Assembly: GCF_003704095.1 (NCBI RefSeq)
Contig: NW_020844919.1
Location: 62,001 to 125,346 of the forward strand
DNA from: Pocillopora damicornis
Taxonomy: Eukaryota
Length of the DNA: 63,346 bases
Reading direction: 5' to 3'
Part shown: positions 1 to 63,346 of the stretch, one piece after another
How positions within the stretch are numbered: position 1 is the first letter of the stretch
Layout of the letters: each line of letters opens with the position of its first letter
Translations under genes and position numbers: made by a program
Notes under the pieces: model-generated
Told to the model about the DNA's origin: nothing
What the model saw: only the letters and a program-made list of their open reading frames with translations
Databases searched by the model: none

Positions 1-1537
1 TGTTGTCCAGTAGTTGGCCGGTGACGCACGACGCACTCGTGATGTCACATGGATAGTGTAAAGATCCTCATTTCCAATCTAAGAGATAAAATTTGAGGAA
101 AAAAAGAAATACCTTATTTTTTTATCGGCTACTCTGTTTATTTTATAAACAATATATCACGGGCAATAAATCACGGGAGTGACTCAAAACACTTCCCTTC
201 TCAGAAAGCCCGGAAAAGTTGAGCATATGTTATGTGAGGCGCCTATAACCTCTGTACCCCTCTGAAATTTCAAAGTGTCAATAGTAGCTTTGCTGATCGA
301 CATCAAACTCACACGATTTCTGATAAGTCCCCCACAAAAGTTGTTGACGTGTTTTGAAGTTACCGTCATCAATTCTTTCCCCAACTGCTTTAATTTTCGA
401 GATTTCTTTCAGTTTCATTTAGCGTGTTTTAGCCGGACCATGTGTCACGCTATAACCCACTTTGAGCGTGACGTGTTCATAAATTCGGGCTTAACATGCC
501 AGCTCGCGCGTAAGTTTCCACTGACGACAAAGCCACGTTGGTTTCCTCTTTTTTTTTTTGTTCATTACTTTTTCGAAGGAAAGAGTGCGTACATAGTATG
601 AGCACAACACAAATCTATAAAATGTTGTAATGCAGTAGAAATAGATCTGTGATATTTTAAATCCTGTATGATGTCGGAGATACAGCCTCCTCTTTGCGTT
701 CAAATCTTGATCCATAGTACTCAATTAATGTTTAATTCTACATATTTGCCGTTCGTTCTTCCACGAAGGTTGTGTAAAGAAAGGGAAACGCTAATTACGT
801 ACGAACAGCGCCCAGGAAAAATTACACGGAAGGTAAACAATAACTATTTCATCACAGACTATAAACGGTCGCTTAGACTTTTCATTTTTCTTGCACGTTG
901 CAAGCGCTGCTGCATTAAGCAGTGTTAAGATTAAAAAAAAATGATAAAAAAGGAATAAAATTTCGTATAAGAGTAGACATAACCCAAGATTTATGTTATC
1001 TACGCAACAGGCTATCTCTAACTACTTGCGATCCGCAAGAGCGCACGGTAAGTGCGTTTCCGTGATCCCTCTCTGGCTTGATCCAAAGCGAATTATATTT
1101 TTCATATCTGAAGGCTAAAAGTCATCAACGTGTATGGTGACAAATGCAATTTCCGGGACTTGTTGTGGGGTTGTTGTAAGTGGGAGGTTTGTTACGTGAA
1201 CCAGTGATCCAGATCAAAGAGGAATTTAGCGAAAGAATGATCAAAACATCACATTGCAACTAAAATTGAAATCTTACCTTTGCATTTGATTCCTCTTTCT
1301 TTGAAGTGCTACAGTCAACTTTCAAAAATACGGGGTAGAAGCACAGAGGATCGAGAATCTTACCTAAGTCGACCTTGGCTTTGTCTTTCTCAACACGTAT
1401 CATGCAGGTATTCTGGGCTTGTCATTTGATACAGTGGTTTCAATTCTTTGCTCATCATATTTTATATCAGATGACAAACCCCACTTGAATAGCAGTTGGT
1501 TAAAAATCGACTTAACGCAGATTAACCGTAATGAAAC

Positions 1538-1566
1538 TTTCGCGCGGATCGCGCGCTCTCGCGAAA
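1538..1566. promoter_or_regulatory. CG-rich palindromic (TCTCGCGA-like) promoter element upstream of JKAMP
   Basis: tttcgcgcggatcgcgcgctctcgcgaaa lies about 200 bp before the JKAMP ATG in otherwise AT-rich DNA. It resembles the TCTCGCGAGA housekeeping/bidirectional promoter motif. Confidence 0.35.
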
Positions 1567-1771
1567 AGAGGCTGGGTTACAAAGCCCTTGTAATGGCGAC
1601 TATGTTCTTTGGAGATGTCCGAGGTTGATTTTGGTCGATTCCACCGCAGACTTGTTTAGGATAGTTTCGACCTTTAAGACTTCAGAAATAACCTCTATAG
1701 TTCTATTGTCAAAGGTGGGAATCAAAGGGCTGAAAAAGATGTAGTTTGAAGTGGACTCAATGTATTTTAGC

Positions 1772-4700
1772 ATGAGTGAAAGACGTTTCTTTTCTCTTCT
1801 ATTGTCATTCACTTGGTTTTTGCCACTACAAGGGGGCATAAACGGTAAGGAATTCTTAGATAGTTTAAACATGGCGAACAAATCATGATATCATCACATC
1901 CAAACTAAGTAATGGTTTTCTCAAAAGTTTACACTAGATTTCTTTCCCTTCTCTCGGAGAATCGATCAAAATTAAATGTTATGTTTATTACATTTAACTT
2001 ATAATATCGGCGGTGAAAACATACAGCTGTTTTATAATATTATTGTAGGTGCATTTGAACCATGCCCTGGGAAATACTGTGGAAGGGTAATTAAAGAGGA
2101 TGGAAAACCTGGAGACTGCGGAGTAAGTAATGCGATTCTTTAATAAACAACAAATTTTTAAAAATTTCTCGAGAATGCAGACGCTACATGTCTTTATTAC
2201 AGTCCAATAGTAAGCTAGTTGCTAAGCTTGAATTAAATCCAAAATACCGTTCAAATGTATGCTTCTCTAAATGTGGCAAATATGAAAAATCTTTTTTGAG
2301 TATATCAACGTCAAAACAATGTCATTCCTACATCGTGTAGTTTTTTTTATTGGAATGCATATCATTTTGCACTGCTTCTCCACTGTAAAGGATTCCAGTC
2401 TATTGCAAGTTCTAATAAAGCAAAAGGCTTCACTTTCTAACAGATTTCTCTGTGTATTGAACGGCAGTTCAGATGTATGATATCCATAAATTCACAATCA
2501 TTTATTTATCACTTTCAAGTTTATTACGAACCATCAAAATGACCAGCTCCAACTTGGCTTATAGGTTCAGTTGTTAAAGCATTGCACCAGTATTGCAGAG
2601 GTCATGGGTTCAACTCGCATACAAGCCTGAATTTTTCAGGCTTTCTTTTCACTACTGCTTAAGTAGTGTACATAACTGCAGTGATTGCTCTCATCCTCAT
2701 AGATCAGGAGTGTAACAACTCACTGTCAAGAAAAGTTGGGATAACATAAGATTATTCACCTCTGGCTTGGGATTTTCAAATTTTTGTTTTTTCCTATTAA
2801 AATATCAGGGTTGATTGTATAAGTAATCAGTAGTAAATAGGTTTTTATCTTGATTGTTTTAATTTTATTATCATCAATTTTGTTTTTAGAGGGTCACTAG
2901 GAAGGGAGAAAATAAGAATTTTTTTTTAAGATCTTTTATTTTAATTACTATTTGTAAATAGGCTTTTTATCATTATTGTTGTAATTTATTGTTATCAATT
3001 TTGTTTTTAGAGGACCACAAGGGAGAATACTTTTCAAAGTAATTGGTGTCACCCTCTTAAAATAAAGGTTATTAATAATATAAAAATCTTTCCATTTTAG
3101 GCTTGCCCAAGAGGTTATAATACCAATGGCACAGTATGCTTGGAATGCTCATCATCTCCTGATTTATATGACTGGTTGTACTTGGGTTTTATGGCATTCT
3201 TGTCTTTGATAATTCATTGGTTCTTCATTGACTTGTTTGCCAAAAGAGATAGAAAAAGGTAACTACAAATGGAACTTTATTAATATTCAGTCATGCTTCT
3301 ATTTAGGTGCTTCAAGTTCAGAGTTTTGTGTGACTGATGTTGTTGGGAGATTTTTAATCTAAATTTTTTTTCACCAGTACTTTGAATGCAATTGATTTCT
3401 CAATTTTGTTTTTATGACTATTTTGCAGCATCTTGTTTCTCTGTGCGAGTGCTTTTGTTGAAAGTACTTTAGCTGCCATTTTTTCTCTTCTCATCAGTAA
3501 ACCTCAAGGTTAGTGTAGAACCTTAACCCTTTAACTCCCAGATCAAATTTGTAATTCTCCTTACTGTCAACCATACAATTCTTATAATGTTAGTTCTGAA
3601 AATTTAGTATTGGATCAATTAATTATCCCCAAATTGATATTTTTTCTTTATTCTCATCACTTTTCTGGTTGATGTTATATTGATATTGTGAGGAAAATTC
3701 TGTCTGCAAACATGTATGAAACATTTAAAGGGCCTTGTTTTAATTTTTTGTTCCCATGCAACACATAGACAATGCCACAATTGGATATGACTGCTTACCT
3801 GTAGATTACATTGAGGTTAAATGCTTTAATCAATCACTACTTTTGCAGTATGTTTAATATGTTGTTACTGCATTGTCTTTTATCTCAATTGTGTTATGTC
3901 GTAATGATGCTCAATGCATTTACTTTTTATCTTTGTTTAAGCAAGATATATCATCAGTTTTCTTAAGCAGTAAAAATTACAAATTAACCTTCCATGTGGT
4001 TTGAAATCATTTCAACCCCAATCCCATTTTAACCCTTTCACTCCTAAGATCTCACTAGTTATTCTCCTCACTGTTTCCCATTCAATTCTTGTGATGATAG
4101 TTGGGAGAATTTGGGGTTTGCATCGACTAATAATCCCCTAATTGATATTTCTCTCGATCCTCCTTGCTTGTCTGCTTGATAATGTATTGATATTGTGCAG
4201 TAAGGAGAAATTCTGTCTCAGTCACTCATAGAAGTTAAAGGGTTAACCTGCAACATGTATAGTTCTATGGCAACTTCTGTTTTCTGGGGACTATGTCATG
4301 GGCAGAGAGGGGCATGGTGAGAGTTAAGTATCTTACTCATGAGCACAACACAGTGAGGTTCCCTGAACTTTAATCAAACCTCTAGACCTGGCCCCAGTTG
4401 TTTGAGGGTTGGATATTTCTATCCATTGGCTAAATCTCTGCACAGTGGATTACACTATATGTTTTGCTATCACTTATCTGTGGGATAGTGATTTATCATG
4501 GGATAGTGTTGTCCACCCTTTATTCAACTGGCCCCTGGAGTCCAGCATGTGAATTGATAGGCCAGAACATCTCCCACTTGAGAAGGACTTGTTATCCTTT
4601 GAGGGAAAAACAAAATGAACAACACAGGAAAGAGATGTCTTTTGTCTGACTTTAACTTTAAGCAGTATACATTGTTCTACATTTACTGGTTTCTTTTCCA

Positions 4701-5713
4701 AAGATTAGTGTTTATGTGGATAAATTAAACTTGTTTTGTCTTTAAACATATAGGCAGCCTAAGTTTGACCTCATGCAAGACAAAACAAATTGCAGACTGG
4801 TATACAATATTCTTTAATCCCAAACCTGATTATGTCAACACCATTCATTGCACACAGGAAGCTGTTTATCCTTTGTAAGTAGCAACAAAAAGGTGGTTTG
4901 GGGAAGAATTGATTATTATTATTATGAAAAGCTCCTACTGAAAAAGATTTTTTAGTATAATTTTGTCCATTAAAATGTACTGAAATTTACAATAAACCTT
5001 ATAGGGGAGTATCTGGTTTGGCAAGGAAATAGGGAAGTACAAAATGTGTGATGTTGAGGACATTGTTGAGGAAGTTTATTTTATGGCCTGATGATGATCA
5101 TTAGACATTTGTTTTCTATGAAGGCATTGAATGATGAATTGTCGGCAATGAATGTCCTCAACAGGCAGATAACAAAATAGTTGCATTGCAATCTCTTAAA
5201 GCATATGGGACATATTGATAAAGGGTGCCTCGGTCCAGGTTATCATTGAATGTAGATCAGGTATATTCTGTGAGACCAGAAGTAGACATTTCTGGTGAAT
5301 TTCTGTATGTTTTTCAGCTTTTTAATGTTTGGTTTTCCTGTGTCAGGTACACCATAGTGCTCATGTATTATGCACTCTCTGTTGGGCTCCTGTTTTTGTT
5401 CCGGCCCATTATTTCACACCAGTTCTGTGATGGCCAGGGGAGAGATTCTACGTATGCTGCCATGTACTTCTTACCATCCCTTGCAGTGTTGCATGCCTTA
5501 TTTGGTGGAATCATTTGTAAGTGTTTTTGTTCTGTTTTGTTTATGATGAGGCATCAAGTTATTTAGTCTTGATGAGAAAACCTTGACACTCTATATAACA
5601 TATTCATTATACTTTCCATTCTTTTATTTTCAATAGATTATTCTTACCCATACATCACTTTAACTGTCTCTGTCCTGAGCACTGCTGCAGTCCTTGCCAA
5701 GAATAAAATAACG
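1772..5713 (+). CDS. JKAMP: JNK1/MAPK8-associated membrane protein (multi-exon, 3'-incomplete)
   Basis: Hand-spliced exons with GT-AG sites and consistent phases: 1772-1844, 2049-2122, 3101-3258, 3429-3508, 4754-4874, 5347-5516, 5637-5713. The translation contains CPGKYCGR..CGACPRG..C..C...PDLYDWLYLGFM..IHWFFID..ADWYTIFFNPKPDYVNTIHCTQEAVYPLYTIV..YAAMYFLP..GGIIYYSYPYI, matching JKAMP as I recall it (LYDWLYLGFMAM, DWYTMLYNPSPDYVTTVHCTHEAVYPLY). The final exon is not found; it probably lies in the gap at 5792-5891. Confidence 0.95.
2541..2700 (+). mobile_element. tRNA-derived SINE-like repeat in JKAMP intron 2
   Basis: Degenerate A-box/B-box tRNA-like head (ggttcagttgtt..agcattgcaccagtattgcagaggtcatgggttcaactc) followed by a gcctgaatttttcaggc hairpin. 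Confidence 0.6.
3523..3704. mobile_element. TTAA-flanked piggyBac-like MITE, truncated copy
   Basis: Starts ttaaccctttaactcccagatc and is near-identical to the complete copy at 12441-12651, but lacks the right TIR. Confidence 0.75.
4029..4246. mobile_element. TTAA-flanked piggyBac-like MITE
   Basis: TTAA-ccctttcactcc ... gaagttaaaggg-TTAA terminal inverted repeats; the interior is similar to the 12441-12651 copy. Confidence 0.8.
4390..4535. mobile_element. Small TIR element (MITE)
   Basis: Imperfect terminal inverted repeats ggccccagttg..gggttggata / tgtccacc..caactggccc around about 100 bp. Confidence 0.55.
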
Positions 5714-5749
5714 GTTAGTGTACTTTTGCATATCCCAGATGGTATGGTT

Positions 5750-5791
5750 TTAATCCTTTAACTCCCAAGATCTGATTGTTAATTCTCCCCT
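5750..5791. mobile_element. Left end of a TTAA MITE, cut by the assembly gap
   Basis: ttaatcctttaactcccaagatct..aattctcc matches the left TIR of the family and runs into the N gap. Confidence 0.6.
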
Positions 5792-6546
5792 NNNNNNNNN
5801 NNNNNNNNNNNNNNNNNNNNNNNNNNNNNNNNNNNNNNNNNNNNNNNNNNNNNNNNNNNNNNNNNNNNNNNNNNNNNNNNNNNNNNNNNNNGGGGGGGGA
5901 CACATCGCCTGTAAATTCGCGAACCAATAATTACACTTAGTTCGTCTCCCCCCCACACATACACAAAGAGAACCACGTTTATTTTTTTTAATTTCTCTTC
6001 ATGTTGCTTCTTATAATTGTCCTAAAAGACATTTAGATCCATGATTTTGTAAAATGTAGTAAAAAAGGGCAGACAATGTCTGCCAAATATGTCAATGAAA
6101 CTGGTGGCACGAACTCGAGTTTGAAAAATCTGTCATTTCTGTGTCATTAAGGTATGGGCAGTAAAAAAATAGAAATTATATAAGAGTATTATATTTGCTG
6201 TTCTTGAATGATGTTTAGTGTGGCCAGTGCTATTCATTGTAACAGATTTCAGTAAATCTGTTGAATAATTATTTGAGTAAGAATGAATCAGATATAAACA
6301 TCACTGTTTAATTATATTTTTATATTATGCTTGCTATTAAGTCGTGATTGCGACTGAGAAATACTTATCTGCGATATTAGGCGCTCTCTTTTTGATCGCG
6401 AACGAGTAGCGACTCATGAATCCGACAGTCGGTGAAACGAAGAAAAACAATGCATGATACGATTTCTCAATCTTAGTAGGCTGGTTACTCGTGTGTCACA
6501 ACGACTCGCAACTTGAACTTTATCTAGATCAAGCCAGTTGGACTTT

Positions 6547-6634
6547 AGTCTTCCTTCTCAGCTCTTCTACAGATGTCACGCATTTTGAGGGGAGTGTCGC
6601 GTGATATCCCCCAAGAACGGCTCCAAAGAAGACT
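6547..6634. repeat. Short palindromic interspersed repeat
   Basis: agtcttc..tgtcacgc..gcgtgat..aacggctccaaagaagact; a related right end (aacggctgcgaaggagact) recurs at about 39563-39581. Confidence 0.45.
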
Positions 6635-7179
6635 GTCTCGACTACATTGTGTAACCAGCTTTGCTCTCCTAGCCTGGTCTTGCCCTTCTTGTACTGGCCT
6701 GGGCTTTCATTTTTTTTTTTGTCTTTTCCTCTTTCTTCATGTCTTGCCTTGACTTGCCTTGTTTATTTTCCTCTTTCCCTTGTTTGCTTTGCTTCAGCTT
6801 GTCCGGACTTGTGTTAAGTCTTATCGCATTTTATCGAGTTTACCCCCGAGTGCGACTAATCTCAACCAACGACGCGAAACGGAACAACACGAAAAGATAC
6901 GAGGAGTAATGTTTTTTTGGGCGAATAAAAGGTGATTGTTAGATTTATTGAACATCACAACTTAGCACAACTTTAATACCGAGTTATGGCTGGTTCGCCT
7001 TTACTCTATACGGTAACAAGGCAAGAGAATTTAGCTTGACTAGATTCTTCTTCTTCCGGTGCGGTATTAGATGTACAAGGTCGACTACTTTCCGTTTATA
7101 AACAAGAATTTTTCGCATCACAAAAGCAGAGACTTATGATATCCGGCCTTCAGAATAATGTAAACAAAGAAATATAGGA

Positions 7180-7391
7180 TTAACACTTTAGCCCCCTAAG
7201 AGTGACTTACATCTAGTTTCTCCTTACTGTACCCCCCCTGAATCAAACATGGAAGTCATGAGAATAGAGGAGATGATCACCAACTTAAGCAGCTCTTGAC
7301 AGTTAAACAAATTCTCCTTGCCAGCCTCTTTAGAAAGGTATGTGAACAGTATGGAGAATATGCATACTGATGTTAGGGTGTAAAGGGTTAA
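7180..7391. mobile_element. TTAA-flanked piggyBac-like MITE (related subfamily)
   Basis: TTAA-cactttagcccc ... gggtgtaaaggg-TTAA, about 210 bp like the other copies. Confidence 0.7.
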
Positions 7392-10300
7392 GAAAGTTTT
7401 CAAAGTCAAAAATAAAATCATTCCATGGTAAAGCTGAATTCAGGGGTTGCGGAAGTTGGTAATTTCGGGTGATGAGTGAACTCAAACAATATCTGGTGAC
7501 TTGATGAATGCGGGTTTGAAGTTTCTTGTTTAGTTTTCACTGACATAAAGGAAGCCTTTAATTCATGCATTGTTTTCTCCTCCATGTTGACAACTAAACT
7601 GAATTAAATCTTGACAAAAAACTTACAGGGAAGTAAGCGATTGCTTTCTCGACAGCAATGTTAGAAGTGAACAGTTTCGTTGTTTCATCAATTTTAGTGA
7701 CAAACCATGCTAGTCTGGTTTGAATTCAAGGACCGATAAGCCATTCTGAGTAGTGGGTGCAGAAAGGTGGTACTGTATGATCCTGGGAAAACTAATTTTA
7801 TGAACTTGTGTTCGATATCAGTGACATAGCCGGAATTCCTGTTTGATTAAGTCATTTATTTTTAGCAAAAAAAGGAAATTTCCATTTTTAAATTATCACT
7901 CTTATTTTCAGTTCAGTAGCCTCAGTTCTGGTGAATGTTAGGAGATCTTTCTCCTCGCTTAAATTAACGCGGGGAGAGATCTTTTATTTAGCTGTAAGCA
8001 CTAAGTGACTTCTTATTTTTTAAACGAAGAATGCTTCAACTTAAGTTAGTGGTTTTAGACGCAATTTACGTTCTGTCGCGGTGTCAATGAATAACATAAT
8101 TATTTCGGAAAGGGAGTGTTTCAGAAAATGTGCAAAGAGGTTTCAGTGTTTCAGTTTCTCAGTTTTTTAGGAACATAATCGGGTAGCTTGTCGCATACGT
8201 GGCTATAGCTAATGTTAGAAACATGTAAAAATATCTTGGTGTATTTAACGAATGTAATGTTTGACTTTGAAAATCACTTCCTTGAACTTGTCACAAGCCT
8301 GAGTCTTTATATATTTGCTCTTTGCTTGATTCCAAAAATAAGTAAGTCTAACGAACCATCGAACATTCAATCGTGTCAAAGTAGACCAAGTCAATGCTGG
8401 AAACGTGGCATTTCCTCTCTCGATCACTTTTTCAAGGTATTAAACCAGGCCTAAGACTTATTGTCACATCCCTTTTGCCGCGCTCGTCTTCCGACCCGGC
8501 TGAGTCGTTAAGAAATACCGTATTACAAAACAATTACAAAAATAGTAACCAAGTGAGGATTTTAATCTAAAAGTGTAATATACTATCCTTTGATTCTGTC
8601 AACAAGACTTCTAGCAGACTTTTATTCCCTACCTGAATATAAACATAAATGCTGCAGACAATTGATATCGCCGCCAGGTTTTATCATATTTTAAATTTGC
8701 CTCTCGTGAGGTTTTGTTCAGGGTTTGGAAGTCGATCGAAGTAAAGTAATACGACTTAAGTAGCTTTCCTCGAACTTCAGAGGAAAATGCGAATGAAAAT
8801 ATAAGGAACAACAACAACTTAAACACAGGGACAAAAAAAAAAGTGTTATTGTGAAATGACCTATGCAATATTTTGTAATATCGCCATTATTGTTCAATTT
8901 TGACTCTATCTATAGTTTATGGTAGCCAAACGTTTCTGTAGCGAAGATCATTGCAAATGTTTACCGCCTCTATGAAACTTACAGCTGAGCGCGGACTGAT
9001 ATGCACAGAATACCGCGAACTGAGAAGGAAGAAACTGTCTTCCAAAAGAAAACGTGAAGGAATAAAGAAGCATAACTATACAGGAAACACTGTAAAGCGT
9101 TTCCAGACGCTGCTCTCAACCTAATGTTATGGAAGAATTAGAAAAAAGGCAAATTGTTTATCCTTAATGAAGTAATTTACGTAAATTGAGAGGGCGAGTA
9201 TTTTTTCAAATGTTGAAGACTACGTCACCATTGTGGTTAGGAAGTGTTTTCAACAAGTTTTTATTCCGCCCACTTGTTATCCAAACGACAGTATTAAAGT
9301 AAAATTCTGTAAAATATTGAGCGACGGGTAAAGTTTAAGAGTTGTCGCAATACTATCGTTATACACTTATCACGTTTGCCTTCATTAAATAATAATGAAT
9401 GAACATGCAACGAAGCGTATAGTTCTAAATAGCTCGTAACACTGACTCATGACTAGCAATGATGGAGTTTAGTTTGACTGATTCATTTGAAATTGTAAGT
9501 TAGCCGGCGATAGTTTGGTGAAGCTCATAAGGAAAGTTCACCAACTGCAAATAAATTTCAAAATAAATCAAGTAATTAATTTATTTTATTTGAATACAAC
9601 TGATATTGCCTTGATGACATTCGGAGGGTGCCGCGGACAGGGAGGAAGTTTATCGCAACGTTTGTAGTATATCATGAACACTTTGTACCAGTAAAATTAT
9701 GATACATTACTACGTAATAAATGTAAAATTTTGAGTTCTTTCATTTTCAATCGGTGCCTATTTGATATAAAAACGCTTTTATTTGTGGTTTAATGTCATC
9801 CCTAAATTTGGCTAGTACACAAATGACAGTTGAAAGGAATCTCTCTACAATCGCTGGGAGCGGCAAGCTAAAGCGGTATTTAACTGTCTTCTAGGAAATG
9901 ATGCAAGATATCGAAGAGAAAAATTAAAAGGGAAACTATGAAAATGTTTTTTTACTTCAGTGATGCCAATTTGAAATTTGTTCTTTCAATTGCCAATTTG
10001 CAAAATGCTCAATTTCTACTGCAAACGGCTCTCTAAAATAAAAATTTGCAAAGACAAGAGACTTTTCATTGTTAAATATTTCTAGGTCTTATAATGACTT
10101 AGGCGTTGCATAAACAAGGAAAAAAGTTTTCAAGAGGGTTTAATTGAATGTAAAAATCCGAATCTCCGTTTTGATTCGTGGGTGGTTAAGCCTGAAAGCA
10201 GATGAAGCAATTGATCACTACAGCTGAATGAGAGCGGCCATTAAGCTACTTTTGACAACAATAAACGGTGATTACTTGAAGTTCATCTTATTGTTAAGCT

Positions 10301-10523
10301 AAACATTCCCACTCTTTTTGGTAAACGTCAATCGTGACTTCTCCGACGCGGCTTGGGTCCTGGTAAATCATCGGGATGCATCGTCAGTTGCCAAGTACCA
10401 ACGAAGTGAAATCGTCGAACCCGGAAAGTTTACGACATCGCCGAAAATAAAACATGCCATCATCAACTAGTTTTGAATAAATGAAAATGCAGATTTTTTA
10501 GCGGAAACGGACTCGTCTGAAAA

Positions 10524-10653
10524 GGGATTCCCCTCGATGCGCTTATGTTTCTCTAGTTGATTATTTTAGCGCGTAATTTTCCGCATCGCGCGTAGCGCGT
10601 TGGTGACGCAATGAAGTGGAAGGAAAATATATCATTGGTGTAAAGTATATAAA
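10524..10653 (+). promoter_or_regulatory. Promoter of cytokine-like gene 1: NF-kB site, CRE/C-EBP composite site, TATA box
   Basis: GGGATTCCCC at 10524-10533, TGACGCAAT at 10604-10612, TATATAAA at 10646-10653, ATG at 10783. Confidence 0.65.
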
Positions 10654-10782
10654 GTAGCTTCGCTTTAAGAAAATTTCAAATCCATCTGTTGTTGGCTTTG
10701 CGCTGGTATTCAACCGTTCCAAAGACAGACCGAGCGGTGCAATTGTTTTAAGCTGTGAAAGTCGAGTAAAACACCAAGAATT

Positions 10783-10803
10783 ATGCTGTTCTCAGTTATT
10801 AAG
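10783..10803 (+). CDS. Cytokine-like gene 1, coding micro-exon 1 (MLFSVIK)
   Basis: ATG...AAG|GTAAGA phase-0 donor downstream of a TATA box; joins in frame to the acceptor at 11562/11563 and completes a signal peptide. Confidence 0.75.
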
Positions 10804-11562
10804 GTAAGATGGAAATTATTTTTCAGCAGTAATGAAAAACCACTGTGGTTTTCATTCATTCTCTTAGTTAACACGGGGCTTTGGTAAGGCATCCCGAAAC
10901 TTGAATTTAAACGTAAATATTACATCAGTCTTGTAATTTGGAAAAGATATGGAATATACAGACCAACTTAAATTACAATTTGATGTTGAAAATCACTTGT
11001 TATATTTACGTGTGAGTTTGATACATTTGTTGTAATGGCATTGGATAATTTTTTTTAGGTTTTGTTCACGGTTCGCGAATTTTATATTGTACTAAAAATT
11101 AACATTTCGATTTGCTCACTCACCTGAAACAGATTCACTATCACGCACATTTTACACTGAGTTTGATTTAATGAAATAATAACTGATATATTTAAAAAGC
11201 GTTGGCTGAAAACTTCAGCATTAAAATTAATCTGTGATTTACCCCTTTTTCTTATCCTTTAATAGATACTATAACCGAAAATATCTCATTTCTACGCAGA
11301 GCAAATGCAAAAACTGTCGTTCAAATGTGGGAGGTCAGATAGTGAAAGTTCAAAAGTGTTTTTGGTAATTGTTAAGATTTGAAGACCAGAGTGAGCGAGG
11401 CGAAAATATTTTTGATTAGTCAGTTATTTAATCTACTGTAAGGTGAAATCAGAATTATTGATTAAGTATGATGCCAATTTCTCTTGACTCAGCAATATTT
11501 ATATTAGCATAAGAACTTACAATCGCAACAATCTATTTATACTTTTCTTCATTATGTTTCAG

Positions 11563-12003
11563 GCGTTTTGGGCAGTTTTTACGCTCCTCTATTTGGCCCA
11601 AATGATCAACTCAGCTCCTTGCGGAGTGACGTTAGTTACACCAAGAAAAGTCGTGGAAAGAGTTTCCAGGTCTGGTTGGTTACTGGTGCGAGGAAATTCA
11701 TGGGAGGATTTTAGGAAAAGTTTGAATATTCGGCCTCGCCAGAGGAGAGGCATTAATCAAAGAAAATCCCGTCACTGTAATTGGACTGACGAGCTTGACG
11801 AGAACGTAAATAGAAAGCCAAGATTTTTACACAAAGCAGTACTAGGGTGCAAAAGTTGCTCTTCGTTTTGCAAGCCCGTGGAGTTTGATCATAAGGTACT
11901 TGTTAAAGATTGTAACGCCAGTCTAAGAACTCACAGAGAGAGAATGGACGTCTGGAAATGGGAGACAGTGACACTACCAGTGGCGTTTGTGTACAATCCT
12001 TAA
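11563..12003 (+). CDS. Secreted IL-17/Trunk-like cystine-knot-superfamily protein 1, exon 2 (153 aa spliced)
   Basis: Signal peptide, APCG, basic RPRQRR, then CNW..DE..NRKPRFL.KA...CKSCSSFCKPV....KVL...C...WKWE...PVAFVY. The CxW-x6-R-x-P-x2-L-x2-A-x-C pattern resembles the IL-17 core. Three paralogs occur in this window. Confidence 0.8.
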   Translation, partial: AFWAVFTLLYLAQMINSAPCGVTLVTPRKVVERVSRSGWLLVRGNSWEDFRKSLNIRPRQRRGINQRKSRHCNWTDELDENVNRKPRFLHKAVLGCKSCSSFCKPVEFDHKVLVKDCNASLRTHRERMDVWKWETVTLPVAFVYNP

Positions 12004-12440
12004 AAAACACCAAATCGATGTAGCTACCTTCTATGTGTCATCGTGACATTGGGAATATACGACACAAGATTTGGATGAATCTGCAAAGTACCTCAAAGAG
12101 ATAAGCTATATAATCTATAAATATGAAAACCACTTAAATGAGTGACGAAAGGAAGGAGAAAAAGAAGGACATAAACGAACTAATATAAAAAAGAAGAAGG
12201 ATGTGAACTCCGAAAGTAGTTCAGAAGGAGAGCCTCTGTGTAGACACGCACTTAAATTCAATATGATGTAAAAGTTATAAATATTTCCTTCTATTATAAA
12301 GTAGGCAGATAAAGAATTTTAGAAGGAGAAACAGGCTGAATGAATTTAATTCTAAATTTGACTATTCGTGATGCTTTTAGAAAATTTTTATCATCATTTT
12401 GTGATTATTTATTATTCCTCGTACAACGTGAAAATAGCTT

Positions 12441-12651
12441 TTAACCCTTTAACTCCCAGATCGAATTTGTAATTCTCCTTACTGTCAACCATACAATTCT
12501 TATCATGTTAGTTCCGAGAATTAAGTGTTGGATCAACTAGTTATCCCCAAATTGATATTTTTCTTTATTCTCATCACTTATCTGGTTGACATTGTATTGA
12601 TATTGTAAGGAGAAATTCTGTCTTGGTCACTCATGGGAGTTAAAGGCTTAA
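12441..12651. mobile_element. Complete TTAA-flanked piggyBac-like MITE in the 3' region of cytokine-like gene 1
   Basis: TTAA-ccctttaactccca ... tgggagttaaaggc-TTAA. Confidence 0.85.
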
Positions 12652-15310
12652 AGCCGTTTTTAGGATTGCTGAATGATGTGGAATAGAATTCTACAGATTC
12701 TGTGCCAAGCATGGAAAAAAAAAGTTGACTCAAAGAGTTAGAAATATGTTTTCTCTAAGTTGAGAACACTCAATAATGGTATATTTATTTTACTTTTTAT
12801 CTTATTTATTATCACTTCAATTACTATGATCATCGTCAATATTATCACTTTTTTGATTGTATCCATTTATTTCAAAGAACACGATTTTTCTAAATAATCA
12901 TTTTATATCATTTTTTTCTAACAGAACGTCCCAAAGATGCGCTCATTTATTTAATTATATTCAATACGTAACCAGAAAATAAACAGCCTTGTAGTATCTT
13001 TATTTATTAAACAAATGTTATAATATTTCAGATAGTTTAAGTCAGAGTGATTAACTGGAATAAAGTGAATGAAAATGAAAACTAATTATGGTAATCATTC
13101 ATGCCGATTTCGGGAATATATAATCTAAATTGAAATTTGTGGTGAGTTCCTTTAGTCTATCGTAGGCCAATAAACACCAACATTGTGGCTTGTACAAATA
13201 TCTTATTTTGTTTGTAAACAATTCTGTCACCAGCTGACAAATTACAGCTCATTTTTTTACGGTTACTACACACCTTGACGGCTTCAATAAATCAGTGATC
13301 ATCGAAAACGGCGGATTCGCACAAATTATTCTTGTTCACTTTACTCCGATGAGGATTTCCGCATAGGCAATGGTGACGCCGGTCACTGCAACCAATATCA
13401 GTCCATTTTAAGCCCTACTCTGACACAGAGGATCAGACTACACAATTACACATAATGATTTGCGATGGAACAGTTTGCAGCAGGTTTTCTGCGCTTGGAC
13501 AGTTTCATTCTTTATTTCGGCTTCTTCTTCTCCCTTACGTATTTGCTATCATAGAAATCTAAAATCTTTTAGGCTGAGCGATTTTTCATTCAGCACAAAA
13601 CATTGTGACGTGTAATGTACCTTCACGCCTGACAGCTCAGCCAGATATGATGCGGATGTCCGCTGAAGGCTCTTCGTTATCAATATTCTCCGTATTTCTT
13701 CTTCAGTAAATTTAATCCGTTTAAAAGGAGCTTAACTTTCGCAATTTAGGTTTGAAATCATATAAAACGGAAGCGGTGTGTTTGGCTCGTTTGAACGGGT
13801 CAATATAAGCTTTGGCTGCTCCCAGTTATCTTGGAAGCAACGCCAATTCAATCTGAATTTAATCCGTCGTTCAAAGCCAAGGATTTAGAGGTTGAGATAT
13901 CTTGTGTCAGCGGTCGAGCTCGATCCTCGACACGAGGGTCGGCAGAGGTAAAGCGATTACAATTTTTGCCCATAGCCGCTTTTGGATGTATAATATCCCT
14001 GATGCGTGACGTGACATGTAATCTGATTTCCAGAAACTCTACCGTTGTTACTTACAATTGCATCAATGTTTCTAAAAAAAATGTCATAAAGAATTACGCT
14101 ATTTTATCAGATGTCCCCTCAGTTTCAGTAGGGATTCTTTACATCCTTCAGAATGTGCTAAATCGGATGCGTGACTGGGCAAGATATTATTTATGCAAAG
14201 GTATTTTCATCAAAGCAAAACATTTGACTCTAGGCATGTAACGCAATACACTAGCGTGCTTCCAATCGACTTCCTGTTATGTGTTTCCATAGATATCGGC
14301 CAAACCAACTTACATCGTCTATACAAACAAAAAAAAAAAACGGGGTTTGTTACTGTAAACGTCAATTGTGACTCTTGAGTAGTGTAATTTAACATTTGGA
14401 TCGGTTATTATGGTGAGTCATTGTGTCGCGTCATTAACCCGTGAGTAGATTGCTGTGAAACTAAAATTCTCCGGAACTTTCGGTCGCTGTCTTTGAATCA
14501 GTAATTTTTTAATAAAATGGAAACTTGGAGTAAACAATTCATGACATAAGGGCAGTGTTTACGTCAATGGCCTCTTCTATGGCTTTGCTTGAAGGGACAT
14601 GACAATCTGAAAGCCGCAGCGAAAGGACTTCATTTAAATTTTACTAGAGGGGGAAATAACCTGGCGGTTTCGTTAAGGCAGAGTTAAATCACCGAGTAAC
14701 ATTTTTTTAGCGAAGATCTAACGGGCAAAGTCAGCAAAATAATAACGTCGCGCGGTTTCAATCGTATCTTCTGACGCTGCCAGTAAGTACAAGTGCTATT
14801 TTTGCGGACGCAACCCGGTTTAGCTCGAAAGAATAGTTTAGTCACTCAATAAAATTAATTTGCCAGTAATATTGATAGAGATTGCAATCAAAATAACATC
14901 TAAAGAACTATTGCGCAACTGGAAAGTAGTTTCCCCTTCGAAGGACTCATCAGCGTGACATTGTAGCATTTTGGCGTGACGGAGGTTATGAATCATGATA
15001 GGCAGAAGAGTTTCACCACCGTTTAAGCTCAAACAAAGGGGTTTTCAGGACGTGAGTAATGGAGCAAATTTAAAATTTGCTGAAAACATAAAAAAGAAAA
15101 CCTTTTCTTTAACTTATACGTAATTATTACTTCTAAACTAACGATATTTCCTTAAAAGGCTTCTGTGTGGGAGGAAGATATAAGATTACAATACACGGAG
15201 CAGAAATATACACGGAAGAGGAAAATTCGTTCGGCGCTTCATTTGTTTTGGTACACAATCTATCAACTGAGTTAAAAATAAATCTTTTTTTAGATAATTT
15301 ACCAATGTAA

Positions 15311-15364
15311 GGGGTTTCCCTTAGCTGCAATAATGGCACACCCATTCTAGGGTGTCTTAAATAG
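15311..15364 (+). promoter_or_regulatory. Promoter of cytokine-like gene 2: NF-kB site and TATA-like element
   Basis: GGGGTTTCCC at 15311-15320, TTAAATAG at 15357-15364, ATG at 15469. Confidence 0.55.
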
Positions 15365-15468
15365 GATGGCAGAAACTTCGTTTGCAATACTTTAGAATCA
15401 CCTTGGATTTCGTTGACTAAAACGACTGGCCAACACTTTTAGCTCCTCACAGCAGCATATTCGGCGAA

Positions 15469-15492
15469 ATGAATTTAAGGAAGCTTCTCTTG
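15469..15492 (+). CDS. Cytokine-like gene 2, coding micro-exon 1 (MNLRKLLL)
   Basis: ATG...TTG|GTGAGT phase-0 donor. Exon 2 has no ATG before its hydrophobic stretch, so an upstream exon is required. Confidence 0.75.
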
Positions 15493-16560
15493 GTGAGTAA
15501 ATGTAATTGAACTGAGAGAACTTTACAGGATGGTCGATGATTCATTCGTTAGCTAGATTAGAGCCTGTTGATAAACTCTTGTAAACAGAATGTTTAAACC
15601 TTCATTCGCCGGCCGTATTTAGTCAAAGTTTTCCGGCTGAACGGCAGAGGCTTATTTTGATTTTCCTTGAGCCTGTCGTTCGAAAGAAGGCCCGAAAAGT
15701 TTAGTCCAAATATGACATATCCTTTTTCCGTTTTTGCAGGTTGCAAGTGAGGTTTATGTTTTTTTCTTTCATGAGTTTTTATGCACTTCTCTGAAAAACC
15801 GTTCATGAATAAGATCTAAGTTAAATTGTAATAATTGATTTAACTCCGCGCTTAATGTGCTTCGCTGAAGCGTACTAGCCTAAGAGATTAGTGGACGATA
15901 AAATCAACTTGATTTTGATCAGCTACTACGCTAATCGAAGGCCAAAGCTCACGAAGTTGTCCTTAAAATCACTGAAATCGTTAGAAACATCAGGATAGTC
16001 CGAAATATCATTCAAATATTCAATTGGTTTACGATATGAGTTGTATTCACTCAATTACGGCACTTATTTTTACTAGAATTCATTTTAATTCTGCTAGAAT
16101 AATAATTTTGGTTGAGTCGACATTCACAGTTAGCAAATTATACCGCTTTATGCTTCCAGCCCTTTCCATGGTTTAACTGTTCAGCGCTAAACGTTTGGAA
16201 GCCTCTAATGACTAACTTTCACGATAAAAGGTATATCTTTCAGTAGACTTAATTTCCATGATATTAGCTCCGCTCGAATAGTTCCATTGCATATGATAAT
16301 TGTCTGTTTCTAATCTGTTTGTCCAAACACATTGTGTCGTTCCCGAAGTGGACCGTATTTCCAGGCTTTTGATCAGGCGATTACATCTTCCCATTTGCTT
16401 AAAAGGGATCGTCTACACCTTTATAAAACAATCTTGTATAGGCTATTTGTGGTTTTAATAATCTCCATCTCATTTGTTAAAGAATCTCTTAATTTATTAA
16501 GCTGGATGAGAGGAAATCAAAATCTAAAGTGCCTCATCATTTTCACCATATAGGCTTTTT

Positions 16561-16583
16561 GTTGTTGTTGTTGTTGTTGTTGT
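16561..16583. repeat. (GTT)n microsatellite
   Basis: gttgttgttgttgttgttgttgt. Confidence 0.9.
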
Positions 16584-16799
16584 TTAGCTTTTTTTTTAGT
16601 TTTGTTTGATGTAAATTGTTGGAATGTTGACAATTTGTTTGCCTAGGTTGTCGAAAACGCATGCGCAGTCTATACAACTAACAACTTTTCAATTCCACTT
16701 CACGCACCGCATGATTAACTTTTACTCCCCTGCGTAGAAGATGTACTGTAAATGTTAGACTGATGATAAGGTTAATAAGACATAACTTGTTCCTCACAG

Positions 16800-17240
16800 A
16801 TTCCTGGCTTGCTGGCCTCTTTTGTTATTACATTACTGGCAGGGCCATTGCCACAACCATGTGGTAAAAAAATGTACCCTAAAAAGGTGCTGCGACGTAT
16901 ACTGAAGGAGAAACGCTTTATGATCATGGAAAACGCCATGGCTGAGGCAGACGAATCAGGCCTTAAGATACCGCTACTAAGAAAAACACGCTCTGCCTCG
17001 CCCATAATGCAGGGGGCATCTCCCTGTCAATGGCAATGGCGGTCTACAGACCGACCAAGTGAAATTCCAAGGTTTTTAAGAGAGGCACATTGTCCAAACT
17101 GCGACCATTACTGTACCGCCATAAAGTACACAGTTAAAGTTTTGGTCCAAGATAAGTGCGACCCAAAAAGCGGCTTACCAATCTGGCGATGGAAGGAACG
17201 TGAAATAAAAGTTGGGTACTTTTACAAGGGAAGCAGATAA
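16800..17240 (+). CDS. Secreted IL-17/Trunk-like cystine-knot-superfamily protein 2, exon 2 (154 aa spliced)
   Basis: Acceptor cctcacag at 16799. Signal peptide, QPCG, furin-type RKTR, then SPCQWQW..DRPSEIPRFLREAHCPNCDHYC..KYTVKVL...KCD..WRWKE..VGYFY. Confidence 0.82.
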   Translation: MPGLLASFVITLLAGPLPQPCGKKMYPKKVLRRILKEKRFMIMENAMAEADESGLKIPLLRKTRSASPIMQGASPCQWQWRSTDRPSEIPRFLREAHCPNCDHYCTAIKYTVKVLVQDKCDPKSGLPIWRWKEREIKVGYFYKGSR

Positions 17241-17980
17241 AACGTAAATTTGTCTACTTATGTGATCAACTGCTCAAGTCTCCTGACGGTGGAAATGCAC
17301 ACGTGAGCATTCAGGCGAAGAGAATCAAGGGAAGTAGTCCAAAATCACTATTTTGATGAGGACAGAGATTTTTCAAGTGATATTCATGAATAGAAAGTTT
17401 ACTTAACGAATATAAGAAACTCGTATTTTTGGCTGCAGTGGGTATTACCCGGCCTGATCAGTCAATTGAAATCTATATTGAGCAATCACCTATATCAAAA
17501 ATGGTTTAGGGAAAATGTTTTTCAAGCACATGATCGATTTGTTATCTCTGATAATCACACGATCGCCGATTTCCATTAGTTTTTTTCTTCAATTTATCAG
17601 TCTTTCTTAGAAAAACTTTCAACGTTTAGCCGCCGTCAGGATATATGTTCTTTTAAAGCTAAGAATGCTCTGTCTACAAGAAGGTGATTATGGCGAGGTG
17701 TGATAATAGTTTAATATCTCAGCGAGGTCTTTTTGACTTTGACTAATATATTTTCAATGATCAGTCAGTTAAATGTAAAATTATTTTGGATCAATATCAG
17801 TATTTTATTTTATTTCTTTCTTTGATCGATTTCAATTGATTTTCAGGTCGGGTTTACTGAGTTCAGCATAGTTATCACTTATAAATAAATTATATAAATT
17901 TCGTTTCAAATTATCAACAAGAGTGCGAGATATACCCAGTTTGTATAGTGTGAAGATGAAACAAATAACAAGTATTTATT

Positions 17981-18303
17981 AGTGACCAGTCATATTTATC
18001 ACCCGTGAAGGATGGGGGGAGCAGAGGGGTAGGGGTAGGGGTAGGGGGAGTAGAGGGCTAAGGGTAAGGGTAAGGGTAAGGGGAGCAGAGGGGTAGGGGT
18101 AGGGGGAGTAGAGGGGTAGGGGTAGGGGTAGGAGTTAGAAGAACATTACATAGCCTTGGTAGGGGATCAGGTAACTGTCAAGAGGGCGGGGGGAGATTCA
18201 TGAGAATATTACAGAGACTTATCGAGGGATCAAGTACATATTATCGAGACACAACTAGAGTTCCCCGCCCCTCCCCTCCCGGTGATTAATATTGACCGAT
18301 CTT
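17981..18303. mobile_element. TIR element (MITE) with an internal (GGGGTA)n tract
   Basis: TIRs agtgaccagtcatatttatcacc / ggtgattaatattgaccgatc; G-rich repeat at 18026-18130; a partial relative lies at 26641-26784. Confidence 0.65.
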
Positions 18304-18746
18304 TTATATGTCACAAAGTTTGTATACGTAGTCACAATGTGACAGCATCATAACGTAGGAATTTTCCCTTCTTTCTGTCTCAGTTTTCAAAGTTTTTATT
18401 GTATAATAATTTATCCATATCTAATTTATTGATAAAGATATATAAATTTTAAAGTATATCATTGAGAGATATTTATTATGTCTTGATCAAACACATATAT
18501 TGCCGATTATTTAAATGAATGAAATATTTTTTTAACTTTATATCGATCTAGAGTTTTTTCATGAACTAAGTTTTTTTCGCCAATCCTTATCACTGTGAAT
18601 GGCACTATGTTGTAAAAAAAAATGCATATTTCTGTAATAAAATACTTTTTTTTGGTCACTCAATTTGTTTGAAGTTAAAAGGCATCAGAAAACTATTTTA
18701 AACAATAGGCGGTTTGAAGTTAGCTAGAACTAACATTTGATCATGT

Positions 18747-18962
18747 AGTATGACCGTCCAGGTGAGGGGAGTCCCGGGAAAGACTGTAGTAGTTACTGAC
18801 GTTTGGTAAATCTTACCAGAAGTCATCGTCACGGAGTTAAACATTTTGTAGGTGGCCACAAGGAGAAATCCTGACTCTGATAATGACTTCTGCTAACTTT
18901 GTGAAAACGTCAGCCATTACAACCGATGGCAGTCCTCCCCAGTGCTACTCTCAGCCGGGCGC
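18747..18962. mobile_element. Palindromic Penelope-associated-type repeat, degenerate
   Basis: Inverted arms actgacgttt..agaagtcatc / ataatgacttct..aaacgtcag, with flanks ccaggtgag..agtcc..gactg / cagtcc..tactctcagccgg; decayed CTGA..GAAAC hammerhead-like core. Confidence 0.5.
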
Positions 18963-19339
18963 GCGGAGCACATGATCAAGAAACTGGATCAAAGGACGTA
19001 ACGCCTACTATGTCAGAGGTTCAGCGCACCAAACTCTGAGCCACCGTGCCTTACACGACTTACAAGGCACTGAAAATCCCACCATTTCCTAAGCCAGTTG
19101 TACATGACTGGAGTTAGTGGGAGAAAATTGTTGTAACTCGCGAAGCAACTGAGGATCATATGGGAGTTTAAAAAAACCTACAACTGATTAATCATGGCTA
19201 ATTTTCCTAGTCTGAGCACATCATTTTCTCTGAGCCACCAGATTGGTTGATTTCTGTTGTGCAAATTGGAAAAAATTCGGCTTTATGATAACAGTTGTAA
19301 ACAAGTAATGGCGTTCAGAATGGTATAACATGTCAAGGG

Positions 19340-20181
19340 CTACTCCAGAGCTTTGATCTCCTCGACAGCTTTCCTCAACGACTTAATGCATATCACAAGC
19401 TCCTCTTTCGTTTCCAATCGTTGCAGGCCCAGACCTAAAAGCTTATTCAATGCGTCCATAAGGCGTGCTTTCAAAACAGCATTACCGTTGCTCCCTTGAT
19501 TTCCTCTCATCGCGCCATAAGGGTTGTCGCCGACGCTCTGTGTCATCGGTGCACTACAGTTGGAAACGTCCACATTAGTAGAGAAGGGGTAGGTATTGAG
19601 CTGAACTGTTCCCCCACGAATTTCTGCATTGGCAGCTTGCGTGGCTTGACAGCTCTGAAAACTCCTGTCTGGAAGAAGAGAGGACATACCTTGCTGTTGC
19701 TTCCCTGTATATTCTTGCACATCTACTTTTTCCGCAAGTAAAGGAGTGAACGTTTTCTGAATCTTCGTCGTTATCGGACCCTCTTCGGAAGCAGAAAGAG
19801 GTCCTGTGGAAGCATCGAGCCGGGTGGTTGTCAAAGTAACCGTTTCGTTTGCACCAAGGTGGTTCCTACTTTGCTCCAGACGTGAAGATTTCACAAACGG
19901 CGCAGAGCTGGTTGGTGAAACAAGAGGATGTCCCCTCTTCTGTTGATCAGTTGGATAGGTGTAAGTCCTGAGCCTCAATGGAGACGAGAATTCATTTGCT
20001 GATGCTGTGCGATTGACAGCTGTCTTTCCACCTACAAATCCACAAAAGTTTTTCTATTTTCAACTTTTATAAACGTAACTTAGTTTGTTAGAGCTAAAGT
20101 AAGAATATTATTTTCTGCTTTTAAGGGGCTCTACAATAATTATCAGTACGGCGGAGGGCGNNNNNNNNNNNNNNNNNNNNN

Positions 20182-20223
<42 letters not shown>

Positions 20224-21497
20224 AGCTGCTGAAAAGCTGACTGAAGGATTCAAATACCCAACTATCTTACTAAAATGATATTCATTACTTTTTGGGACTG
20301 ATTTGATATGAATAAACATAGTGTATATGCATAAAAATTTAACAAAGAGCTAACAGTAATTAATAATTGTTTTGAAGCAGTTTTTAAGGTCCTCAATCAG
20401 ATGGCCATAAGTTAACATGGTGCCCCCCTCTTTATACCACCCCCCCTCCCCCCCCACCCCCTTCTCCTGATAATTATTGCACAGTCCCTAATCGGTCAGA
20501 AATGGGCGGAAATTTCAAGTTTTTAACACAGTTTTGAGGGCATTACAGAAAGCAACCCTGCTTACATGTCGAACTATTTTAACACGCTAATAAAAAATTC
20601 AAATTTCGAAACCAAGAAACAAACATTTCTTTATTCCGACAGGAAATAACTTCGTGGTCATTAGATTTTCCCTTTTTGCATGACGTTGTTTAAAAATTGA
20701 TGAACCCACTTTTATGTGCTGTGTCCTTTTCTTTCTTAGCTACGAATTCTTCAATTTTAAATTTCCTGAGGTTTCCGTATATCAAATCGTTGCCTTTACG
20801 CAGGGCCCACCAAGGCAGCTAACAACAGTTGCGAATTCATTACCAATGTGGCTACTCAGTTTGAAATAGATTATCATCACTTTAATCAGGACCTTTGATA
20901 GGCATTCCTGTTTAACATGCATATATACTTAAACTACATCGTAGTCTTGCAAATTCAATTCTTTCATATTTCAATTCGAATAACTTTCATAGAGTAAGAC
21001 TTTACAAAATGATGCTTTAAATCACCTTTTAAGTCGCTACTATTCACCGAAGAACAGCTGTCGATGTGATGAGGTGCGCTCATTTTCCTTACATTCTTGG
21101 AGGGAGAGGAGTTTGGTGTGACAAGGTCATTCCTTTCGTCATCGGTAACAACTCTTCTTTTCCAATGCTGGCTCTTGTCCAAGGTGTTGCTGTCCGCCAT
21201 CTGAGACGCCACGAACTCTTTAAGTTTTTCTTCCATGCAAAAGGGTATGCAGCAGTAAACGTCATCGCACGATTCAGCGTGTTTTTTAGCGAGGTTTTTC
21301 ATGCGTTGGCACACCTGGCACTGGGTCTTTTTGCAGCCCTGTGTGTGTTTCATCGTCAACTTCATGTTCACACAATGTGGAAGTGGACACTCGGGGTTCC
21401 AACAATTTAAAGTGTGTTCTAGAAGTTCTAGGGAACTTTTAAACCGTCCTTGTACGGCAGCTGCATCTTTTGTGTTTGTGGTTTCCTGTCCTGCCAT
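19340..21497 (-). CDS. Stand-alone TAZ2-type zinc finger protein 1 (CBP/p300-like fragment, no HAT), 2 coding exons, 387 aa
   Basis: Exons 21497-21026 and 20031-19340 join in frame across a phase-1 GT-AG intron. Three complete HCCC sites (HTLNC..C..C, HTQGCKK..C..C, HAESC..C.IPFC) resemble CBP TAZ2 (HACQC, HTKGCKR, HAKHC..CPVPFC). The C-terminal helical motif is shared with the three paralogs. Confidence 0.85.
20125..20488. mobile_element. PIF/Harbinger (Tourist)-like MITE in the intron of TAZ gene 1
   Basis: TAA-ggggctctacaataattatcag ... ctgataattattgcacagtccc-TAA; contains poly-G/poly-C tracts and a small gap. Confidence 0.7.
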
Positions 21498-23224
21498 TAT
21501 GACGTAACTCGCGACGATCTAGAAAAGCCAAATCCATTGTGAGTTATTGAGGTCCCCTAAGTTTCATATTTTTTCGGATACGTCTGATTTCCCTTGATGT
21601 TCGTGATTGTTGCCCCTAAATCTACCAATGAATCAGCTTATCCAATTTCAAATAAAGAAATAAATAAGCAAATAAGTGGATCAATACATAGCATTAAGCG
21701 TGTTAGCGTCTGATCACTCGTTGACAAAAAAAAGCCGCTTGCAACCTATCTATAAAGGTTTTCGTCAACAACTTACAAGTCAGTTTCCGGTCGAATCTCA
21801 AAACATTTCTCAGAAACATCATCATCTTATTCGACACAACGCAAACCTTACGGACATGTTTCCCATGCTAGAAATAGATTGACGCTTATCGGAAAGAAGA
21901 ATTTCTTGAAAGACTTTCTTTTCAAAGCGAAAATATCTTTATGTAGTAGAAACGTAGTTATTTCCTACCTAGAAGATGACTATATTTACAAATATTTCTG
22001 ACAAAGCTAAACCGCTGTCTCATGAACTATACTTCCACAGTTTGGCTAGCTAGAGTTTAACTTTGAGACTCCCGACAAGGATTTGTAGTTTTTCACAAAC
22101 GAAAATGAGCTAGGAAAGTATAAACTTTCAAATTACCGGAAACAATTATCGCTTCCAAGAAGGAACCTAGACCATAAAATGCTTTTAAAGTTAAAACAGA
22201 ATTTCTTTACGACTCTGCAAAAGACACAAGATCGTGTTTGAGGTACCTCCCGTCACTAACATTTTTTATTTGTAAGGCTACGGTCTAAAGCCAGGAAAAA
22301 AAAACTAGAAGTTATAATATTCGTGGTGACTGTGAATAAGTTGACAACTGCGTGGGATTTGTAGTGTATTGTTATTCATGCCTGGTTTAAAACAATGGCT
22401 CGCTCGCTCGCTCAAGACACGCAATTCTTGTTTGCCAATTTTAAAAATTAAAACAGATTCAGCTACCATTTTCGAACATACACCCATACAGCACGCCCAA
22501 GAACATCGTCCGTCTCAAGTAATATCCACCCCGCCCCTTTGAGCTTGGAGCAGCACGTAACAATTACACGTAGGAGGTCGATCGGATACTTGAAATTTAA
22601 AATCGTTCAATCGAAAAAAGACTTGAATATCACCGAACTATCGATCCTCTTGCTTTAAGCGTCGAATTTCAAAGCATTCTTCACCATCGAAGCTGGATCT
22701 ATATGAACTATCTTTTGATCACGAGAGCGAGTTAACGAGCTCAATAAGTCTAAGAGGGTATCTGCACTGCCGGAGAGAAAATTTTCTCTTAACCAGACGT
22801 AATCGACGCATGAGATCGTCACGATCATGCAATATTTGTCAAGTGAGATTATTTTACAGATCTGAGGTAGATTTACCCCACGGCGATCAAATTCGGACGT
22901 TTGCCAGCCCGGGCTAAGATGTAAACAACCGTTGTTTTTTAGCGCGAGCTAAACAAGCCAGCACATGATACCCGCAAAAAGTTGCAAGCAGTAGGGTTAA
23001 ATAATTTTTCACTGAATAAGAGCCCAGTTGCAATCACAGTTAAAGCGAAACGAAGATAGATAATAAGGTATTACAAGGCACTGAGAGATGTGAAGACAGG
23101 CTTACCTTCTGATTGCTGATATCAAACTCCAAATTTGGCAAACGGGAATACACACCTTTAGGATGAATGTTACCTGCTCGAGAAACTGAAGAAAGACCAC
23201 TCGTTCAGCGTTTGTAAGCTTTTT

Positions 23225-23335
23225 TTTTATAGGCACCCTCTCTTATTGTTGAGGCATATAGCGATATCTGGTTGTTAAAAATGCGGAATTTTCGAATGAG
23301 CAATTCCGAGCAATTTACTTCCGGGGTATGACTCA
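23225..23335 (-). promoter_or_regulatory. Candidate promoter of TAZ gene 1 (TATA, kB-like, ETS, AP-1)
   Basis: Minus-strand TATAAAA at 23231-23225; GGAATTTTC at 23285; ACTTCCGG at 23317; TGACTCA at 23329-23335. Minus-strand donors near 23172 and 23105 and an acceptor at about 21519, just before the ATG, imply a non-coding first exon. Confidence 0.45.
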
Positions 23336-25994
23336 CACGCACCAACCGGTTCCGTTTTACAGAGACTGACCTTAAATTTTAAAATGTCGAACTTCCATTG
23401 TCTAAATATATGAAAGAATATGGTTAAAATCCTGGTTTCTTGGTCCACTCACATCAACCTCTTATTTCCACAGTGCCACTATCCGAAATTGATTCAGAAT
23501 GCAGGTAGATTTCGTTGCATGACGATTCTATAACAAGCCCACAAAATTAATTGCGTGGGTGTATACTTTTCTTATAGTCATAGATGTTTCAGATATCTAA
23601 GCTTTTGTTGTTATGAATCTTACCCTTATTATGCTCTGAGGAAGGGCTTCGCCGGGTAATAAGTTTGTTATTATCTACTCTTCCATGAACCCACGGTCTT
23701 TCCGAACTCCATATAGTTTCGGAACTGATCTGGTTTCTCCGTAACTTACACCAATTTCCTTTGTCCCCGGGAGGTTGGATAAATTGGATCTCGACTGTTA
23801 TTGTAATGGTTGCTGCGGGGCGTTTACACGTGCCTCACATCCTTTGCCAGTCCTATCGCGTGAAGCAGTCAGGCTGAAAGCTGCAACGAAAATGTAACGT
23901 AATTCGTTACAGTTTTCCCTTAAGAAAAGGAAAATACAATCTAAGAATTTATGCTAGGTAAAGACCAACGAAAGCCGAGTAGGCCTACTCTTTTTATCTG
24001 TTTTAAATCAATTCTTTTTCTGGTCTGATTCACTAAACTCAAGTTACTACTTCAACTGAAATACTAACCCTTCCGAATGGTGCGTGGTTTGAGCCGAAGC
24101 TAACGTGACAGGGATGACTAAATATAACCAAAATTCGCCCACAGGAAGTGAATTTAGTTTCATCTTTAGATGATAAAACCTGTTCGCAACCTATAACTTG
24201 CTTTTTGCAAGGGTAATTTCAATATTTACGCTAAGAAATTTTTTCGTTCAAAAGCTTATGTTTGTTTTGTTTGTTTTTTTTGCGGGAATTTTTTCAAATG
24301 GGATAAATGCAGATGCTGGTGACGCGTCACTTGTCGATACAAATTAGGTTGAGCCGGGTCGGATGCGTCTAGAAAAATAAAGTGAAGTGTTTTTGTGGTT
24401 CTCGAGAGCCAATTAACGTAAGACGTGAAATTAAGTTTTCTTTAAACAGAAGTTCACACCCTAACTAGAGTAAAACAGCTAACCAACGAAATTGATTCCA
24501 TCAATTCACCTCCAATATTTTTTCCTTTAGAACGCTACTGAAAGCGAAGTCATCATGGCACGGCTGAAAGGCCGTGCAACTCTAATATTTAGCCAACTGC
24601 TGGGCAATCATGCAATATTGACTTTTGGCATGGAACGGTCGAGTCACTGTTCTTCCCTTGTTACGTATTGGGATAATAGTGAAAACTTTGTAACCGAACA
24701 AATGGAGCACAACGGTTTCCAATCTACCGTCTGCGATCGATCTACTCAAATATTTCGTATGCTTGGCCTCCTTTTTTTTTTTTTCTGGGCTTACTGTCGC
24801 CCCTTTGCAGTTTTTGCCGAATCACTGAACCAATATTGTACATTTTCCTCCAAACTGGTAATGTTTGCAAATATAAAGCTAGTCGAAATTTTGTGACGCA
24901 AATGTGTAGCTCCTAAAGTCCGGAAAAGAGGGTGGCTTGCAAGTTCGTTTTCTTACCCGCCCAATATCTTTCACCTTGGCATTCTCCTTCTTCACCTAGT
25001 GCTAGAGCTGCGCCCCTCTTGTTAGAACCGAAGTTTTGCCCTTGAAACAAACAAAGGGAAAAAAAATATTCTATGTCGTTCCATACACCATTCTGCATGA
25101 CAAGAAAATGATTTTATCAGTCTGCGATTGAAACGGTCGGGCGATATTGAACGTATTTGCTGATGCTTTGTCAATTATTAAATGAATAAATAGCGCGGCC
25201 GTAAATTAGCAGCTAAATACTAGTCTACTGAAACTGAAATCTGCTTCAAATTTTTACTCAGTGATGCAGTTAATTGTAACCGTTGTTCGCTTTTCTAAGG
25301 TAAGATCACGTAAAAGAACTATTCAGTCTTACAACTTCACTGGGTCAAAGAAGGAAAGAGCTGGATTTGATCTACCTTCTTAAAACAAAACCCTGAACCT
25401 TGTCTGCTTTATCCATTCTTTACTTTTAAAGAATAACCTTCGATCGAAAATACGCCCCAATTGAATTACCATAATAACTCAGTGAAATCTTCCTCTAAAT
25501 CTAATTTAGTAAAATACGTGACTGAAATGCAAATTATTTATGGTCTGGTGGGTGTTGTCATGGGAGTGAGCTTTGATGTACTTCCCCAGCGCAAGCGACA
25601 TTCGTTTGAGATTCTTTTAACCTGACTGAACATTTACAACAATTAGGTCAACGATTTTTCCGATTTATCCTCTTTTTGATGGCTTTCTTTACTTTTTAAC
25701 GATAACTGGCGGCAAGAGAAAATCAAGGGATTTTTTCTTAGTAGCGGTCCAATTCGAAATTATTAAACCCAAAAGACACAGACGGACATTTCGGATGTCG
25801 GAGAATACTTTCATAGTAGGCAGGGCACGGGATCAAAATTACTACCAAAAGTAGCGACAAGAAGGTCATTAATATTATTCAGTTTGAATTATCCCTTGGA
25901 AAGACTTTGATCTTCGCTATATTTTGAGGTACGTGTCGTGAGTAAAAAAGGAAAAAATGCACTAGAAAGGAGTTCCCAACTGAGGACGCCTTAA

Positions 25995-26600
25995 AATCTC
26001 AGCTTCTCGTCATCCCCGGTCACTTGAACTACTCTAGGGCTACGCCTTGGGCTTGGAGCCATGACATCATTAATAATAAATGGAATAGGAGTCACCTCTG
26101 CTGAATCCGTGAACGACAAACTCTCTCTGATTTCGCCAACTTTTCCTTTAATTCTTAAATGGATCCAACAGAAAACAAGGAAAATATATATTTTGATACC
26201 ACTATTGCAATATTTTCGCGGTGTCTTCACAGACCAAGGGTAGACTGCATAATTCCTCGTAATAATAACTCGTAAGCGGGTTAAGATTTCCAACTCTGGC
26301 ACTCTTTATGTTTCTGGACCATCTAAGTCTTAGTCATAGCATGTCGTTTTACTCTGATGATTCTCAATCGGTGAAGAACTAATACAACAAATCTCATCTT
26401 CCCATCATCCCAGGTCACTTCAACTATCCAAAGGCTACGCCCTTGCTGCATCCGTGAACGATAAACTCCCTGATTTCGATTACTTTTCCTTTAATTCTTG
26501 AATGGATCAAACAAAAAACAAGAAAAGTATATATGTTTAAAACCACTATTGTAATATTTTCACAGTAATTTCACAGATGAAAGGTAGACTGCATAATTCC
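25995..26600. repeat. Diverged local direct duplication (about 25995-26256 and 26389-26600)
   Basis: Shared blocks ggtcactt.aacta, atccgtgaacga.aaactc, acttttcctttaattctt.aatggatc, accactattg.aatattttc and ggtagactgcataattcc; the second copy has a deletion of about 45 bp. Confidence 0.85.
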
Positions 26601-26640
26601 AATTTTTGTCTTGTCCCTCCGATTACACGGGTTAAATACA

Positions 26641-26784
26641 AGGGGGAGGGGTAGGGGGAGGGGGAGGGGTATGTTAAGAACATTACAGAGCCTTGTGGAG
26701 GGATCAGGTGAATTATATTGTGTTACAATTAAAATTCTCCAACTCCAATCCTCCCCTCCTAGGCGATAAATAACAAACGGTTCC
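26641..26784. mobile_element. Partial copy of the 17981-18303 MITE family, immediately 3' of TAZ gene 2
   Basis: Shared aagaacattaca.agccttg..gggatcaggt block and cccctcc..ggcgataaata end. Confidence 0.55.
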
Positions 26785-26798
26785 GCTCCATCGTGCCT

Positions 26799-27920
26799 TT
26801 ATACTTGCGTCCCCAGAAATACTTTGGTTTCGTGTAAAACGTCTGTTAGTAACCGAATGCACATCTGCTGTTCCTCCGTGGACTTTGTTTGCATCAGCAG
26901 GCGTTGAATACTGTATAGCGCATACATTAGGCGTGCTTTCATCTGAGTTCTGGTATTACCAGTATCATTGTCAGCTCCATTATCTACGTTAAAATTCCTC
27001 TTTTGCGGTGTATTACCGGAAGTTCCAGGTTCTTGAGGAAAAGGAGGACTTGTCTCTGAATGTATTCTCTGGCGCTGTACTGCATTGTCGATTTGGCTTG
27101 TCTGCAGAAGCGCGGCATTCTGGCCTTGCCCAAGAGTAAACGGATACGGGACGTCGTTACCAACACTGTTGTTCGGAGCTGACGCTTTAGCCCAAGCATT
27201 TATTGTTGTATCCTGTGAGTACGGCGAAGAGCCAGTGGCAGTGGGCGGTGTTGTTAAGGTGCCTGCTGAGGATACTGGAAAAAGCTCCATTAAAGCACGA
27301 CGCGTTAAGCCTGTCATACCATTGGCTGCGTTTACACTGGATTGATCTTTACGTTGTAAAAGACAAGACTGAGGAGCCAGATGTGCAGGCGAACAGGTCG
27401 TTTGAACCGAGCTTGAATGGTTAATCAATACGTTTAATGGTTGAACGGTTGGGTTGACTTTCATCGCGTCTTTCGCGTTTTTTAAGTAAGGAGGAGGTGC
27501 TGGGGTTGATTTTGCCAGTCTCTGAGTCACTTTACTCCTCACTCCTTGAGGTCTTGATATCTCAGAACTATCTCTTTGTTCGAATGAAAACTCTAGGGGA
27601 AAATTGTCTTTGATTACATCCCCTAGGTGATCATTCAAGTCAGTTTGGGCTCCTTTGTAAGGGTTGTCATTTGCACCCATGCGAAAAGGTATTAGGCACT
27701 TGGGTTCAATACAGGATCCAGCAGGTTCTATAGTTAGGGTTTTCAACGTTTGAGAAACTTTGCAGGCATTAACAGTTTGAAATCCCTGCGAATTTTTTAG
27801 CTGTAAAAGTTTCTTATTTACGCATATCGGAATGATACATGCGGAATCTGAGCAATTTAAGGCGTGCTGTTGTAACCCTTGCGAATTATGGAGTATTCTC
27901 TTTGGTTCTGGTTCTGCCAT
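26799..27920 (-). CDS. TAZ-family protein 2 with degenerate zinc finger (373 aa from the likely ATG)
   Basis: Part of the 415-aa ORF. An acceptor (cacag) at about 27954 precedes MAEPEPK at 27920. The first HCCC site is intact (HALNCSDSACIIPIC), sites 2-3 are decayed; C-terminal MKARLMYAL motif parallels LKARLMDAL of paralog 1. Confidence 0.8.
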   Translation of the reverse strand: MAEPEPKRILHNSQGLQQHALNCSDSACIIPICVNKKLLQLKNSQGFQTVNACKVSQTLKTLTIEPAGSCIEPKCLIPFRMGANDNPYKGAQTDLNDHLGDVIKDNFPLEFSFEQRDSSEISRPQGVRSKVTQRLAKSTPAPPPYLKNAKDAMKVNPTVQPLNVLINHSSSVQTTCSPAHLAPQSCLLQRKDQSSVNAANGMTGLTRRALMELFPVSSAGTLTTPPTATGSSPYSQDTTINAWAKASAPNNSVGNDVPYPFTLGQGQNAALLQTSQIDNAVQRQRIHSETSPPFPQEPGTSGNTPQKRNFNVDNGADNDTGNTRTQMKARLMYALYSIQRLLMQTKSTEEQQMCIRLLTDVLHETKVFLGTQV

Positions 27921-30851
27921 TAGTTTAACTCGAATGTCCCTGGCGGGAAGAACCTGTGTGGTTGAAAGTAAAGATGAGAACAGATGGATGGTTTGGATTA
28001 AATACCCTTGGCGTGCACAATCCATGAATAAATCTATGTATATCACTTAGCATTCAAAGTTGCGTTCAATAAAAAAATACCGGCAGCTTGTGATATCTCC
28101 CTTTTCCGTGTTTCTTGACGAAAGGGATTCAAATTTCTCAGTTCCCTTTGCGCTGAACTCTCGCGAATATGGGGCTCTCAAGCTGAGGAATTTTATTGAC
28201 ATTCCTTAATAGATAATAAAATGATAATAGGTGGGTCGTTTGTGGCGTGAGGGTAATTATTTTTCCCTTAAGGCGGAATTTAATAGTTAATAGTTGCTAA
28301 GAATTAAAGATTGTGCTTTTAGCTTTGGCTAAAATATTTCTTTTCATATCGGACACTATTGCCACGAAGTAACAGAGTCACGGTGAAAAGGTTTGAGTCG
28401 TTTTTGTGCAACAAGTAGAAGGAAACGGTTGATCCTAATTTCCAAGGTGAAAAAGTTCTTAATTTGCAATGTTACAGGCACACTTAGGGTTGCTGTTTCC
28501 ATAGCTTCTCCCAACTTCAAAGATACTCGCTAAAGCGTGAGGCCGAGGAAAGAGGCCGCAGAAATTTTTCCCTCTCGTCATTTGTTTTCACTCATTTTTA
28601 TTCGTGGCTTGGAGCCCATACTTATCTCTCATCTTTTCAAGCTTCATTTTGCAATTCTACTTGAGTGCGAATATGAGTCATGTTTACCTTTAAGGCGATT
28701 TGAGTTTACTGACTTTCCAGATTATCAGAAGATGCTATTTCGTTGCATGTTAAGCGATTAAAGCTTACAACCAGAGGTAAAAAATTGAATTGCTTTGCCA
28801 ACCTTTTTCAGGTTACGCATTTGCGATTTAACAGAAATGAAAATTGTTTTATTCACCCAGCACCCATAGAGGGCTGTCCTTAATAAATATACTTGTTTCA
28901 AAATTATTCATATCACAAAAATTACACCTCTTCAGTTGTTTTCAAATCATAATTCTAAGTGTCAAGCTACTTTCTCCCTGCAAGAGTCCACTATTTAAAA
29001 TTTCGATAAACGTACTTTTGGGATGCATTTGAAAATGCATCGTCTCTTGGGCAGTCATATCTACCACAAGAATTAACTTCATTCTATGAAGTAATCGGTA
29101 GCACCCAAGGATATTAAGGTGAAAATTTAGCATTGATCAAAATCTCACCTGTTCTGCAGCTCAGTTCTTTTACTGCAAAACTGTTCTTCCTTACTTGTGG
29201 TAATTTCTCCCCAAAATAAAGCGTGTGAAATTGTTACTGATTGTTCGGTTATTTAACCTAGTCGAAAGATAACAATTTCCTGTGTGGGTTGGATAGCGAA
29301 ATGTACCAGATAGTTCTACCTTGGAATTTTTCCCACCGTGACCACCCACGCTTTTGGTATCAGACCGGCCGATGTGTTTCCAAGTTAAATATTTATTTTA
29401 GACGAGGACTTTTCAACCATTTCATTTCATTTATAAACTCTTTTCTCCATGAAAATACAACAGTACAAAAGGGCACTTAGAAAAAAAGAAAAAAGAAAAG
29501 GTTGGATAGATAAAGGTAACTCCTTGTTCGTTATTTTCTTCTCCCACTGTATTGAGGTTATTTGCAAAACCGTGCGATGGGTCTCTCGATGTCACGGTCT
29601 GTCTAACATGCACGTATGTATGAATATAGTGAAGACAAATTCGCGTAACTGGAGTAACTTATAAAAAATCTTAAATATTAGGCCGCAGATAATAAACATT
29701 AGGATCAGTTCTGCTAAAAAAAAGTTTAAAATACTTTTAATTTTTGTCTTTTATTTGCATTCCCCCGCATTCCTAAAGTTTTCTAGAATTTTAGTTTACT
29801 TTTAAAGGTGACCCAAAGAGGTCATGTTAAAATATCTCAGTACCCAGTAATTAAATGGGTCAACAACTCAGGCTATATCATAAAATTATTTTAATTTTAA
29901 ACATAGGCAGGACCAATTAGCAATCGGACCAAGTTCGACTCATCTAAATTGTTTTAATTGTAAACAAAGGCAGGACTCACTTTTAATCGGACCACGCAGG
30001 ACTTTATCTGAAACTGCAAGAGTTGTTTATCTGATTTTAAGGAAAAGCACTTTCAATTTTTGTGTTAAAAGACACTAATTTATAATTAATACTAATTTAG
30101 TTCAAACATCATATGAAACGTTTCACTTCAGCTTTACTTCAACGCTTCTCCTTATTCTTATATAAACCAAATTGTTAATGGACACCTTTTTCTCCTACAA
30201 TCCCTCTGTGAAGATTCAAGTTTCTGGACAAATCCCAAAACAATTGTGAACGTGATAATCTTTTCCTATTATCTGCAATAAAGTTTATCATAGAATCTCA
30301 TTTTTTACATTTTTGTAGTGCCTTCGACTGCCCGTCACCAACCGGATAAATTATTCGTGAATAGATTCCCTTTGTGACCTTGCGGGCGTAAGAGTATTTG
30401 TTAGACTTAATATGCTATTTTTTTTTGTTATGGCGTTTGTTTAGACTGAATTTTTTTAGGGAATGCTGCACGGTTATTTTATGGAAATTCTACGGTTAAG
30501 ATTGGTATCAGGGAAAAGTGAAGGTATTTTAAAGAGTGATGTCTCTGAAAAACTCGAAATTGCGTAACTTTTGGCTCCCTAAACTGAAGTAGGAAACGCG
30601 AACACCTCCACCGTAACCCCACGGTGTCCAGCCTTTCCGCCATTGGCCTACGCTTTTTTTACCACGTAAAGCCCCTGGGTGGATGGTAAAAAATTCATTC
30701 ACTTGACGGACCCCATCAAAGTTGAGTGGTCAAAATTTAGGCACTCGAAAAATTAATTAAAAAGAAACCTTGACTACGTCTCAAACTGGCTTGCACAGTC
30801 TGAAGACGTCAGTGAAAGGTATTCTCATTTCTTAGTTGATTTTAATATATT

Positions 30852-31177
30852 CGCTTAAGAGAGAATGTTTTTACAACAAACAGGAAACAATTTGTGGCGA
30901 GATATAGACAACATCCTGAAGTGACCGATACAAGCTTGTGTTCACAGTCAGGAAACGTAGTTTANNNNNNNNNNNNNNNNNNNNNNNNNNNNNNNNNNNN
31001 NNNNNNNNNNNNNNNNNNNNNNNNNNNNNNNNNNNNNNNNNNNNNNNNNNNNNNNNNNNNNNNNCGCTTAAGAGAGAATGTTTTTACAACAAACAGGAAA
31101 CAATTTGTGGCGAGATATGGACAACATCCTGAAGTGACCGATACAAGCTTGTGTTCGCAGTCAGGAAACGTAGTTTA
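30852..31177. repeat. Near-identical 113-bp duplication flanking a 100-N gap (probable assembly/haplotype overlap)
   Basis: 30852-30964 is repeated at 31065-31177 with two substitutions, directly on each side of the gap. Confidence 0.85.
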
Positions 31178-33030
31178 CGTGACACTACAGAGAGCGGTAG
31201 AAGACGTGGATGGAACTGGGCGAATATAACACTCGAATGACGAGGGATATGCAAATTAGTGGATCACCATTTTGAAACCCCATTTCATTCAAGAGGTTTT
31301 CTTGTTTCATTTCATTACTTACTTGCTGAGACCAGAAAGTTGTAAATTTTGCTATATTTGTATATCACAATTTTCCACTTCTTCCCAATAAATTAATAGT
31401 GAACAGGCTGTATTATTGCCTAAACGATTGAATGCTTTTAAAAATGACTGGCTTTAATAACCTTACCGAGGGACTGTGACCGACTATATGACTGGCTATA
31501 AATTCCCTAACAGGAACTATGACTGGCTAAATGAATCTACGGCTAAACTATAACATGACGAAGTACTTAGAAACTGTATGCGTTGCCACTCTTCCCTGTT
31601 TTTTTAGCGATGGGTCTTTTCAATCTGACATGTGATATTAAGTTCGTCCCCCTTGGCTAGTACGTAAAATCTGAGAGTTTGCGTGGGTGTCAATTCTGAG
31701 AAATACTGCGCCGTCTAGTAATTATTTTTAGGCTGAGTGTCAATAATTATGAGATTGACTGTTGCATCTGCCAAAATGTCTAAAAAAATGTCTTCTTCTC
31801 TTACATTCCTACGAACTATTTTAACACGAACTTATACAGAGCGTGAAAACGACCACGAACTTAGCCATTACGACTTTCTGTGCGAATTCCCACTAGAATG
31901 TCGGCACGAGCTACCGTTTAAACACATTCTGCTAATTCGGGCTGTAACAGTCACTTTGTGATGAACTGTTTCTCCTCGTGAAAATGGCAATAGATTTCCG
32001 CGCAATTTTCTTTTGCCCTCAGAGGTTTTTAAATCTTGGTGGCCTTTGACTTATAAAACTGAGTGTTTTCAACTTGTGAAATCAGCGTTCACCTTGGAGC
32101 AGTTCTCTCCGAAATGTTCACAAATTGGTGCGCTACATGAGTAAATTTTTAAATGTTCCACGAGTCTCTAACTTCGCAAGACTAATCACAAAAACAAATT
32201 CTCTCGTATATATAAAGACTTTCATGAAAACTCCCCCATATCACCGAAGGCGAGCTGCCCCTGCGACGTATCCCTAAGATTTGTTCTGGGAGTAAAGCAC
32301 ATGGAACGACTGGTCACTCAATTTGTCAAGTGTGCGAACGCCGCGTGTGTGTTCTTATTCACGCACGGTATGAACAGGCCTTTATGGAACGTGAAAGAAT
32401 GGGAACCCAAGCGTGGTTCTCCCCTCAGGTTATCCTTTTCATTGTAATTTACAAACGGCTTTTCGATAAAATCACTTAAGTTCTCACCTATGAAAATAAC
32501 TGATGCAACCTTAGAATTGCAAAGTTCAGCCCACTGGTAACAAGTAGAATTTTCTATCAAGGTGAGCTTCAAACACTTTATTATTAATTTTACTTAAAAT
32601 GGCACACTCTGAACACAAAGTTATGGTTATAATAATTTGAACCTTTGCGATATTTGGATTGCACCAAAAAATTGGTGTACAATGATTCTTTTATAAAAAG
32701 AAACGCTTATCAAACTAAAAAAAAGCACACTCTGGAAAGGTTAGCAAGGCTGTCCCAAAATTTTAGAGACCAGGAAAACACTCAACTGGTTTCAGTTAAA
32801 TTTTTAGACACCTTATCAAGAAAAATACTCTTACGCAGTGTCCTTATTTGAATCGTGACTTCCACCTGTGACCGAAAATAACGGAGAAGACCTTATCGTT
32901 CTTATCAAAACTTTTGATAAGAACAGTTACAGTTACTCGGCAAAACAGCATTGGACAATGTGAAATGAGTCAAAAAAGTTCAAATGAAAAGATGAGAGGC
33001 TCCGACTATTGAGAGTCAGTATTCAAGACT

Positions 33031-34479
33031 TTACCACTTTGCTATCTCTGTTTTCATCATACCAAGAGTCCGTTCAAGCAAATCAACAAACACAGCTTCT
33101 TGTTTCTCTGTTTTGGGCTGAGTTACAACTCCGAACAGTTGAAATAACGTTTCCAAGAGGACAACCTTCAATGCTGAGGAATTTTCTTTAGATCCAGCGT
33201 TCTCTCCCAGCCACATTTCAAATGTTGGAGATGGTGGTGGTGTGGAGAACATCTCTTCGAGAAAATCATCCACTAAATCATTATTTACTTTACCTTCATC
33301 CTGACAGGCCTGATGAAAATCAGTCTGAGAGGAATCCGAGAAGGTGAACCGACTCTTTGCAGAAACTTTTGAATACTGCACTCCTGCTGTAGGCTTAAAA
33401 GAAGGGACTTTCTTTGGTAAGGTATTTCTTTTGGTGAAGTGGCACTGGTGTGTCATTGAGCCCGCTTTTTCATCCTGTTTCTTGGCGGCAATCCTCAAAG
33501 GTACTCGTGGTGAGAACATGGCTTTGCTGGACTTCTCCTTACAACGGTTGGTGTCGTTCGGCGGGGCCGTTCCTTTAAGTTGGTTAGCTAGTCGCCCAGA
33601 TGATTTTATTCCTATTATTTCGATCTCAGGACTATCATCTTGCTGTGATTTAAGACCAGTAGAGGCACCTCGAATAACTTTAGTCGGTGGAGAAGCCGAT
33701 TCACCAGTAGAGACGGTGATGGCCTCGCATTTCCTTTTAGGGGCTGGTCGAGGTTGGTTCGTAACTGAAAAAATATCCGCTTTGGATGGTAACCGTTTCA
33801 ACGTACAGGTTGGGATGTAGTTTCCATGCAAACTCTCATGGAGGCCAGACTGAGGGTGTTTTGGTTTTTGTACGGTTGACGAACGTTTTCTCAAATCTGG
33901 CAGGATCGGCTCCACTGAGTCAGGGACCTGAGTTGAATTTTCGGTTGCAAGTTGAAAGTAACTTGCCTCTGACAATGGCGCCTGTGTGGCCGGAGTGTTC
34001 CTACTGGGTCCATTGTTGAGTTCAACCAGTGTTGATGTTTCACTGTTTCTAACTGCCATGCAGTGAGAATCACTATGCATTCTGGAAGCTTCCTCTCGTC
34101 TACATTCCTCTTTTGCATCTTGCGAAGGATGAATGGCTTCACCATCTTCTTGGCTGTCCAGTCCTGCATCGAACACTTTCCCTAATTCATCCATGAGTAC
34201 CTGTTGTTGTGCCGTCACTTTGGCTTCCATGCAAAATGGCACACGGCAGTAATAGTCTCTACAGGAATTGGAATGACTTGAGGCGAGAGACTTGATCCCC
34301 TGACAAATTGTACAGTTGTCTACCTTTTTACAGCCTTGCGCGTGCCGCAAAGTTAGTTTTAAGTTAACACAGAGAGGTAAAAGGCAGTTAGGGTCGACAC
34401 AATCCAGTGCATGTGGAAGAAAATTTTGTAGTTCTTCGTGCCAAGCTTGTCCGGACATCGCCTCGTAACGGGAAGCCAT
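33031..34479 (-). CDS. Stand-alone TAZ2-type zinc finger protein 3 (CBP/p300-like fragment, no HAT), 482 aa
   Basis: Single long ORF with three intact HCCC sites (HALDC..C..C, HAQGCKK..C..C, HSNSC..CRVPFC), an S/P/Q-rich linker and the shared C-terminal helical motif; acceptor at about 34509. Confidence 0.9.
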   Translation of the reverse strand: MASRYEAMSGQAWHEELQNFLPHALDCVDPNCLLPLCVNLKLTLRHAQGCKKVDNCTICQGIKSLASSHSNSCRDYYCRVPFCMEAKVTAQQQVLMDELGKVFDAGLDSQEDGEAIHPSQDAKEECRREEASRMHSDSHCMAVRNSETSTLVELNNGPSRNTPATQAPLSEASYFQLATENSTQVPDSVEPILPDLRKRSSTVQKPKHPQSGLHESLHGNYIPTCTLKRLPSKADIFSVTNQPRPAPKRKCEAITVSTGESASPPTKVIRGASTGLKSQQDDSPEIEIIGIKSSGRLANQLKGTAPPNDTNRCKEKSSKAMFSPRVPLRIAAKKQDEKAGSMTHQCHFTKRNTLPKKVPSFKPTAGVQYSKVSAKSRFTFSDSSQTDFHQACQDEGKVNNDLVDDFLEEMFSTPPPSPTFEMWLGENAGSKENSSALKVVLLETLFQLFGVVTQPKTEKQEAVFVDLLERTLGMMKTEIAKW

Positions 34480-34610
34480 TTGTATCAGCTTCTTGAAAGA
34501 GAGTCTTCTGAAGGAAAAAAATCCAGATAAGAAATACCATTATCAGTGATGATGTAAACGAGCAGAAATAGACACATTGAACATGTGATTATCAGCTGTA
34601 CGATTATGCG

Positions 34611-34620
34611 GGGTTTTCCC
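34611..34620 (-). promoter_or_regulatory. NF-kB-type site 5' of TAZ gene 3 CDS
   Basis: GGGAAAACCC on the minus strand, about 130 bp upstream of the ATG (promoter or first intron). Confidence 0.4.
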
Positions 34621-37600
34621 ATAATTAGCGTACACGGGCGTGATGCAGTAACGCATGACTACCTAAGGAAGTTTTAACTTTGTCAACAATCTGTTGTGAT
34701 TAAAAGGACTTGATGATAAATTTGCTTGGCAACCATAATAATGGCAGATGTTGACTCATTTCATTTTGATTGACTGTTTTGAAAGAGAATTGAGAAAACA
34801 TTGTCTCAAAATACAAAAGATAATTTTTTTTGTCTTAAAATATAGCGTCCATAAACGCCTCTCATTCCTTCATGTTATTGCCTCAGCTGACCCGTTAGTA
34901 AGACCAATGGAAGCCATCGTCAAATCATATAAAGAACAGGCTTTCGCAATTGTTAAGAAACGAAATTTGCCATCTAAATCTTACTGACGCTCGATATTGA
35001 TGTCAACAATTATACGTAATACATAAAAGTCGGGGATTTGTAGAATATCTGACACTTTATAGAGATCGTTTATAAAGGGTTCTTTCCCATCCGGGTGGAA
35101 ACATTTACTCAAATGTCAGAAACCGAAGGAAGAGGTTGTGTAAAAGTTAAAGACAAATCTATCCGGCTAAAATTAAAAGTGTTGCGACAGCATGGGCGGT
35201 GGAAACCACAAATTGATAATTTCTTAAGATGGTTGTCAACTGTGACATCAGATCGCTTTTGATCACGATTTTGCCTTGGGGTCATCGATAAGCTGTTTTT
35301 TACGGTTTCAACAAATTAAACACAAAGGAAAAAAATGAAAGTAGTCGAAGAAATGAAAACAAAAGATCGATGGTTCATGAAAGTATACTAGACATTGCAA
35401 ATGGAATGTGCAAAATCATCGTCGGATATCAGTATTCGTAACTTTAAAGTTCCGCATACCTTCCCTAAGTGATGCTTCTACTTAACAAAGCCGAAACCTT
35501 TGAAATATATTTTCCAAAATCACGTTAGAGATATAATTTGAGAAGCTCTCGTATTATCTCTAGAGCTTCTTTTTGATCTTTCGTGAACACATCTACACAT
35601 ACAGTATGCCTCGATGGTAAGCGGATTGTTAAGAACCCTTTGCTATGTGTCCGAACAATCACACCACGTTCTCTGGAGGTTCTGGAAGGGAAACTGACTG
35701 TTTTACCTGTATTAAAATGAATAATTTTACGATGTATCGGTAGCGCTCAAAATTACTGCAGACCAAGTTACGATACTACTCTTTTTCTTACTGCGATACA
35801 CGAACGTCTCGCTGGATTTTGCCGGAGCTTGATGAACCCTGACGCAATTGAACCGTTACATTTGAGTCGTTCGGTTGTGAAGCTTATGGTAAAGAAGTAT
35901 TCATTACGTTATCGAAAACTATGGCCGATTAAGCGAAGGAAAAGTCCAACTGTCAGATCAACAATATTCGTCTAATAACTGTTTGCAGTTTATTTGAGAT
36001 AGATTATACAGACTGCTCAAGTTTTGATAGTATACAAGACTGTACTGTTATGATATTGGATCTCAGTTTTCTATAGAACACCAATATCTACTGTAACATA
36101 TTCATTTAACTTTTCTGTCGCGATGTTCTCAAATAGGATTTTTTCCTACTTGGAATGATTTGTTTGTTTGTTTCCCGTTTTTAATAACCTGAGCCCTAAA
36201 CTCTCAGACCAACAGACTCTTGATAAAATAAACTTTATGATTTATAGTTCGTGCAAATCAACCAAGAGCTGTGCGGATAAAATTTACCTTAAGGCCGGCT
36301 GTTGCAGAGTAAACGAGTGAATTGCCAACGACTTGAAGGAAAATATTTTTTCCAGTAGTACTCCAGAAAAGCTAATTCAAACAGCAGGAGTTTTTTCTTC
36401 ACTTGGACAACGGTATAACAGAATTTACGATACTCACCTTCCGTTTCTTGAATTGACAATTGAGTCCAATCGTCCCAAACGGACTGACTTGTTGCCGTGT
36501 CAATGAGCAAGTTCAAGTGAGAGTTTCTATACCGGCCTCAACTAAAGTATATTAGCGTTATTATGGCTCACTTAACAATTGCAACTTAAGAACATTCCTT
36601 AAGTTGGGCGACCACAGGTGTGTCGCCGGACGACAATAATTCTTTTTTTACTTGGGGAACACCTCGAAAAGCCAGTTTTCTAGTGGAAAAGTATCATTCG
36701 CGCGTTTGAAAGAATATCTGTAAACATTTCGTCGAGAAGAGGGGCACTTTGAGTCAAAAATCGTAAAATCCATTTGCGAAGTGTTGGTCGTGACTAGCGT
36801 GACTTTAGACACTCATTCCTTGCATAATTATAGACACGAATGAGACAAGTGTTCAAGCATTTCCGGACACACCGTTAACTTCATCAAAGCGGAAAATTTT
36901 CGATGACATGAGCGTTAACTAATAACTGATTTATGTAGACTTGCACTCGCGTGCGCTAAAAAGCGATTTTCATGATTACTTTAAGTGCATAAATACTCGT
37001 TAAGTGCAGAAATACTCGTACTTCCTGTTGTTTGCCGTTCATTTTAAAATGACGACAGTGAAGGTAAAATCTTAGCTAATATTGACTTCCATGCTCAAAA
37101 TATCAGCACAGTGGACAAAAAAATCATTGTAAGTGATGTTGCGAGGTTTTTTAGATTACCGTGGTTTCACTAATAAGTCTAAGAAACATAAAATATATAA
37201 AATTAGAGTAATCCTATTCACATATGAAGTGCGAGTAAACCAAGAAAAAAAAATGAAGGCTTAAATGATACTAGAGCTAAAACAGTATTCAAACATCTCC
37301 TCTGTAACCTGCGATTGTGCTTCTCTCTACTTAAAAAGGGATAAAAATTATACCCGACAGCTTGTCGGACCACATCTAAAAAAAAATATAACTTTAAATT
37401 TCAGAAGATAATGAGAATGGTTTGTGACTTTGGATCTTCTGCGAGTATTCGACCATTCTAGTCTATTTTCCTGACATAATGATTGACAATAGAATCGTCT
37501 GAAATAAGGACAAAGGACGCTGTATAAACCACAATCATCTCAAATCGATGCACGTTACGGATCGGTAGATACTGTGACAAAGGGTCCACGATTATGACAC

Positions 37601-40600
37601 AGCTTTGCCTTTCGTTCGTCATGCAATTTCCCCGTGACAAGTAGAAAGGAAGTAATTCCCTAAACTTCCTCTGTGCGTGAAGCTGACGAAAATAAATCGC
37701 GGCCCTTGATCCGACAAAGTTTGATGGCAACATGGACGATGTGAAACAGTGGTTACGCATAAGCACATACTTTCCGAATGCTCTTTGTAACACCATCCTA
37801 TCATACTAAAGCAGACCTTGACGTGGGAGAGGAAGCATTCGCCGAGCCTCGTGAAAAATGATCCGTAGGATTGGCTCCGTAGGATTGGCTCCATAGGGTT
37901 CTTTCAAACGTTCTTGTAAACTTTTATATAACGAATTACCATCGTGCCGCGACTATCGACCAATTGTTTTCACAGAAGAATGTTGTGTATCCGCGAAGCG
38001 GCGGAGCCGACGCCAAATTACTATGTTTTGCAGTAGCATTTATGAGAAGAGGTAAGCTTTAGTAAAAGTTTTAATTTTTACATTTGGAACTGAGAGGTGC
38101 CCTCAAACTTATCGCTACGGAGAGTTCTGATGCAGTTTCTAGGCATACAAAGGGGGAACACATTTCTTCCTTCGAGGAATGTTTGCTACAATTGTGTCGC
38201 CGTCGCAACTGCTTACTAAAGAGAAGGGAACGCAAGCAGCACTGAGCATGCTTCACCAAACGATTTGCGTTTCGTTGCCTATGAGGAAATTATCAATTGC
38301 GTCGACGACTAAGTTACACATTTTCCTCTTCGGCCCTCACGTCGTGTATTACGGTATAGGTCCGGATTGAGGAAGAGACGAGATGCATCTAATTGGAGGA
38401 TAAAAACAAGACTGACAAATGTCAATGCTAAAGTATGAATATTTCAGTCGGGCCGTCACGCATGGGACGTAAGCATAAAATTACCACTGAAATACGGTTG
38501 ATTTTCTTTTCCTCAAATTTAAGCAACAGAAAAGAAGATGGGAATGATGTCAAAAATCTTGGGAAGAAAAATTGATGGTGGTAAACATTGAAATTGTCGC
38601 TATTCTGGGAAAAGGTGCTGAATAGGAAGCGACTCTGAACTGAGTTCCCTGAATCTAAAAGCTTACATGACGAATGAGAGCGCCTCCACGAAGCCGGTTG
38701 GTTGACGCAGAAAATACAAGAATGTCTCTGAAAGCGGATGAGATGGTAACATCTTTTTTTTTTTTTTTCTTCACATAGACTTATCAGGAAATAAAGACTA
38801 TATTTAAAAATAATATAAAATATTAGAAAACAAATGGACAGTTCGCAAAAGGAAAAACTTCAAAAATTTCTTCAAATTATATGTAAAGGGAACGTTTCAA
38901 TTTAACTGTAGAGAAGCGTTTATGAACTTTACTTTATGAACCTATGGCTCCTTGATATGCAAATTCAGCAGCAGTTGTTTTCATACCTGCACAGAGAGAA
39001 ATGTCCTAAGGTCTAAAACTGACATATAGATACCTTTTCCTGTTAATTCAATCTTTTCTTTGGTTGTGACAATAGGAATAAAATCGTCGCTAGGCAAATG
39101 CTTGAAGGTAATAATGGCTCAGCGGGTGCGCCAGATGGAAAAACGTGGTTCTTTCTTCGATTCCCGCATCAACAAAACAAAGTTCAAAGTTCAAGGTGCT
39201 CTGGAGAAAAAGAAATAAACGTCGAGCAAGTCCTTGACGTACTTAAGGTAGGAAACTCGTGATCCTAAAGGTAACTGAAATGCTTACTGAAACGGTTTAC
39301 CAGCGCAATGTTACGCTACCATTTCAGTCGCATTTTCTTTTGTCTAACTTATCGTTTAAATAGGAGTTGAGTTCTCGATCTTTGTATTTCGCGCAACATC
39401 ATGGCGTTATATATTCCAAATTATTATAATTTTCAGCGATTTTTATCGTTTTGTGTCGTGAAACTTTTGTAAGGGCTGCATCCATGTTCGTTGGCCAGCA
39501 TTGGTTTGGTCTCATCAAGCAACCCGCTCTCTCCCTCCCCTCCCCTGTCAACAAAACCAAACAACGGCTGCGAAGGAGACTTGAGGTTTCCCGTTTGCAT
39601 AAAATGAATAACTTTTGAGTCAGCACTTTTTACGAATGTTTCTTTTGCCTATTTATAATGATAAAAATCCTTTTTTCATTACGGCTCGCTCTTGCGGAAG
39701 CTTAAAAACGCCCTAGGCACATTTCACAAACCTTTTAAGTGAAACTAACTTAACAAGAAGAGCAAGCAAAAGGCAAAACCCACAGTGATGGAGCCGATTC
39801 ACAGCTGGAGATCAAATGGAGCTATCCTTATGTCTTCCGTTTCCGTTTAGGTCATGGTGTTATCACGAGTTTCTAGCATTGCGAATGGTTTAAAAATAGT
39901 GGCCCTATCTCATCAGTTTTCTACTTGAGACCCAGATAAAATGAGAACCTTGGTTTAGTCTCTGCACAAGGAAGAAATGATAGCCCCTCACCTTGGATCG
40001 TGTTTTTGAATAATTCGCAGGACATCTAAAATGTTTAAGGTAAGGATAATTGTAGTTCAAAAGTTGATTACTAATTCACCTGCAATGTTTTTACTTGTAA
40101 CTAACTTATCAAGTGGAAAATTACAAAAGCAAGTAATAACCATTGAAACAATACATAGGTAGAGAGAGAGGCAACATCTGAAGCAAAGAGTTATTTAGGA
40201 GTGAAAGAAACTAAAGCATTTAGGAGATGCCGAGATGTATAAACCTCAGTTGTTTTTCTGCAGTCTGTTACCGTGCAATATGTCATCGTGATAATACATC
40301 TTAGAAAAAGTCCAACTTTACAGAGAATTCATTAGAACAGATGATTGTAAGAAAAACCTAAGGAAAGCTAGCTACCATCTTTGTTAATACCTCAACAAGG
40401 GGACTTTACGACTATCCATGTTTTTGTTAATGTACATGTTGTGTACCAGAGAGGTGCATCAAAACAAACTAAGAGTTTTTTTGATAGACGTTTTGGCTAC
40501 AAACATATAATGTTAATTAATGGTCAACGATTTTAGTGCATTCACAGGAAATCAACATGTGTTACCGTCAATCACTGATTCAGAATTTAATCAACAATTT

Positions 40601-41043
40601 TTTTCAAGTAATCCTTCAGATCTTCGAAATAAAAAAAAATTCACAGTTTTCACTTAACGTTAGTCAAGTGATTACACTGACCTAGCTAACACATCGTTAA
40701 ACGTAGGGTAAACTGTAAACTGCGGTCTGCAGACAGACTTATTTGGTGTCCTTGAAACAAATAGTCTTCTGCCTAATGCGATAGGCTACTTAGATCACCT
40801 TAAATACCTTTATCTCAGCATAAAGAGTAGCTAAAATGTAAAAGATCAGTTACGTGTCCGCCAGGAGGAAATTTTGTTTTCAACGCTTGATGGAAAATCG
40901 AACATTTATTGCCTCCTCAGGTGTACACGGCCAATCGAAACAAATTTAACAAGTTCAGTAGCGATATTCTGCTTAGTTCCACTTTTTTTTTAACTTCAGA
41001 GGGATTTAATTTTTTAGTTTTTCCGCGTCCCTAAGCATGTCCA

Positions 41044-41303
41044 AACGCAAATGTAGATGCAAGGATTTCCACTTGTGAGCTACCTCAACGCCAATGCAAA
41101 TGCAAGCGCGAGCGTCAACGCAAGGAATGAAGACATTTTCATTTTCTTGAACCTGCATCTTCCATCTATGGTCGGCCATCTTGGAAAAATACTTCAGCTG
41201 CGATTGCGTACCTCACTTTCCCCGCGTTTGCGTGACACACGTGATCTTGCTTGCATTTGCATTTGCATTTCCGTTGGCATTTGCATCGAACGCGTGAACT
41301 AGG
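41044..41303. repeat. Palindromic element with (AATGCA)/(TGCATT) arms, MITE-like
   Basis: Left arm aacgcaaatg..aatgcaaatgcaagc; right arm gcttgcatttgcatttgcattt..gcatttgcat. Confidence 0.6.
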
Positions 41304-44300
41304 TTTTAGTTTCATTCCCGTAGGGAGTCCTTTACTTATAGTCATGGAACGCTCAGGCAACTCGCTTTAGACCTCACACGCGCAACGGTTTTCAAAATGC
41401 CCGCCACAAAACAAAATTACATACGGCTTACTCATAAAGCAAAACTTTTCAGGGGAATGTATCCTCATACAGGAGCCTATAACAGAAAAGAGGTATATAG
41501 GAGGGGGAGTGGTAGGGGGGCTTACGTTTGGAAATGCAGAGAATATACCAGAATAGCGCCAAGAATGGATAAAATTCGCCAGCGCACGATTTTCTAGTCA
41601 TTTTCCGTGACCTTCCTGATTCGGAAGAGGTCTCCTCGCATCATGAGGGAATTCAAACGTGGCTACAAGGACACTGTTCTCCAGTTTAATAATCGCAGTT
41701 CTTCTGTGGTAGGTACAGCTATAGTTGTGAAATAATCTTAGGATCAGTTTTCATGCGTCTCTAATACAGTAGTTCTCTTTGGCCGAATGCTAAGAGAAAT
41801 TGAACCTTGTTCCATATATATACCTGGTCGATGGGAGTACAAACAAGATTAAAATCGTCTGAAATGTGCGTGTCGCAAAATTATCTGTTCATTCGATCAC
41901 AAAGGTTTTCTTTGACTCTCTGTTAACAGGCTTACTATCAAAGCTAACAGACATTATAACGGTTTGATACAATTCAAAGCTTTTTGTATCTGCTATTATT
42001 TTTAAAATCTGTTATCTAACTACTAGGGCTACCATAAGCGTCATGCAACTTCTTCGTCAGTCTTTATTCATAGGGGTAAACCGGAACTTCCCTGTGCCAA
42101 ACTGAAAACAACATATTACATATCGTATTTTATCGTATTTTAATTTGAATGCTTTCGATAAACGATTTGGGGTCTTCCAGGTTGGTTTTCAGCCTAGTTA
42201 ACATGGTATCTTTACGCAAAAAGGTAACATTAGTTTGTCATTGTGGCTGTCACTTGTGATTAGCACTTGCACGGTATACAAACTCAAAATTTCGCTTTCG
42301 CGCCGGCAGTATCATTCTCGACCGCCTTTCGGCCAGACGTTTGAACCAACCACCTATAAAATAATCTGTCGAGTTAAAAGCAAACCAGTGAGAAGTTTTA
42401 CTTATCTTGCAATGAAACATTCGATAAAAGTGGAATTTGGAATGAATTACACAAACTATAAGAAAAAATTCTCGGCGAAATCAAAGGTTATTCAGTAATT
42501 TAAAACAAATAATTCACTCAGTTTGAGATCCACCCTTCAATACGCCCGCTTTTGAAACTCATACTTTCGCCGAACTTTCTGCTTTTTCATTTACTTTTTT
42601 CAATAGGAAGCGGAGGAGTTGTTTACTGGCGTAACCGGCATCGAGTACTTTCTCTTGACAAAATAACCATGAACCCATCATCGGTTAACCTGAGCTAGAG
42701 GCAATAAGAATGTGTAGATACAAACAAATTGAGAAGGACCGAAAACCGTCTTCCTTAATGGATGCGCGAAGAATATATTAGAGCTAAATTTAAGTTTCCA
42801 TTTCCGAAAGATCATACACGCAAGAAACAATCGAATAAAAGCATCTTTTTCAACAGAAACTGGGCCTGGGTCATAAATCCAGTTTAATTTTCTTGTGCCT
42901 ACTTCGAGATGTAATTCACACAATCTTTTAAAGTTAATCGTCTAATTCCCATTTGTTACAACGAATCTTCAAATAGACTAAATCCACCAGTAGAGGCCCC
43001 TTTGGAAGAACATCGCTCGGAACTAGTCAGAGAGCATCAAAAGTTTGTTCACTTCAATAATAAGCACAGATGACGTTTTGTATCCTTAGATTTTAACGAT
43101 ACCCTACTTCAAGGTCCTGAGAGAATTAAAAATTGCCTTTTCATTATACAGAGTTCGGACTGAATCCTTACCACTTTCTCCCGATATTAAGACATCATAA
43201 TTTCTGTCAATCGAAGCTGTGATAGTGTTTATGCCCGTATCGCTTAATGACATTTTGTAGTCTTTTTTCGGTGCTTCTCAGTTCGCCGTGGAAGCAATGT
43301 TTATATTGTTGCAGTATCATAAATTAGCTACATTTATGTATTTTGTGATGTTCAGAAATAGCTTCAACTAGACAGAAGAAAGACAGTAAGTTAAGACAGA
43401 GCAAGCATGGCAAAGGACGTGGACGAATACAGAATGTAATAACGAGTTGGAGGTTAGGTTGTTCGGTTGTTAGGTTTCCTATTTTGATCAAGGTGCTAAA
43501 ACTATAAATATTGTGTTGGTGTCTTAGCTATCACTGTCAAAGGTCAGCAAACAAACATATCAAAACAAAAAGATTAAGGCATGCGTAAAACATGCTATGT
43601 AGACATTCAATGCACTAATGCGTGCTGAGTGACTAGTTTTAACCAGTGATTGATATATTGTTTCAGGTAATATTTTTAAACTTGATAACAACAGTATTGG
43701 TTAAAAAATGACGTCACAATATTTTGAGTCAATTTGCACGACGTGCTATTTAAACTGTCTTCAATTATTATATGGTTACAAAATTACCCATTTTTTGCTT
43801 AAAAAAAAAGAAAAACGAAAGAGAGCTGAGGAGATTAAACCAAGAAGTAACAAAAATGGTGGAGAGTGAGAAAGATTTCACGAATTGCAAATGACTAATT
43901 TAAAGATTTATCGTCGGATGCATGTACCGTGACCATGGTTCGTTTACGCTGGCCTGATAGTTTTTATTCTGAGAAGAAGCTGACCTCACGAACGCAAAAC
44001 TCAGCATTTTGCTTTCAAAAACAAGCGACAAAGTTGATGTGCATGTCCGTTTGACAGTCAGACTCTAGGCGGCGCATGTGCGACGACAAAATGTGCTCCC
44101 TCGGCATTTTCTTAGTATCAATCATCAGAACATACCAGTTCCCTGCCTTTTAATGCTAGAATAAAGATGATACAAGCAAAAAAAGTTCTAAACGAATCAA
44201 GCAATGTTGTGTACGTCTCTTGAAACATAATTTTACGAAAATATACAGTAATCTTGACTTATACAGTGAAATTGAAACACTTTCTCTAAGATTGCGAGTA

Positions 44301-44490
44301 ACTTGCCATTAGGGACTTAAAAGAGAATTTTCATTAACTTTTCATTACCTATTAAAGTGACTAAACCTTTGTTTACTTTTTGAAACGATCCGAAGGTTGG
44401 CTGGATCATTGATCTGCAACAAACATTGCGTGCACTAGTTTCAGTTAATGCATGAGTGGAACGTTTCAGTTCTTCTTTGAATACGCTGTC

Positions 44491-44498
44491 TATAAATA
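44491..44498 (+). promoter_or_regulatory. TATA box of candidate first exon of cytokine-like gene 3
   Basis: TATAAATA 98 bp before the ATG at 44589; GGAACGTTTC and two TTTCAGTT motifs lie just upstream. Confidence 0.45.
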
Positions 44499-44588
44499 AA
44501 CAAATACTTAGTCATGTCTGCATTCACAATATCAGTCACTGGATGTAAATATTTCACATAGCAATTTGCTCAAATAGACTGACGGAAA

Positions 44589-44621
44589 ATGTCTTGTCAC
44601 CCATGCAGCCAGTATTGTAAG
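44589..44621 (+). CDS. Cytokine-like gene 3, candidate micro-exon 1 (MSCHPCSQYCK)
   Basis: TATA-ATG-AAG|GTAGGA phase-0 layout as in the paralogs; would splice over about 4.6 kb to 49192. Confidence 0.5.
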
Positions 44622-47600
44622 GTAGGAAAAGCCATGCGATAATCTAGGCCTATGTATTTAGTAAGTTTTATGTGATATAGAATTAAATGACAAATGTAAG
44701 ACAGCTCAAAATCACTTCAGGATGGAATTAGATATATAGGTACATATATGGAAAGAATTTTACCCGCGTCAGCTTTATGAGAAGAAATGTTGATGTTATT
44801 GTTGGTCGGTTATATTACAAGTTATGTTGATTGCGTCAAATTTGTTTCAGTAAAAACCGCATGATTGTTTATCGCGGTACTGAGTTTTTTGTCAGTTTTA
44901 CGTTCTTGTTAAAATTTGTGAAGGATTGATAAATGGAGTACGCCATGACAAATACTAACACATAAACTTCAAGTTATAAGGTAATTATGATTCAAAGGTA
45001 TTTTTCATCCTTACGAAAAATGCGAAGACTTAATAAGAATGTAACAAGACCTACCCTATAAGTACGATTTCTGGGATAATGCAAATTAAGTTAAGTCGAG
45101 TCTGCGATAACATGGAAATTGATCTACAGGCTTGTTTAGGTTGTCATCTTTAGGCCCTCGTTAATCAACGTATCCAGACAAACACCTTCCCGATTTGATA
45201 GAGTTCTTTCTGCCGGTTCTCCTCTTAATTTCATCGTTTTAACCGATGCAGATAAGATCTGTGCAATCTGTGTAAATAATTCTGGAGCGTGGCACTCTAA
45301 ACCGGAAATTGAACGTAACGAAGTTTACACGTGAACAGCGGACTGCGTGGTAAATCAGACACAAAAATAACAGGCAGGAAACGGAAATTCTGATCCCAAG
45401 AGTTGTCGTTTGTGGTTGATTTTTTTTTTTGCTGTTACAATGGTTTAACAGACCCCAGAGACATCCATCAAAAAAAAAAAAAACAATGGGTACTTACTGC
45501 TTGGTGGGCGTCCGCGACAACTCCCGCCATTATGGGCACGCCGTCTAGGAGATTCTTCAGCCACGAACTAAAAATGCCAAGAAGAAAAATGTAATCCTTT
45601 ACTCATTTTGATGTATTTGATATGAATTGACTAGTCATTTCCAGTCAGCCTTTAATTGCCTTTGGTCCATTCCCTTTCCTGAATTCTTCTAGATTATACG
45701 ATTCAATTCGGCTTGCCACTGTTCCATTTTATTTCACATTGAAAGCTACTCGCATTAGTAGCGGCATAGTCTTCCCATGCTATATGTAATTTTCGTTAGA
45801 TGTCACAATTTTATGATAGGCATGCCTTTGCCCACGATTTCAAACAGAACAATCAAGTTCCAAAACAAAGAAAACAAAAAGCAATCTGAAATAAAAGAAA
45901 GCACATGGAGAAGAAAGAAAGAAAGAACATCGTCAGCGAATTCTCCAAGAAGCCCTTGGTACAATACCCCGAGAAAACGCATTGTCATAAGCAATAAGGC
46001 TTCATGTGTCTGGCATTGCATCATTGAGGAATAATCCTAAATTAGAACCCAGATGATAATTGGTAATTTTAGTAACAATAAGTAACGGAAGACTGAGGCG
46101 TTTGTCCGATTTAAACCCTAAATTAAAGCCAACACTCTTCTAGAACCTTGCAACAACCTCGCCGATCAAAACAACAGCTTGTTTTCTTTAACTTATGAAT
46201 TTTCCGGTTAAGCTCTCCTTCCCTAGCGAGATAAAATTCAAAGAATTTGTAATGATTGATGTCGAACAATTTGTTTTTATCTTCATTTTAATCGCAACAA
46301 GGTGCTTATTTGGAAGTTAAAAGCGACCTGCACACAAAAGCAAGGTCCTCTACCGTCACAATCGGTTGGTTCAAAGATCAACATGCGCACAACGAGTTGT
46401 TTTTTACCGTCTTTGTACTTTTGACGTTACAGTTTGACACGGCTCTGTGAACAAGTTGAAAAACTAAAGTGACGTTAGATTATTCAAATTTTGTTAGTGT
46501 TCTTTCACACCCAGCTCTCATAATGTATTGTCCATAAAGGTCATAAAAAGAACATTGTCATTTCCCTGGCATTTCAATCAAACATATTTTAAATACATTA
46601 TGTACTTCTATATAAATGAACATTTCCGAACTTTAGAATGATTTCGATTAAAGTTAGGGAATGTTTGAATATCGTAAAGTTCAAGTATATGAGGAATCGA
46701 CATTAACAAATCACACAGATTATACCTACAAGAAGGAAAGTCTCTAAACAAAATGAAGGTTAGAGTATCTTTATTATTTTCAGTTATATAAAATTTTGAA
46801 TAACAACTGCACTCTAAAAAGTTACTTCTTAACATAAGGATTTGGGTGAATTGAAAAATAAATTACTGTAAATCGCATTTTCAAAACTTAAATTGGATCA
46901 AAAGGGCTTTCAACCATGCATCAAAATTGCTGTAAATTCAAGTATAGCGTTTCTATTTATTATAACAGAACAAATTAAATAAGTTTTCCATTATTAAATT
47001 AAGGCGCTTCGTACATGTTACTCCTCTGTAAGTATGAAGGTTTCCACTACAAATCAGTGTTAAATGCATCAAAATATTTTATATATATATATAAATTTTG
47101 ATTCGATTTGGTGCCACTGAGCGGTAACGGACATTACCGATAGTGGCCTAAAATGTTTCGCCATACAAGAAAAGACGAAAAAAAGGTAGTGAAATTTAAA
47201 AATCGTCACTATCCAGTGATTCTTACTTAGCACATACAGATGAAGAGTACTCTAACATTTCTTTGCAGGTATTCTATAGCTATTAATAAAATTACTGTCG
47301 GTGAATGAGTCACAAATGTCATGACCACAACATTAAATTAGATTCAGTTATATGAACCAAGCTGACCGCAAATTGCATCATGTCGTGTTCACACTAATAT
47401 TGACCACTAGACTTGGAGTGTCCTCGAACGGTACAATTTGTCCTGCGTCAAGATTGAGTGTATTAACTAAAATAACTTACCAACAATCTATCTTAAGCTC
47501 ATCACAATTCTTTTCAATACTTTTTTGAGTTACTAAATCAATAACTATTGAAATAAGGAAGATTCGATGGCTGGCTAATACTCTGAAATGTGACGAAAAC

Positions 47601-49191
47601 ATAATACAGCAGTCTTTAATTTTTTAGTCAGATTTTTGTTTCAGCATCTAACTACTTCCTTAGGATATTACATACACAAATTGTCTGGTGGAAGGCATAA
47701 GCATAATTCAGTTTGATTCTCGTTAGGATCTGAAAATACCTCAGAGTGCCAAATAAATATTCAACAATTTCACTTACTAGAAGGCTCCATTTTTCGTCAC
47801 CCAACTTTTTTGTTAGTCACCCTTTTTTTCCTTTCCTCGTTTTTTTCCCTTTTCTTCCTTTTCCGCATTGAAAATAAACCTCTTGTAATCCTGATAGGCT
47901 TTACTAGAAGACTCTCATTTCCGTGTCTGTGTTTTTCGTCCTAGAATTCCCTGTTTTTTTTTCAGTAAAACCGGCCGACTGAGAATTGACCAACCATTAA
48001 TTAATTCAAGATTAAGAAAGGGGACTGGCGAGTCAGCTCTCTATTTAGAGTTAATGGGAGCAGACTCTCAGTGTTCAAAAATATTTATAAACCACTTAGG
48101 ACCGAAAAACACGTTTCAGCATGATTCCGTCGAACCAAACTGGCTACTTAAAGCGACAAAGTCATCCGTTAGTCAAAAATTTGTCAACAGAACTAAATAT
48201 TGCAAAACTCACCGCTACAATTTATGTTAGTAGAAAACAATAAAAACACTATTAAAACATAATTAATATTACGTCTATCAAACTCAAGAAACGTTTGTAA
48301 ATCTCACCAGTTGTTGAACTTATTGGTTAGAATGAAGTGGTTTCCATAACTACTTGGACAAGTTAGACCCTTCTGTTCGTTAACGCAAGACTACTAACAC
48401 TGCATAATATTTTGATATGATAGTCCTTCATGCCCATCTTTGTAGTTCGATTTGCTGAGACAATCTTAATACTTAACATAGCGACGTTACGTCAGAGAAA
48501 GTCATGCTTCACTCAACGTTAGTCTTCCATATAGACAGCAAAAATAGTTGTTGGAACTTACGAACGAGTGAGGATTTAACTTCGTGGTATTCGAATAATC
48601 AAACCAGAATCAACCGGAAAGCGCGCTCACCATGGATACTCAAGTGCAACAAAGTTTGCGGCTGTCTATGTATTTGATGAGTTTATTTTAATTAATTGTA
48701 ATCATTGTCCGCGATTCAATGGCATAACCAAAAGTGAGACTAAAATGATAATAGGACTCGCTCTAATGGAGAGAACCTCAAATTACGACAATTTCAGGAG
48801 AAGAATCTTCATTTCGAAATCGGACTTGACTCAATTTCCACACAATGGTGTTATTACGCCGAACATTGTACTGTTCACTTTAAAGTTCATGAATAAACAA
48901 ACCTCCTCCGAGACCGGATTTCCTCTAGTGTCTCAAAAATACATCCGGCCTTGTGGGCGTCTGTTTATTCAAAGGGTTTTACTTAAATTAAATTTTTCCT
49001 TGCTGTTAAAAAGGTAATGCGGTGTTGATATGTTGTATCGGCAACTTCATACGCTTGGCATGTTTGTGGTTTTTTGTTTGTTATACTAAACAACTTCCTT
49101 TTTTAAATGCCGAGGTTTTGTTTGCCTCTGATCGCTGCTGGAATTTGTGAACACTAGCTATATTGTAATTATCATTTCTTGTATTTTTCAG

Positions 49192-49638
49192 CTTATTTGT
49201 CTACTGATTATTTATCTGTCCACAATGACGTCATTTGTAAACTCGTTACCATGCCAAAAAAGGACCAACATACAAGCGCCACGAGTATTACGTCTTCTTG
49301 AGGAAAAATACATTTTCGTGAAGAAAAAGACAAGAAGTGAAATTCCACTTCTTACAACCACTCCATTTCCACGACGAAGAACTACTCGAGTTGCAGACGC
49401 TTCAAACATACCGGGAACTACTTATTGTCCGTGGGTCTGGGAACAGGACGATGATCCCGAACGTGTCCCGCGGATATTAGTAAAAGCTAAGTGTCCTGGA
49501 TGTAAACATTTTTGTAAACCTGTACACTACCACCACACGGTTCTAATAGCAAAATGCGACAAAACTACAGGTCACAAAGTATGGAAGTGGAGGGAGAGAA
49601 AACTTGCCGTGGCATATGTTTATGAACCTTACGATTGA
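49192..49638 (+). CDS. Secreted IL-17/Trunk-like cystine-knot-superfamily protein 3, exon 2
   Basis: Acceptor tttttcag at 49191. Signal peptide, LPCQ, RRRTTR, then CPWVWEQDDDPERVPRILVKAKCPGCKHFCKPV (compare the IL-17 SPW...EDPERYP.VI.EAKC motif), ending WKWRE..AVAYVY. Confidence 0.85.
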   Translation, partial: LICLLIIYLSTMTSFVNSLPCQKRTNIQAPRVLRLLEEKYIFVKKKTRSEIPLLTTTPFPRRRTTRVADASNIPGTTYCPWVWEQDDDPERVPRILVKAKCPGCKHFCKPVHYHHTVLIAKCDKTTGHKVWKWRERKLAVAYVYEPYD

Positions 49639-50619
49639 CGGGAATTCCTTGTGGCTGTGTGGATCGTCCTTCTTCCTAAACTTTTAGATTGTTGTAATTT
49701 CATATGAAAAATATATTTTTATGGGATATTCATTATTTATTTTGAGAAAACCTCGAAAAAGGCTGAAGCTAAACCAAAGTGCAAACTCATTCCACAAAAA
49801 CAAAGAAAAAAATAATTTGAGATGTTGTGTCAACATCTCTCCAGGAGGGACATGCTGTATTTTTAACCACTGAGCCTCTTCCGTACCTTCTCTTTCTCAA
49901 CAAATGTTTTAAATACAATTTTATTATTTATGTTGAACAATCAAAATTAACCTGAATTTAGACAGAGCGGTGTATTTTCCAGATACATTTTAGGTTGTAG
50001 CAGAATACTTATTCATTGTAACTCAAACGAAATTATTAAGCCTTAGGTCCTTAGGTTTCTGCATGCAGTAAATGTCTGAGCTTGTTTTACTTCACTGAGT
50101 TTTCGACAATTTGATCGTCCGATTTAGAAAGTGTCCTATGGAAGCTTATGTTGCACATGTAATTGTGACCTTCGCACTCGCACAGCACGCATAACTATGC
50201 AATTAGCATAAGCACGAGCACCGCGCTTTGTAGAAATTATAATAATTCCGTAATGAATAAAGGTTTTCAGTTTTAACATGGAACTGAGCAAGTAACACTT
50301 ACAGAGTTAAACAGATAAATTATGAGCAATTTCGTTCGCAAAACTGCCTTTACTTATGGTGATGGTGGCCCAAAACATTTATTTCAGGTCATCATTGCTC
50401 TCACTCTTTTCTTATCACTTCCTTAAAAATGGCTTTAAAATATCTAATTATTACTCAAAAAGTTCTGGTGATTTTTTGACAGAGAGGGTAACCATAGAAA
50501 CACCACAGCTTATTACGAGCACCCCTAATGAACTAAAGTAGCACAAACAACACTATTTGTAGGTTAGAGTTTATTTACTTTACTATTTACGGAGTCATGA
50601 AACGGAGCCTACACTCCCA

Positions 50620-50860
50620 AACAAAGCTTTATAAAGCTGTCCCCTCACAGAGAGAGCTTAGGCACCCTGTGAGTTATGCAAATCCGAGACGCAGTTAAGG
50701 GTTTGCATAACTGTTGAGAATTCTCCCAACCTCCCGAGTGTTTAGATGAGAGTATGAAAACAGGGAAAAAAGTTTCCAATTGCTTTAATAAAATACTTTT
50801 CTCTAATAAAATGACAAATGAAGGAAAATGTTTTTCATTTACTTGATTGATAGAGATTTC
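50620..50860. repeat. Probable interspersed repeat fragment
   Basis: Internal inverted repeat agttatgcaaa.cc ... ggtttgcataact. It resembles a repeat I recall from coral genomes; only one copy is present here. Confidence 0.35.
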
Positions 50861-53800
50861 CTCGATTCATACTCTGGGCGCAAGTCATGACACGCATCTA
50901 CCGGCACATAAACCAATCAAGATTCACGTTATAAAAATCAAAGTCGCTGAAATCTGTGGCAAGCGCTAGCATCGTGTGAATGAACAATTACAGCTTTTCG
51001 NNNNNNNNNNNNNNNNNNNNNNNNNNNNNNNNNNNNNNNNNNNNNNNNNNNNNNNNNNNNNNNNNNNNNNNNNNNNNNNNNNNNNNNNNNNNNNNNNNNN
51101 CCCTAATTATTTCATAAATACACGTGGTAAACGCGCTGTCTGTTTTCGACTTTTCTGTATAGTGTGAAGCAAGCGGAACCTGTATGAGCAAGGTGCGACA
51201 AAGGAGTTGTACAAATTTCGGATATTTTACAGTACTAGGCGTGGACCGTTGTAATTAGGAAAAGAAGCAGAAAGTAAGAGCACGTGCAGGAATGTTCACT
51301 TCCGGTGATTGTGTATTTCAAGTCCGGTCTCGCCATTTTTTTCCTTATAAGAACCAGTATAGTTTTACTAGTTTTACAGTCTCCAATCTGTTTGTTCCCG
51401 CGTCCATTAAAACTTAGCCCACGTAGAAGCTTTCTTTCCGACGCCAATGATTAAAATAATTTCTCAAGAAATTATATGAAACTTCTGTTTTAAAATGTCA
51501 ACGTGTTTCCTTCATGAAACACAACTCTTGCGAATCGCTCAAATAACGATACTATTGGGTAAGCTTCCGCAGTCAATTGGCTTGTTAGTTTCCCATTAAA
51601 GGAAAAGAAGAAAAGTAGATGAAAAAACAGTTCCGCTGTCAGCGTTAGCAGTTCTTCATCTACATACCATCTTGAGGAATAACCATGTTGGCACCTAGTT
51701 TCAAACGTTAAGTGCATGGCATGAGCCAGTTACCAAATATTTTGGTTAAGGACTGTCCTTGTGCAGACCAGAAGACTTATCAGCCTTAAGATCGAGTTTA
51801 CAAGTCGAAAACAAATCGTGGTTTTTCTCTCAAAAAGTTGTTTGTTGAAAATGTATTCTTTTCTTTGATGATAATTAAGTCTAAATTTAAAAATGCTGTC
51901 AGCACTCGTTGTAACTGAGGTACTTATTTCCAAACGATCCGTTTTGTCTCTCTAAGGGACAAAGAAATTTGAAAGTCAAAAAAGCCGCAGACTCCAAATC
52001 GATCGTCAAACTATAAACTTATAAAATATTGAATCTTTAAATAATTAATTAGATATTGCTAACACGCGATTTATTTCCGAAATGTGGACTGAAAGAGTTT
52101 CATTAAGCCAATTTCCCCCCCAAAAAAATCTCTTTGCGATGACGTAATAAGAGGAAGTTTTTGAGTAAGAGTTGTTCCCAACGCACTCGACCTCCTTGGA
52201 AACTGCGTCGGCCTATATTGTTTGAGAACCTTTTACCACAAAGTTTTTAAACAAACAGAGTTTATGTTACAAAGGAAACATATGTACTAGTTGAAAGTGT
52301 CAGAAATTCGGATACAGCTGAGGAAATACCACGCAAACGTGGATATAGGTCGAACTCATCCTTCTCTCACTTACCTCTGTGCCTTAATTATCATAAACGT
52401 ATTTATAATTATCATCTAAAGGAGCAAGGGTGTATTCTTTTTGCCCGTGATCAAAACTCTGCAAAGTTTGATTGAAAATTGTGCGGAGCAAATTTTGCAG
52501 TAGTTAAACAAAGCTTTACATTGCGTCTTGTAACATAGGCGGATCACGTCAAAGAAATTACAGGACTCATGTTAGGAAAGAAGCAAGAAAGACACGGTTA
52601 TGACCAATTGGTGAATTGGTGAATTGAACACAACAGCTTATCAGACAGCTATGTGGTTAAAAACGCTCAAAGCTTGTTTCGCGATTGCATGTATATGTTC
52701 AATAAAGTACACACCGTGAAACATAACGAAGAAAGGACCTTTTCTGAAAATATTTCGAGACAACTATATATCTAAATATTACAGAGCTAGAGAATGCATA
52801 TTAGCAAGAGTTTCGATATCTCTTTGTTATAATAAAGCAAATCAGTTTTCCTGCAGTTTCGTGCACACAACCTTTTGTTAGACGTTGGGTAAAACCTGAA
52901 CTGTGAAACTTATCATAACGCAAGATGTTAATTTTTAAAACGCGTTGTTTGAAAGGAGTTTTAAGCATGTCGCAATGTTTGCTCTTAAGGACGTGATGGT
53001 TTGCACACATGAGCTCGACAATGATCAGTAGCAAAATATTAAACGCACAAGAATTATTCACAATATATAACAACCCTTACGAGCTTACCGAGCTTACCAT
53101 CTTGAAGGAAATACTCCAATATAACATAAAACCAGAGGAAACATCACGACCTGTTTCATATGTTCACTCACGCTAGGCTGGGTAATCGAGTGTGAAGACG
53201 ACAAATGTGCATAATTTAAGTTTGTTTAGTTTCGTCATGTCATGCTGACACAATTTTAAGTGTGCTAAATATTTTGCCTTTTAAGTGTGCCTGATATTTT
53301 GCTTCGGTGCATTCTCTGATAACCTCTCATTTTAAGTTTGATGAACCCAAAGACTGTGTGAAGTAAAGCGGATCACTGAGTCAAAATTTGAAATAACACT
53401 GAAACGAACGGTTTTGTGTATTAGAAAGAACAAACATTGAAATAATCTGCTCGATAAATATGAACGCGCTCAGACATAAACGTTCTCCAGATGGAAGAGC
53501 AATGTCAAGATGCGATGTTGTGCGCGGTAATACGTTTTAAAGAAGTTAACATCTTTTATAATTCAATGATTCAACTAAATTAGATTAAAAATAGTTTTAT
53601 TTAAATTAAGGAGGTTGTTATGTCTGTTTGAATTCTACAACGAAGGCTATTTACATATCAAACTATGTTGCACGTGTAATTATATTAACGGAATAACATA
53701 ATACCCGAACGATGTTAAGATTTAAACTCCTTAAAATCTGTTGAAAAAGTTAAACCACCGCACTAATAATATCAATTATCGCAATTCTCGAGTCTCGAAG

Positions 53801-55150
53801 ACAAGTGAGCTTCCTTGCGATAAGTAAACTAACTAAGTAATTAGAAAAATTATTTGATGGGCTCTGACATAATTTTAGGATTTGCCAAAAGGTGAAAATT
53901 TTACTGGTCGACAGTAAATTAAAAAGAGGCGTTCACGAGGTGCAAACTTCCTTCACGAAATTTCCTTCCCGTCATCAAGTGGGAGGAATGATCTTAACAT
54001 GATTAAGGAATTAGCAAATTATTGAAGAGGATTTAATAATGAACAATTAATATGTCGTGAGTTCCAGGTTTTCGTGAACTAATTTCAAGGCAACGGAACA
54101 GGTGGAAGGAAATGTTTGTTAATTTGTTTGCCTTAAAACACGGGGGGAAGTCGATGGGAAGTCGATGACAGAAAAGAAATGGGGGAGCAACAGTCGCATA
54201 GGAAACTGAAGTTAAACGCTTGTTAGCTACGTTTTAAACACGGAAAACTTAATGGAAAGCACATCACTCATCAATTTACCTTGATTTTCAAAAAAGTCGT
54301 CTAGCAGAAACAACTAAATGCCATTCGCATTAAAAAGAAGACGCAAATAGATCGTTATGGCTATTGAAATGGTAATTTGAACCATCGCGACGTTTAGGTT
54401 ATATTTTCGCGGTTGGGTTCTGGATGAAGCTAAGACACTGTTATTACTATATCGTACAAATGCTTTCTGTACTATTTCGGCTCTAAAATTTCAACCCTAA
54501 ACATGTTCACAATCCAAAGATCACGCGACCGTGAGAGAAATTGTTTTACAAGTAACGGAAGAATGCTTTTCGGGACAAAATAGCAAAAAATATACCGCAT
54601 TCCATTTAGCATACAGATATTTATAGTGTAAGTGACCTTAAACAAGTTGCAACTTTTAACTAAGAACGCTATACATTCCAAAACTTAATATTCCACACTT
54701 TTTAAAAAGTTGATTAAAATTGCTCAGAAACCTACCACAGCTAATTCAAGCACAGAAGAAAACGGAAAGATCGACATATTTTAGTCACCCAGGATTAAAG
54801 GCACAAAATTTTTGGTTTGAAAATCATTTTAAGACAGGAAGGTTTCCTTTTTCGGATAGTTAAGTTATTTTTATCATAACGGAGAGAATTATAAACTTGA
54901 AAGCGGAACAAAAAGAAAAGTGAACACGCGTTACTAGTTTCTCTAGGTGGGGGGACAAATTTGAGGAGCATAAAAAATCAACGTGGTGTGATCCACGAAA
55001 ATAGCAAAAATGTCACCAGAATGGCACTCCGCAGACATCTAACTGTACATTTTAACAATATCAAGTTTATTTTCCTTGTGAGAAGTTAACGAGCACATGC
55101 GCGTAGGAAGCATAATATTATGAACTGGAGCTGAGGTATCACTCCAATGT

Positions 55151-55172
55151 TGACGCCACAAATAATATATAA
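55151..55172 (+). promoter_or_regulatory. CRE half-site and TATA box of cytokine-like gene 4
   Basis: TGACGC at 55151, TATATAA at 55166-55172, ATG at 55365. Confidence 0.45.
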
Positions 55173-55364
55173 GAAGACGTACGAAGCCCTGGATCGCAGA
55201 AGCTTTCTGAACCGAAAGGCAGATTAAGAGCAAGCACGGAACCTGAAGACGGCAAGCATAGGACCGAGTAACGTCTAGCTACCCAGTGAGAGTAACTTAC
55301 AACTGAGAAGAGCTGAGTGCAACAATCCTTAATTCAATTTTCATTCAAGATCAAATCTCAAGCA

Positions 55365-55379
55365 ATGGTTATCAAAAAG
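55365..55379 (+). CDS. Cytokine-like gene 4, coding micro-exon 1 (MVIKK)
   Basis: ATG GTT ATC AAA AAG|GTAAGA phase 0, in frame with acceptor ttcgcag at 56495. An unspliced start at about 56460 is an alternative. Confidence 0.65.
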
Positions 55380-56361
55380 GTAAGATATCTGTTAAGTTCT
55401 GAACCTTTATAGACTGTGTATTAAGTAAAAACTAACTGAAAACGAGTGTTTATTTTATTACGTAAGCAATAGTCTAATATTTATCCAGTCTTCTCTGTCT
55501 TTCTACAAGACGGAGTTACATTAGTCTGGAAAAGAAATTTTCGGTCATTAATTTCATCAAGATTCGCCAACAAAGTTCGAAGTGGATTTAAAGTAAAAAT
55601 AAAAACTTCTTTGTAAAATCTCTTGTTAGCGTTTGGTTTCCATGAGGCTAATTCGTAACATAAAAAAAGGTTTTCTTACGCGGGTAGCCGAACATTTGCA
55701 ACAAATTTAAATTTTATCTGTAAATGCTCTTAACAGAAATCTCTACGGAAAAATCGTTGGAGAAAAAAATATACTATCTGATAATCTTAACACTTTTAAC
55801 TATAAAAACCCAAACACTAGGCAGTACGCATTCTCACAATTCATTTGAAAGTAAAATCTCCCCTCTCGGTCGCGAGTTAATGGTAAACGCACTCTCGTGT
55901 AAATCTTTAAAGCATCACATGTTTTGAGACTGATTTGAAACAAATCTTAAATTCAAATTATTGGTATCATCACTAACACCCACCGATTACTTTATGCGGC
56001 ATAAGTTAGCCATTGGTATCATTTGACTGGCTTTTTGTTTTTTAGTTTTTTTAATGAATCGTTCTTGCGTTCCTTGATCAGAACGTGAAGCTGAACAAAA
56101 AAAGAACAAAAAAATAATTTTTTCTTTAGTAATTTATTATCTTGCATGAAATTGGAACTTTATGAAATCTATGTCCTCTTTCACGTTGCCCACGAAACTC
56201 CCTCGCCAGTAGTAACTGACTTGCTTGTCAATTTTACGTCAATGTATTGACTCTAAATTTGTGAGACAAAGGAGACGTGCTGACGTAAGGGCTAGCGCTC
56301 TTAGCACTACTCTGTACTATTATATGTTTATCTTTTTGTGTGTGTTTGCTTACTCCTCTTT

Positions 56362-56384
56362 TGTTTGTTTGTTTGTTTGTTTGT
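56362..56384. repeat. (TGTT)n microsatellite
   Basis: tgtttgtttgtttgtttgtttgt. Confidence 0.85.
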
Positions 56385-56495
56385 TATTTAGTTTTTTGTT
56401 TTTCTTTAGCATATGTAAGTGATCAGGTGCGATGTTTAATAATCTTGTGGAAACGAAAAATGATGAAAGAATCCTTTTTGTTTCGTAATTCGCAG

Positions 56496-56924
56496 TTTTT
56501 GATGTGTGCGATTTTCATTGCGGTTATCATTTTTGGCTCCATGTCACCACCTGGTTGCAGCGGCTGTGTGGCGAGACAAAACTTAACTGATACTCAAATG
56601 ATGCAACGGATTCGCCAAAGGGGCTACCTTTTCATGAAAAACAAGCTCATTGGTTCTAATGGCTCCCAAAACAACTTCCCCAACGGGGCGCATGCAGGTA
56701 CCACACTATGTCCGTGGAAATGGGCTTTAGATGACAATCCCGACCGACTTCCCAGATTCCTATCAAAAGCTGTATGTCCTTCATGCAATCATTACTGCAA
56801 AGCCATACACTATACGCACACCTCTCTCATTCAGCGGTGCGATCGAACAACCGGTCTGATGTATTGGTCGTGGATGCCAAAGACAATGGCAATAGCTTAT
56901 GTGTATGTACCTAATAGAAAATAA
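56496..56924 (+). CDS. Secreted IL-17/Trunk-like cystine-knot-superfamily protein 4, exon 2 (147 aa spliced)
   Basis: Signal peptide, SGCV, then GTTLCPWKWALDDNPDRLPRFLSKAVCPSCNHYCKAIHY..RCD..WSW..AIAYVY; closest to paralog 3 (GTTYCPWVW). Confidence 0.85.
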   Translation, partial: FLMCAIFIAVIIFGSMSPPGCSGCVARQNLTDTQMMQRIRQRGYLFMKNKLIGSNGSQNNFPNGAHAGTTLCPWKWALDDNPDRLPRFLSKAVCPSCNHYCKAIHYTHTSLIQRCDRTTGLMYWSWMPKTMAIAYVYVPNRK

Positions 56925-59851
56925 TCCATCGTCAAGATGAACCGGCTGCCAGACAAAATATCTCTGGAGAACAGTACTAATGAACGAGGTTGCTAGTCTA
57001 GTTATCACATAGAAGTTGGTATAAAATAGGTTTATGAAACATGCGGCAAAGAAGGTATAACTAGTTACAGAGAACTAATAGCATAGTTCTCAGAAGCAGC
57101 CTATCAACAATATCTTAAGTGCTTTTTTAAATTACAGCTCGGTTTCTGGAATTTAGGTTATATTTTATTTACATTCAATGTTCAGAATAACGTTTCTGAC
57201 AAGAAATTTGCTTGTAAATCTTGTAGAATTAATTGGAATTCTAGTATTGTTTATGGCAATATTTTATTTAAATGGTATGTTTATAAAGTTTTAAGACAAG
57301 AAATTCGACGAAATTTTAAATTAAAAGACAGTGCAGTGCGGTTAATCTGTAACTTCCTCTAACTTCGATTAAATTGAAATCTGAATCAAAGCATTTTCCA
57401 TTTGAGACGGCTTCTTTTACTTTTAGTGATATAAATAAAATCGATTTATCCATCAAATTGTTAAATTGTTGTACAAAAGTCTACTATAAATGCAAGACCC
57501 AAGTTCGCCAAATATAACAGCGAGTTTTGGACTCGGCACAAGACAAAAGGAAAAATTTCGAGAAGACTTATCAAAACACGGACGCACAACAGCGGGTCTT
57601 ACCTTGTCCTTTACATTTACCTGTTACTCTGTTATTTCAGAAAAAATTGATAGATTCGCTTGCCGTCGAATTTTACTCCGGTGAAATACTAGTATCCTAT
57701 GAACAAGGATTTCCCGTAGAGTTTCTAACTGTCCATGACCACCCAATGGCATTGAAATTACAATATTAAAAAAAAAAGACGTCAAGAATCAAGCGAACAC
57801 TGAAATGTTAAATAAATGCAGATTTGTTCACGCAAAAAATGTTGTAAAAGATGCAAATTATCTTACAAGCTGTAAATGTTTGTTAAATAACACTTTTTTG
57901 GTCGCGCCTGAAAATTTGAAGGTAAATCAAAAATAGTACTCCCAAGTTGACAATAATCTAAATTTGAGAGGTGAAAGGGTTACAAGATAAGTGTCGTTTA
58001 TTATCCTTGCCTAAGAACCGCTCGACATAAATCAATTCTAATTGAGTCCCCAGACGTTATCGAAGACATCTATCGCTTACTCACCTTTTTTTAATTTTTT
58101 TTAATTTTTTTTTTCACGTCGTTTTTGCTAATGTCGGCATCTTCCCTAATTCGAGAGGTTCTAATCAAAAAGCAACTCCCGACTACCAGCAAATGAATTG
58201 ATGGTTATTGAACCAAAATGTACGAAATGGTGAAGTTTCACTTTGGAAAGCCTTTTTGTGGAGTTTTTCATGAGCCTCCTTATCTTTCTCAGAGAAATTT
58301 AATACCTAATTGTGTTTAATGTGCACAATTATATCGTGACAAATAGTTCGCTAGACAATACGCGCAGCACACGGCAAACTAAACATCAGAAAATAGTGTA
58401 GTATTTTCTGGATGTCAATATCTGTACTTTCTACAAACGATATCGTTTTAAATTCTTGTTACCATTATTTATTACTTACACCAGTATTCCCTACATAATA
58501 ATAATACAATGCTAGCACAAATTACGAACGTTATTGTATCTGCCCACATTACGTGAACGGAATAAAAAGTAACTGGAAGGCTAGATGCCGGGGCAGTGAA
58601 ACGTTCTCGTAACTCAGCTGCAATCGATCTCCCAATACATTAAATTTTGCTTTTAGGTTTCCCTTTGCCTTGAAATCAGCTGACTTTTTCTAGCATTTTG
58701 CCCTATTTTCTTTTTCAGCCACTGTACGGCAACTATGACCAAGAACACTGGCATGCTCACCTTTCCCGCCGAACGCATAGTAAGTTGCGATGAAACGAAA
58801 ACGTAAACACAGTGAACGATTCTGTTGAGTGACGGTTTAATTTAAGCAATGAGACGAAGAGCGGTACAACTCAATCGTCCTTGACCATGGTTTTGAATAT
58901 AATTACTACAGGAGGCTTCAAGAACCGACGGAAAGGACTCTTCTAAGAACCATGAAAACATTTCAAAGTTATTTCCCGTAGAAAAATAAAAAAAGATAAA
59001 GGTTTTGTACTTACCAACTAAATATTGCACTGTCGTCAATAAATGGCGACCCTTATACACAAATTAATTTATATTACTGGCGGCGAGAATGACTCAATTC
59101 GTTATCAGGAGTTCCACAAAGAGGTACAATTGATAAATTTCCATTAAACATTCTCCTACCAATTACCAGATAATTTTTTTTTTTCGTCAAGTATAAATGC
59201 TGGTCGCCAACATGCACGGCAAATAAGCGGGTAAAACTGTAATAGATTCTAAGTTTGCCGCCGCATAAAACGCTAATTAAAACACCGGTCAAATTCCGTG
59301 GATTCACACCAATGACCAAGAGGAGAGAACAAATTTCGCTACAGCTCGTGAATCCTCTAACAATTCGTCGAAAGTGATAACGACTGAAAAACTCAGAACA
59401 GTGCACACGGTAGTGTTTGAATCTCCTTCCACCGTGAAGCCGTACGCCTTTTAGAGGATAAGTTGAAAGCTCTCTGAAAGCATGAATGTTTCGCTGTTGA
59501 TTCTTGAGAGTGTAGATGAATTTCCCTTTCCGAATTTAATACAACCATACTGAAATACTCTATATCGCCGCAGTAATTACTTCTCCTGAATAAACATGTT
59601 TTCTTCAAGGAGCACACGTCAGCCTGACCTGACATTCACCGTGGGGGAGAACTTATGCGCGCGCATCACCGGATGTCAAGTTACCACTTCCGCTTGAATT
59701 ATGAGTTGTTTACTTCCAATAAAGACTTTTTTCCAACCAGTTTAATCGACCTTATTCTGATAAGAATTGCGTTCGAAGAAGTACTACATCTAGATTATTC
59801 AGATATCAGCATAATGTATAGATAAAGCCAAGCCTAAAAGCGGAGCTCGCA

Positions 59852-59945
59852 TTTTTTTTTTCCCGCACGTCTCAAGGGCACAGGATTAGAACCCGGGTCG
59901 TCTGTCTCGGAGCCCAGTGCACTGACCACTGGACTACTGAACAAA
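59852..59945 (-). mobile_element. tRNA-derived SINE / tRNA pseudogene with A-tail
   Basis: Minus strand reads tagtccagtggtcagtgcactgggctccgagacagacgacccgggttctaatcctg (A box, B box, imperfect stems), followed by an oligo-A tract. Confidence 0.55.
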
Positions 59946-61223
59946 GCCGTGGCGCATGTTAAAAGTAGCACTTTGTACGGTCGTACGGTCATACATCCAA
60001 ATTTTTTCGGCTTGATGGGTTTCAACTATTTTGTATAACTAGTTATAGTTCTCACTAGAGCTGCCCCCGCCCTACAGTACCATTTTNNNNNNNNNNNNNN
60101 NNNNNNNNNNNNNNNNNNNNNNNNNNNNNNNNNNNNNNNNNNNNNNNNNNNNNNNNNNNNNNNNNNNNNNNNNNNNNNNNNNNNNNNNNNNNNNNNNNNN
60201 NNNNNNNNNNNNNNNNNNNNNNNNNNNNNNNNNNNNNNNNNNNNNNNNNNNNNNNNNNNNNNNNNNNNNNNNNNNNNNNNNNNNNNNNNNNNNNNNNNNN
60301 NNNNNNNNNNNNNNNNNNNNNNNNNNNNNNNNNNNNNNNNNNNNNNNNNNNNNNNNNNNNNNNNNNNNNNNNNNNNNNNNNNNNNNNNNNNNNNNNNNNN
60401 NNNNNNNNNNNNNNNNNNNNNNNNNNNNNNNNNNNNNNNNNNNNNNNNNNNNNNNNNNNNNNNNNNNNNNGCCTCCTCGGGTTTTTGGCCCTCTGGGGCC
60501 AAAAACCCTGCGGGGGCAATTATGGGGTTACGTTCTGCGAGCTCCGCTATTATGTTCTTGCTGGGGCACTTTACCTTTACCTGAGTATTGTTATTTAGTA
60601 TGAGTATTGTTATACAGGAGCTGGTACTGCTGATGCTGGAGCGATATTTACAACATCAAGCACTTGGTTTGGCGCCGGAGGAGCAGGCACTTGTACAGCC
60701 ATGAAGCGAGGAAACGGGTTTTGGAGTGCCAGCTAAGCAGCTGGATCCAATCTAAACGGCGGGCTAGAGTAGAGCTGAAAGGGGTAGGCCCAACGTGGCA
60801 TTCATAATTTGGATATTCCCCCGAGGTATTTTATTAATATATGCAAATTACTTTGCATTGCTAGTCGAAGCACTGTCGCCTTTTTCCCGTTGAACCATAA
60901 CATCAATAACGACCGATTTCTTGATTGGTGAGCTAAACCCGAAATATCTGTTTACTGAAAAACATTTTCATTAGGATATCAAGTTTTGTACAACTTGAAT
61001 TTGAAGTATAATAGCCTTGAATCTGCTTTTTTATCTATTCAATGTAATTTAATGCAACACTTTTTACAATTTACAAAAAATATTTTCAAGATTTCGCGAA
61101 CAAAAAAAATTGACACATTGGTACAGATCGAACCGGAGTCTCCAATCTCATCAAGAACAATGAAAATATATCAGTAATCTACAACTTCATATTACAAACT
61201 CTTGCCGCGGGTCTATAGTAAAC

Positions 61224-62207
61224 TCACTTGATGCTCTCTCGTGACGTTACATTCTGTATCTCTCTGAGTGCCTTTTGAAGAACATGGACAAAAAATGTTT
61301 CAGCTTCAGCAGACATGGGTTTTTCAAACATATGCAATATCTGCGCGAGGATTCCAAACACCATTCGGCTAGGGTCGGAATGTGTGCCAAGAAATTGCTC
61401 TGAGGCGCTCGAGAAGTGGCAAGCAGTCTTCTCCCGCACGATGGTGGCTGGTATTGGCATGGTTTTCGTCATAGAGGAATCTTTCCGCGTGCGTTTAGCA
61501 GCATGAATGTCCCCTGACCTTTTTACTGGGACAGTAAATTGATCTGTTGATGCAAACTGCTCATAGAAACTTGGAAAGAAAGGATCTTCGTCAGATTCCT
61601 TATTCAGCCTAACCGCGGAATTAGAAGGTTTCATAAAGGTAGATCTCCTCCCCTCAAATTTTGCGTCGTAATCGCGGGAATAAGGTTGATGGTTTCTCGC
61701 TGTCTCGCCGGGAGTCTGGCCATCCCTTTTTGGGCTGTAACAGTGCAACGAATCTGTCTGTCGAGGAACTTGACAATCCTCTTTTGGGTTATAAAGGGGA
61801 AACGAGGTCGTCTGCTTTTCAATCCCAAAACGACCACTGAAACCAGGCTGTGGGGCCATATCAGCTACCTGTCGTTCCAAAAACCTCTCATACTCTTCTA
61901 ATTCATCCAGGAGCTGTTTCTCTGCATCATGATCTAGAATGGCTGGACTTAAGGACGCTACATTGCTATCATTATTACTGTTCTGCAAGATGTTCGCAGT
62001 CGTGTCAGCCGAAGCCCCACCGGCCTGACTGTCAGGTTTGTCTTTTCGAGATGTGCTGACATGCCTGGTTTGCAACTTAAAGTTCACGCATTGTGGCAGG
62101 ACACAGAAGATGTCTGCACAATTTTTTCCGTGAACATCATAGTCAAGACTCCCTCGAAATGTTGGGGCATTACGCATGACAGGCGCCATATGCAGAAGTC
62201 TGTTCAT
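61224..62207 (-). CDS. TAZ-family protein 4 with a single remaining zinc site, 327 aa
   Basis: HGKNCADIFCVLPQCVNFKL matches site 1 of the paralogs (HALDCVDPNCLLPLCVNLKL). The C-terminal ILAQILHMFEKPMSAEAETFFVHVLQKAL aligns with the paralog 3 C-terminus. Acceptor at about 62220. Confidence 0.8.
   Translation of the reverse strand: MNRLLHMAPVMRNAPTFRGSLDYDVHGKNCADIFCVLPQCVNFKLQTRHVSTSRKDKPDSQAGGASADTTANILQNSNNDSNVASLSPAILDHDAEKQLLDELEEYERFLERQVADMAPQPGFSGRFGIEKQTTSFPLYNPKEDCQVPRQTDSLHCYSPKRDGQTPGETARNHQPYSRDYDAKFEGRRSTFMKPSNSAVRLNKESDEDPFFPSFYEQFASTDQFTVPVKRSGDIHAAKRTRKDSSMTKTMPIPATIVREKTACHFSSASEQFLGTHSDPSRMVFGILAQILHMFEKPMSAEAETFFVHVLQKALREIQNVTSRESIK

Positions 62208-63346: not shown

What the first reader, a model, noticed from the sequence alone, without database searches (positions are those of the whole stretch)
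10524..62207. Interleaved two-family locus: secreted IL-17/Trunk-like cytokines (+) and HAT-less 'mini-CBP' TAZ2 proteins (-)
Seen: eight consecutive genes from only two families, with strict strand segregation (cyt+,cyt+,TAZ-,TAZ-,TAZ-,cyt+,cyt+,TAZ-) and no recognisable unrelated gene between them. Both families are strongly diverged internally, so the linkage looks old. Established: CBP/p300 TAZ and NCBD domains bind activation domains of STAT, p53, C/EBP, RelA and IRF3, and IL-17 cytokines are NF-kB-linked immune signals. Inference: this is a co-regulated immune/stress module pairing a secreted signal with nuclear coactivator decoys or adaptors (feedback control). I know of no described locus of this kind, but cannot search for one.
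Basis: partly seen in the sequence, partly recalled or inferred. Interest (0 to 1): 0.9.

Follow-up and report, generated by a model that had tools for sequence, protein, structure and literature searches.

The report
Coral IL-17 and mini-CBP gene cluster
In the stony coral Pocillopora damicornis, genes for secreted IL-17-type signalling proteins sit interleaved with genes for short, enzyme-less relatives of the coactivator CBP; the neighbourhood is real, transcribed and partly shared with other corals, but nothing yet shows that the two families work together.

Summary
The window is the last 63 kb of a 125,346-bp Pocillopora damicornis scaffold. It carries four IL-17-family genes on the + strand and four TAZ-domain genes on the - strand, in the stated order.

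- **IL-17 genes:** they lack the terminal CxC, which matches the published cnidarian T3 type. A profile search, Pfam and a confident model that matches IL-17A/F/IL-25 all agree.
- **TAZ genes:** only two of the four keep a full TAZ2 zinc-ligand set. All four share a C-terminal helical motif that aligns in register with the coral's own CBP NCBD; this similarity is suggestive, not proven.
- **Transcription:** RNA contigs from four studies show cyt2 and TAZ1 spliced and transcribed tail to tail. The gap at 20161-20181 lies inside a GT-AG intron.
- **Gaps:** independent assemblies span two further gaps; the gap at 51001-51100 was not tested.
- **Extent:** every TAZ-like gene in the genome (11-12) and all nine IL-17 genes of this subfamily lie on four scaffolds.
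- **Conservation:** Oculina patagonica has a tail-to-tail IL-17/TAZ-like pair, and another coral keeps TAZ3 and cyt3 linked. Three other loci show no partner within 10 kb.
- **Strand rule:** strict strand segregation holds only in this window.
- **Function:** coupling between the families is untested.

The scan noted the TAZ genes, the NCBD-like helix and CxC-less IL-17 genes before.

The parts
11554..12003 (+). cyt1: IL-17-family gene (149-aa ORF with its own ATG and a hydrophobic N-terminus)
   Evidence: family HMM E 5.8e-38. The most divergent member: a long branch in the tree.
15469..15491 (+). cyt2 exon 1, coding part (ATG plus 7 2/3 codons of the signal peptide)
   Evidence: Loose ends of RNA contigs from four studies at 16799 map to 15463-15491 and are in frame with exon 2.
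16799..17240 (+). cyt2 exon 2, coding part (IL-17 domain). The transcript runs on to about 18016.
   Evidence: RNA contigs start at 16799, after an AG acceptor, in all four runs. Pfam IL17 is sub-threshold; family HMM E 8e-39.
19340..20031 (-). TAZ1 last exon, coding part (disordered region plus C-terminal NCBD-like motif). The 3' UTR runs to about 18162.
   Evidence: C-terminal motif HMM E 1.1e-15.
20032..21025 (-). TAZ1 intron (GT..AG on the - strand). It holds the assembly gap 20161-20181, flanked by a simple C/G repeat.
   Evidence: A joint skipping 994 bases is seen in RNA contigs of all four runs, each from a different study. Junction letters were read.
21026..21497 (-). TAZ1 exon with the start codon and a complete TAZ2-type zinc finger. 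The exon runs to 21520, and a 5' exon lies at 23108 onward.
   Evidence: Pfam zf-TAZ 42.9 bits, E 6.6e-11. Splice evidence.
26799..28046 (-). TAZ2 gene: TAZ-family gene with a degenerate TAZ domain (only the first zinc site is intact) and the C-terminal motif
   Evidence: (no Pfam hit). Independent Tara scaffolds call a 408-aa product here.
33031..34479 (-). TAZ3: the slowly evolving member. It has a full TAZ2-type domain, a disordered middle with a conserved KRK motif, the invariant motif TPPPSPTFEMW, and a C-terminal two-helix NCBD-like domain.
   Evidence: Pfam zf-TAZ 38.1 bits. Full-length orthologues occur in Stylophora, Oculina, Porites and Montipora. PDB profile search gives p300 TAZ2, E 7e-14. 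AF2 helices at 431-451 and 458-481.
49147..49638 (+). cyt3: IL-17-family gene, main exon. The RefSeq model XP_027041737.1 adds two residues from an upstream exon.
   Evidence: AF2 model with pLDDT 86; Foldseek top hits are IL-17F/A/IL-25.
56340..56924 (+). cyt4: IL-17-family gene, with orthologue-like genes in Oculina
   Evidence: reciprocal best hits, 52-56% identity. The tree gives 99/99 support.
61224..62207 (-). taz4: clade-B TAZ-family gene. Only the first HCCC zinc site is left, and the C-terminal motif is conserved. It lies tail to tail with cyt4.
   Evidence: (Stylophora LOC111338957, 63% identity).
15311..15320 (.). kappaB-like palindromic site, 158 bp upstream of the cyt2 ATG (a lead only)
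   Evidence: The overall count in the window is not significant.
34610..34619 (.). kappaB-like site at -140 of the TAZ3 ATG. It is kept at -149 in one other coral and absent in two (a lead only).

Best explanation
The locus is part of an old birth-and-death gene array in the stony coral Pocillopora damicornis. I infer that it grew by repeated segmental duplication of a tail-to-tail gene pair, followed by local tandem copies.

**First partner.** An IL-17-family ligand gene of the cnidarian T3 type, which has no terminal CxC. It is secreted, and its signal peptide is split by an intron. By homology it acts on the IL-17R/CIKS pathway.

**Second partner.** A gene with a single coding exon, or nearly so. 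I infer that it arose by duplication of the terminal exon of CBP, which in this genome encodes TAZ2 and NCBD together.
- Its product keeps a TAZ2-type zinc module, a disordered middle with a basic NLS-like motif, and a C-terminal two-helix NCBD-like motif.
- It has no HAT, bromo, KIX or ZZ domain.
- It is therefore most likely a nuclear protein that binds activation domains of transcription factors without acetylating. It would act as a competitor or adaptor of CBP.

**Shown:** gene content, family membership, transcription and splicing of one pair, confinement of both families to four scaffolds, and partial conservation of the neighbourhood in other corals.

**Inferred:** the CBP-exon origin, nuclear activator binding, and that the adjacency persists by descent and perhaps a shared chromatin domain. 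Functional coupling between the two families is not shown.
For: **IL-17 membership.**
- A HMMER profile search found 147 relatives.
- Of 78 aligned relatives, 45 hit Pfam IL17, best E 6.6e-15.
- The AF2 model has pLDDT 86, and its Foldseek hits are all IL-17A/F/IL-25.
- The T3 type is described in PMC11087794. PMC8353272 reports 11 IL-17 genes in P. damicornis.

**TAZ family.**
- Pfam zf-TAZ passes for TAZ1 and TAZ3.
- The best PDB matches are p300/CBP TAZ2.
- hhalign against the coral's own CBP TAZ2 gives probability 96%.

**C-terminal motif against the CBP NCBD.**
- The alignment is in register, P 4-5e-4.
- None of 100 shuffles reaches the score.
- The best local match within the 728-aa CBP terminal exon is the NCBD.
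- Domain order is the same in both proteins.

**Expression.** RNA contigs of four studies show cyt2 and TAZ1 spliced and convergent, with 3' ends at about 18016 and 18162.

**Extent of the array.**
- Family searches of the whole genome place all 11-12 TAZ-like genes and the nine closest IL-17 genes on C1554, C147, C1689 and C3161.
- TAZ3 and C147 tazA share a 1,374,789-bp contig in an independent assembly.

**Pair structure.** Four of six family boundaries in P. damicornis are tail to tail.

**Conservation in other corals.**
- Oculina has two cyt4-type IL-17 genes and a clade-B TAZ-like gene 3.3 kb apart, tail to tail.
- An unnamed coral keeps TAZ3(-) and cyt3(+) 22 kb apart.
Against: **Loci without the partner family.**
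- Porites lutea has a tandem TAZ3 pair with no IL-17 gene within 10 kb.
- In ERZ26692694, an IL-17 gene and the TAZ3 orthologue lie 1.56 Mb apart, with no partner within 10 kb of either.
- In ERZ25067556, a clade-B TAZ-like gene has no IL-17 gene within 10 kb.

**Weak points in the NCBD claim.**
- Pfam Creb_binding does not hit the C-terminal motif.
- hhalign probability is only 2-35%.
- The TAZ3 model is poor, pLDDT 42.

**Other limits.**
- Half of the window's TAZ genes have lost most zinc ligands.
- Co-duplication of pairs rests on a few pairs and on short, poorly resolved trees.
- From memory, not tested here: coral genomes are generally highly syntenic, so conserved adjacency alone is weak evidence for constraint.
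Confidence: 0.6

Rival explanations
1. The IL-17 ligand and the neighbouring mini-CBP are co-regulated in immune or stress responses. The nuclear TAZ2/NCBD protein acts as a decoy or adaptor that feeds back on NF-kB-, C/EBP- or STAT-dependent transcription downstream of IL-17.
For: - Both genes of the cyt2/TAZ1 pair appear as spliced transcripts in the same four RNA libraries, with abutting 3' ends.
- kappaB-like sites lie 158 bp upstream of the cyt2 ATG and at -140 of the TAZ3 ATG. The TAZ3 site is kept in one other coral.
- The tail-to-tail pair is conserved in Oculina.
- Established knowledge: p300/CBP TAZ2 binds C/EBP, p53, STAT1 and RelA activation domains, and the top PDB hit here is a TAZ2-C/EBP epsilon complex.
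Against: - There are no co-expression data across conditions. Contig depth cannot rank genes.
- The kappaB-like count is not significant (8 of 100 shuffles reach it), and the TAZ3 site is absent in Porites and in ERZ26692694.
- Three loci in other corals lack the partner within 10 kb.
- The literature searches found no report of such a link.
Confidence: 0.2
2. Neutral neighbourhood. Two unrelated, fast-evolving families happen to lie side by side, both expand by local segmental duplication, and slow genome rearrangement in corals keeps them together. There is no shared regulation or function.
For: - All copies sit in one region, as in-situ duplication predicts.
- Orientation and order vary between sub-loci.
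- The partner is missing within 10 kb at three loci of other corals.
- A second IL-17 subfamily elsewhere in the genome has no TAZ-like neighbour.
Against: - Tail-to-tail pairing recurs at four of six family boundaries and again in Oculina.
- The 3' ends of cyt2 and TAZ1 lie within about 150 bp of each other.
- Interleaving, rather than two homogeneous arrays, suggests that the pair was copied as a unit.
Confidence: 0.3
3. The degenerate TAZ-family copies (the TAZ2 gene, taz4 and the clade-B genes on C147, C1689 and C3161) are decaying relics. Only TAZ3, and perhaps TAZ1, are functional.
For: - The TAZ2 gene keeps only the first zinc site, and taz4 has lost the second and third sites entirely.
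- Pfam zf-TAZ fails for them.
Against: - The ORFs are intact, 290-415 aa.
- The first zinc site and the C-terminal motif are conserved while the middle diverges.
- Clade-B genes have counterparts in Stylophora (63% identity), ERZ25067556 and Oculina.
Confidence: 0.15
4. The arrangement is a scaffolding artefact of the draft assembly.
For: - There are four gaps in the region, and the cluster runs to the scaffold end.
- C147:1-1037 matches repeats next to the window's end, and the long-read contig does not support its join to the rest of C147.
Against: - RNA contigs bridge gap 1.
- Independent Tara scaffolds bridge gaps 2 and 4.
- TAZ3 and tazA share a long-read contig.
- Oculina and ERZ25067556 show the same linkage in ungapped contigs.
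Confidence: 0.03

Closest known systems
Cnidarian T3-type IL-17 ligands (PMC11087794) and the coral IL-17 repertoire (PMC8353272)
   Same: - Start of the IL-17 profile (CPW...D..R.P..L..A.C..C) and the predicted IL-17 fold.
- No cysteines 5/6 (the CxC).
- Multi-copy in P. damicornis.
   Different: - The window genes themselves fall just under Pfam's gathering score (15-22.5 bits against 24).
- RefSeq calls them 'uncharacterized protein'.
- Their linkage to TAZ genes is not mentioned in the parts of either paper that I read.
CBP/p300 C-terminal half (TAZ2 ... NCBD/IBiD)
   Same: - TAZ2-type HCCC x3 module (TAZ1, TAZ3).
- The same order, TAZ2 then a long disordered linker then a helical motif that aligns with NCBD.
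- In this coral, CBP encodes both domains in one exon.
   Different: - No KIX, bromo, PHD, HAT or ZZ domain, and no Q-rich tail.
- The NCBD-like motif is predicted as two helices and does not hit Pfam Creb_binding.
- Half of the copies have lost zinc sites 2 and 3.
Stand-alone TAZ-domain proteins (plant BTB-TAZ proteins, recalled from memory; small TAZ-only clusters of nematodes and arthropods in the ESM Atlas)
   Same: A TAZ zinc finger without an acetyltransferase domain.
   Different: - No BTB domain.
- The coral family has its own conserved C-terminal motif and the invariant motif TPPPSPTFEMW.
- The Atlas hits score 0.80 and are leads only.
Vertebrate IL17A-IL17F tandem locus and other cytokine gene clusters (recalled from memory)
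   Same: Tandem duplicated IL-17 paralogs, such as the sister pair cyt3 and cyt4.
   Different: Here the ligand genes are interleaved with a nuclear-factor gene family, and the pairs lie tail to tail.

Membership tests
IL-17 (Pfam PF06083) | Sequence match to the IL17 profile at the curated threshold | tested here: inconclusive
   The window genes score 15.2-22.5 bits against a cut-off of 24, and cyt1 gives no hit. Of 78 relatives found with the family profile, 45 hit IL17, best E 6.6e-15. The link is therefore transitive.
IL-17 (Pfam PF06083) | Cystine-knot-type four-strand fold of IL-17 | tested here: met
   The AF2 model has pLDDT 86 with four long strands. All top Foldseek PDB hits are IL-17F/A/IL-25, E 4e-4 to 1.5e-3, target-normalised TM 0.46-0.60.
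IL-17 (Pfam PF06083) | Cysteines 5/6 (C-terminal CxC) of the knot | tested here: not met
   The CxC is replaced by VAYVY-type residues in all seven aligned paralogs. This is the published T3 variant of cnidarians, so it does not exclude membership.
IL-17 (Pfam PF06083) | Secreted (N-terminal signal peptide) | tested here: met
   Hydrophobic N-termini. The RNA-supported cyt2 exon 1 (ATG at 15469) and the RefSeq cyt3 model (starting MFKLICLLIIYLS...) give typical leaders. No signal-peptide predictor was run.
IL-17 (Pfam PF06083) | Binds an IL-17 receptor and signals through SEFIR/CIKS | not testable with these tools
   The pathway components are reported in cnidarians (PMC11087794). No binding test was possible.
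TAZ zinc finger (Pfam PF02135), TAZ2 type | Profile match above the curated threshold | tested here: met
   TAZ1 scores 42.9 bits and TAZ3 38.1 bits against a cut-off of 25. The best PDB matches are p300/CBP TAZ2. The TAZ2 gene and taz4 do not pass.
TAZ zinc finger (Pfam PF02135), TAZ2 type | Three HCCC zinc sites (12 ligands) | tested here: met
   All 12 ligands are present in TAZ1 and TAZ3. The TAZ2 gene keeps site 1 only, with 3 of 4 ligands lost at site 2 and 2 of 4 at site 3. taz4 and the clade-B genes keep site 1 only. So the feature is met for two of the four window genes.
CBP/p300 acetyltransferase family | HAT (KAT11) domain with bromo, KIX and ZZ domains | tested here: not met
   Pfam finds no such domain in any of the family's ORFs. 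The true CBP lies on another scaffold (C2761). The UniRef name 'histone acetyltransferase' for the Stylophora orthologue is a misnomer.
NCBD/IBiD (Pfam PF09030 Creb_binding) | Sequence match to the NCBD profile | tested here: inconclusive
   There is no Pfam hit at E up to 1, whereas the coral's own NCBD scores E 2.3e-16. hhalign of the family motif against that NCBD gives 37 columns in register, P 4-5e-4, probability 30-35% (2% against the whole exon). None of 100 shuffles reaches the score, and the best hit in the 728-aa CBP exon is the NCBD.

The most novel reading that the evidence does not exclude
The tail-to-tail IL-17/mini-CBP pair is a conserved scleractinian signalling cassette. The ligand and a HAT-less TAZ2-NCBD protein are switched on together, perhaps through NF-kB sites and a shared 3' region. 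The nuclear partner would then tune CBP-dependent transcription downstream of IL-17 receptor signalling. This would be an ancient, genomically hard-wired cytokine feedback unit.
Probability: 0.15. Interest if true: 0.8.

Novelty: new variant of a known kind. Interest (0 to 1): 0.5.

Why it matters
IL-17 signalling is among the oldest animal cytokine systems, and almost nothing is known about how cnidarians control it.

- **A possible new family.** A coral family of HAT-less proteins that keep the two activator-binding modules of CBP would be a new class of candidate transcriptional modulators. My literature searches found no description of it.
- **A concrete hypothesis.** Its persistent adjacency to IL-17 genes gives a testable idea for coral immune regulation, which bears on disease and bleaching.
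- **If the linkage is neutral.** The locus still documents how the terminal exon of a large coactivator gene can seed a new gene family, and how two families can expand together by copying a gene pair.

Tried and rejected
- **Sea anemone as source.** I first took the genome for a sea anemone. This was rejected when cluster look-ups named Pocillopora damicornis on contigs of exactly 125,346 and 64,628 bp. All cross-species comparisons are therefore among stony corals, not anemone against coral.
- **C147 as the direct continuation of the window's scaffold.** Not supported.
  - The long-read contig shows 9.4 kb beyond C147:1138 with no cluster member and no match to the window's end.
  - C147:1-1037 looks like a repeat piece that belongs next to the window's end.
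- **Tara scaffold L027 as evidence that cyt4 is missing next to taz4.** Rejected. Beyond a dispersed 217-bp repeat it maps to another scaffold (C2597), so it is probably chimeric.
- **Whole-protein AF2 model of TAZ3.** Too poor (pLDDT 42) for a fold search.
- **ESM Atlas.** The search with the C-terminal part gave nothing. The whole protein gave only low-score TAZ clusters.
- **Literature.** Searches for stand-alone TAZ proteins in corals, for the RefSeq locus names, and for IL-17 expression in Pocillopora found nothing on this linkage.
- **kappaB-like motif.** Enrichment in the window is not significant.
- **Joined TAZ1 and cyt2 proteins.** Not built or searched.


Full report
**Source.** The window is G000:C1554:62001-125346, and the scaffold ends at 125,346, so the cluster runs to a scaffold end. 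Cluster look-ups place the exact cyt3 product (XP_027041737.1, 'uncharacterized protein LOC113669855 [Pocillopora damicornis]') on a contig of 125,346 bp. They place pdam_00022516 on a contig of 64,628 bp, which is the length of C147. The genome is therefore the stony coral Pocillopora damicornis. My early notebook wording 'anemone' is wrong.

**Observation.**
- Four ORFs on the + strand (11554-12003, 16809-17240, 49147-49638, 56340-56924) form one family. It has 19 invariant columns, including five cysteines and the CPW and PRxL motifs.
- Four genes on the - strand form the other family (19340-19978 with 20964-21497, 26799-28046, 33031-34479, 61224-62207). They share an N-terminal H-x3-C-x4-C-x-P-x-C module and a C-terminal helical motif.
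- The ten largest other ORFs in between have no Pfam domain.
- No DNA repeat of 150 bp or more exists in 10-63 kb, so the paralogs are old. Protein identity between them is 25-45%.
- Small-exon genes in the 15-kb spacer between TAZ3 and cyt3 cannot be excluded with the tools I had left.

**Gaps, tested first.**
- RNA contigs from four polyA or cDNA studies were laid on 16500-21700. All show one joint that skips 994 bases. With the stated 3-base shift this is an intron at 20032-21025, with GT..AG on the - strand.
- The gap at 20161-20181, flanked by a simple C/G repeat, lies inside this intron.
- The coding parts on each side, 21497 down to 21026 (472 nt) and 20031 down to 19343, are in the same frame across the joint, by my arithmetic. 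I did not build or search the joined protein; the exons were searched separately by reference.
- The same contigs continue from 21520 to a 5' exon that starts at 23108.
- The gap at 30965-31064 is bridged by two independent Tara metagenome scaffolds. They are collinear with the window from 44490 down to 23362 at 99.6-99.8% identity, with a roughly 400-bp local duplication at the gap.
- The gap at 60087-60470 is bridged by one Tara scaffold (61173 next to 59970, same orientation, about 1.2 kb shorter). Further on that scaffold jumps to C2597 at a dispersed 217-bp repeat, so it is probably chimeric.
- The gap at 51001-51100 was not tested.
- I compared block coordinates only and read no letters at any gap.

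**The cytokine family.**
- Pfam IL17 hits three of the four genes below threshold, covering only the first 27 profile positions.
- A profile of seven paralogs found 147 relatives among 1.84 billion representatives. Of 78 aligned relatives, 45 hit Pfam IL17, best E 6.6e-15.
- AlphaFold2 on this alignment gave pLDDT 86 with four long strands. All leading Foldseek PDB hits are IL-17F, IL-17A or IL-25 at about 20% identity.
- The family lacks the terminal CxC. PMC11087794 describes exactly this as the T3 type of IL-17, found in cnidarians. PMC8353272 counted 11 IL-17 genes in P. damicornis.
- So the ligand family is known in kind, although RefSeq leaves these genes unnamed.
- Gene structure: RNA contigs of all four runs begin at 16799, and their loose ends map to 15463-15491. 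That stretch holds an ATG at 15469 in frame. The RefSeq cyt3 model also takes its first two residues from an upstream exon. The signal peptide is therefore split by an intron.

**The TAZ family.**
- TAZ1 and TAZ3 pass Pfam zf-TAZ (42.9 and 38.1 bits) and keep all 12 zinc ligands.
- The profile of 32 TAZ3 orthologues matches p300/CBP TAZ2 best (E 7e-14). It matches the coral's own CBP TAZ2 at 96% hhalign probability.
- The TAZ2 gene has lost five of the eight ligands of sites 2 and 3. taz4 keeps only site 1. 'TAZ2 proteins' is thus accurate for half of the window's genes.
- No other Pfam domain is present.
- TAZ3 is the conserved core member. Full-length orthologues occur in Stylophora (79%), Oculina (47%), Porites and Montipora.
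- In these orthologues the TAZ domain is nearly invariant. So are a KRK motif, the stretch TPPPSPTFEMW and the last 45 residues.
- The whole-protein model is poor (pLDDT 42). It predicts two C-terminal helices, 431-451 and 458-481, at pLDDT 61-77, and a disordered middle.

**Is the C-terminal motif an NCBD?**
- The coral's own CBP terminal exon (728-aa ORF on C2761) carries TAZ2 and, about 240 residues later, an NCBD that hits Pfam Creb_binding at E 2.3e-16.
- The family motif does not hit that Pfam model.
- hhalign does align it with the coral NCBD over 37 columns in register, P 4-5e-4, probability 30-35%.
- None of 100 shuffled NCBDs reached the score (mean 7.7, maximum 12.4, against 19.7).
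- Against the whole 728-aa exon, the single best local match is again the NCBD.
- Shuffling destroys helical periodicity, so this control is lenient.
- I rate NCBD ancestry at about even odds. The same order of domains, and the fact that CBP encodes both in one exon, make a duplication of that exon the simplest origin. This is inference.

**Size of the cluster.** Whole-genome searches show the same two families on three more scaffolds.

| Scaffold | TAZ-like genes | IL-17 genes of this subfamily |
|---|---|---|
| C1554 (the window) | 4 | 4 |
| C147 (64.6 kb, filled by the cluster) | 5, plus one fragment | 3 |
| C1689 (cluster at its start) | 1 | 2 |
| C3161 (gene at its start) | 1 | 0 |

- Outside these four scaffolds the C-terminal motif has no credible hit, and the only other TAZ2 is CBP.
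- About 11 more divergent IL-17-like loci elsewhere (C3135, C3967 and others) have no TAZ-like neighbour.
- TAZ3 and C147 tazA lie on one contig of 1,374,789 bp in an independent assembly. Their distance is unknown.
- In C147 and C1689 the strand rule fails: IL-17 genes occur on the - strand and TAZ-like genes on the + strand.
- What does recur is tail-to-tail pairing. It is seen at cyt2/TAZ1, cyt4/taz4, C147 cytC/tazE and the C1689 pair, which is four of six family boundaries.

**Trees.**
- cyt3 and cyt4 are sister paralogs (94/89). cyt4 groups with the two Oculina genes (99/99), and cyt3 with its orthologue in ERZ25067556 (99/96).
- The TAZ family splits into a full-TAZ clade (TAZ1, TAZ2, TAZ3, C147 tazB and tazC) and a clade with a degenerate TAZ (taz4, tazA, the D/E group, Stylophora, Oculina), with 99/95 support.
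- The two pairs that combine a C147-type IL-17 gene with a D/E-type TAZ-like gene fit co-duplication of a pair. With so few pairs and such short alignments, this is only suggestive.

**Other corals.**
- Oculina patagonica (CM126639.1): two cyt4-type IL-17 genes on the + strand and a clade-B TAZ-like gene on the - strand, 3.3 kb downstream.
- ERZ25067556 (an unnamed coral, more distant than Stylophora): the TAZ3 orthologue (-) and the cyt3 orthologue (+) lie 22 kb apart in the window's orientation.
- Stylophora: the TAZ3 and taz4 orthologues sit on scaffolds of the same length, 1,521,465 bp, and so probably on one scaffold.
- Against the linkage:
  - The Porites TAZ3 tandem pair has no IL-17 gene within 10 kb.
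  - In ERZ26692694, an IL-17 gene and TAZ3 lie 1.56 Mb apart.
  - A clade-B gene of ERZ25067556 has no IL-17 gene within 10 kb.
- The 10-kb reach of the look-ups limits all of these statements.

**Expression and regulation.**
- cyt2 and TAZ1 are present as spliced contigs in all four RNA runs, each from a different study. Their 3' ends lie at about 18016 and 18162, on either side of a repeat that the tool skipped.
- Contigs cannot give expression levels, so this shows transcription and not co-regulation.
- A kappaB consensus occurs six times against 2.45 expected, and 8 of 100 shuffles reach that count.
- Two of the four distinct sites lie 158 bp upstream of the cyt2 ATG and 140 bp upstream of the TAZ3 ATG. 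The TAZ3 site is kept in ERZ25067556 but absent in Porites and in ERZ26692694. This is a lead only.

**Verdict.**
- The age of the linkage is supported among stony corals. All named partners are stony corals, and anemones were not reached.
- The functional reading is untested.
- Literature searches found no description of HAT-less TAZ2/NCBD-like proteins in corals or of this linkage.
- Other readers of this scan noted the TAZ genes, the NCBD-like helix and CxC-less IL-17 genes on this genome.

Noticed in passing
L027:11713-11930 (Tara scaffold); dozens of G000 scaffolds, e.g. C698:48212-48428: A dispersed repeat of about 217 bp, 94-100% identical in more than 35 scaffolds and matching on both strands at 74-77% (partly palindromic, MITE-like). 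A metagenome scaffold turns chimeric at it.
   Followed up: partly
C147:1-1037 (L009) and window 63100-63346: The first 1,037 bases of C147, before its first gap, match tandem repeats that follow the window's scaffold end in a Tara scaffold. They are absent from the long-read contig that otherwise matches C147:1138-12796 at 99.5%. This is probably a mis-scaffolded repeat piece.
   Followed up: partly
window 30559-30964: In two independent scaffolds this 406-bp stretch aligns twice next to the position of the gap 30965-31064, so the gap sits in a local tandem duplication.
   Followed up: no
window 10524-10533: A perfect palindromic kappaB-like site (GGGATTCCCC) lies exactly at the finding's start coordinate, 1.03 kb upstream of the cyt1 ATG.
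   Followed up: partly
window 16798: One RNA run (X12) has a second loose end before 16798 whose letters are not in the window. It may be an alternative 5' exon of cyt2 or a transcript from a paralog.
   Followed up: no
TAZ3 residues 413-423 (window about 33211-33243, - strand): The invariant TPPPSPTFEMW across 32 coral orthologues is a proline-directed S/T-P site followed by an amphipathic F-x-M-W motif. It resembles activation-domain motifs that bind TAZ2, so intramolecular or regulated binding is conceivable.
   Followed up: no
L022:14040-14630: In the long-read Pocillopora contig, just beyond tazA, there is an ORF with the Pfam rva_4 domain. It is probably part of a mobile element.
   Followed up: no
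P0247 (Stylophora pistillata PFX33410.1): UniRef names the TAZ3 orthologue 'histone acetyltransferase', although it has no HAT domain. The annotation was carried over from the TAZ match to CBP.
   Followed up: yes
L013:10001-11089 and 19116-20210 (Porites lutea OY283132.1): The TAZ3 orthologue is tandemly duplicated in Porites lutea, and its middle region is much shorter (362 and 358 aa).
   Followed up: partly

What the first reader, a model, noticed from the sequence alone, without database searches (positions are those of the whole stretch)
11563..56924. Cystine-knot-like cytokines whose terminal CxC is replaced by aromatic residues
Seen: where IL-17 ends in VGCTC and Trunk/PTTH/Noggin in CxC, all four paralogs have VAFVY, VGYFY, VAYVY or IAYVY. 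The loop between the ring cysteines and the CxP[VI] strand is shrunk to CxxCxxxC. Six cysteines are conserved: the N-terminal C, CxW, CxxCxxxC and the finger-2 C. Established: the knot ring needs the CxC pair. Inference: a 'knot-less' variant of the fold, with rewired disulfides (perhaps a CxxC bond or interchain bonds) stabilised by aromatic packing.
Basis: partly seen in the sequence, partly recalled or inferred. Interest (0 to 1): 0.78.

Follow-up and report, generated by a model that had tools for sequence, protein, structure and literature searches.

The report
Coral IL-17-like cytokines without the knot

Summary
Four + strand ORFs (11554-12003, 16809-17240, 49147-49638, 56340-56924) encode paralogs ending in VAFVY, VGYFY, VAYVY and IAYVY. 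All four share six cysteines: an N-terminal C, CxW, CxxCxxxC and a finger-2 C. The three assembly gaps lie between genes, not inside any ORF or mapped exon.

- A profile of 112 family members aligns to seven true Pfam-IL17 proteins (hhalign 99.3%, E 3e-20), with [YF]x[Y] lying exactly over CxC.
- The AlphaFold2 model (pLDDT 86.8) has only IL-17A/F/IL-25 as its top solved matches (Z 8.3, rmsd 2.2-2.4 Å over 75 residues).
- PolyA RNA contigs from three studies run unspliced through the stop codon, so no further exon supplies a CxC.
- dN/dS against an ortholog is 0.19.
- The genome holds at least 20 such loci, no IL-17 with CxC was detected, and SEFIR receptor-type loci are present.

How cysteines are lost together across the family suggests the pairs C1-C4, C2-C3 (the local CxxC) and N-terminal C with finger-2 C. 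This wiring is inferred, not shown.

Novelty is low. PNAS 2024 (PMC11087794) already defines cnidarian "T3-type" IL-17s that lack cysteines 5/6. Added here: the near-invariant aromatic residue (110 of 112), the wiring inference, the gene structure and the size of the expansion.

The parts
11554..12003 (+). Paralog 1: ORF of 149 aa plus stop. ATG start followed by a hydrophobic signal-like N-terminus. VAFVY lies at 11980-11994.
   Evidence: matched by a true-IL-17 profile at E 4.7e-6
16800..17240 (+). Paralog 2: main coding exon. It has no ATG. A pyrimidine tract plus cag acceptor ends at 16799, so a short upstream first exon is expected but was not mapped. VGYFY lies at 17211-17225.
   Evidence: E 2.6e-14 with a true-IL-17 profile
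40008..40039 (+). Paralog 3, first exon (form a): 5' UTR, then ATG TTT AAG, then a gtaagg donor at 40040.
   Evidence: the loose 5' end of RNA contig X9 maps here with 1 mismatch
41643..41708 (+). Paralog 3, alternative first exon (form b): an in-frame ATG at 41643 and a gtaggt donor at 41709.
   Evidence: the loose 5' ends of RNA contigs X1 and X2 map to 41678-41707 exactly
49192..49638 (+). Paralog 3, coding part of the last exon, with the cag acceptor at 49189-49191. CxxCxxxC lies at 49492-49515. VAYVY lies at 49609-49623, where Tyr 49615-17 stands in for Cys5 and Tyr 49621-23 for Cys6. The stop is TGA at 49636-49638.
49639..50297 (+). Paralog 3, 3' UTR, colinear with the genome in RNA contigs. 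One run continues to 50824.
   Evidence: table 8: pieces 49191-50297, 49191-49957, 49190-50122 and 49190-50222, with no joint
56460..56924 (+). Paralog 4: CDS taken from the first ATG that precedes a signal-like stretch. IAYVY lies at 56892-56906.
   Evidence: E 4e-11 with a true-IL-17 profile

Best explanation
These are four tandem paralogs of the cnidarian 'T3-type' interleukin-17 family, in a stony-coral genome. I take the genome to be Pocillopora, from its size and contig count and from near-identical Tara Pacific coral metagenome contigs; this is an inference.

Each gene encodes a small secreted protein with the IL-17 two-finger beta fold. The ring of the cystine knot (Cys2-Cys5 and Cys3-Cys6) cannot form, because Cys5 and Cys6 are replaced by [YF]-x-[Y] on the last strand.

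Most likely wiring (inferred):
- Cys1 (CPW) bonds Cys4 (CxP[VI]), as in invertebrate IL-17s. With no ring to thread, this bond is just a plain staple between two strands.
- The orphaned Cys2 and Cys3 bond each other across the shortened beta2-beta3 turn (the CxxC).
- The N-terminal Cys bonds the finger-2 Cys, probably between chains as in human IL-17A/F.
- The aromatic pair packs where the ring used to be.

The proteins would act as homodimeric ligands of the coral's FN3-SEFIR (IL-17R-type) receptors.

Shown here: homology, predicted fold, absence of CxC, expression, the true C-terminus and purifying selection. Inferred: disulfide wiring, dimerisation, secretion and the receptor.
For: Homology:
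- Pfam IL17 is the best hit, though below threshold and covering only the CxW..DPxRxP..AxC part.
- A profile of the four paralogs hits IL-17A chains in the PDB (E 0.025).
- A full library search with a family profile ends in proteins with VGCTC termini.
- Seven of those proteins all match Pfam IL17 (best E 2e-18).
- hhalign of the 112-member family against those seven gives 99.3%, E 3.2e-20, with AYVY over GCTC.
- The reverse search, with the seven-protein profile on this genome, finds the window paralogs at E 1.5e-14 to 4.7e-6.
- 24 of the 30 nearest ESM Atlas clusters are IL-17.

Fold: AlphaFold2 pLDDT 86.8. Foldseek top hits are all IL-17A/F/IL-25 at probability 1.00. VIA-align gives Z 8.3, rmsd 2.2-2.4 Å over 75 residues, and all 50 entries listed are IL-17 family.

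No hidden CxC: polyA RNA contigs of 4 runs from 3 studies are colinear from 49190/1 through the stop to 49957-50297.

Constraint: dN/dS is 0.19 against the ortholog in L001, and the paralogs are saturated at synonymous sites yet keep the motifs. The Cys5 position is Y or F in 110 of 112.

Wiring:
- C1, C2, C3 and C4 are each present in at least 107 of 112 sequences.
- Two members lack C2 and C3 together but keep C1, C4, the N-terminal C and the finger-2 C.
- The N-terminal C and finger-2 C co-occur: 72 with both, 7 with neither, 11 and 2 with one only (Fisher p 1e-4, not corrected for phylogeny).

Dimer: ESMFold2 homodimer score 0.74, best of 3 controls 0.00.
- The mark was reached by 21 of 30 proteins solved as pairs of one chain, and by 0 of 23 solved as single chains.
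- On eukaryotes it was reached by 17 of 29 (animals 7 of 16), but by only 1 of 7 with no older solved relative, and by 0 of 30 single chains.
- The runs agree in at least 84% of contacts, and the partner's pLDDT is at least 77.
- The pass may be memory of solved IL-17 dimers.

Pathway: four SEFIR loci score over the Pfam cut-off in this genome.

Literature: T3-type IL-17s of cnidarians lack cysteines 5/6 (PMC11087794). Eleven IL-17 genes were counted in P. damicornis (PMC8353272).
Against: - No paralog reaches the Pfam IL17 gathering score (best 21.9 against 24 bits). The Pfam match covers only the first third of the domain.
- No disulfide was observed.
- The joint loss of C2 and C3 rests on two related sequences, so it may be a single evolutionary event.
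- Eleven family members keep the N-terminal Cys without a finger-2 Cys, so that pairing is not universal.
- The dimer pass may reflect memorised IL-17 complexes.
- Receptor binding, secretion and function are untested.
- RNA was laid only on paralog 3.
Confidence: 0.85

Rival explanations
1. The knot is intact. The CxC would be supplied by a further 3' exon, or it was lost through a misassembly or an assembly gap, so the ORF ends are artefacts.
For: The database proteins of this family are plain ORF calls, which cannot show splicing. Some even read the TGA stop as W. Three assembly gaps lie within the finding's span.
Against: RNA contigs from three studies read through the stop codon and about 500-660 nt of 3' UTR without a joint. 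The gaps lie between genes. Across the 112 family sequences the aromatic terminus is nearly invariant, and the 20 loci in this genome all end within a few residues of it.
Confidence: 0.02
2. They belong to another cystine-knot ligand family (Trunk/PTTH, Noggin, Spaetzle or NGF), or they are a convergent fold, and are not IL-17.
For: Pfam IL17 stays below threshold. Lower ESM Atlas ranks (0.87-0.90) include clusters carrying NGF, Spaetzle or Noggin domains. PMC11087794 names Trunk as the closest relative of IL-17.
Against: hhalign against Pfam-verified IL-17 proteins gives 99.3%. All 50 top solved structures are IL-17 family. The CPW, DPxRxP and AxC motifs are IL-17 hallmarks.
Confidence: 0.05
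3. The fold and family are the same, but the wiring differs. Cys2 and Cys3 would not bond each other. They would form interchain bonds (covalent dimers or higher oligomers) or alternative pairs (C1-C2 with C3-C4, or C1-C3 with C2-C4).
For: The four core cysteines are nearly invariant, so covariation cannot separate most pairings. Family members with five cysteines have an odd count, so some intermolecular bonding or free thiols must exist.
Against: C2 and C3 are lost together while C1 and C4 stay. C1-C4 is the conserved pair of invertebrate IL-17s (PMC4517768 and PMC11087794). Residues 90, 93 and 97 are not among the confident dimer-interface residues. The C2-C3 spacing varies from 2 to about 8 residues, as expected for a bond closing a loop.
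Confidence: 0.2
4. They keep the IL-17 scaffold but are not agonist cytokines. They could be receptor antagonists or decoys, or secreted effector or toxin-like peptides of a cnidarian.
For: There are at least 20 fast-diverging copies. Loss of the ring could change receptor engagement. Cnidarians often recruit disulfide-rich scaffolds (general knowledge).
Against: No canonical IL-17 that they could antagonise was detected in this genome. SEFIR loci are present and would otherwise lack a ligand. The predicted dimer interface and the N-terminal segment are conserved.
Confidence: 0.08

Closest known systems
T3-type IL-17 ligands of cnidarians (Huang lab, PNAS 2024, PMC11087794)
   Same: IL-17 homologs from cnidarians that lack cysteines 5 and 6, so two strands are no longer tied by disulfides. 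This is exactly the state found here.
   Different: In the text I could read, the paper gives one sentence and a figure panel. It does not mention the aromatic replacement, the fate of Cys2 and Cys3, the N-terminal/finger-2 pair or copy numbers of 20 or more.
T1A/T1B/T1C invertebrate IL-17s (for example P0123 from Dreissena polymorpha, Pfam PF06083)
   Same: The CPW, DPxRxP, AxC and CxP[VI] motifs, the finger-2 Cys and the overall length. Profile-profile homology is 99.3%. P0123 has an equally short loop (C-x-C-x3-C).
   Different: These proteins keep one or both terminal cysteines (VGCTC, VGCHS, GFTC). The window proteins have none.
Vertebrate IL-17A/F (T2 type; PDB 1jpy, 4hsa, 5nan)
   Same: The same fold (Z about 8, rmsd 2.2-2.8 Å). 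An N-terminal Cys and a finger-2 Cys sit at the positions that form the interchain bond in IL-17A/F. A homodimer is predicted.
   Different: The opposite cysteines are missing. Vertebrates lost Cys1 and Cys4 (now Ser) and keep 2/5 and 3/6. These proteins keep 1 and 4 and lost 5 and 6. Sequence identity is about 20%.
Trunk / PTTH / Noggin and other cystine-knot growth factors
   Same: The two-finger cystine-knot superfamily architecture.
   Different: No Pfam or structural hit ranks them above IL-17. They have full knots ending in CxC.

Membership tests
IL-17 family (Pfam PF06083) | Match to the Pfam IL17 model above the gathering score (24 bits) | tested here: not met
   Best score is 21.9 bits (paralog 3). 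The others score 18.6, 15.2 and no hit. Only profile positions 2-27 of 81 are matched. A six-frame scan of the genome finds none over the cut-off.
IL-17 family (Pfam PF06083) | Detectable homology to verified IL-17 proteins across the whole domain | tested here: met
   hhalign of A3 against A5 gives 99.3%, E 3.2e-20 over 75 columns. All 7 proteins of A5 match PF06083. The reciprocal genome search gives E 1.5e-14 to 4.7e-6.
IL-17 family (Pfam PF06083) | Two-finger four-strand fold that superposes on solved IL-17 structures | tested here: met
   AF2 pLDDT 86.8. Foldseek probability 1.00 to IL-17A/F. VIA Z 8.3, rmsd 2.2-2.4 Å over 75 residues. This is a prediction, not a solved structure.
IL-17 family (Pfam PF06083) | Motifs [CS]-P-W, D-x-x-R-x-P and A-x-C before strand 2 | tested here: met
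   the motif Cys is present in 110 of 112, the P of R-x-P in 106 of 112, and the A of A-x-C in 106 of 112.
IL-17 family (Pfam PF06083) | The four hallmark cysteines that form the 2/5 and 3/6 disulfides | tested here: not met
   Cys5 and Cys6 are absent in all four paralogs, in all 20 loci of this genome and in all 112 aligned members.
IL-17 family (Pfam PF06083) | Homodimeric ligand | tested here: inconclusive
   ESMFold2 score 0.74 against a best control of 0.00. The tool warns that the pass may come from memory of solved IL-17 dimers.
IL-17 family (Pfam PF06083) | Binds an FN3-SEFIR receptor | not testable with these tools
   Only the presence of four SEFIR loci in the genome was shown.
T3-type IL-17 (PMC11087794) | IL-17 homolog that lacks cysteines 5 and 6 while keeping 1 and 4, found in a cnidarian | tested here: met
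   for the sequence state, and for the definition. The cnidarian origin is inferred from Tara Pacific coral metagenome contigs that carry the identical protein and from the genome's size and contig count, which I match to Pocillopora from memory.
Canonical cystine-knot growth-factor superfamily | A ring closed by two disulfides and threaded by a third | tested here: not met
   There are no partner cysteines on the last strand, so no ring can form. The fold is kept without the knot.
Trunk/PTTH, Noggin | Sequence or fold match that is better than the match to IL-17 | tested here: not met
   No Pfam hit. These families are absent from the top 50 structural matches. They appear only at lower ESM Atlas ranks.

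The most novel reading that the evidence does not exclude
T3 IL-17s may be a natural, stable 'unknotted' solution of the cystine-knot fold. In this reading the ring is replaced by a near-invariant aromatic plug, and the two orphaned ring cysteines are re-used as a local CxxC staple. In this coral T3 would also be the only IL-17 type, expanded to 20 or more genes and signalling through SEFIR receptors. Cnidarians and vertebrates would then have dismantled the ancestral three-disulfide knot in opposite, complementary ways.
Probability: 0.5. Interest if true: 0.45.

Novelty: already known. Interest (0 to 1): 0.3.

Why it matters
IL-17 is the one mammalian-type cytokine family firmly traced back to cnidarians, and corals are a focus of immunity and bleaching research. 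Knowing that this coral's whole detectable IL-17 repertoire is of the knot-less type, is expressed and is under purifying selection gives concrete ligands to pair with coral IL-17 receptors. For protein science, the family is a natural experiment in how a cystine-knot fold survives without its knot. The basic fact is already in the literature. What is added here is detail and testable wiring, not a new kind of molecule.

Tried and rejected
- Pfam scan of the four proteins gave only sub-threshold IL17 hits. PF06083 on the whole genome found nothing over the cut-off.
- The word-based protein search found only close, unnamed orthologs.
- The listing of cluster members gave no names for any knot-less member. 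Only the mollusc IL-17 P0123 is named.
- Taxonomic assignment of the divergent subfamilies failed. The look-up of encoding contigs returns unnamed ENA assemblies, two of them without DNA. The ESM Atlas search for P0113 stayed below 0.9. The range of the [YF]x[Y] terminus outside corals and cnidarians therefore stays open.
- Supplementary data of PMC11087794 are not held. Those of PMC8353272 do not mention Pocillopora. I could not check whether these loci are in the published sets.
- Metal binding by C-x2-C-x-H-x-C was considered and dropped, because the His is absent in paralog 1 and not conserved across the family.
- Model coordinates are not returned, so Cys-Cys distances could not be measured.
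- The joined exon 1 + exon 2 protein of paralog 3 was not sent to any tool. Searches used the main exon by reference only.


Full report
**What is there.**
The window (G000:C1554:62001-125346) is AT-rich animal DNA at about 37% GC. Four + strand ORFs encode paralogs that are 25-41% identical to one another. They lie at 11554-12003, 16809-17240, 49147-49638 and 56340-56924.

They end in VAFVY-NP, VGYFY-KGSR, VAYVY-EPYD and IAYVY-VPNRK. All share an N-terminal Cys, CxW, C-x2-C-x3-C and a finger-2 Cys.

I checked the three assembly gaps first. 20161-20181, 30965-31064 and 51001-51100 all lie between genes, and nothing below depends on them. None was filled.

**Organism.**
The genome has 234,350,878 bases in 4,393 contigs. 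Proteins identical to paralog 3 sit on Tara Pacific METAG scaffolds. From memory, this size and contig count fit the Pocillopora damicornis assembly. I treat that as an inference.

**Is it a real, widespread family?**
A profile of the paralogs finds 20 loci in this genome, on contigs C1554, C147, C1689, C3135, C3967, C3410, C4363 and C4004. All of them end in [VI]-[AG]-[YF]-x-[YFLW] and none has CxC.

An exhaustive profile search of 1.84 billion representative proteins gives 140 hits, 80 of them below 1e-10. In a 112-sequence alignment (A3):
- The four core cysteines are each present in 107-111 of 112 sequences.
- The residue in place of Cys5 is Y (63) or F (47).
- The residue in place of Cys6 is Y (58), F (7) or W (6), and otherwise mostly L, M, R or K.

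**Is it IL-17?**
- Pfam IL17 is the top hit for three paralogs but stays below threshold and covers only the N-terminal part.
- A four-sequence profile hits IL-17A chains in the PDB at E 0.025.
- The tail of the big search contains proteins ending in VGCTC, VGCIC or VACSC. One is from the mussel Dreissena polymorpha.
- Seven such proteins all match PF06083, best E 2e-18.
- Profile-profile comparison of the 112-member family with these seven gives 99.3% probability and E 3.2e-20. AYVY is aligned over GCTC, and there is a 6-column gap in the ring-to-CxPV loop.
- The seven-protein profile, run on this genome, recovers only the knot-less loci. The window's four score E 1.5e-14, 2.6e-14, 4e-11 and 4.7e-6.
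- ESM Atlas features point the same way: 24 of 30 nearest clusters are IL-17, top score 0.94.

**Fold.**
AlphaFold2 with the 112-row alignment gives mean pLDDT 86.8. It predicts a short N-terminal helix and four long strands. Foldseek against the PDB returns only IL-17A, IL-17F and IL-25 at the top, with probability 1.00 and TM 0.5-0.6 by target length. VIA-align gives Z 8.3 and rmsd 2.2-2.4 Å over 75 residues spanning model residues 61-137. All 50 entries listed are IL-17 family. The tool warns that Z near 8 alone can be a common arrangement. Here it agrees with the sequence evidence.

**Does a further exon supply CxC?**
No, at least for paralog 3. Nine RNA runs hold most of the sampled words of this stretch.

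Contigs from four polyA or cDNA runs of three studies lie colinear with the genome from 49190/49191, through the TGA at 49636-49638, to 49957-50297. There is no joint.

The 5' ends of these contigs leave the genome at a cag acceptor (49189-49191). They map to two alternative first exons upstream:
- 40008-40039, reading ATG TTT AAG followed by a gtaagg donor.
- The stretch ending at 41708, followed by a gtaggt donor, with an in-frame ATG at 41643.

Form (a) supplies Met-Phe-Lys in front of a hydrophobic stretch. By eye this makes a signal peptide. The joined protein was not submitted to any tool.

Paralog 2 has the same kind of acceptor at 16797-16799 and no ATG. Paralogs 1 and 4 have in-ORF ATGs before signal-like stretches.

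Several metagenome-derived database proteins continue past the stop by reading TGA as W. That is a gene-calling artefact.

**Selection.**
dN/dS between paralog 3 and its ortholog on L001 is 0.19 (dN 0.136, dS 0.71). The paralogs are saturated at synonymous sites (pS 0.76-0.87) but keep the cysteines and the aromatic terminus.

**Disulfide wiring (inference).**
A minimal set of four cysteines (C1, C2, C3, C4) is nearly universal.
- Two members (P0133, P0142) lack C2 and C3 together but keep C1, C4, the N-terminal Cys and the finger-2 Cys. This is what a C2-C3 bond and a C1-C4 bond predict.
- C1-C4 is also the pair conserved in invertebrate IL-17s (PMC4517768; PMC11087794).
- The C2-C3 spacing varies from 2 to about 8 residues while C3-C4 is mostly 3. 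This fits a loop-closing bond.
- The N-terminal and finger-2 cysteines co-occur: 72 both, 7 neither, 11 and 2 single (Fisher p 1e-4, uncorrected for phylogeny).
- By the alignment and my knowledge of IL-17A/F, these two cysteines correspond to the pair that makes the interchain bond in the human dimers.

**Dimer.**
ESMFold2 with two copies of residues 8-137 scored 0.74, against a best control of 0.00 from 3 controls.
- The mark was reached by 21 of 30 proteins solved as pairs of one chain and by 0 of 23 solved as single chains.
- On eukaryotes it was reached by 17 of 29 (animals 7 of 16), but by only 1 of 7 with no older solved relative, and by 0 of 30 single chains.
- The runs agree in at least 84% of their contacts, and the partner's pLDDT is at least 77.
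- The interface uses the conserved N-terminal helix and strand (residues 17-35), strands 3 and 4, and the C-terminal residues 129-136 that carry the aromatic pair.
- Because IL-17 dimers are solved, this pass may reflect memory. It shows likeness, not binding.

**Pathway context.**
Four SEFIR loci exceed the Pfam cut-off in this genome. No IL-17 with CxC was detected.

**Comparison with the literature.**
- A 2015 survey found no IL-17 in cnidarians (PMC4517768).
- A 2021 survey counted 11 IL-17 genes in Pocillopora damicornis (PMC8353272).
- In 2024 Huang and colleagues classified IL-17 knots into T1A/B/C, T2 and T3. [quoted passage not shown]

- Near-invariance of the aromatic replacement.
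- Evidence from joint cysteine loss for a C2-C3 staple and an N-terminal/finger-2 pair.
- A transcript-supported gene model with alternative first exons.
- A count of at least 20 loci, with no canonical IL-17 detected in this genome.

**Limits.**
- No disulfide, dimer, secretion or receptor interaction was observed.
- RNA was laid on one paralog only.
- The taxonomic range beyond cnidarians could not be resolved, because the database hits carry no organism names.

**Verdict.**
Novelty is low because the type is already published. Interest 0.3.

Noticed in passing
window 19340-34479, minus strand: Four ORFs on the minus strand lie between IL-17-like paralogs 2 and 3. The ORFs at 33031-34479 and 20964-21497 carry a Pfam zf-TAZ domain (E 2e-9 and 7e-11). 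The ORFs at 26799-28046 and 19340-19978 have no Pfam hit.
   Followed up: partly
P0001-P0003, P0006, P0007 (database proteins); window 49636-49638: Metagenome gene calls of the orthologs continue past the TGA stop by reading it as W, as if under a TGA=Trp genetic code. This gives false C-terminal extensions of 60-110 residues.
   Followed up: yes
window 40008-40039 and 41643-41708: Paralog 3 has two alternative first exons, 9.2 and 7.5 kb upstream of its main exon. Different RNA studies use different ones. The second adds a 22-residue N-terminal extension in front of the hydrophobic stretch.
   Followed up: partly
G000 C3135, C3967, C4363, C4004 (loci L015-L025): A second, more divergent subfamily (C-P-F ... 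C-x-G-C-D-x-R-C ... VAY-I-L-E-I) occurs in tandem clusters. Some copies have lost a core Cys (L018, L024) or are interrupted by masked or unread letters (L025). These may be pseudogenes.
   Followed up: no
window 47420-48142: Short, low-depth RNA contigs lie inside the intron of paralog 3. One skips 56 nt (48050-48107) with non-canonical TT..AA ends, so it is probably not a real splice.
   Followed up: no
window 50267-50824: In one RNA run (X9) a contig continues about 500 nt beyond the 3' end seen in the other runs. It is either a longer 3' UTR or a separate transcript, and it ends before the gap at 51001.
   Followed up: no

Follow-up and report, generated by a model that had tools for sequence, protein, structure and literature searches.

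A tandem cluster of acetyltransferase-less TAZ2-type genes in the stony coral Pocillopora damicornis

CBP and p300 form a hub on which the action of many animal transcription factors converges. A segment of the Pocillopora damicornis genome contains open reading frames with a CBP/p300-type TAZ zinc domain close to a Met start. This raises the question of whether such ORFs are pieces of a CBP-like gene or are genes in their own right, and what proteins of this type may do. The window, i.e., the whole stretch of DNA analyzed, is 63,346 nt (contig NW_020844919.1, positions 62,001–125,346). It carries four paralogs in a tandem cluster, all on the minus strand; to date, the family to which they belong is known from stony corals alone. 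G1 (CDS 33031–34479) encodes 482 aa from a Met start, G2 (CDS 26799–27920) encodes 373 aa, and G3 consists of two predicted exons (CDS 21497–21026 and 20031–19340). G4 (61224–62207, 327 aa) is a fourth paralog that is outside the span covered by the initial annotation. In all four, an N-terminal zinc domain is followed by a disordered central part and, at the C-terminus, by a conserved two-helix module. The linkers are long and disordered and have basic patches that resemble nuclear localization signals (e.g., PKRK). G1 and G3 have a complete TAZ2, of which G2 and G4 retain the first zinc site only.

The zinc domains of G1 and G3 are complete and are of the TAZ2 and not the TAZ1 type. The G1 domain (34216–34431, minus strand, residues 17–88) has 12 of 12 zinc ligands (H23, C27, C32, C37; H46, C50, C56, C59; H69, C73, C78, C83), as well as the HxxGCK and CxxPFC motifs. 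None of the 12 ligands varies among G1, G3, the relatives with a complete TAZ domain and the CBP fragments. The Pfam zf-TAZ profile (PF02135) matches G1 at residues 17–83 with 38.1 bits and the first ORF of G3 at residues 21–87 with 42.9 bits, both above the gathering cut-off of 25 bits. A search of PDB sequences gave 15 significant matches, all of them p300/CBP TAZ2 either alone or in larger constructs, and the best is p300 TAZ2 (E 7e-14). An AF2 model of G3 exon 1, for which the alignment is more diverse, has pLDDT values of 91–95 in the domain. The first nine Foldseek matches to this domain are TAZ2 structures (probability 1.00), with TAZ1 structures at E above 1. The initial annotation had described a three-zinc TAZ2-like domain near the N-terminus of genes 1 and 3, and the Pfam, PDB sequence and fold searches agree on this.

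G1 is transcribed and spliced. An mRNA-like contig from a related coral (L007) aligns with positions 36666–36434 and then jumps to 34498. A joint in RNA run X1 connects 34507 to 36438, skipping 1930 nt with CT..AC ends on the plus strand. The contig and the joint place a non-coding first exon at 36438–36666 (5' end approximate), a 5'UTR intron of 1930 nt at 34508–36437 (GT..AG) and a single coding exon at 32562–34507, which contains the CDS and about 465 nt of 3'UTR. The first-exon donor is AAG/GTGAGT and the intron acceptor is TTCCTTCAG/AAG. Contig depth is 7–14 over the intron compared with 41–119 on the coding exon, and polyA RNA runs from four studies gave contigs that cover the coding exon from 32562/32616 to 34507/34509. 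The spliced 5'UTR has in-frame stops upstream of the ATG.

The middle of G1 shows no predicted secondary structure and has low pLDDT. The S+P+T+Q content is 34%, so the compositional bias is only moderate. The picture of TAZ2 plus disorder is incomplete, as there are two further conserved elements. One is an acidic-hydrophobic motif with S/T-P sites (33202–33279, minus strand, residues 401–426), where columns T413–P418, F420, M422 and W423 show little or no variation in 31 orthologs. AF2 predicts short helices in this motif at 403–410 and 420–423. The motif contains two hydrophobic-x-x-hydrophobic-hydrophobic patterns. It resembles an activation domain and may function as one. The other is the C-terminal module (33034–33192, minus strand, residues 430–482), with predicted helices at 433–450 and 458–481 (pLDDT 65–79). 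The full-length AF2 model of G1, based on 31 orthologs, is of low quality, with a mean pLDDT of 41 and an unfolded TAZ domain. Compared with an ortholog of 79% identity, dN/dS is 0.09 in TAZ2, 0.45 in the linker and 0.11 in the C-terminal region. Both end domains of G1 are under purifying selection.

G2 is also transcribed and spliced. Five Logan contigs join 29210–29149 directly to 27953 and onward, which gives a non-coding first exon at 29149–29210 (5' end open, donor CAG/GTGAGA), a 5'UTR intron of 1195 nt at 27954–29148 (GT..AG) and a coding exon at 26135–27953, all on the minus strand. The five contigs carry the exact 373-aa product and have stops upstream of the ATG. G2 keeps seven of 12 zinc ligands: the first site is intact, the second has lost three of its four ligands and the third has lost two of four. 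The G2 ORF has no zf-TAZ match in Pfam. This corrects the initial annotation with regard to gene 2. The C-terminal module of G2 is retained. An ortholog from another genus (P0046) has all 12 ligands, and dN/dS relative to it is 0.27 in TAZ2, 0.59 in the linker and 0.32 in the C-terminal region.

G3 has a Met start and a complete TAZ domain as initially described, but it lies in two frames: the TAZ ORF (20964–21497) ends before the C-terminal half at 19340–20031. On the minus strand, predicted coding exon 1 (21026–21497) has 157 codons plus 1 nt and contains the TAZ2 domain at 21237–21437. It is followed by a predicted phase-1 intron (20032–21025, GT..AG, compatible phase; exon 1 donor AAAAG/GTGATT). 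Predicted coding exon 2 (19340–20031) encodes the linker and the C-terminal module. A 400-aa G3-type protein encoded by a single ORF (P0048) is consistent with this arrangement. Exon 1 aligns with its residues 9–108, and the exon 2 translation, from its third residue, matches residues 157–393 (E 1e-31). Related contigs have the same split layout with conserved splice sites. No spliced G3 product turned up in a search, which gave just second-exon fragments of 180–184 aa, and all contigs retrieved were unspliced. The two exons were searched and compared separately. The exact G3 TAZ ORF was found in 215 blocks of the sequence collection. A transposon insertion as the source of the approximately 1-kb spacer was rejected, as the spacer sequence is unique in the genome.

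In G4, all that remains of TAZ2 is the first zinc site, while the C-terminal module is present, and a Pfam search of its ORF gave no zf-TAZ match. G4-type orthologs with the same reduced layout are found in Stylophora and Desmophyllum. The exact G4 product is present in 11 contigs, which are collinear with the genome and thus cannot tell RNA from DNA.

The cluster is located inside an array of IL-17-like cytokine genes. There are two assembly gaps, and neither touches coding sequence. Both were compared by flank coordinates only, with the N stretches left unfilled. The gap at 30965–31064 is between G1 and G2 and outside any gene model. Its flanks (30852–30964 and 31065–31177) repeat the same 113 nt, with 111 of 113 identical, and their positions on a related contig (L008) overlap; the gap is therefore probably an unmerged overlap. 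The N stretch at 20161–20181 is inside the predicted G3 intron, beside a homopolymer run. Three related-coral contigs are collinear across it, and the distance from flank to flank is 33 nt in them and 33 positions in the window.

Are these ORFs separate from CBP? Searches of the 234-Mb genome for HAT_KAT11, KIX, TAZ1 and NCBD revealed one CBP locus only, on contig C2761, which carries the KIX, HAT, TAZ1, TAZ2 and NCBD exons, and none of the four on the window contig. Pfam analysis of the G1–G4 ORFs detected no HAT_KAT11 and, at E up to 1, no KIX, bromodomain, ZZ or TAZ1; nothing but zf-TAZ was found. This bears out the earlier proposal of stand-alone proteins with no catalytic part. It is highly improbable that the ORFs belong as exons to a larger CBP-like gene or that they result from an error of annotation or assembly. 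This explanation could draw on the two gaps, which fall within the originally annotated span, and on a 515-aa version of G1 given by gene callers (P0001). However, both gaps are outside coding sequence, and the 33 extra residues of P0001 represent a read-through past the acceptor into the intron. Identical layouts are seen in many independent assemblies. For G1 and G2 the explanation is refuted, as the spliced mRNAs begin with a non-coding exon of their own and have in-frame stops upstream, and they are not joined to a full-length CBP. Nor are the ORFs untranscribed with dN/dS near 1, the other outcome considered at the start: there are G1 and G2 transcripts, and the G1 end domains have values of 0.09–0.11. 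G1–G4 are genes of their own, apart from the single CBP gene.

All named relatives are "uncharacterized" stony-coral proteins, and public records describe the family as "uncharacterized" or "hypothetical". Members are present in Porites, Oculina, Desmophyllum, Orbicella and Stylophora. There are 44 G1-type orthologs, and a 281-kb contig from another genus carries all four paralog types. The literature searched for TAZ domains in corals and cnidarians has no description of a coral stand-alone TAZ2 family. In a tree with CBP TAZ2, as suggested in the initial annotation, the TAZ domains of the family form one clade with 100/100 support, separate from CBP TAZ2 and on a long branch; G2 has the longest branch. 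The family domain has 36% identity to coral CBP and is no closer to it than to human p300. The last exon of CBP in this coral is one 745-codon open frame that encodes TAZ2 and then NCBD, the same order as TAZ2 and module in the family. We infer that the family arose as a partial duplicate of the CBP terminal exon, followed by fast divergence and then tandem duplication; the low identity to coral CBP and the long branch count against this.

This origin would make the C-terminal module, which is common to G1–G4, a relative of NCBD (also called IBiD), a molten-globule domain whose folding is coupled to the binding of p160, IRF3 or p53 activation domains. A large representative search with the module profile found 28 clusters at 50% identity, all family members and all with the module at the very C-terminus. 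The likeness to NCBD is weak but above a shuffle control. With three methods, the best match falls on the NCBD core and the register agrees. A BLAST comparison of G1 and the CBP last exon has a collinear third match on NCBD (E 0.019), the best HMMER match of the module is the NCBD core (P 0.018), and MAFFT of full-length sequences aligns NCBD to the module in the same register. Comparison with a 5-sequence NCBD profile by hhalign gives P 0.0054, with an HH probability of only 6.7%. None of 300 column shuffles reaches the observed hhalign score, a control that is lenient because shuffling also destroys helical periodicity. Module and NCBD share the pattern L-x-x-L-L ... P-x-T-x-x-Q-x-A-x-[VF]-[LV]-x-[IL]-L, and both are C-terminal to TAZ2.

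The module may instead be an unrelated helical hairpin, e.g., for dimerization or partner binding, that was joined to a TAZ2 copy, so that the proteins consist of TAZ2 and a new domain. This has somewhat less than an even chance. The low HH probability fits it, as does the failure of Pfam PF09030 (Creb_binding) to match the four C-termini at E up to 10 and of a profile search of PDB sequences to return NCBD chains, the matches being at chance level. The coral module is below every family threshold, and AF2 predicts two long helices where NCBD has three short ones. In addition, the module ends the protein, whereas a Q-rich tail follows NCBD in CBP. The large module-profile search, which has no CBP among its matches, might be placed on the same side, but it shows a narrow range and cannot speak to the NCBD link. 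Against the hairpin are the common register found by three methods, the shuffle result and the order of TAZ2 and module. The module is probably NCBD-derived, judging from these alignments.

What may such proteins do? Known TAZ2 clients in other animals are p53, STAT1, C/EBP and MEF2. The coral proteins could bind the acidic activation domains with which transcription factors normally recruit CBP. Since they lack an acetyltransferase, a bromodomain and KIX, they would compete with CBP as natural dominant-negatives; alternatively, they might use the C-terminal module to link transcription factors with other proteins. They probably bind activation domains without acetylation, and would be competitors or adaptors for those activation domains that bind CBP. 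No result indicates a link to viral TAZ2 binders of the E1A type, which the initial annotation had also considered. A complex prediction for G1 TAZ2 (residues 8–100 with 3 Zn) and G1 residues 395–482 had a score of 0.01 (mark 0.34) and is evidence neither way. The whole explanation, a tandem family that originated from the CBP tail and docks on activation domains without the enzyme, is given a probability of about 0.55. TAZ2-based function is excluded for G2- and G4-type proteins because two zinc sites are missing. Since TAZ2 is reduced to the first zinc site in half of the family members, it cannot be the whole function.

A possible though less probable reading is that these proteins are adaptors or co-activators and not decoys. 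The acidic motifs of G1- and G4-type proteins would be activation domains that recruit CBP or Mediator, while TAZ2 and the C-terminal module pick the partner. On balance the outcome would be activation, as for CITED proteins, and not titration. The G1 motif is invariant across 31 orthologs, within the region of dN/dS 0.11, and G4-type proteins keep acidic-hydrophobic stretches and the module with most of TAZ2 gone; both imply that non-TAZ parts carry a conserved function. However, the activation-domain label comes from resemblance. It is more doubtful that some copies are decaying, with G2 in this genus and perhaps G3 as young pseudogenes that are still transcribed. The lost ligands, absent Pfam match and long branch of G2 are consistent with decay. 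A polymorphism affects one ligand position, which is N in the window but H in L008 and P0045, and there are five synonymous and 13 non-synonymous changes within the genus (dN/dS 0.78 on 18 changes), small counts that show no clear constraint. For G3, about 1 kb separates the two parts of the ORF, the search for a spliced product gave none and there are one synonymous and eight non-synonymous changes within the genus, again small counts with no clear constraint. On the other hand, G2 has an undamaged ORF in the window, in L008 and in P0045, its transcripts are spliced and polyadenylated-looking in five runs, and its module is conserved relative to P0046 (dN/dS 0.32). G4-type proteins of different genera show stable conservation of a form that has the first zinc site alone. 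Both parts of G3 are open, with canonical, phase-compatible and conserved splice sites, and its exact TAZ ORF recurs in the 215 blocks.

A broader, speculative proposal of low probability is that stony corals possess a dedicated set of natural "mini-CBPs", HAT-less proteins with TAZ2, an NCBD-like module or both, that might adjust or block CBP-dependent transcription in stress and immunity (NF-kB, IRF, STAT, p53). The IL-17-like array would then reflect shared regulation, and those members that retain just the first zinc site would form another functional class, acting through the NCBD-like module. The docking domains of CBP/p300 are normally studied as laboratory-cut pieces. The coral family, with the docking parts kept and the enzyme dropped, would be a natural experiment on TAZ2, and perhaps NCBD, without acetylation. 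For coral biology, it is an uncharacterized, lineage-restricted set of likely transcription modulators beside cytokine-like genes. The stress and immune responses of stony corals are of practical concern.

The coral domain and TAZ2 (CH3) of CBP/p300 have in common three HCCC zinc sites with 12 ligands and a four-helix fold. The coral domain differs in its position, 20–25 residues from the N-terminus of a 370–480-aa protein, in a Zn2 loop that is two residues shorter and in a family-specific CVNxKL motif, besides the low identity to coral CBP TAZ2 and the separate clade. Plant BT (BTB-TAZ) proteins also have a TAZ domain outside an acetyltransferase. However, they combine BTB with a C-terminal TAZ, and Pfam detects no BTB in the coral ORFs. 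Small stand-alone TAZ proteins may also be present in nematodes: an ESM Atlas cluster of nematode TAZ-only proteins (162 aa, 311 members, feature score 0.80), taken as a lead only, likewise represents short animal proteins annotated as zf-TAZ only, with no sign of the C-terminal module. CITED proteins are small and non-enzymatic, and modulate access of transcription factors to the docking domains of CBP/p300. They are TAZ1 ligands and have no sequence relationship to the coral proteins. The two are alike in principle, but the coral proteins carry the docking domain themselves.

Four paralogous genes on the minus strand encode a family of small CBP-related proteins. Three ORF sets lie within positions 19340–34479 and a fourth family member is found beyond them. 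G1 is a 482 aa ORF (positions 33031–34479). The G2 ORF is at positions 26799–28046, where the true start is the Met at 27920 and the product is 373 aa. G3 consists of two ORFs, 20964–21497 and 19340–19978, and G4, the member outside this interval, is a 327 aa ORF (61224–62207). These are genes separate from CBP, and all four are without enzyme parts. A search of the entire genome (234 Mb, 4393 contigs) shows a single CBP locus on contig C2761, where the sole matches to KIX, HAT_KAT11, TAZ1 and NCBD are found, and the window is on a different contig, C1554. A Pfam search of the G1–G4 ORFs detects no domain other than zf-TAZ.

G1 and G2 are transcribed and spliced. An mRNA-like contig from a related coral (L007, 79% protein identity to G1) aligns with positions 36666–36434 and then with 34498–32566. 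In polyA RNA runs from four studies, contigs of the G1 coding exon span 32562/32616 to 34507/34509 with a depth of 41–119, compared with 7–14 in the intron, and the splice joint 34507 to 36438 is visible in one run. The donor is AAG/GTGAGT and the acceptor TTCCTTCAG/AAG. The spliced 5'UTR contains in-frame stops; together with zf-TAZ as the sole Pfam domain and the location of the CBP exons on C2761, this bears out the initial annotation, which had proposed stand-alone proteins free of KIX and HAT. A 515 aa database version of G1 (P0001) represents mere read-through past the acceptor into the intron. The exact 373 aa product of G2 is present on five Logan contigs, which join 29210–29149 to 27953 onward; the intron ends are GT..AG, and there are stops 15 codons ahead of the ATG. 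The transcripts of both genes thus reveal a common gene structure, i.e., a non-coding exon, an intron of 1.2–1.9 kb and a single coding exon, with the acceptor approximately 30 nt before the ATG in each.

The two ORFs of G3 are in different frames, and an assembly gap (20161–20181) falls between them. Canonical phase 1 splice sites are present, with the donor AAAAG/GTGATT (exon end at 21026) and the acceptor TTTGTAG/GT (exon start at 20031). When the exons are compared separately with P0048, a 400 aa single-ORF protein of G3 type, exon 1 matches residues 9–108 and exon 2 matches residues 157–393 beginning at its third residue, which indicates that the two parts abut without loss. Taken with the splice sites, these matches place the gap within a predicted intron. 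The predicted sites are conserved in a related contig, and the split layout is repeated in every genomic contig fetched. Three contigs from related corals run collinearly through the gap; in them the flanks are 33 nt apart, against 33 positions in the window (a comparison of coordinates only). The spacer sequence is unique in the genome, and the exact G3 TAZ ORF recurs in 215 indexed blocks of the collection; a search for the spliced G3 product found none. A homopolymer at 20182–20221, some 40 G in length (C on the gene strand), directly adjoins the 21 N gap and is its likely cause.

The gap at 30965–31064 is intergenic. Its flanks (30852–31177) are two copies of 113 nt, identical at 111 of 113 positions, that map to overlapping positions on L008, a related coral contig where the stretch occurs once; this gap is probably an unmerged assembly overlap. 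A 384 N gap at 60087–60470 is about 750 nt downstream of the G4 stop codon, and the G4 3'UTR may run into it. Seven 2.5 kb metagenome scaffolds hold G4 (L033–L039). L033, when aligned to the window, ends at 60471, which suggests repeated or hard-to-assemble sequence at that point. Gaps of 100 N are also present at 5792–5891 and 51001–51100, outside the three-gene interval.

The zinc domain of G1 and G3 is TAZ2 and not TAZ1. Scores against Pfam zf-TAZ are 38.1 bits for G1 and 42.9 bits for G3, above the cut-off of 25 bits, and alignment with relatives and CBP fragments shows no variation at any of the 12 zinc ligands of either. G1 matches only those p300/CBP chains among PDB sequences that hold TAZ2 (best E 7e-14). 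The AF2 model of the first exon of G3 has a pLDDT of 91–95 across residues 20–100; its nine top Foldseek matches are TAZ2 structures with a probability of 1.00, and TAZ1 structures have E >1. The complete three-zinc, TAZ2-like domain read from the sequence in the initial annotation is therefore confirmed for these two genes. In G2 the first zinc site is retained, but three ligands are lost at the second site and two at the third; only the first site is left in G4. Codon 49 of G2 (27774–27776), a second-site histidine ligand, is N in the window and H in L008 and in the related protein P0045, which implies that the decay of this site is a recent event or a polymorphism of the genus.

A word search gives 44 proteins of G1 type. 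When a profile built from the last 70 residues is used in a full HMMER search, the result is 28 clusters, all of 85–580 aa with the match always at the very C-terminus, and CBP is not among them. The clusters sort into G1-, G2-, G3- and G4-like types and a few more. Named members are all from stony corals (Porites lutea, Oculina patagonica, Desmophyllum pertusum, Orbicella faveolata and Stylophora pistillata), representing both major coral clades, and all are labeled uncharacterized or hypothetical. Nucleotide relatives at 98–100% identity are reef metagenome scaffolds. The four types are found together on one 281 kb contig in another genus, and in Desmophyllum the locus tags of family members are near neighbours. 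G4-type proteins of several genera share the reduction to the first zinc site, so this form is conserved and does not represent decay. At least three further reduced members are present in this genome (loci L025–L027), on contigs C147 (1682–2800 and about 54750–55780) and C3161 (398–1171); these have the first site (H..C...DC.LP.C[VI]N.K) and the C-terminal module. In a tree with CBP TAZ2, the family TAZ domains group as a single clade (100/100), which a long branch separates from coral and vertebrate-type CBP TAZ2; G2 has the longest terminal branch.

Purifying selection acts on both end domains of G1. Comparison with L007 gives an overall dN/dS of 0.32; by region, the value is 0.09 for TAZ2, 0.45 for the linker and 0.11 for the last 87 codons; with its spliced RNA, G1 is not the untranscribed ORF with dN/dS near 1 that the initial annotation had considered. 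The values for G2 against its ortholog in another genus (P0046, which retains all 12 ligands) are 0.27, 0.59 and 0.32 for TAZ2, linker and C-terminal region. Within-genus changes (5 synonymous and 13 non-synonymous in G2, 1 and 8 in G3) are too few to judge.

The C-terminal module probably descends from the NCBD, and we put the probability of this at about 0.6. The last exon of CBP in this coral is one open frame of 745 codons, encoding in order the end of ZZ, TAZ2, a Q-rich stretch, NCBD and a Q-rich tail. In a BLAST comparison of G1 with this exon, TAZ2 is matched at E 1e-10 and residues 427–475 match the NCBD collinearly (E 0.019), and the only match of the family HMM is on the NCBD core (P 0.018). 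An hhalign comparison of the module with an NCBD profile built from five sequences gives P 0.0054 across 35 columns, and the observed score of 17.2 is not reached in any of 300 column shuffles (shuffle mean 7.8, maximum 13.4). MAFFT alignment of full-length sequences places the NCBD onto the module in the same register. Against this descent, the HH probability is only 6.7%, Pfam and PDB profile searches give no NCBD signal for the module, the shuffle control is lenient for helical sequence, and the AF2 model of G1 shows two long helices (433–450 and 458–481, pLDDT 65–79).

Residues 401–426 of G1 contain an invariant acidic motif with two hydrophobic-x-x-hydrophobic-hydrophobic elements and S/T-P sites. 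This segment looks like an activation domain. Its binding partner could be CBP or the TAZ2 of the same protein, or it may serve as a ligand for neither of them. The family proteins may dock onto activation domains that use CBP; once docked, they would either act as competitors of CBP or link the factors that carry these domains to different partners.

Four small, secreted-looking proteins, each a single ORF on the plus strand (11554–12003, 16809–17240, 49147–49638 and 56340–56924), are encoded opposite the TAZ cluster, around it and interspersed with its genes. All bear the IL-17 cysteine-knot signature (CPWxW ... R.P..L..A.C..C), with weak Pfam IL17 matches (E 2e-4 to 0.03) and one without a match. 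A published account (PMC8353272) includes a report of IL-17 homologs in Cnidaria.

No description of the TAZ2 and module architecture, the probable NCBD retention, the first-site-only subclass or the stony coral restriction was found in the literature searched. Small TAZ-only proteins may be present in nematodes, a lead only, in which case these corals would not be the only animals with a stand-alone TAZ. The TAZ2 domain itself is of the kind known from CBP/p300.
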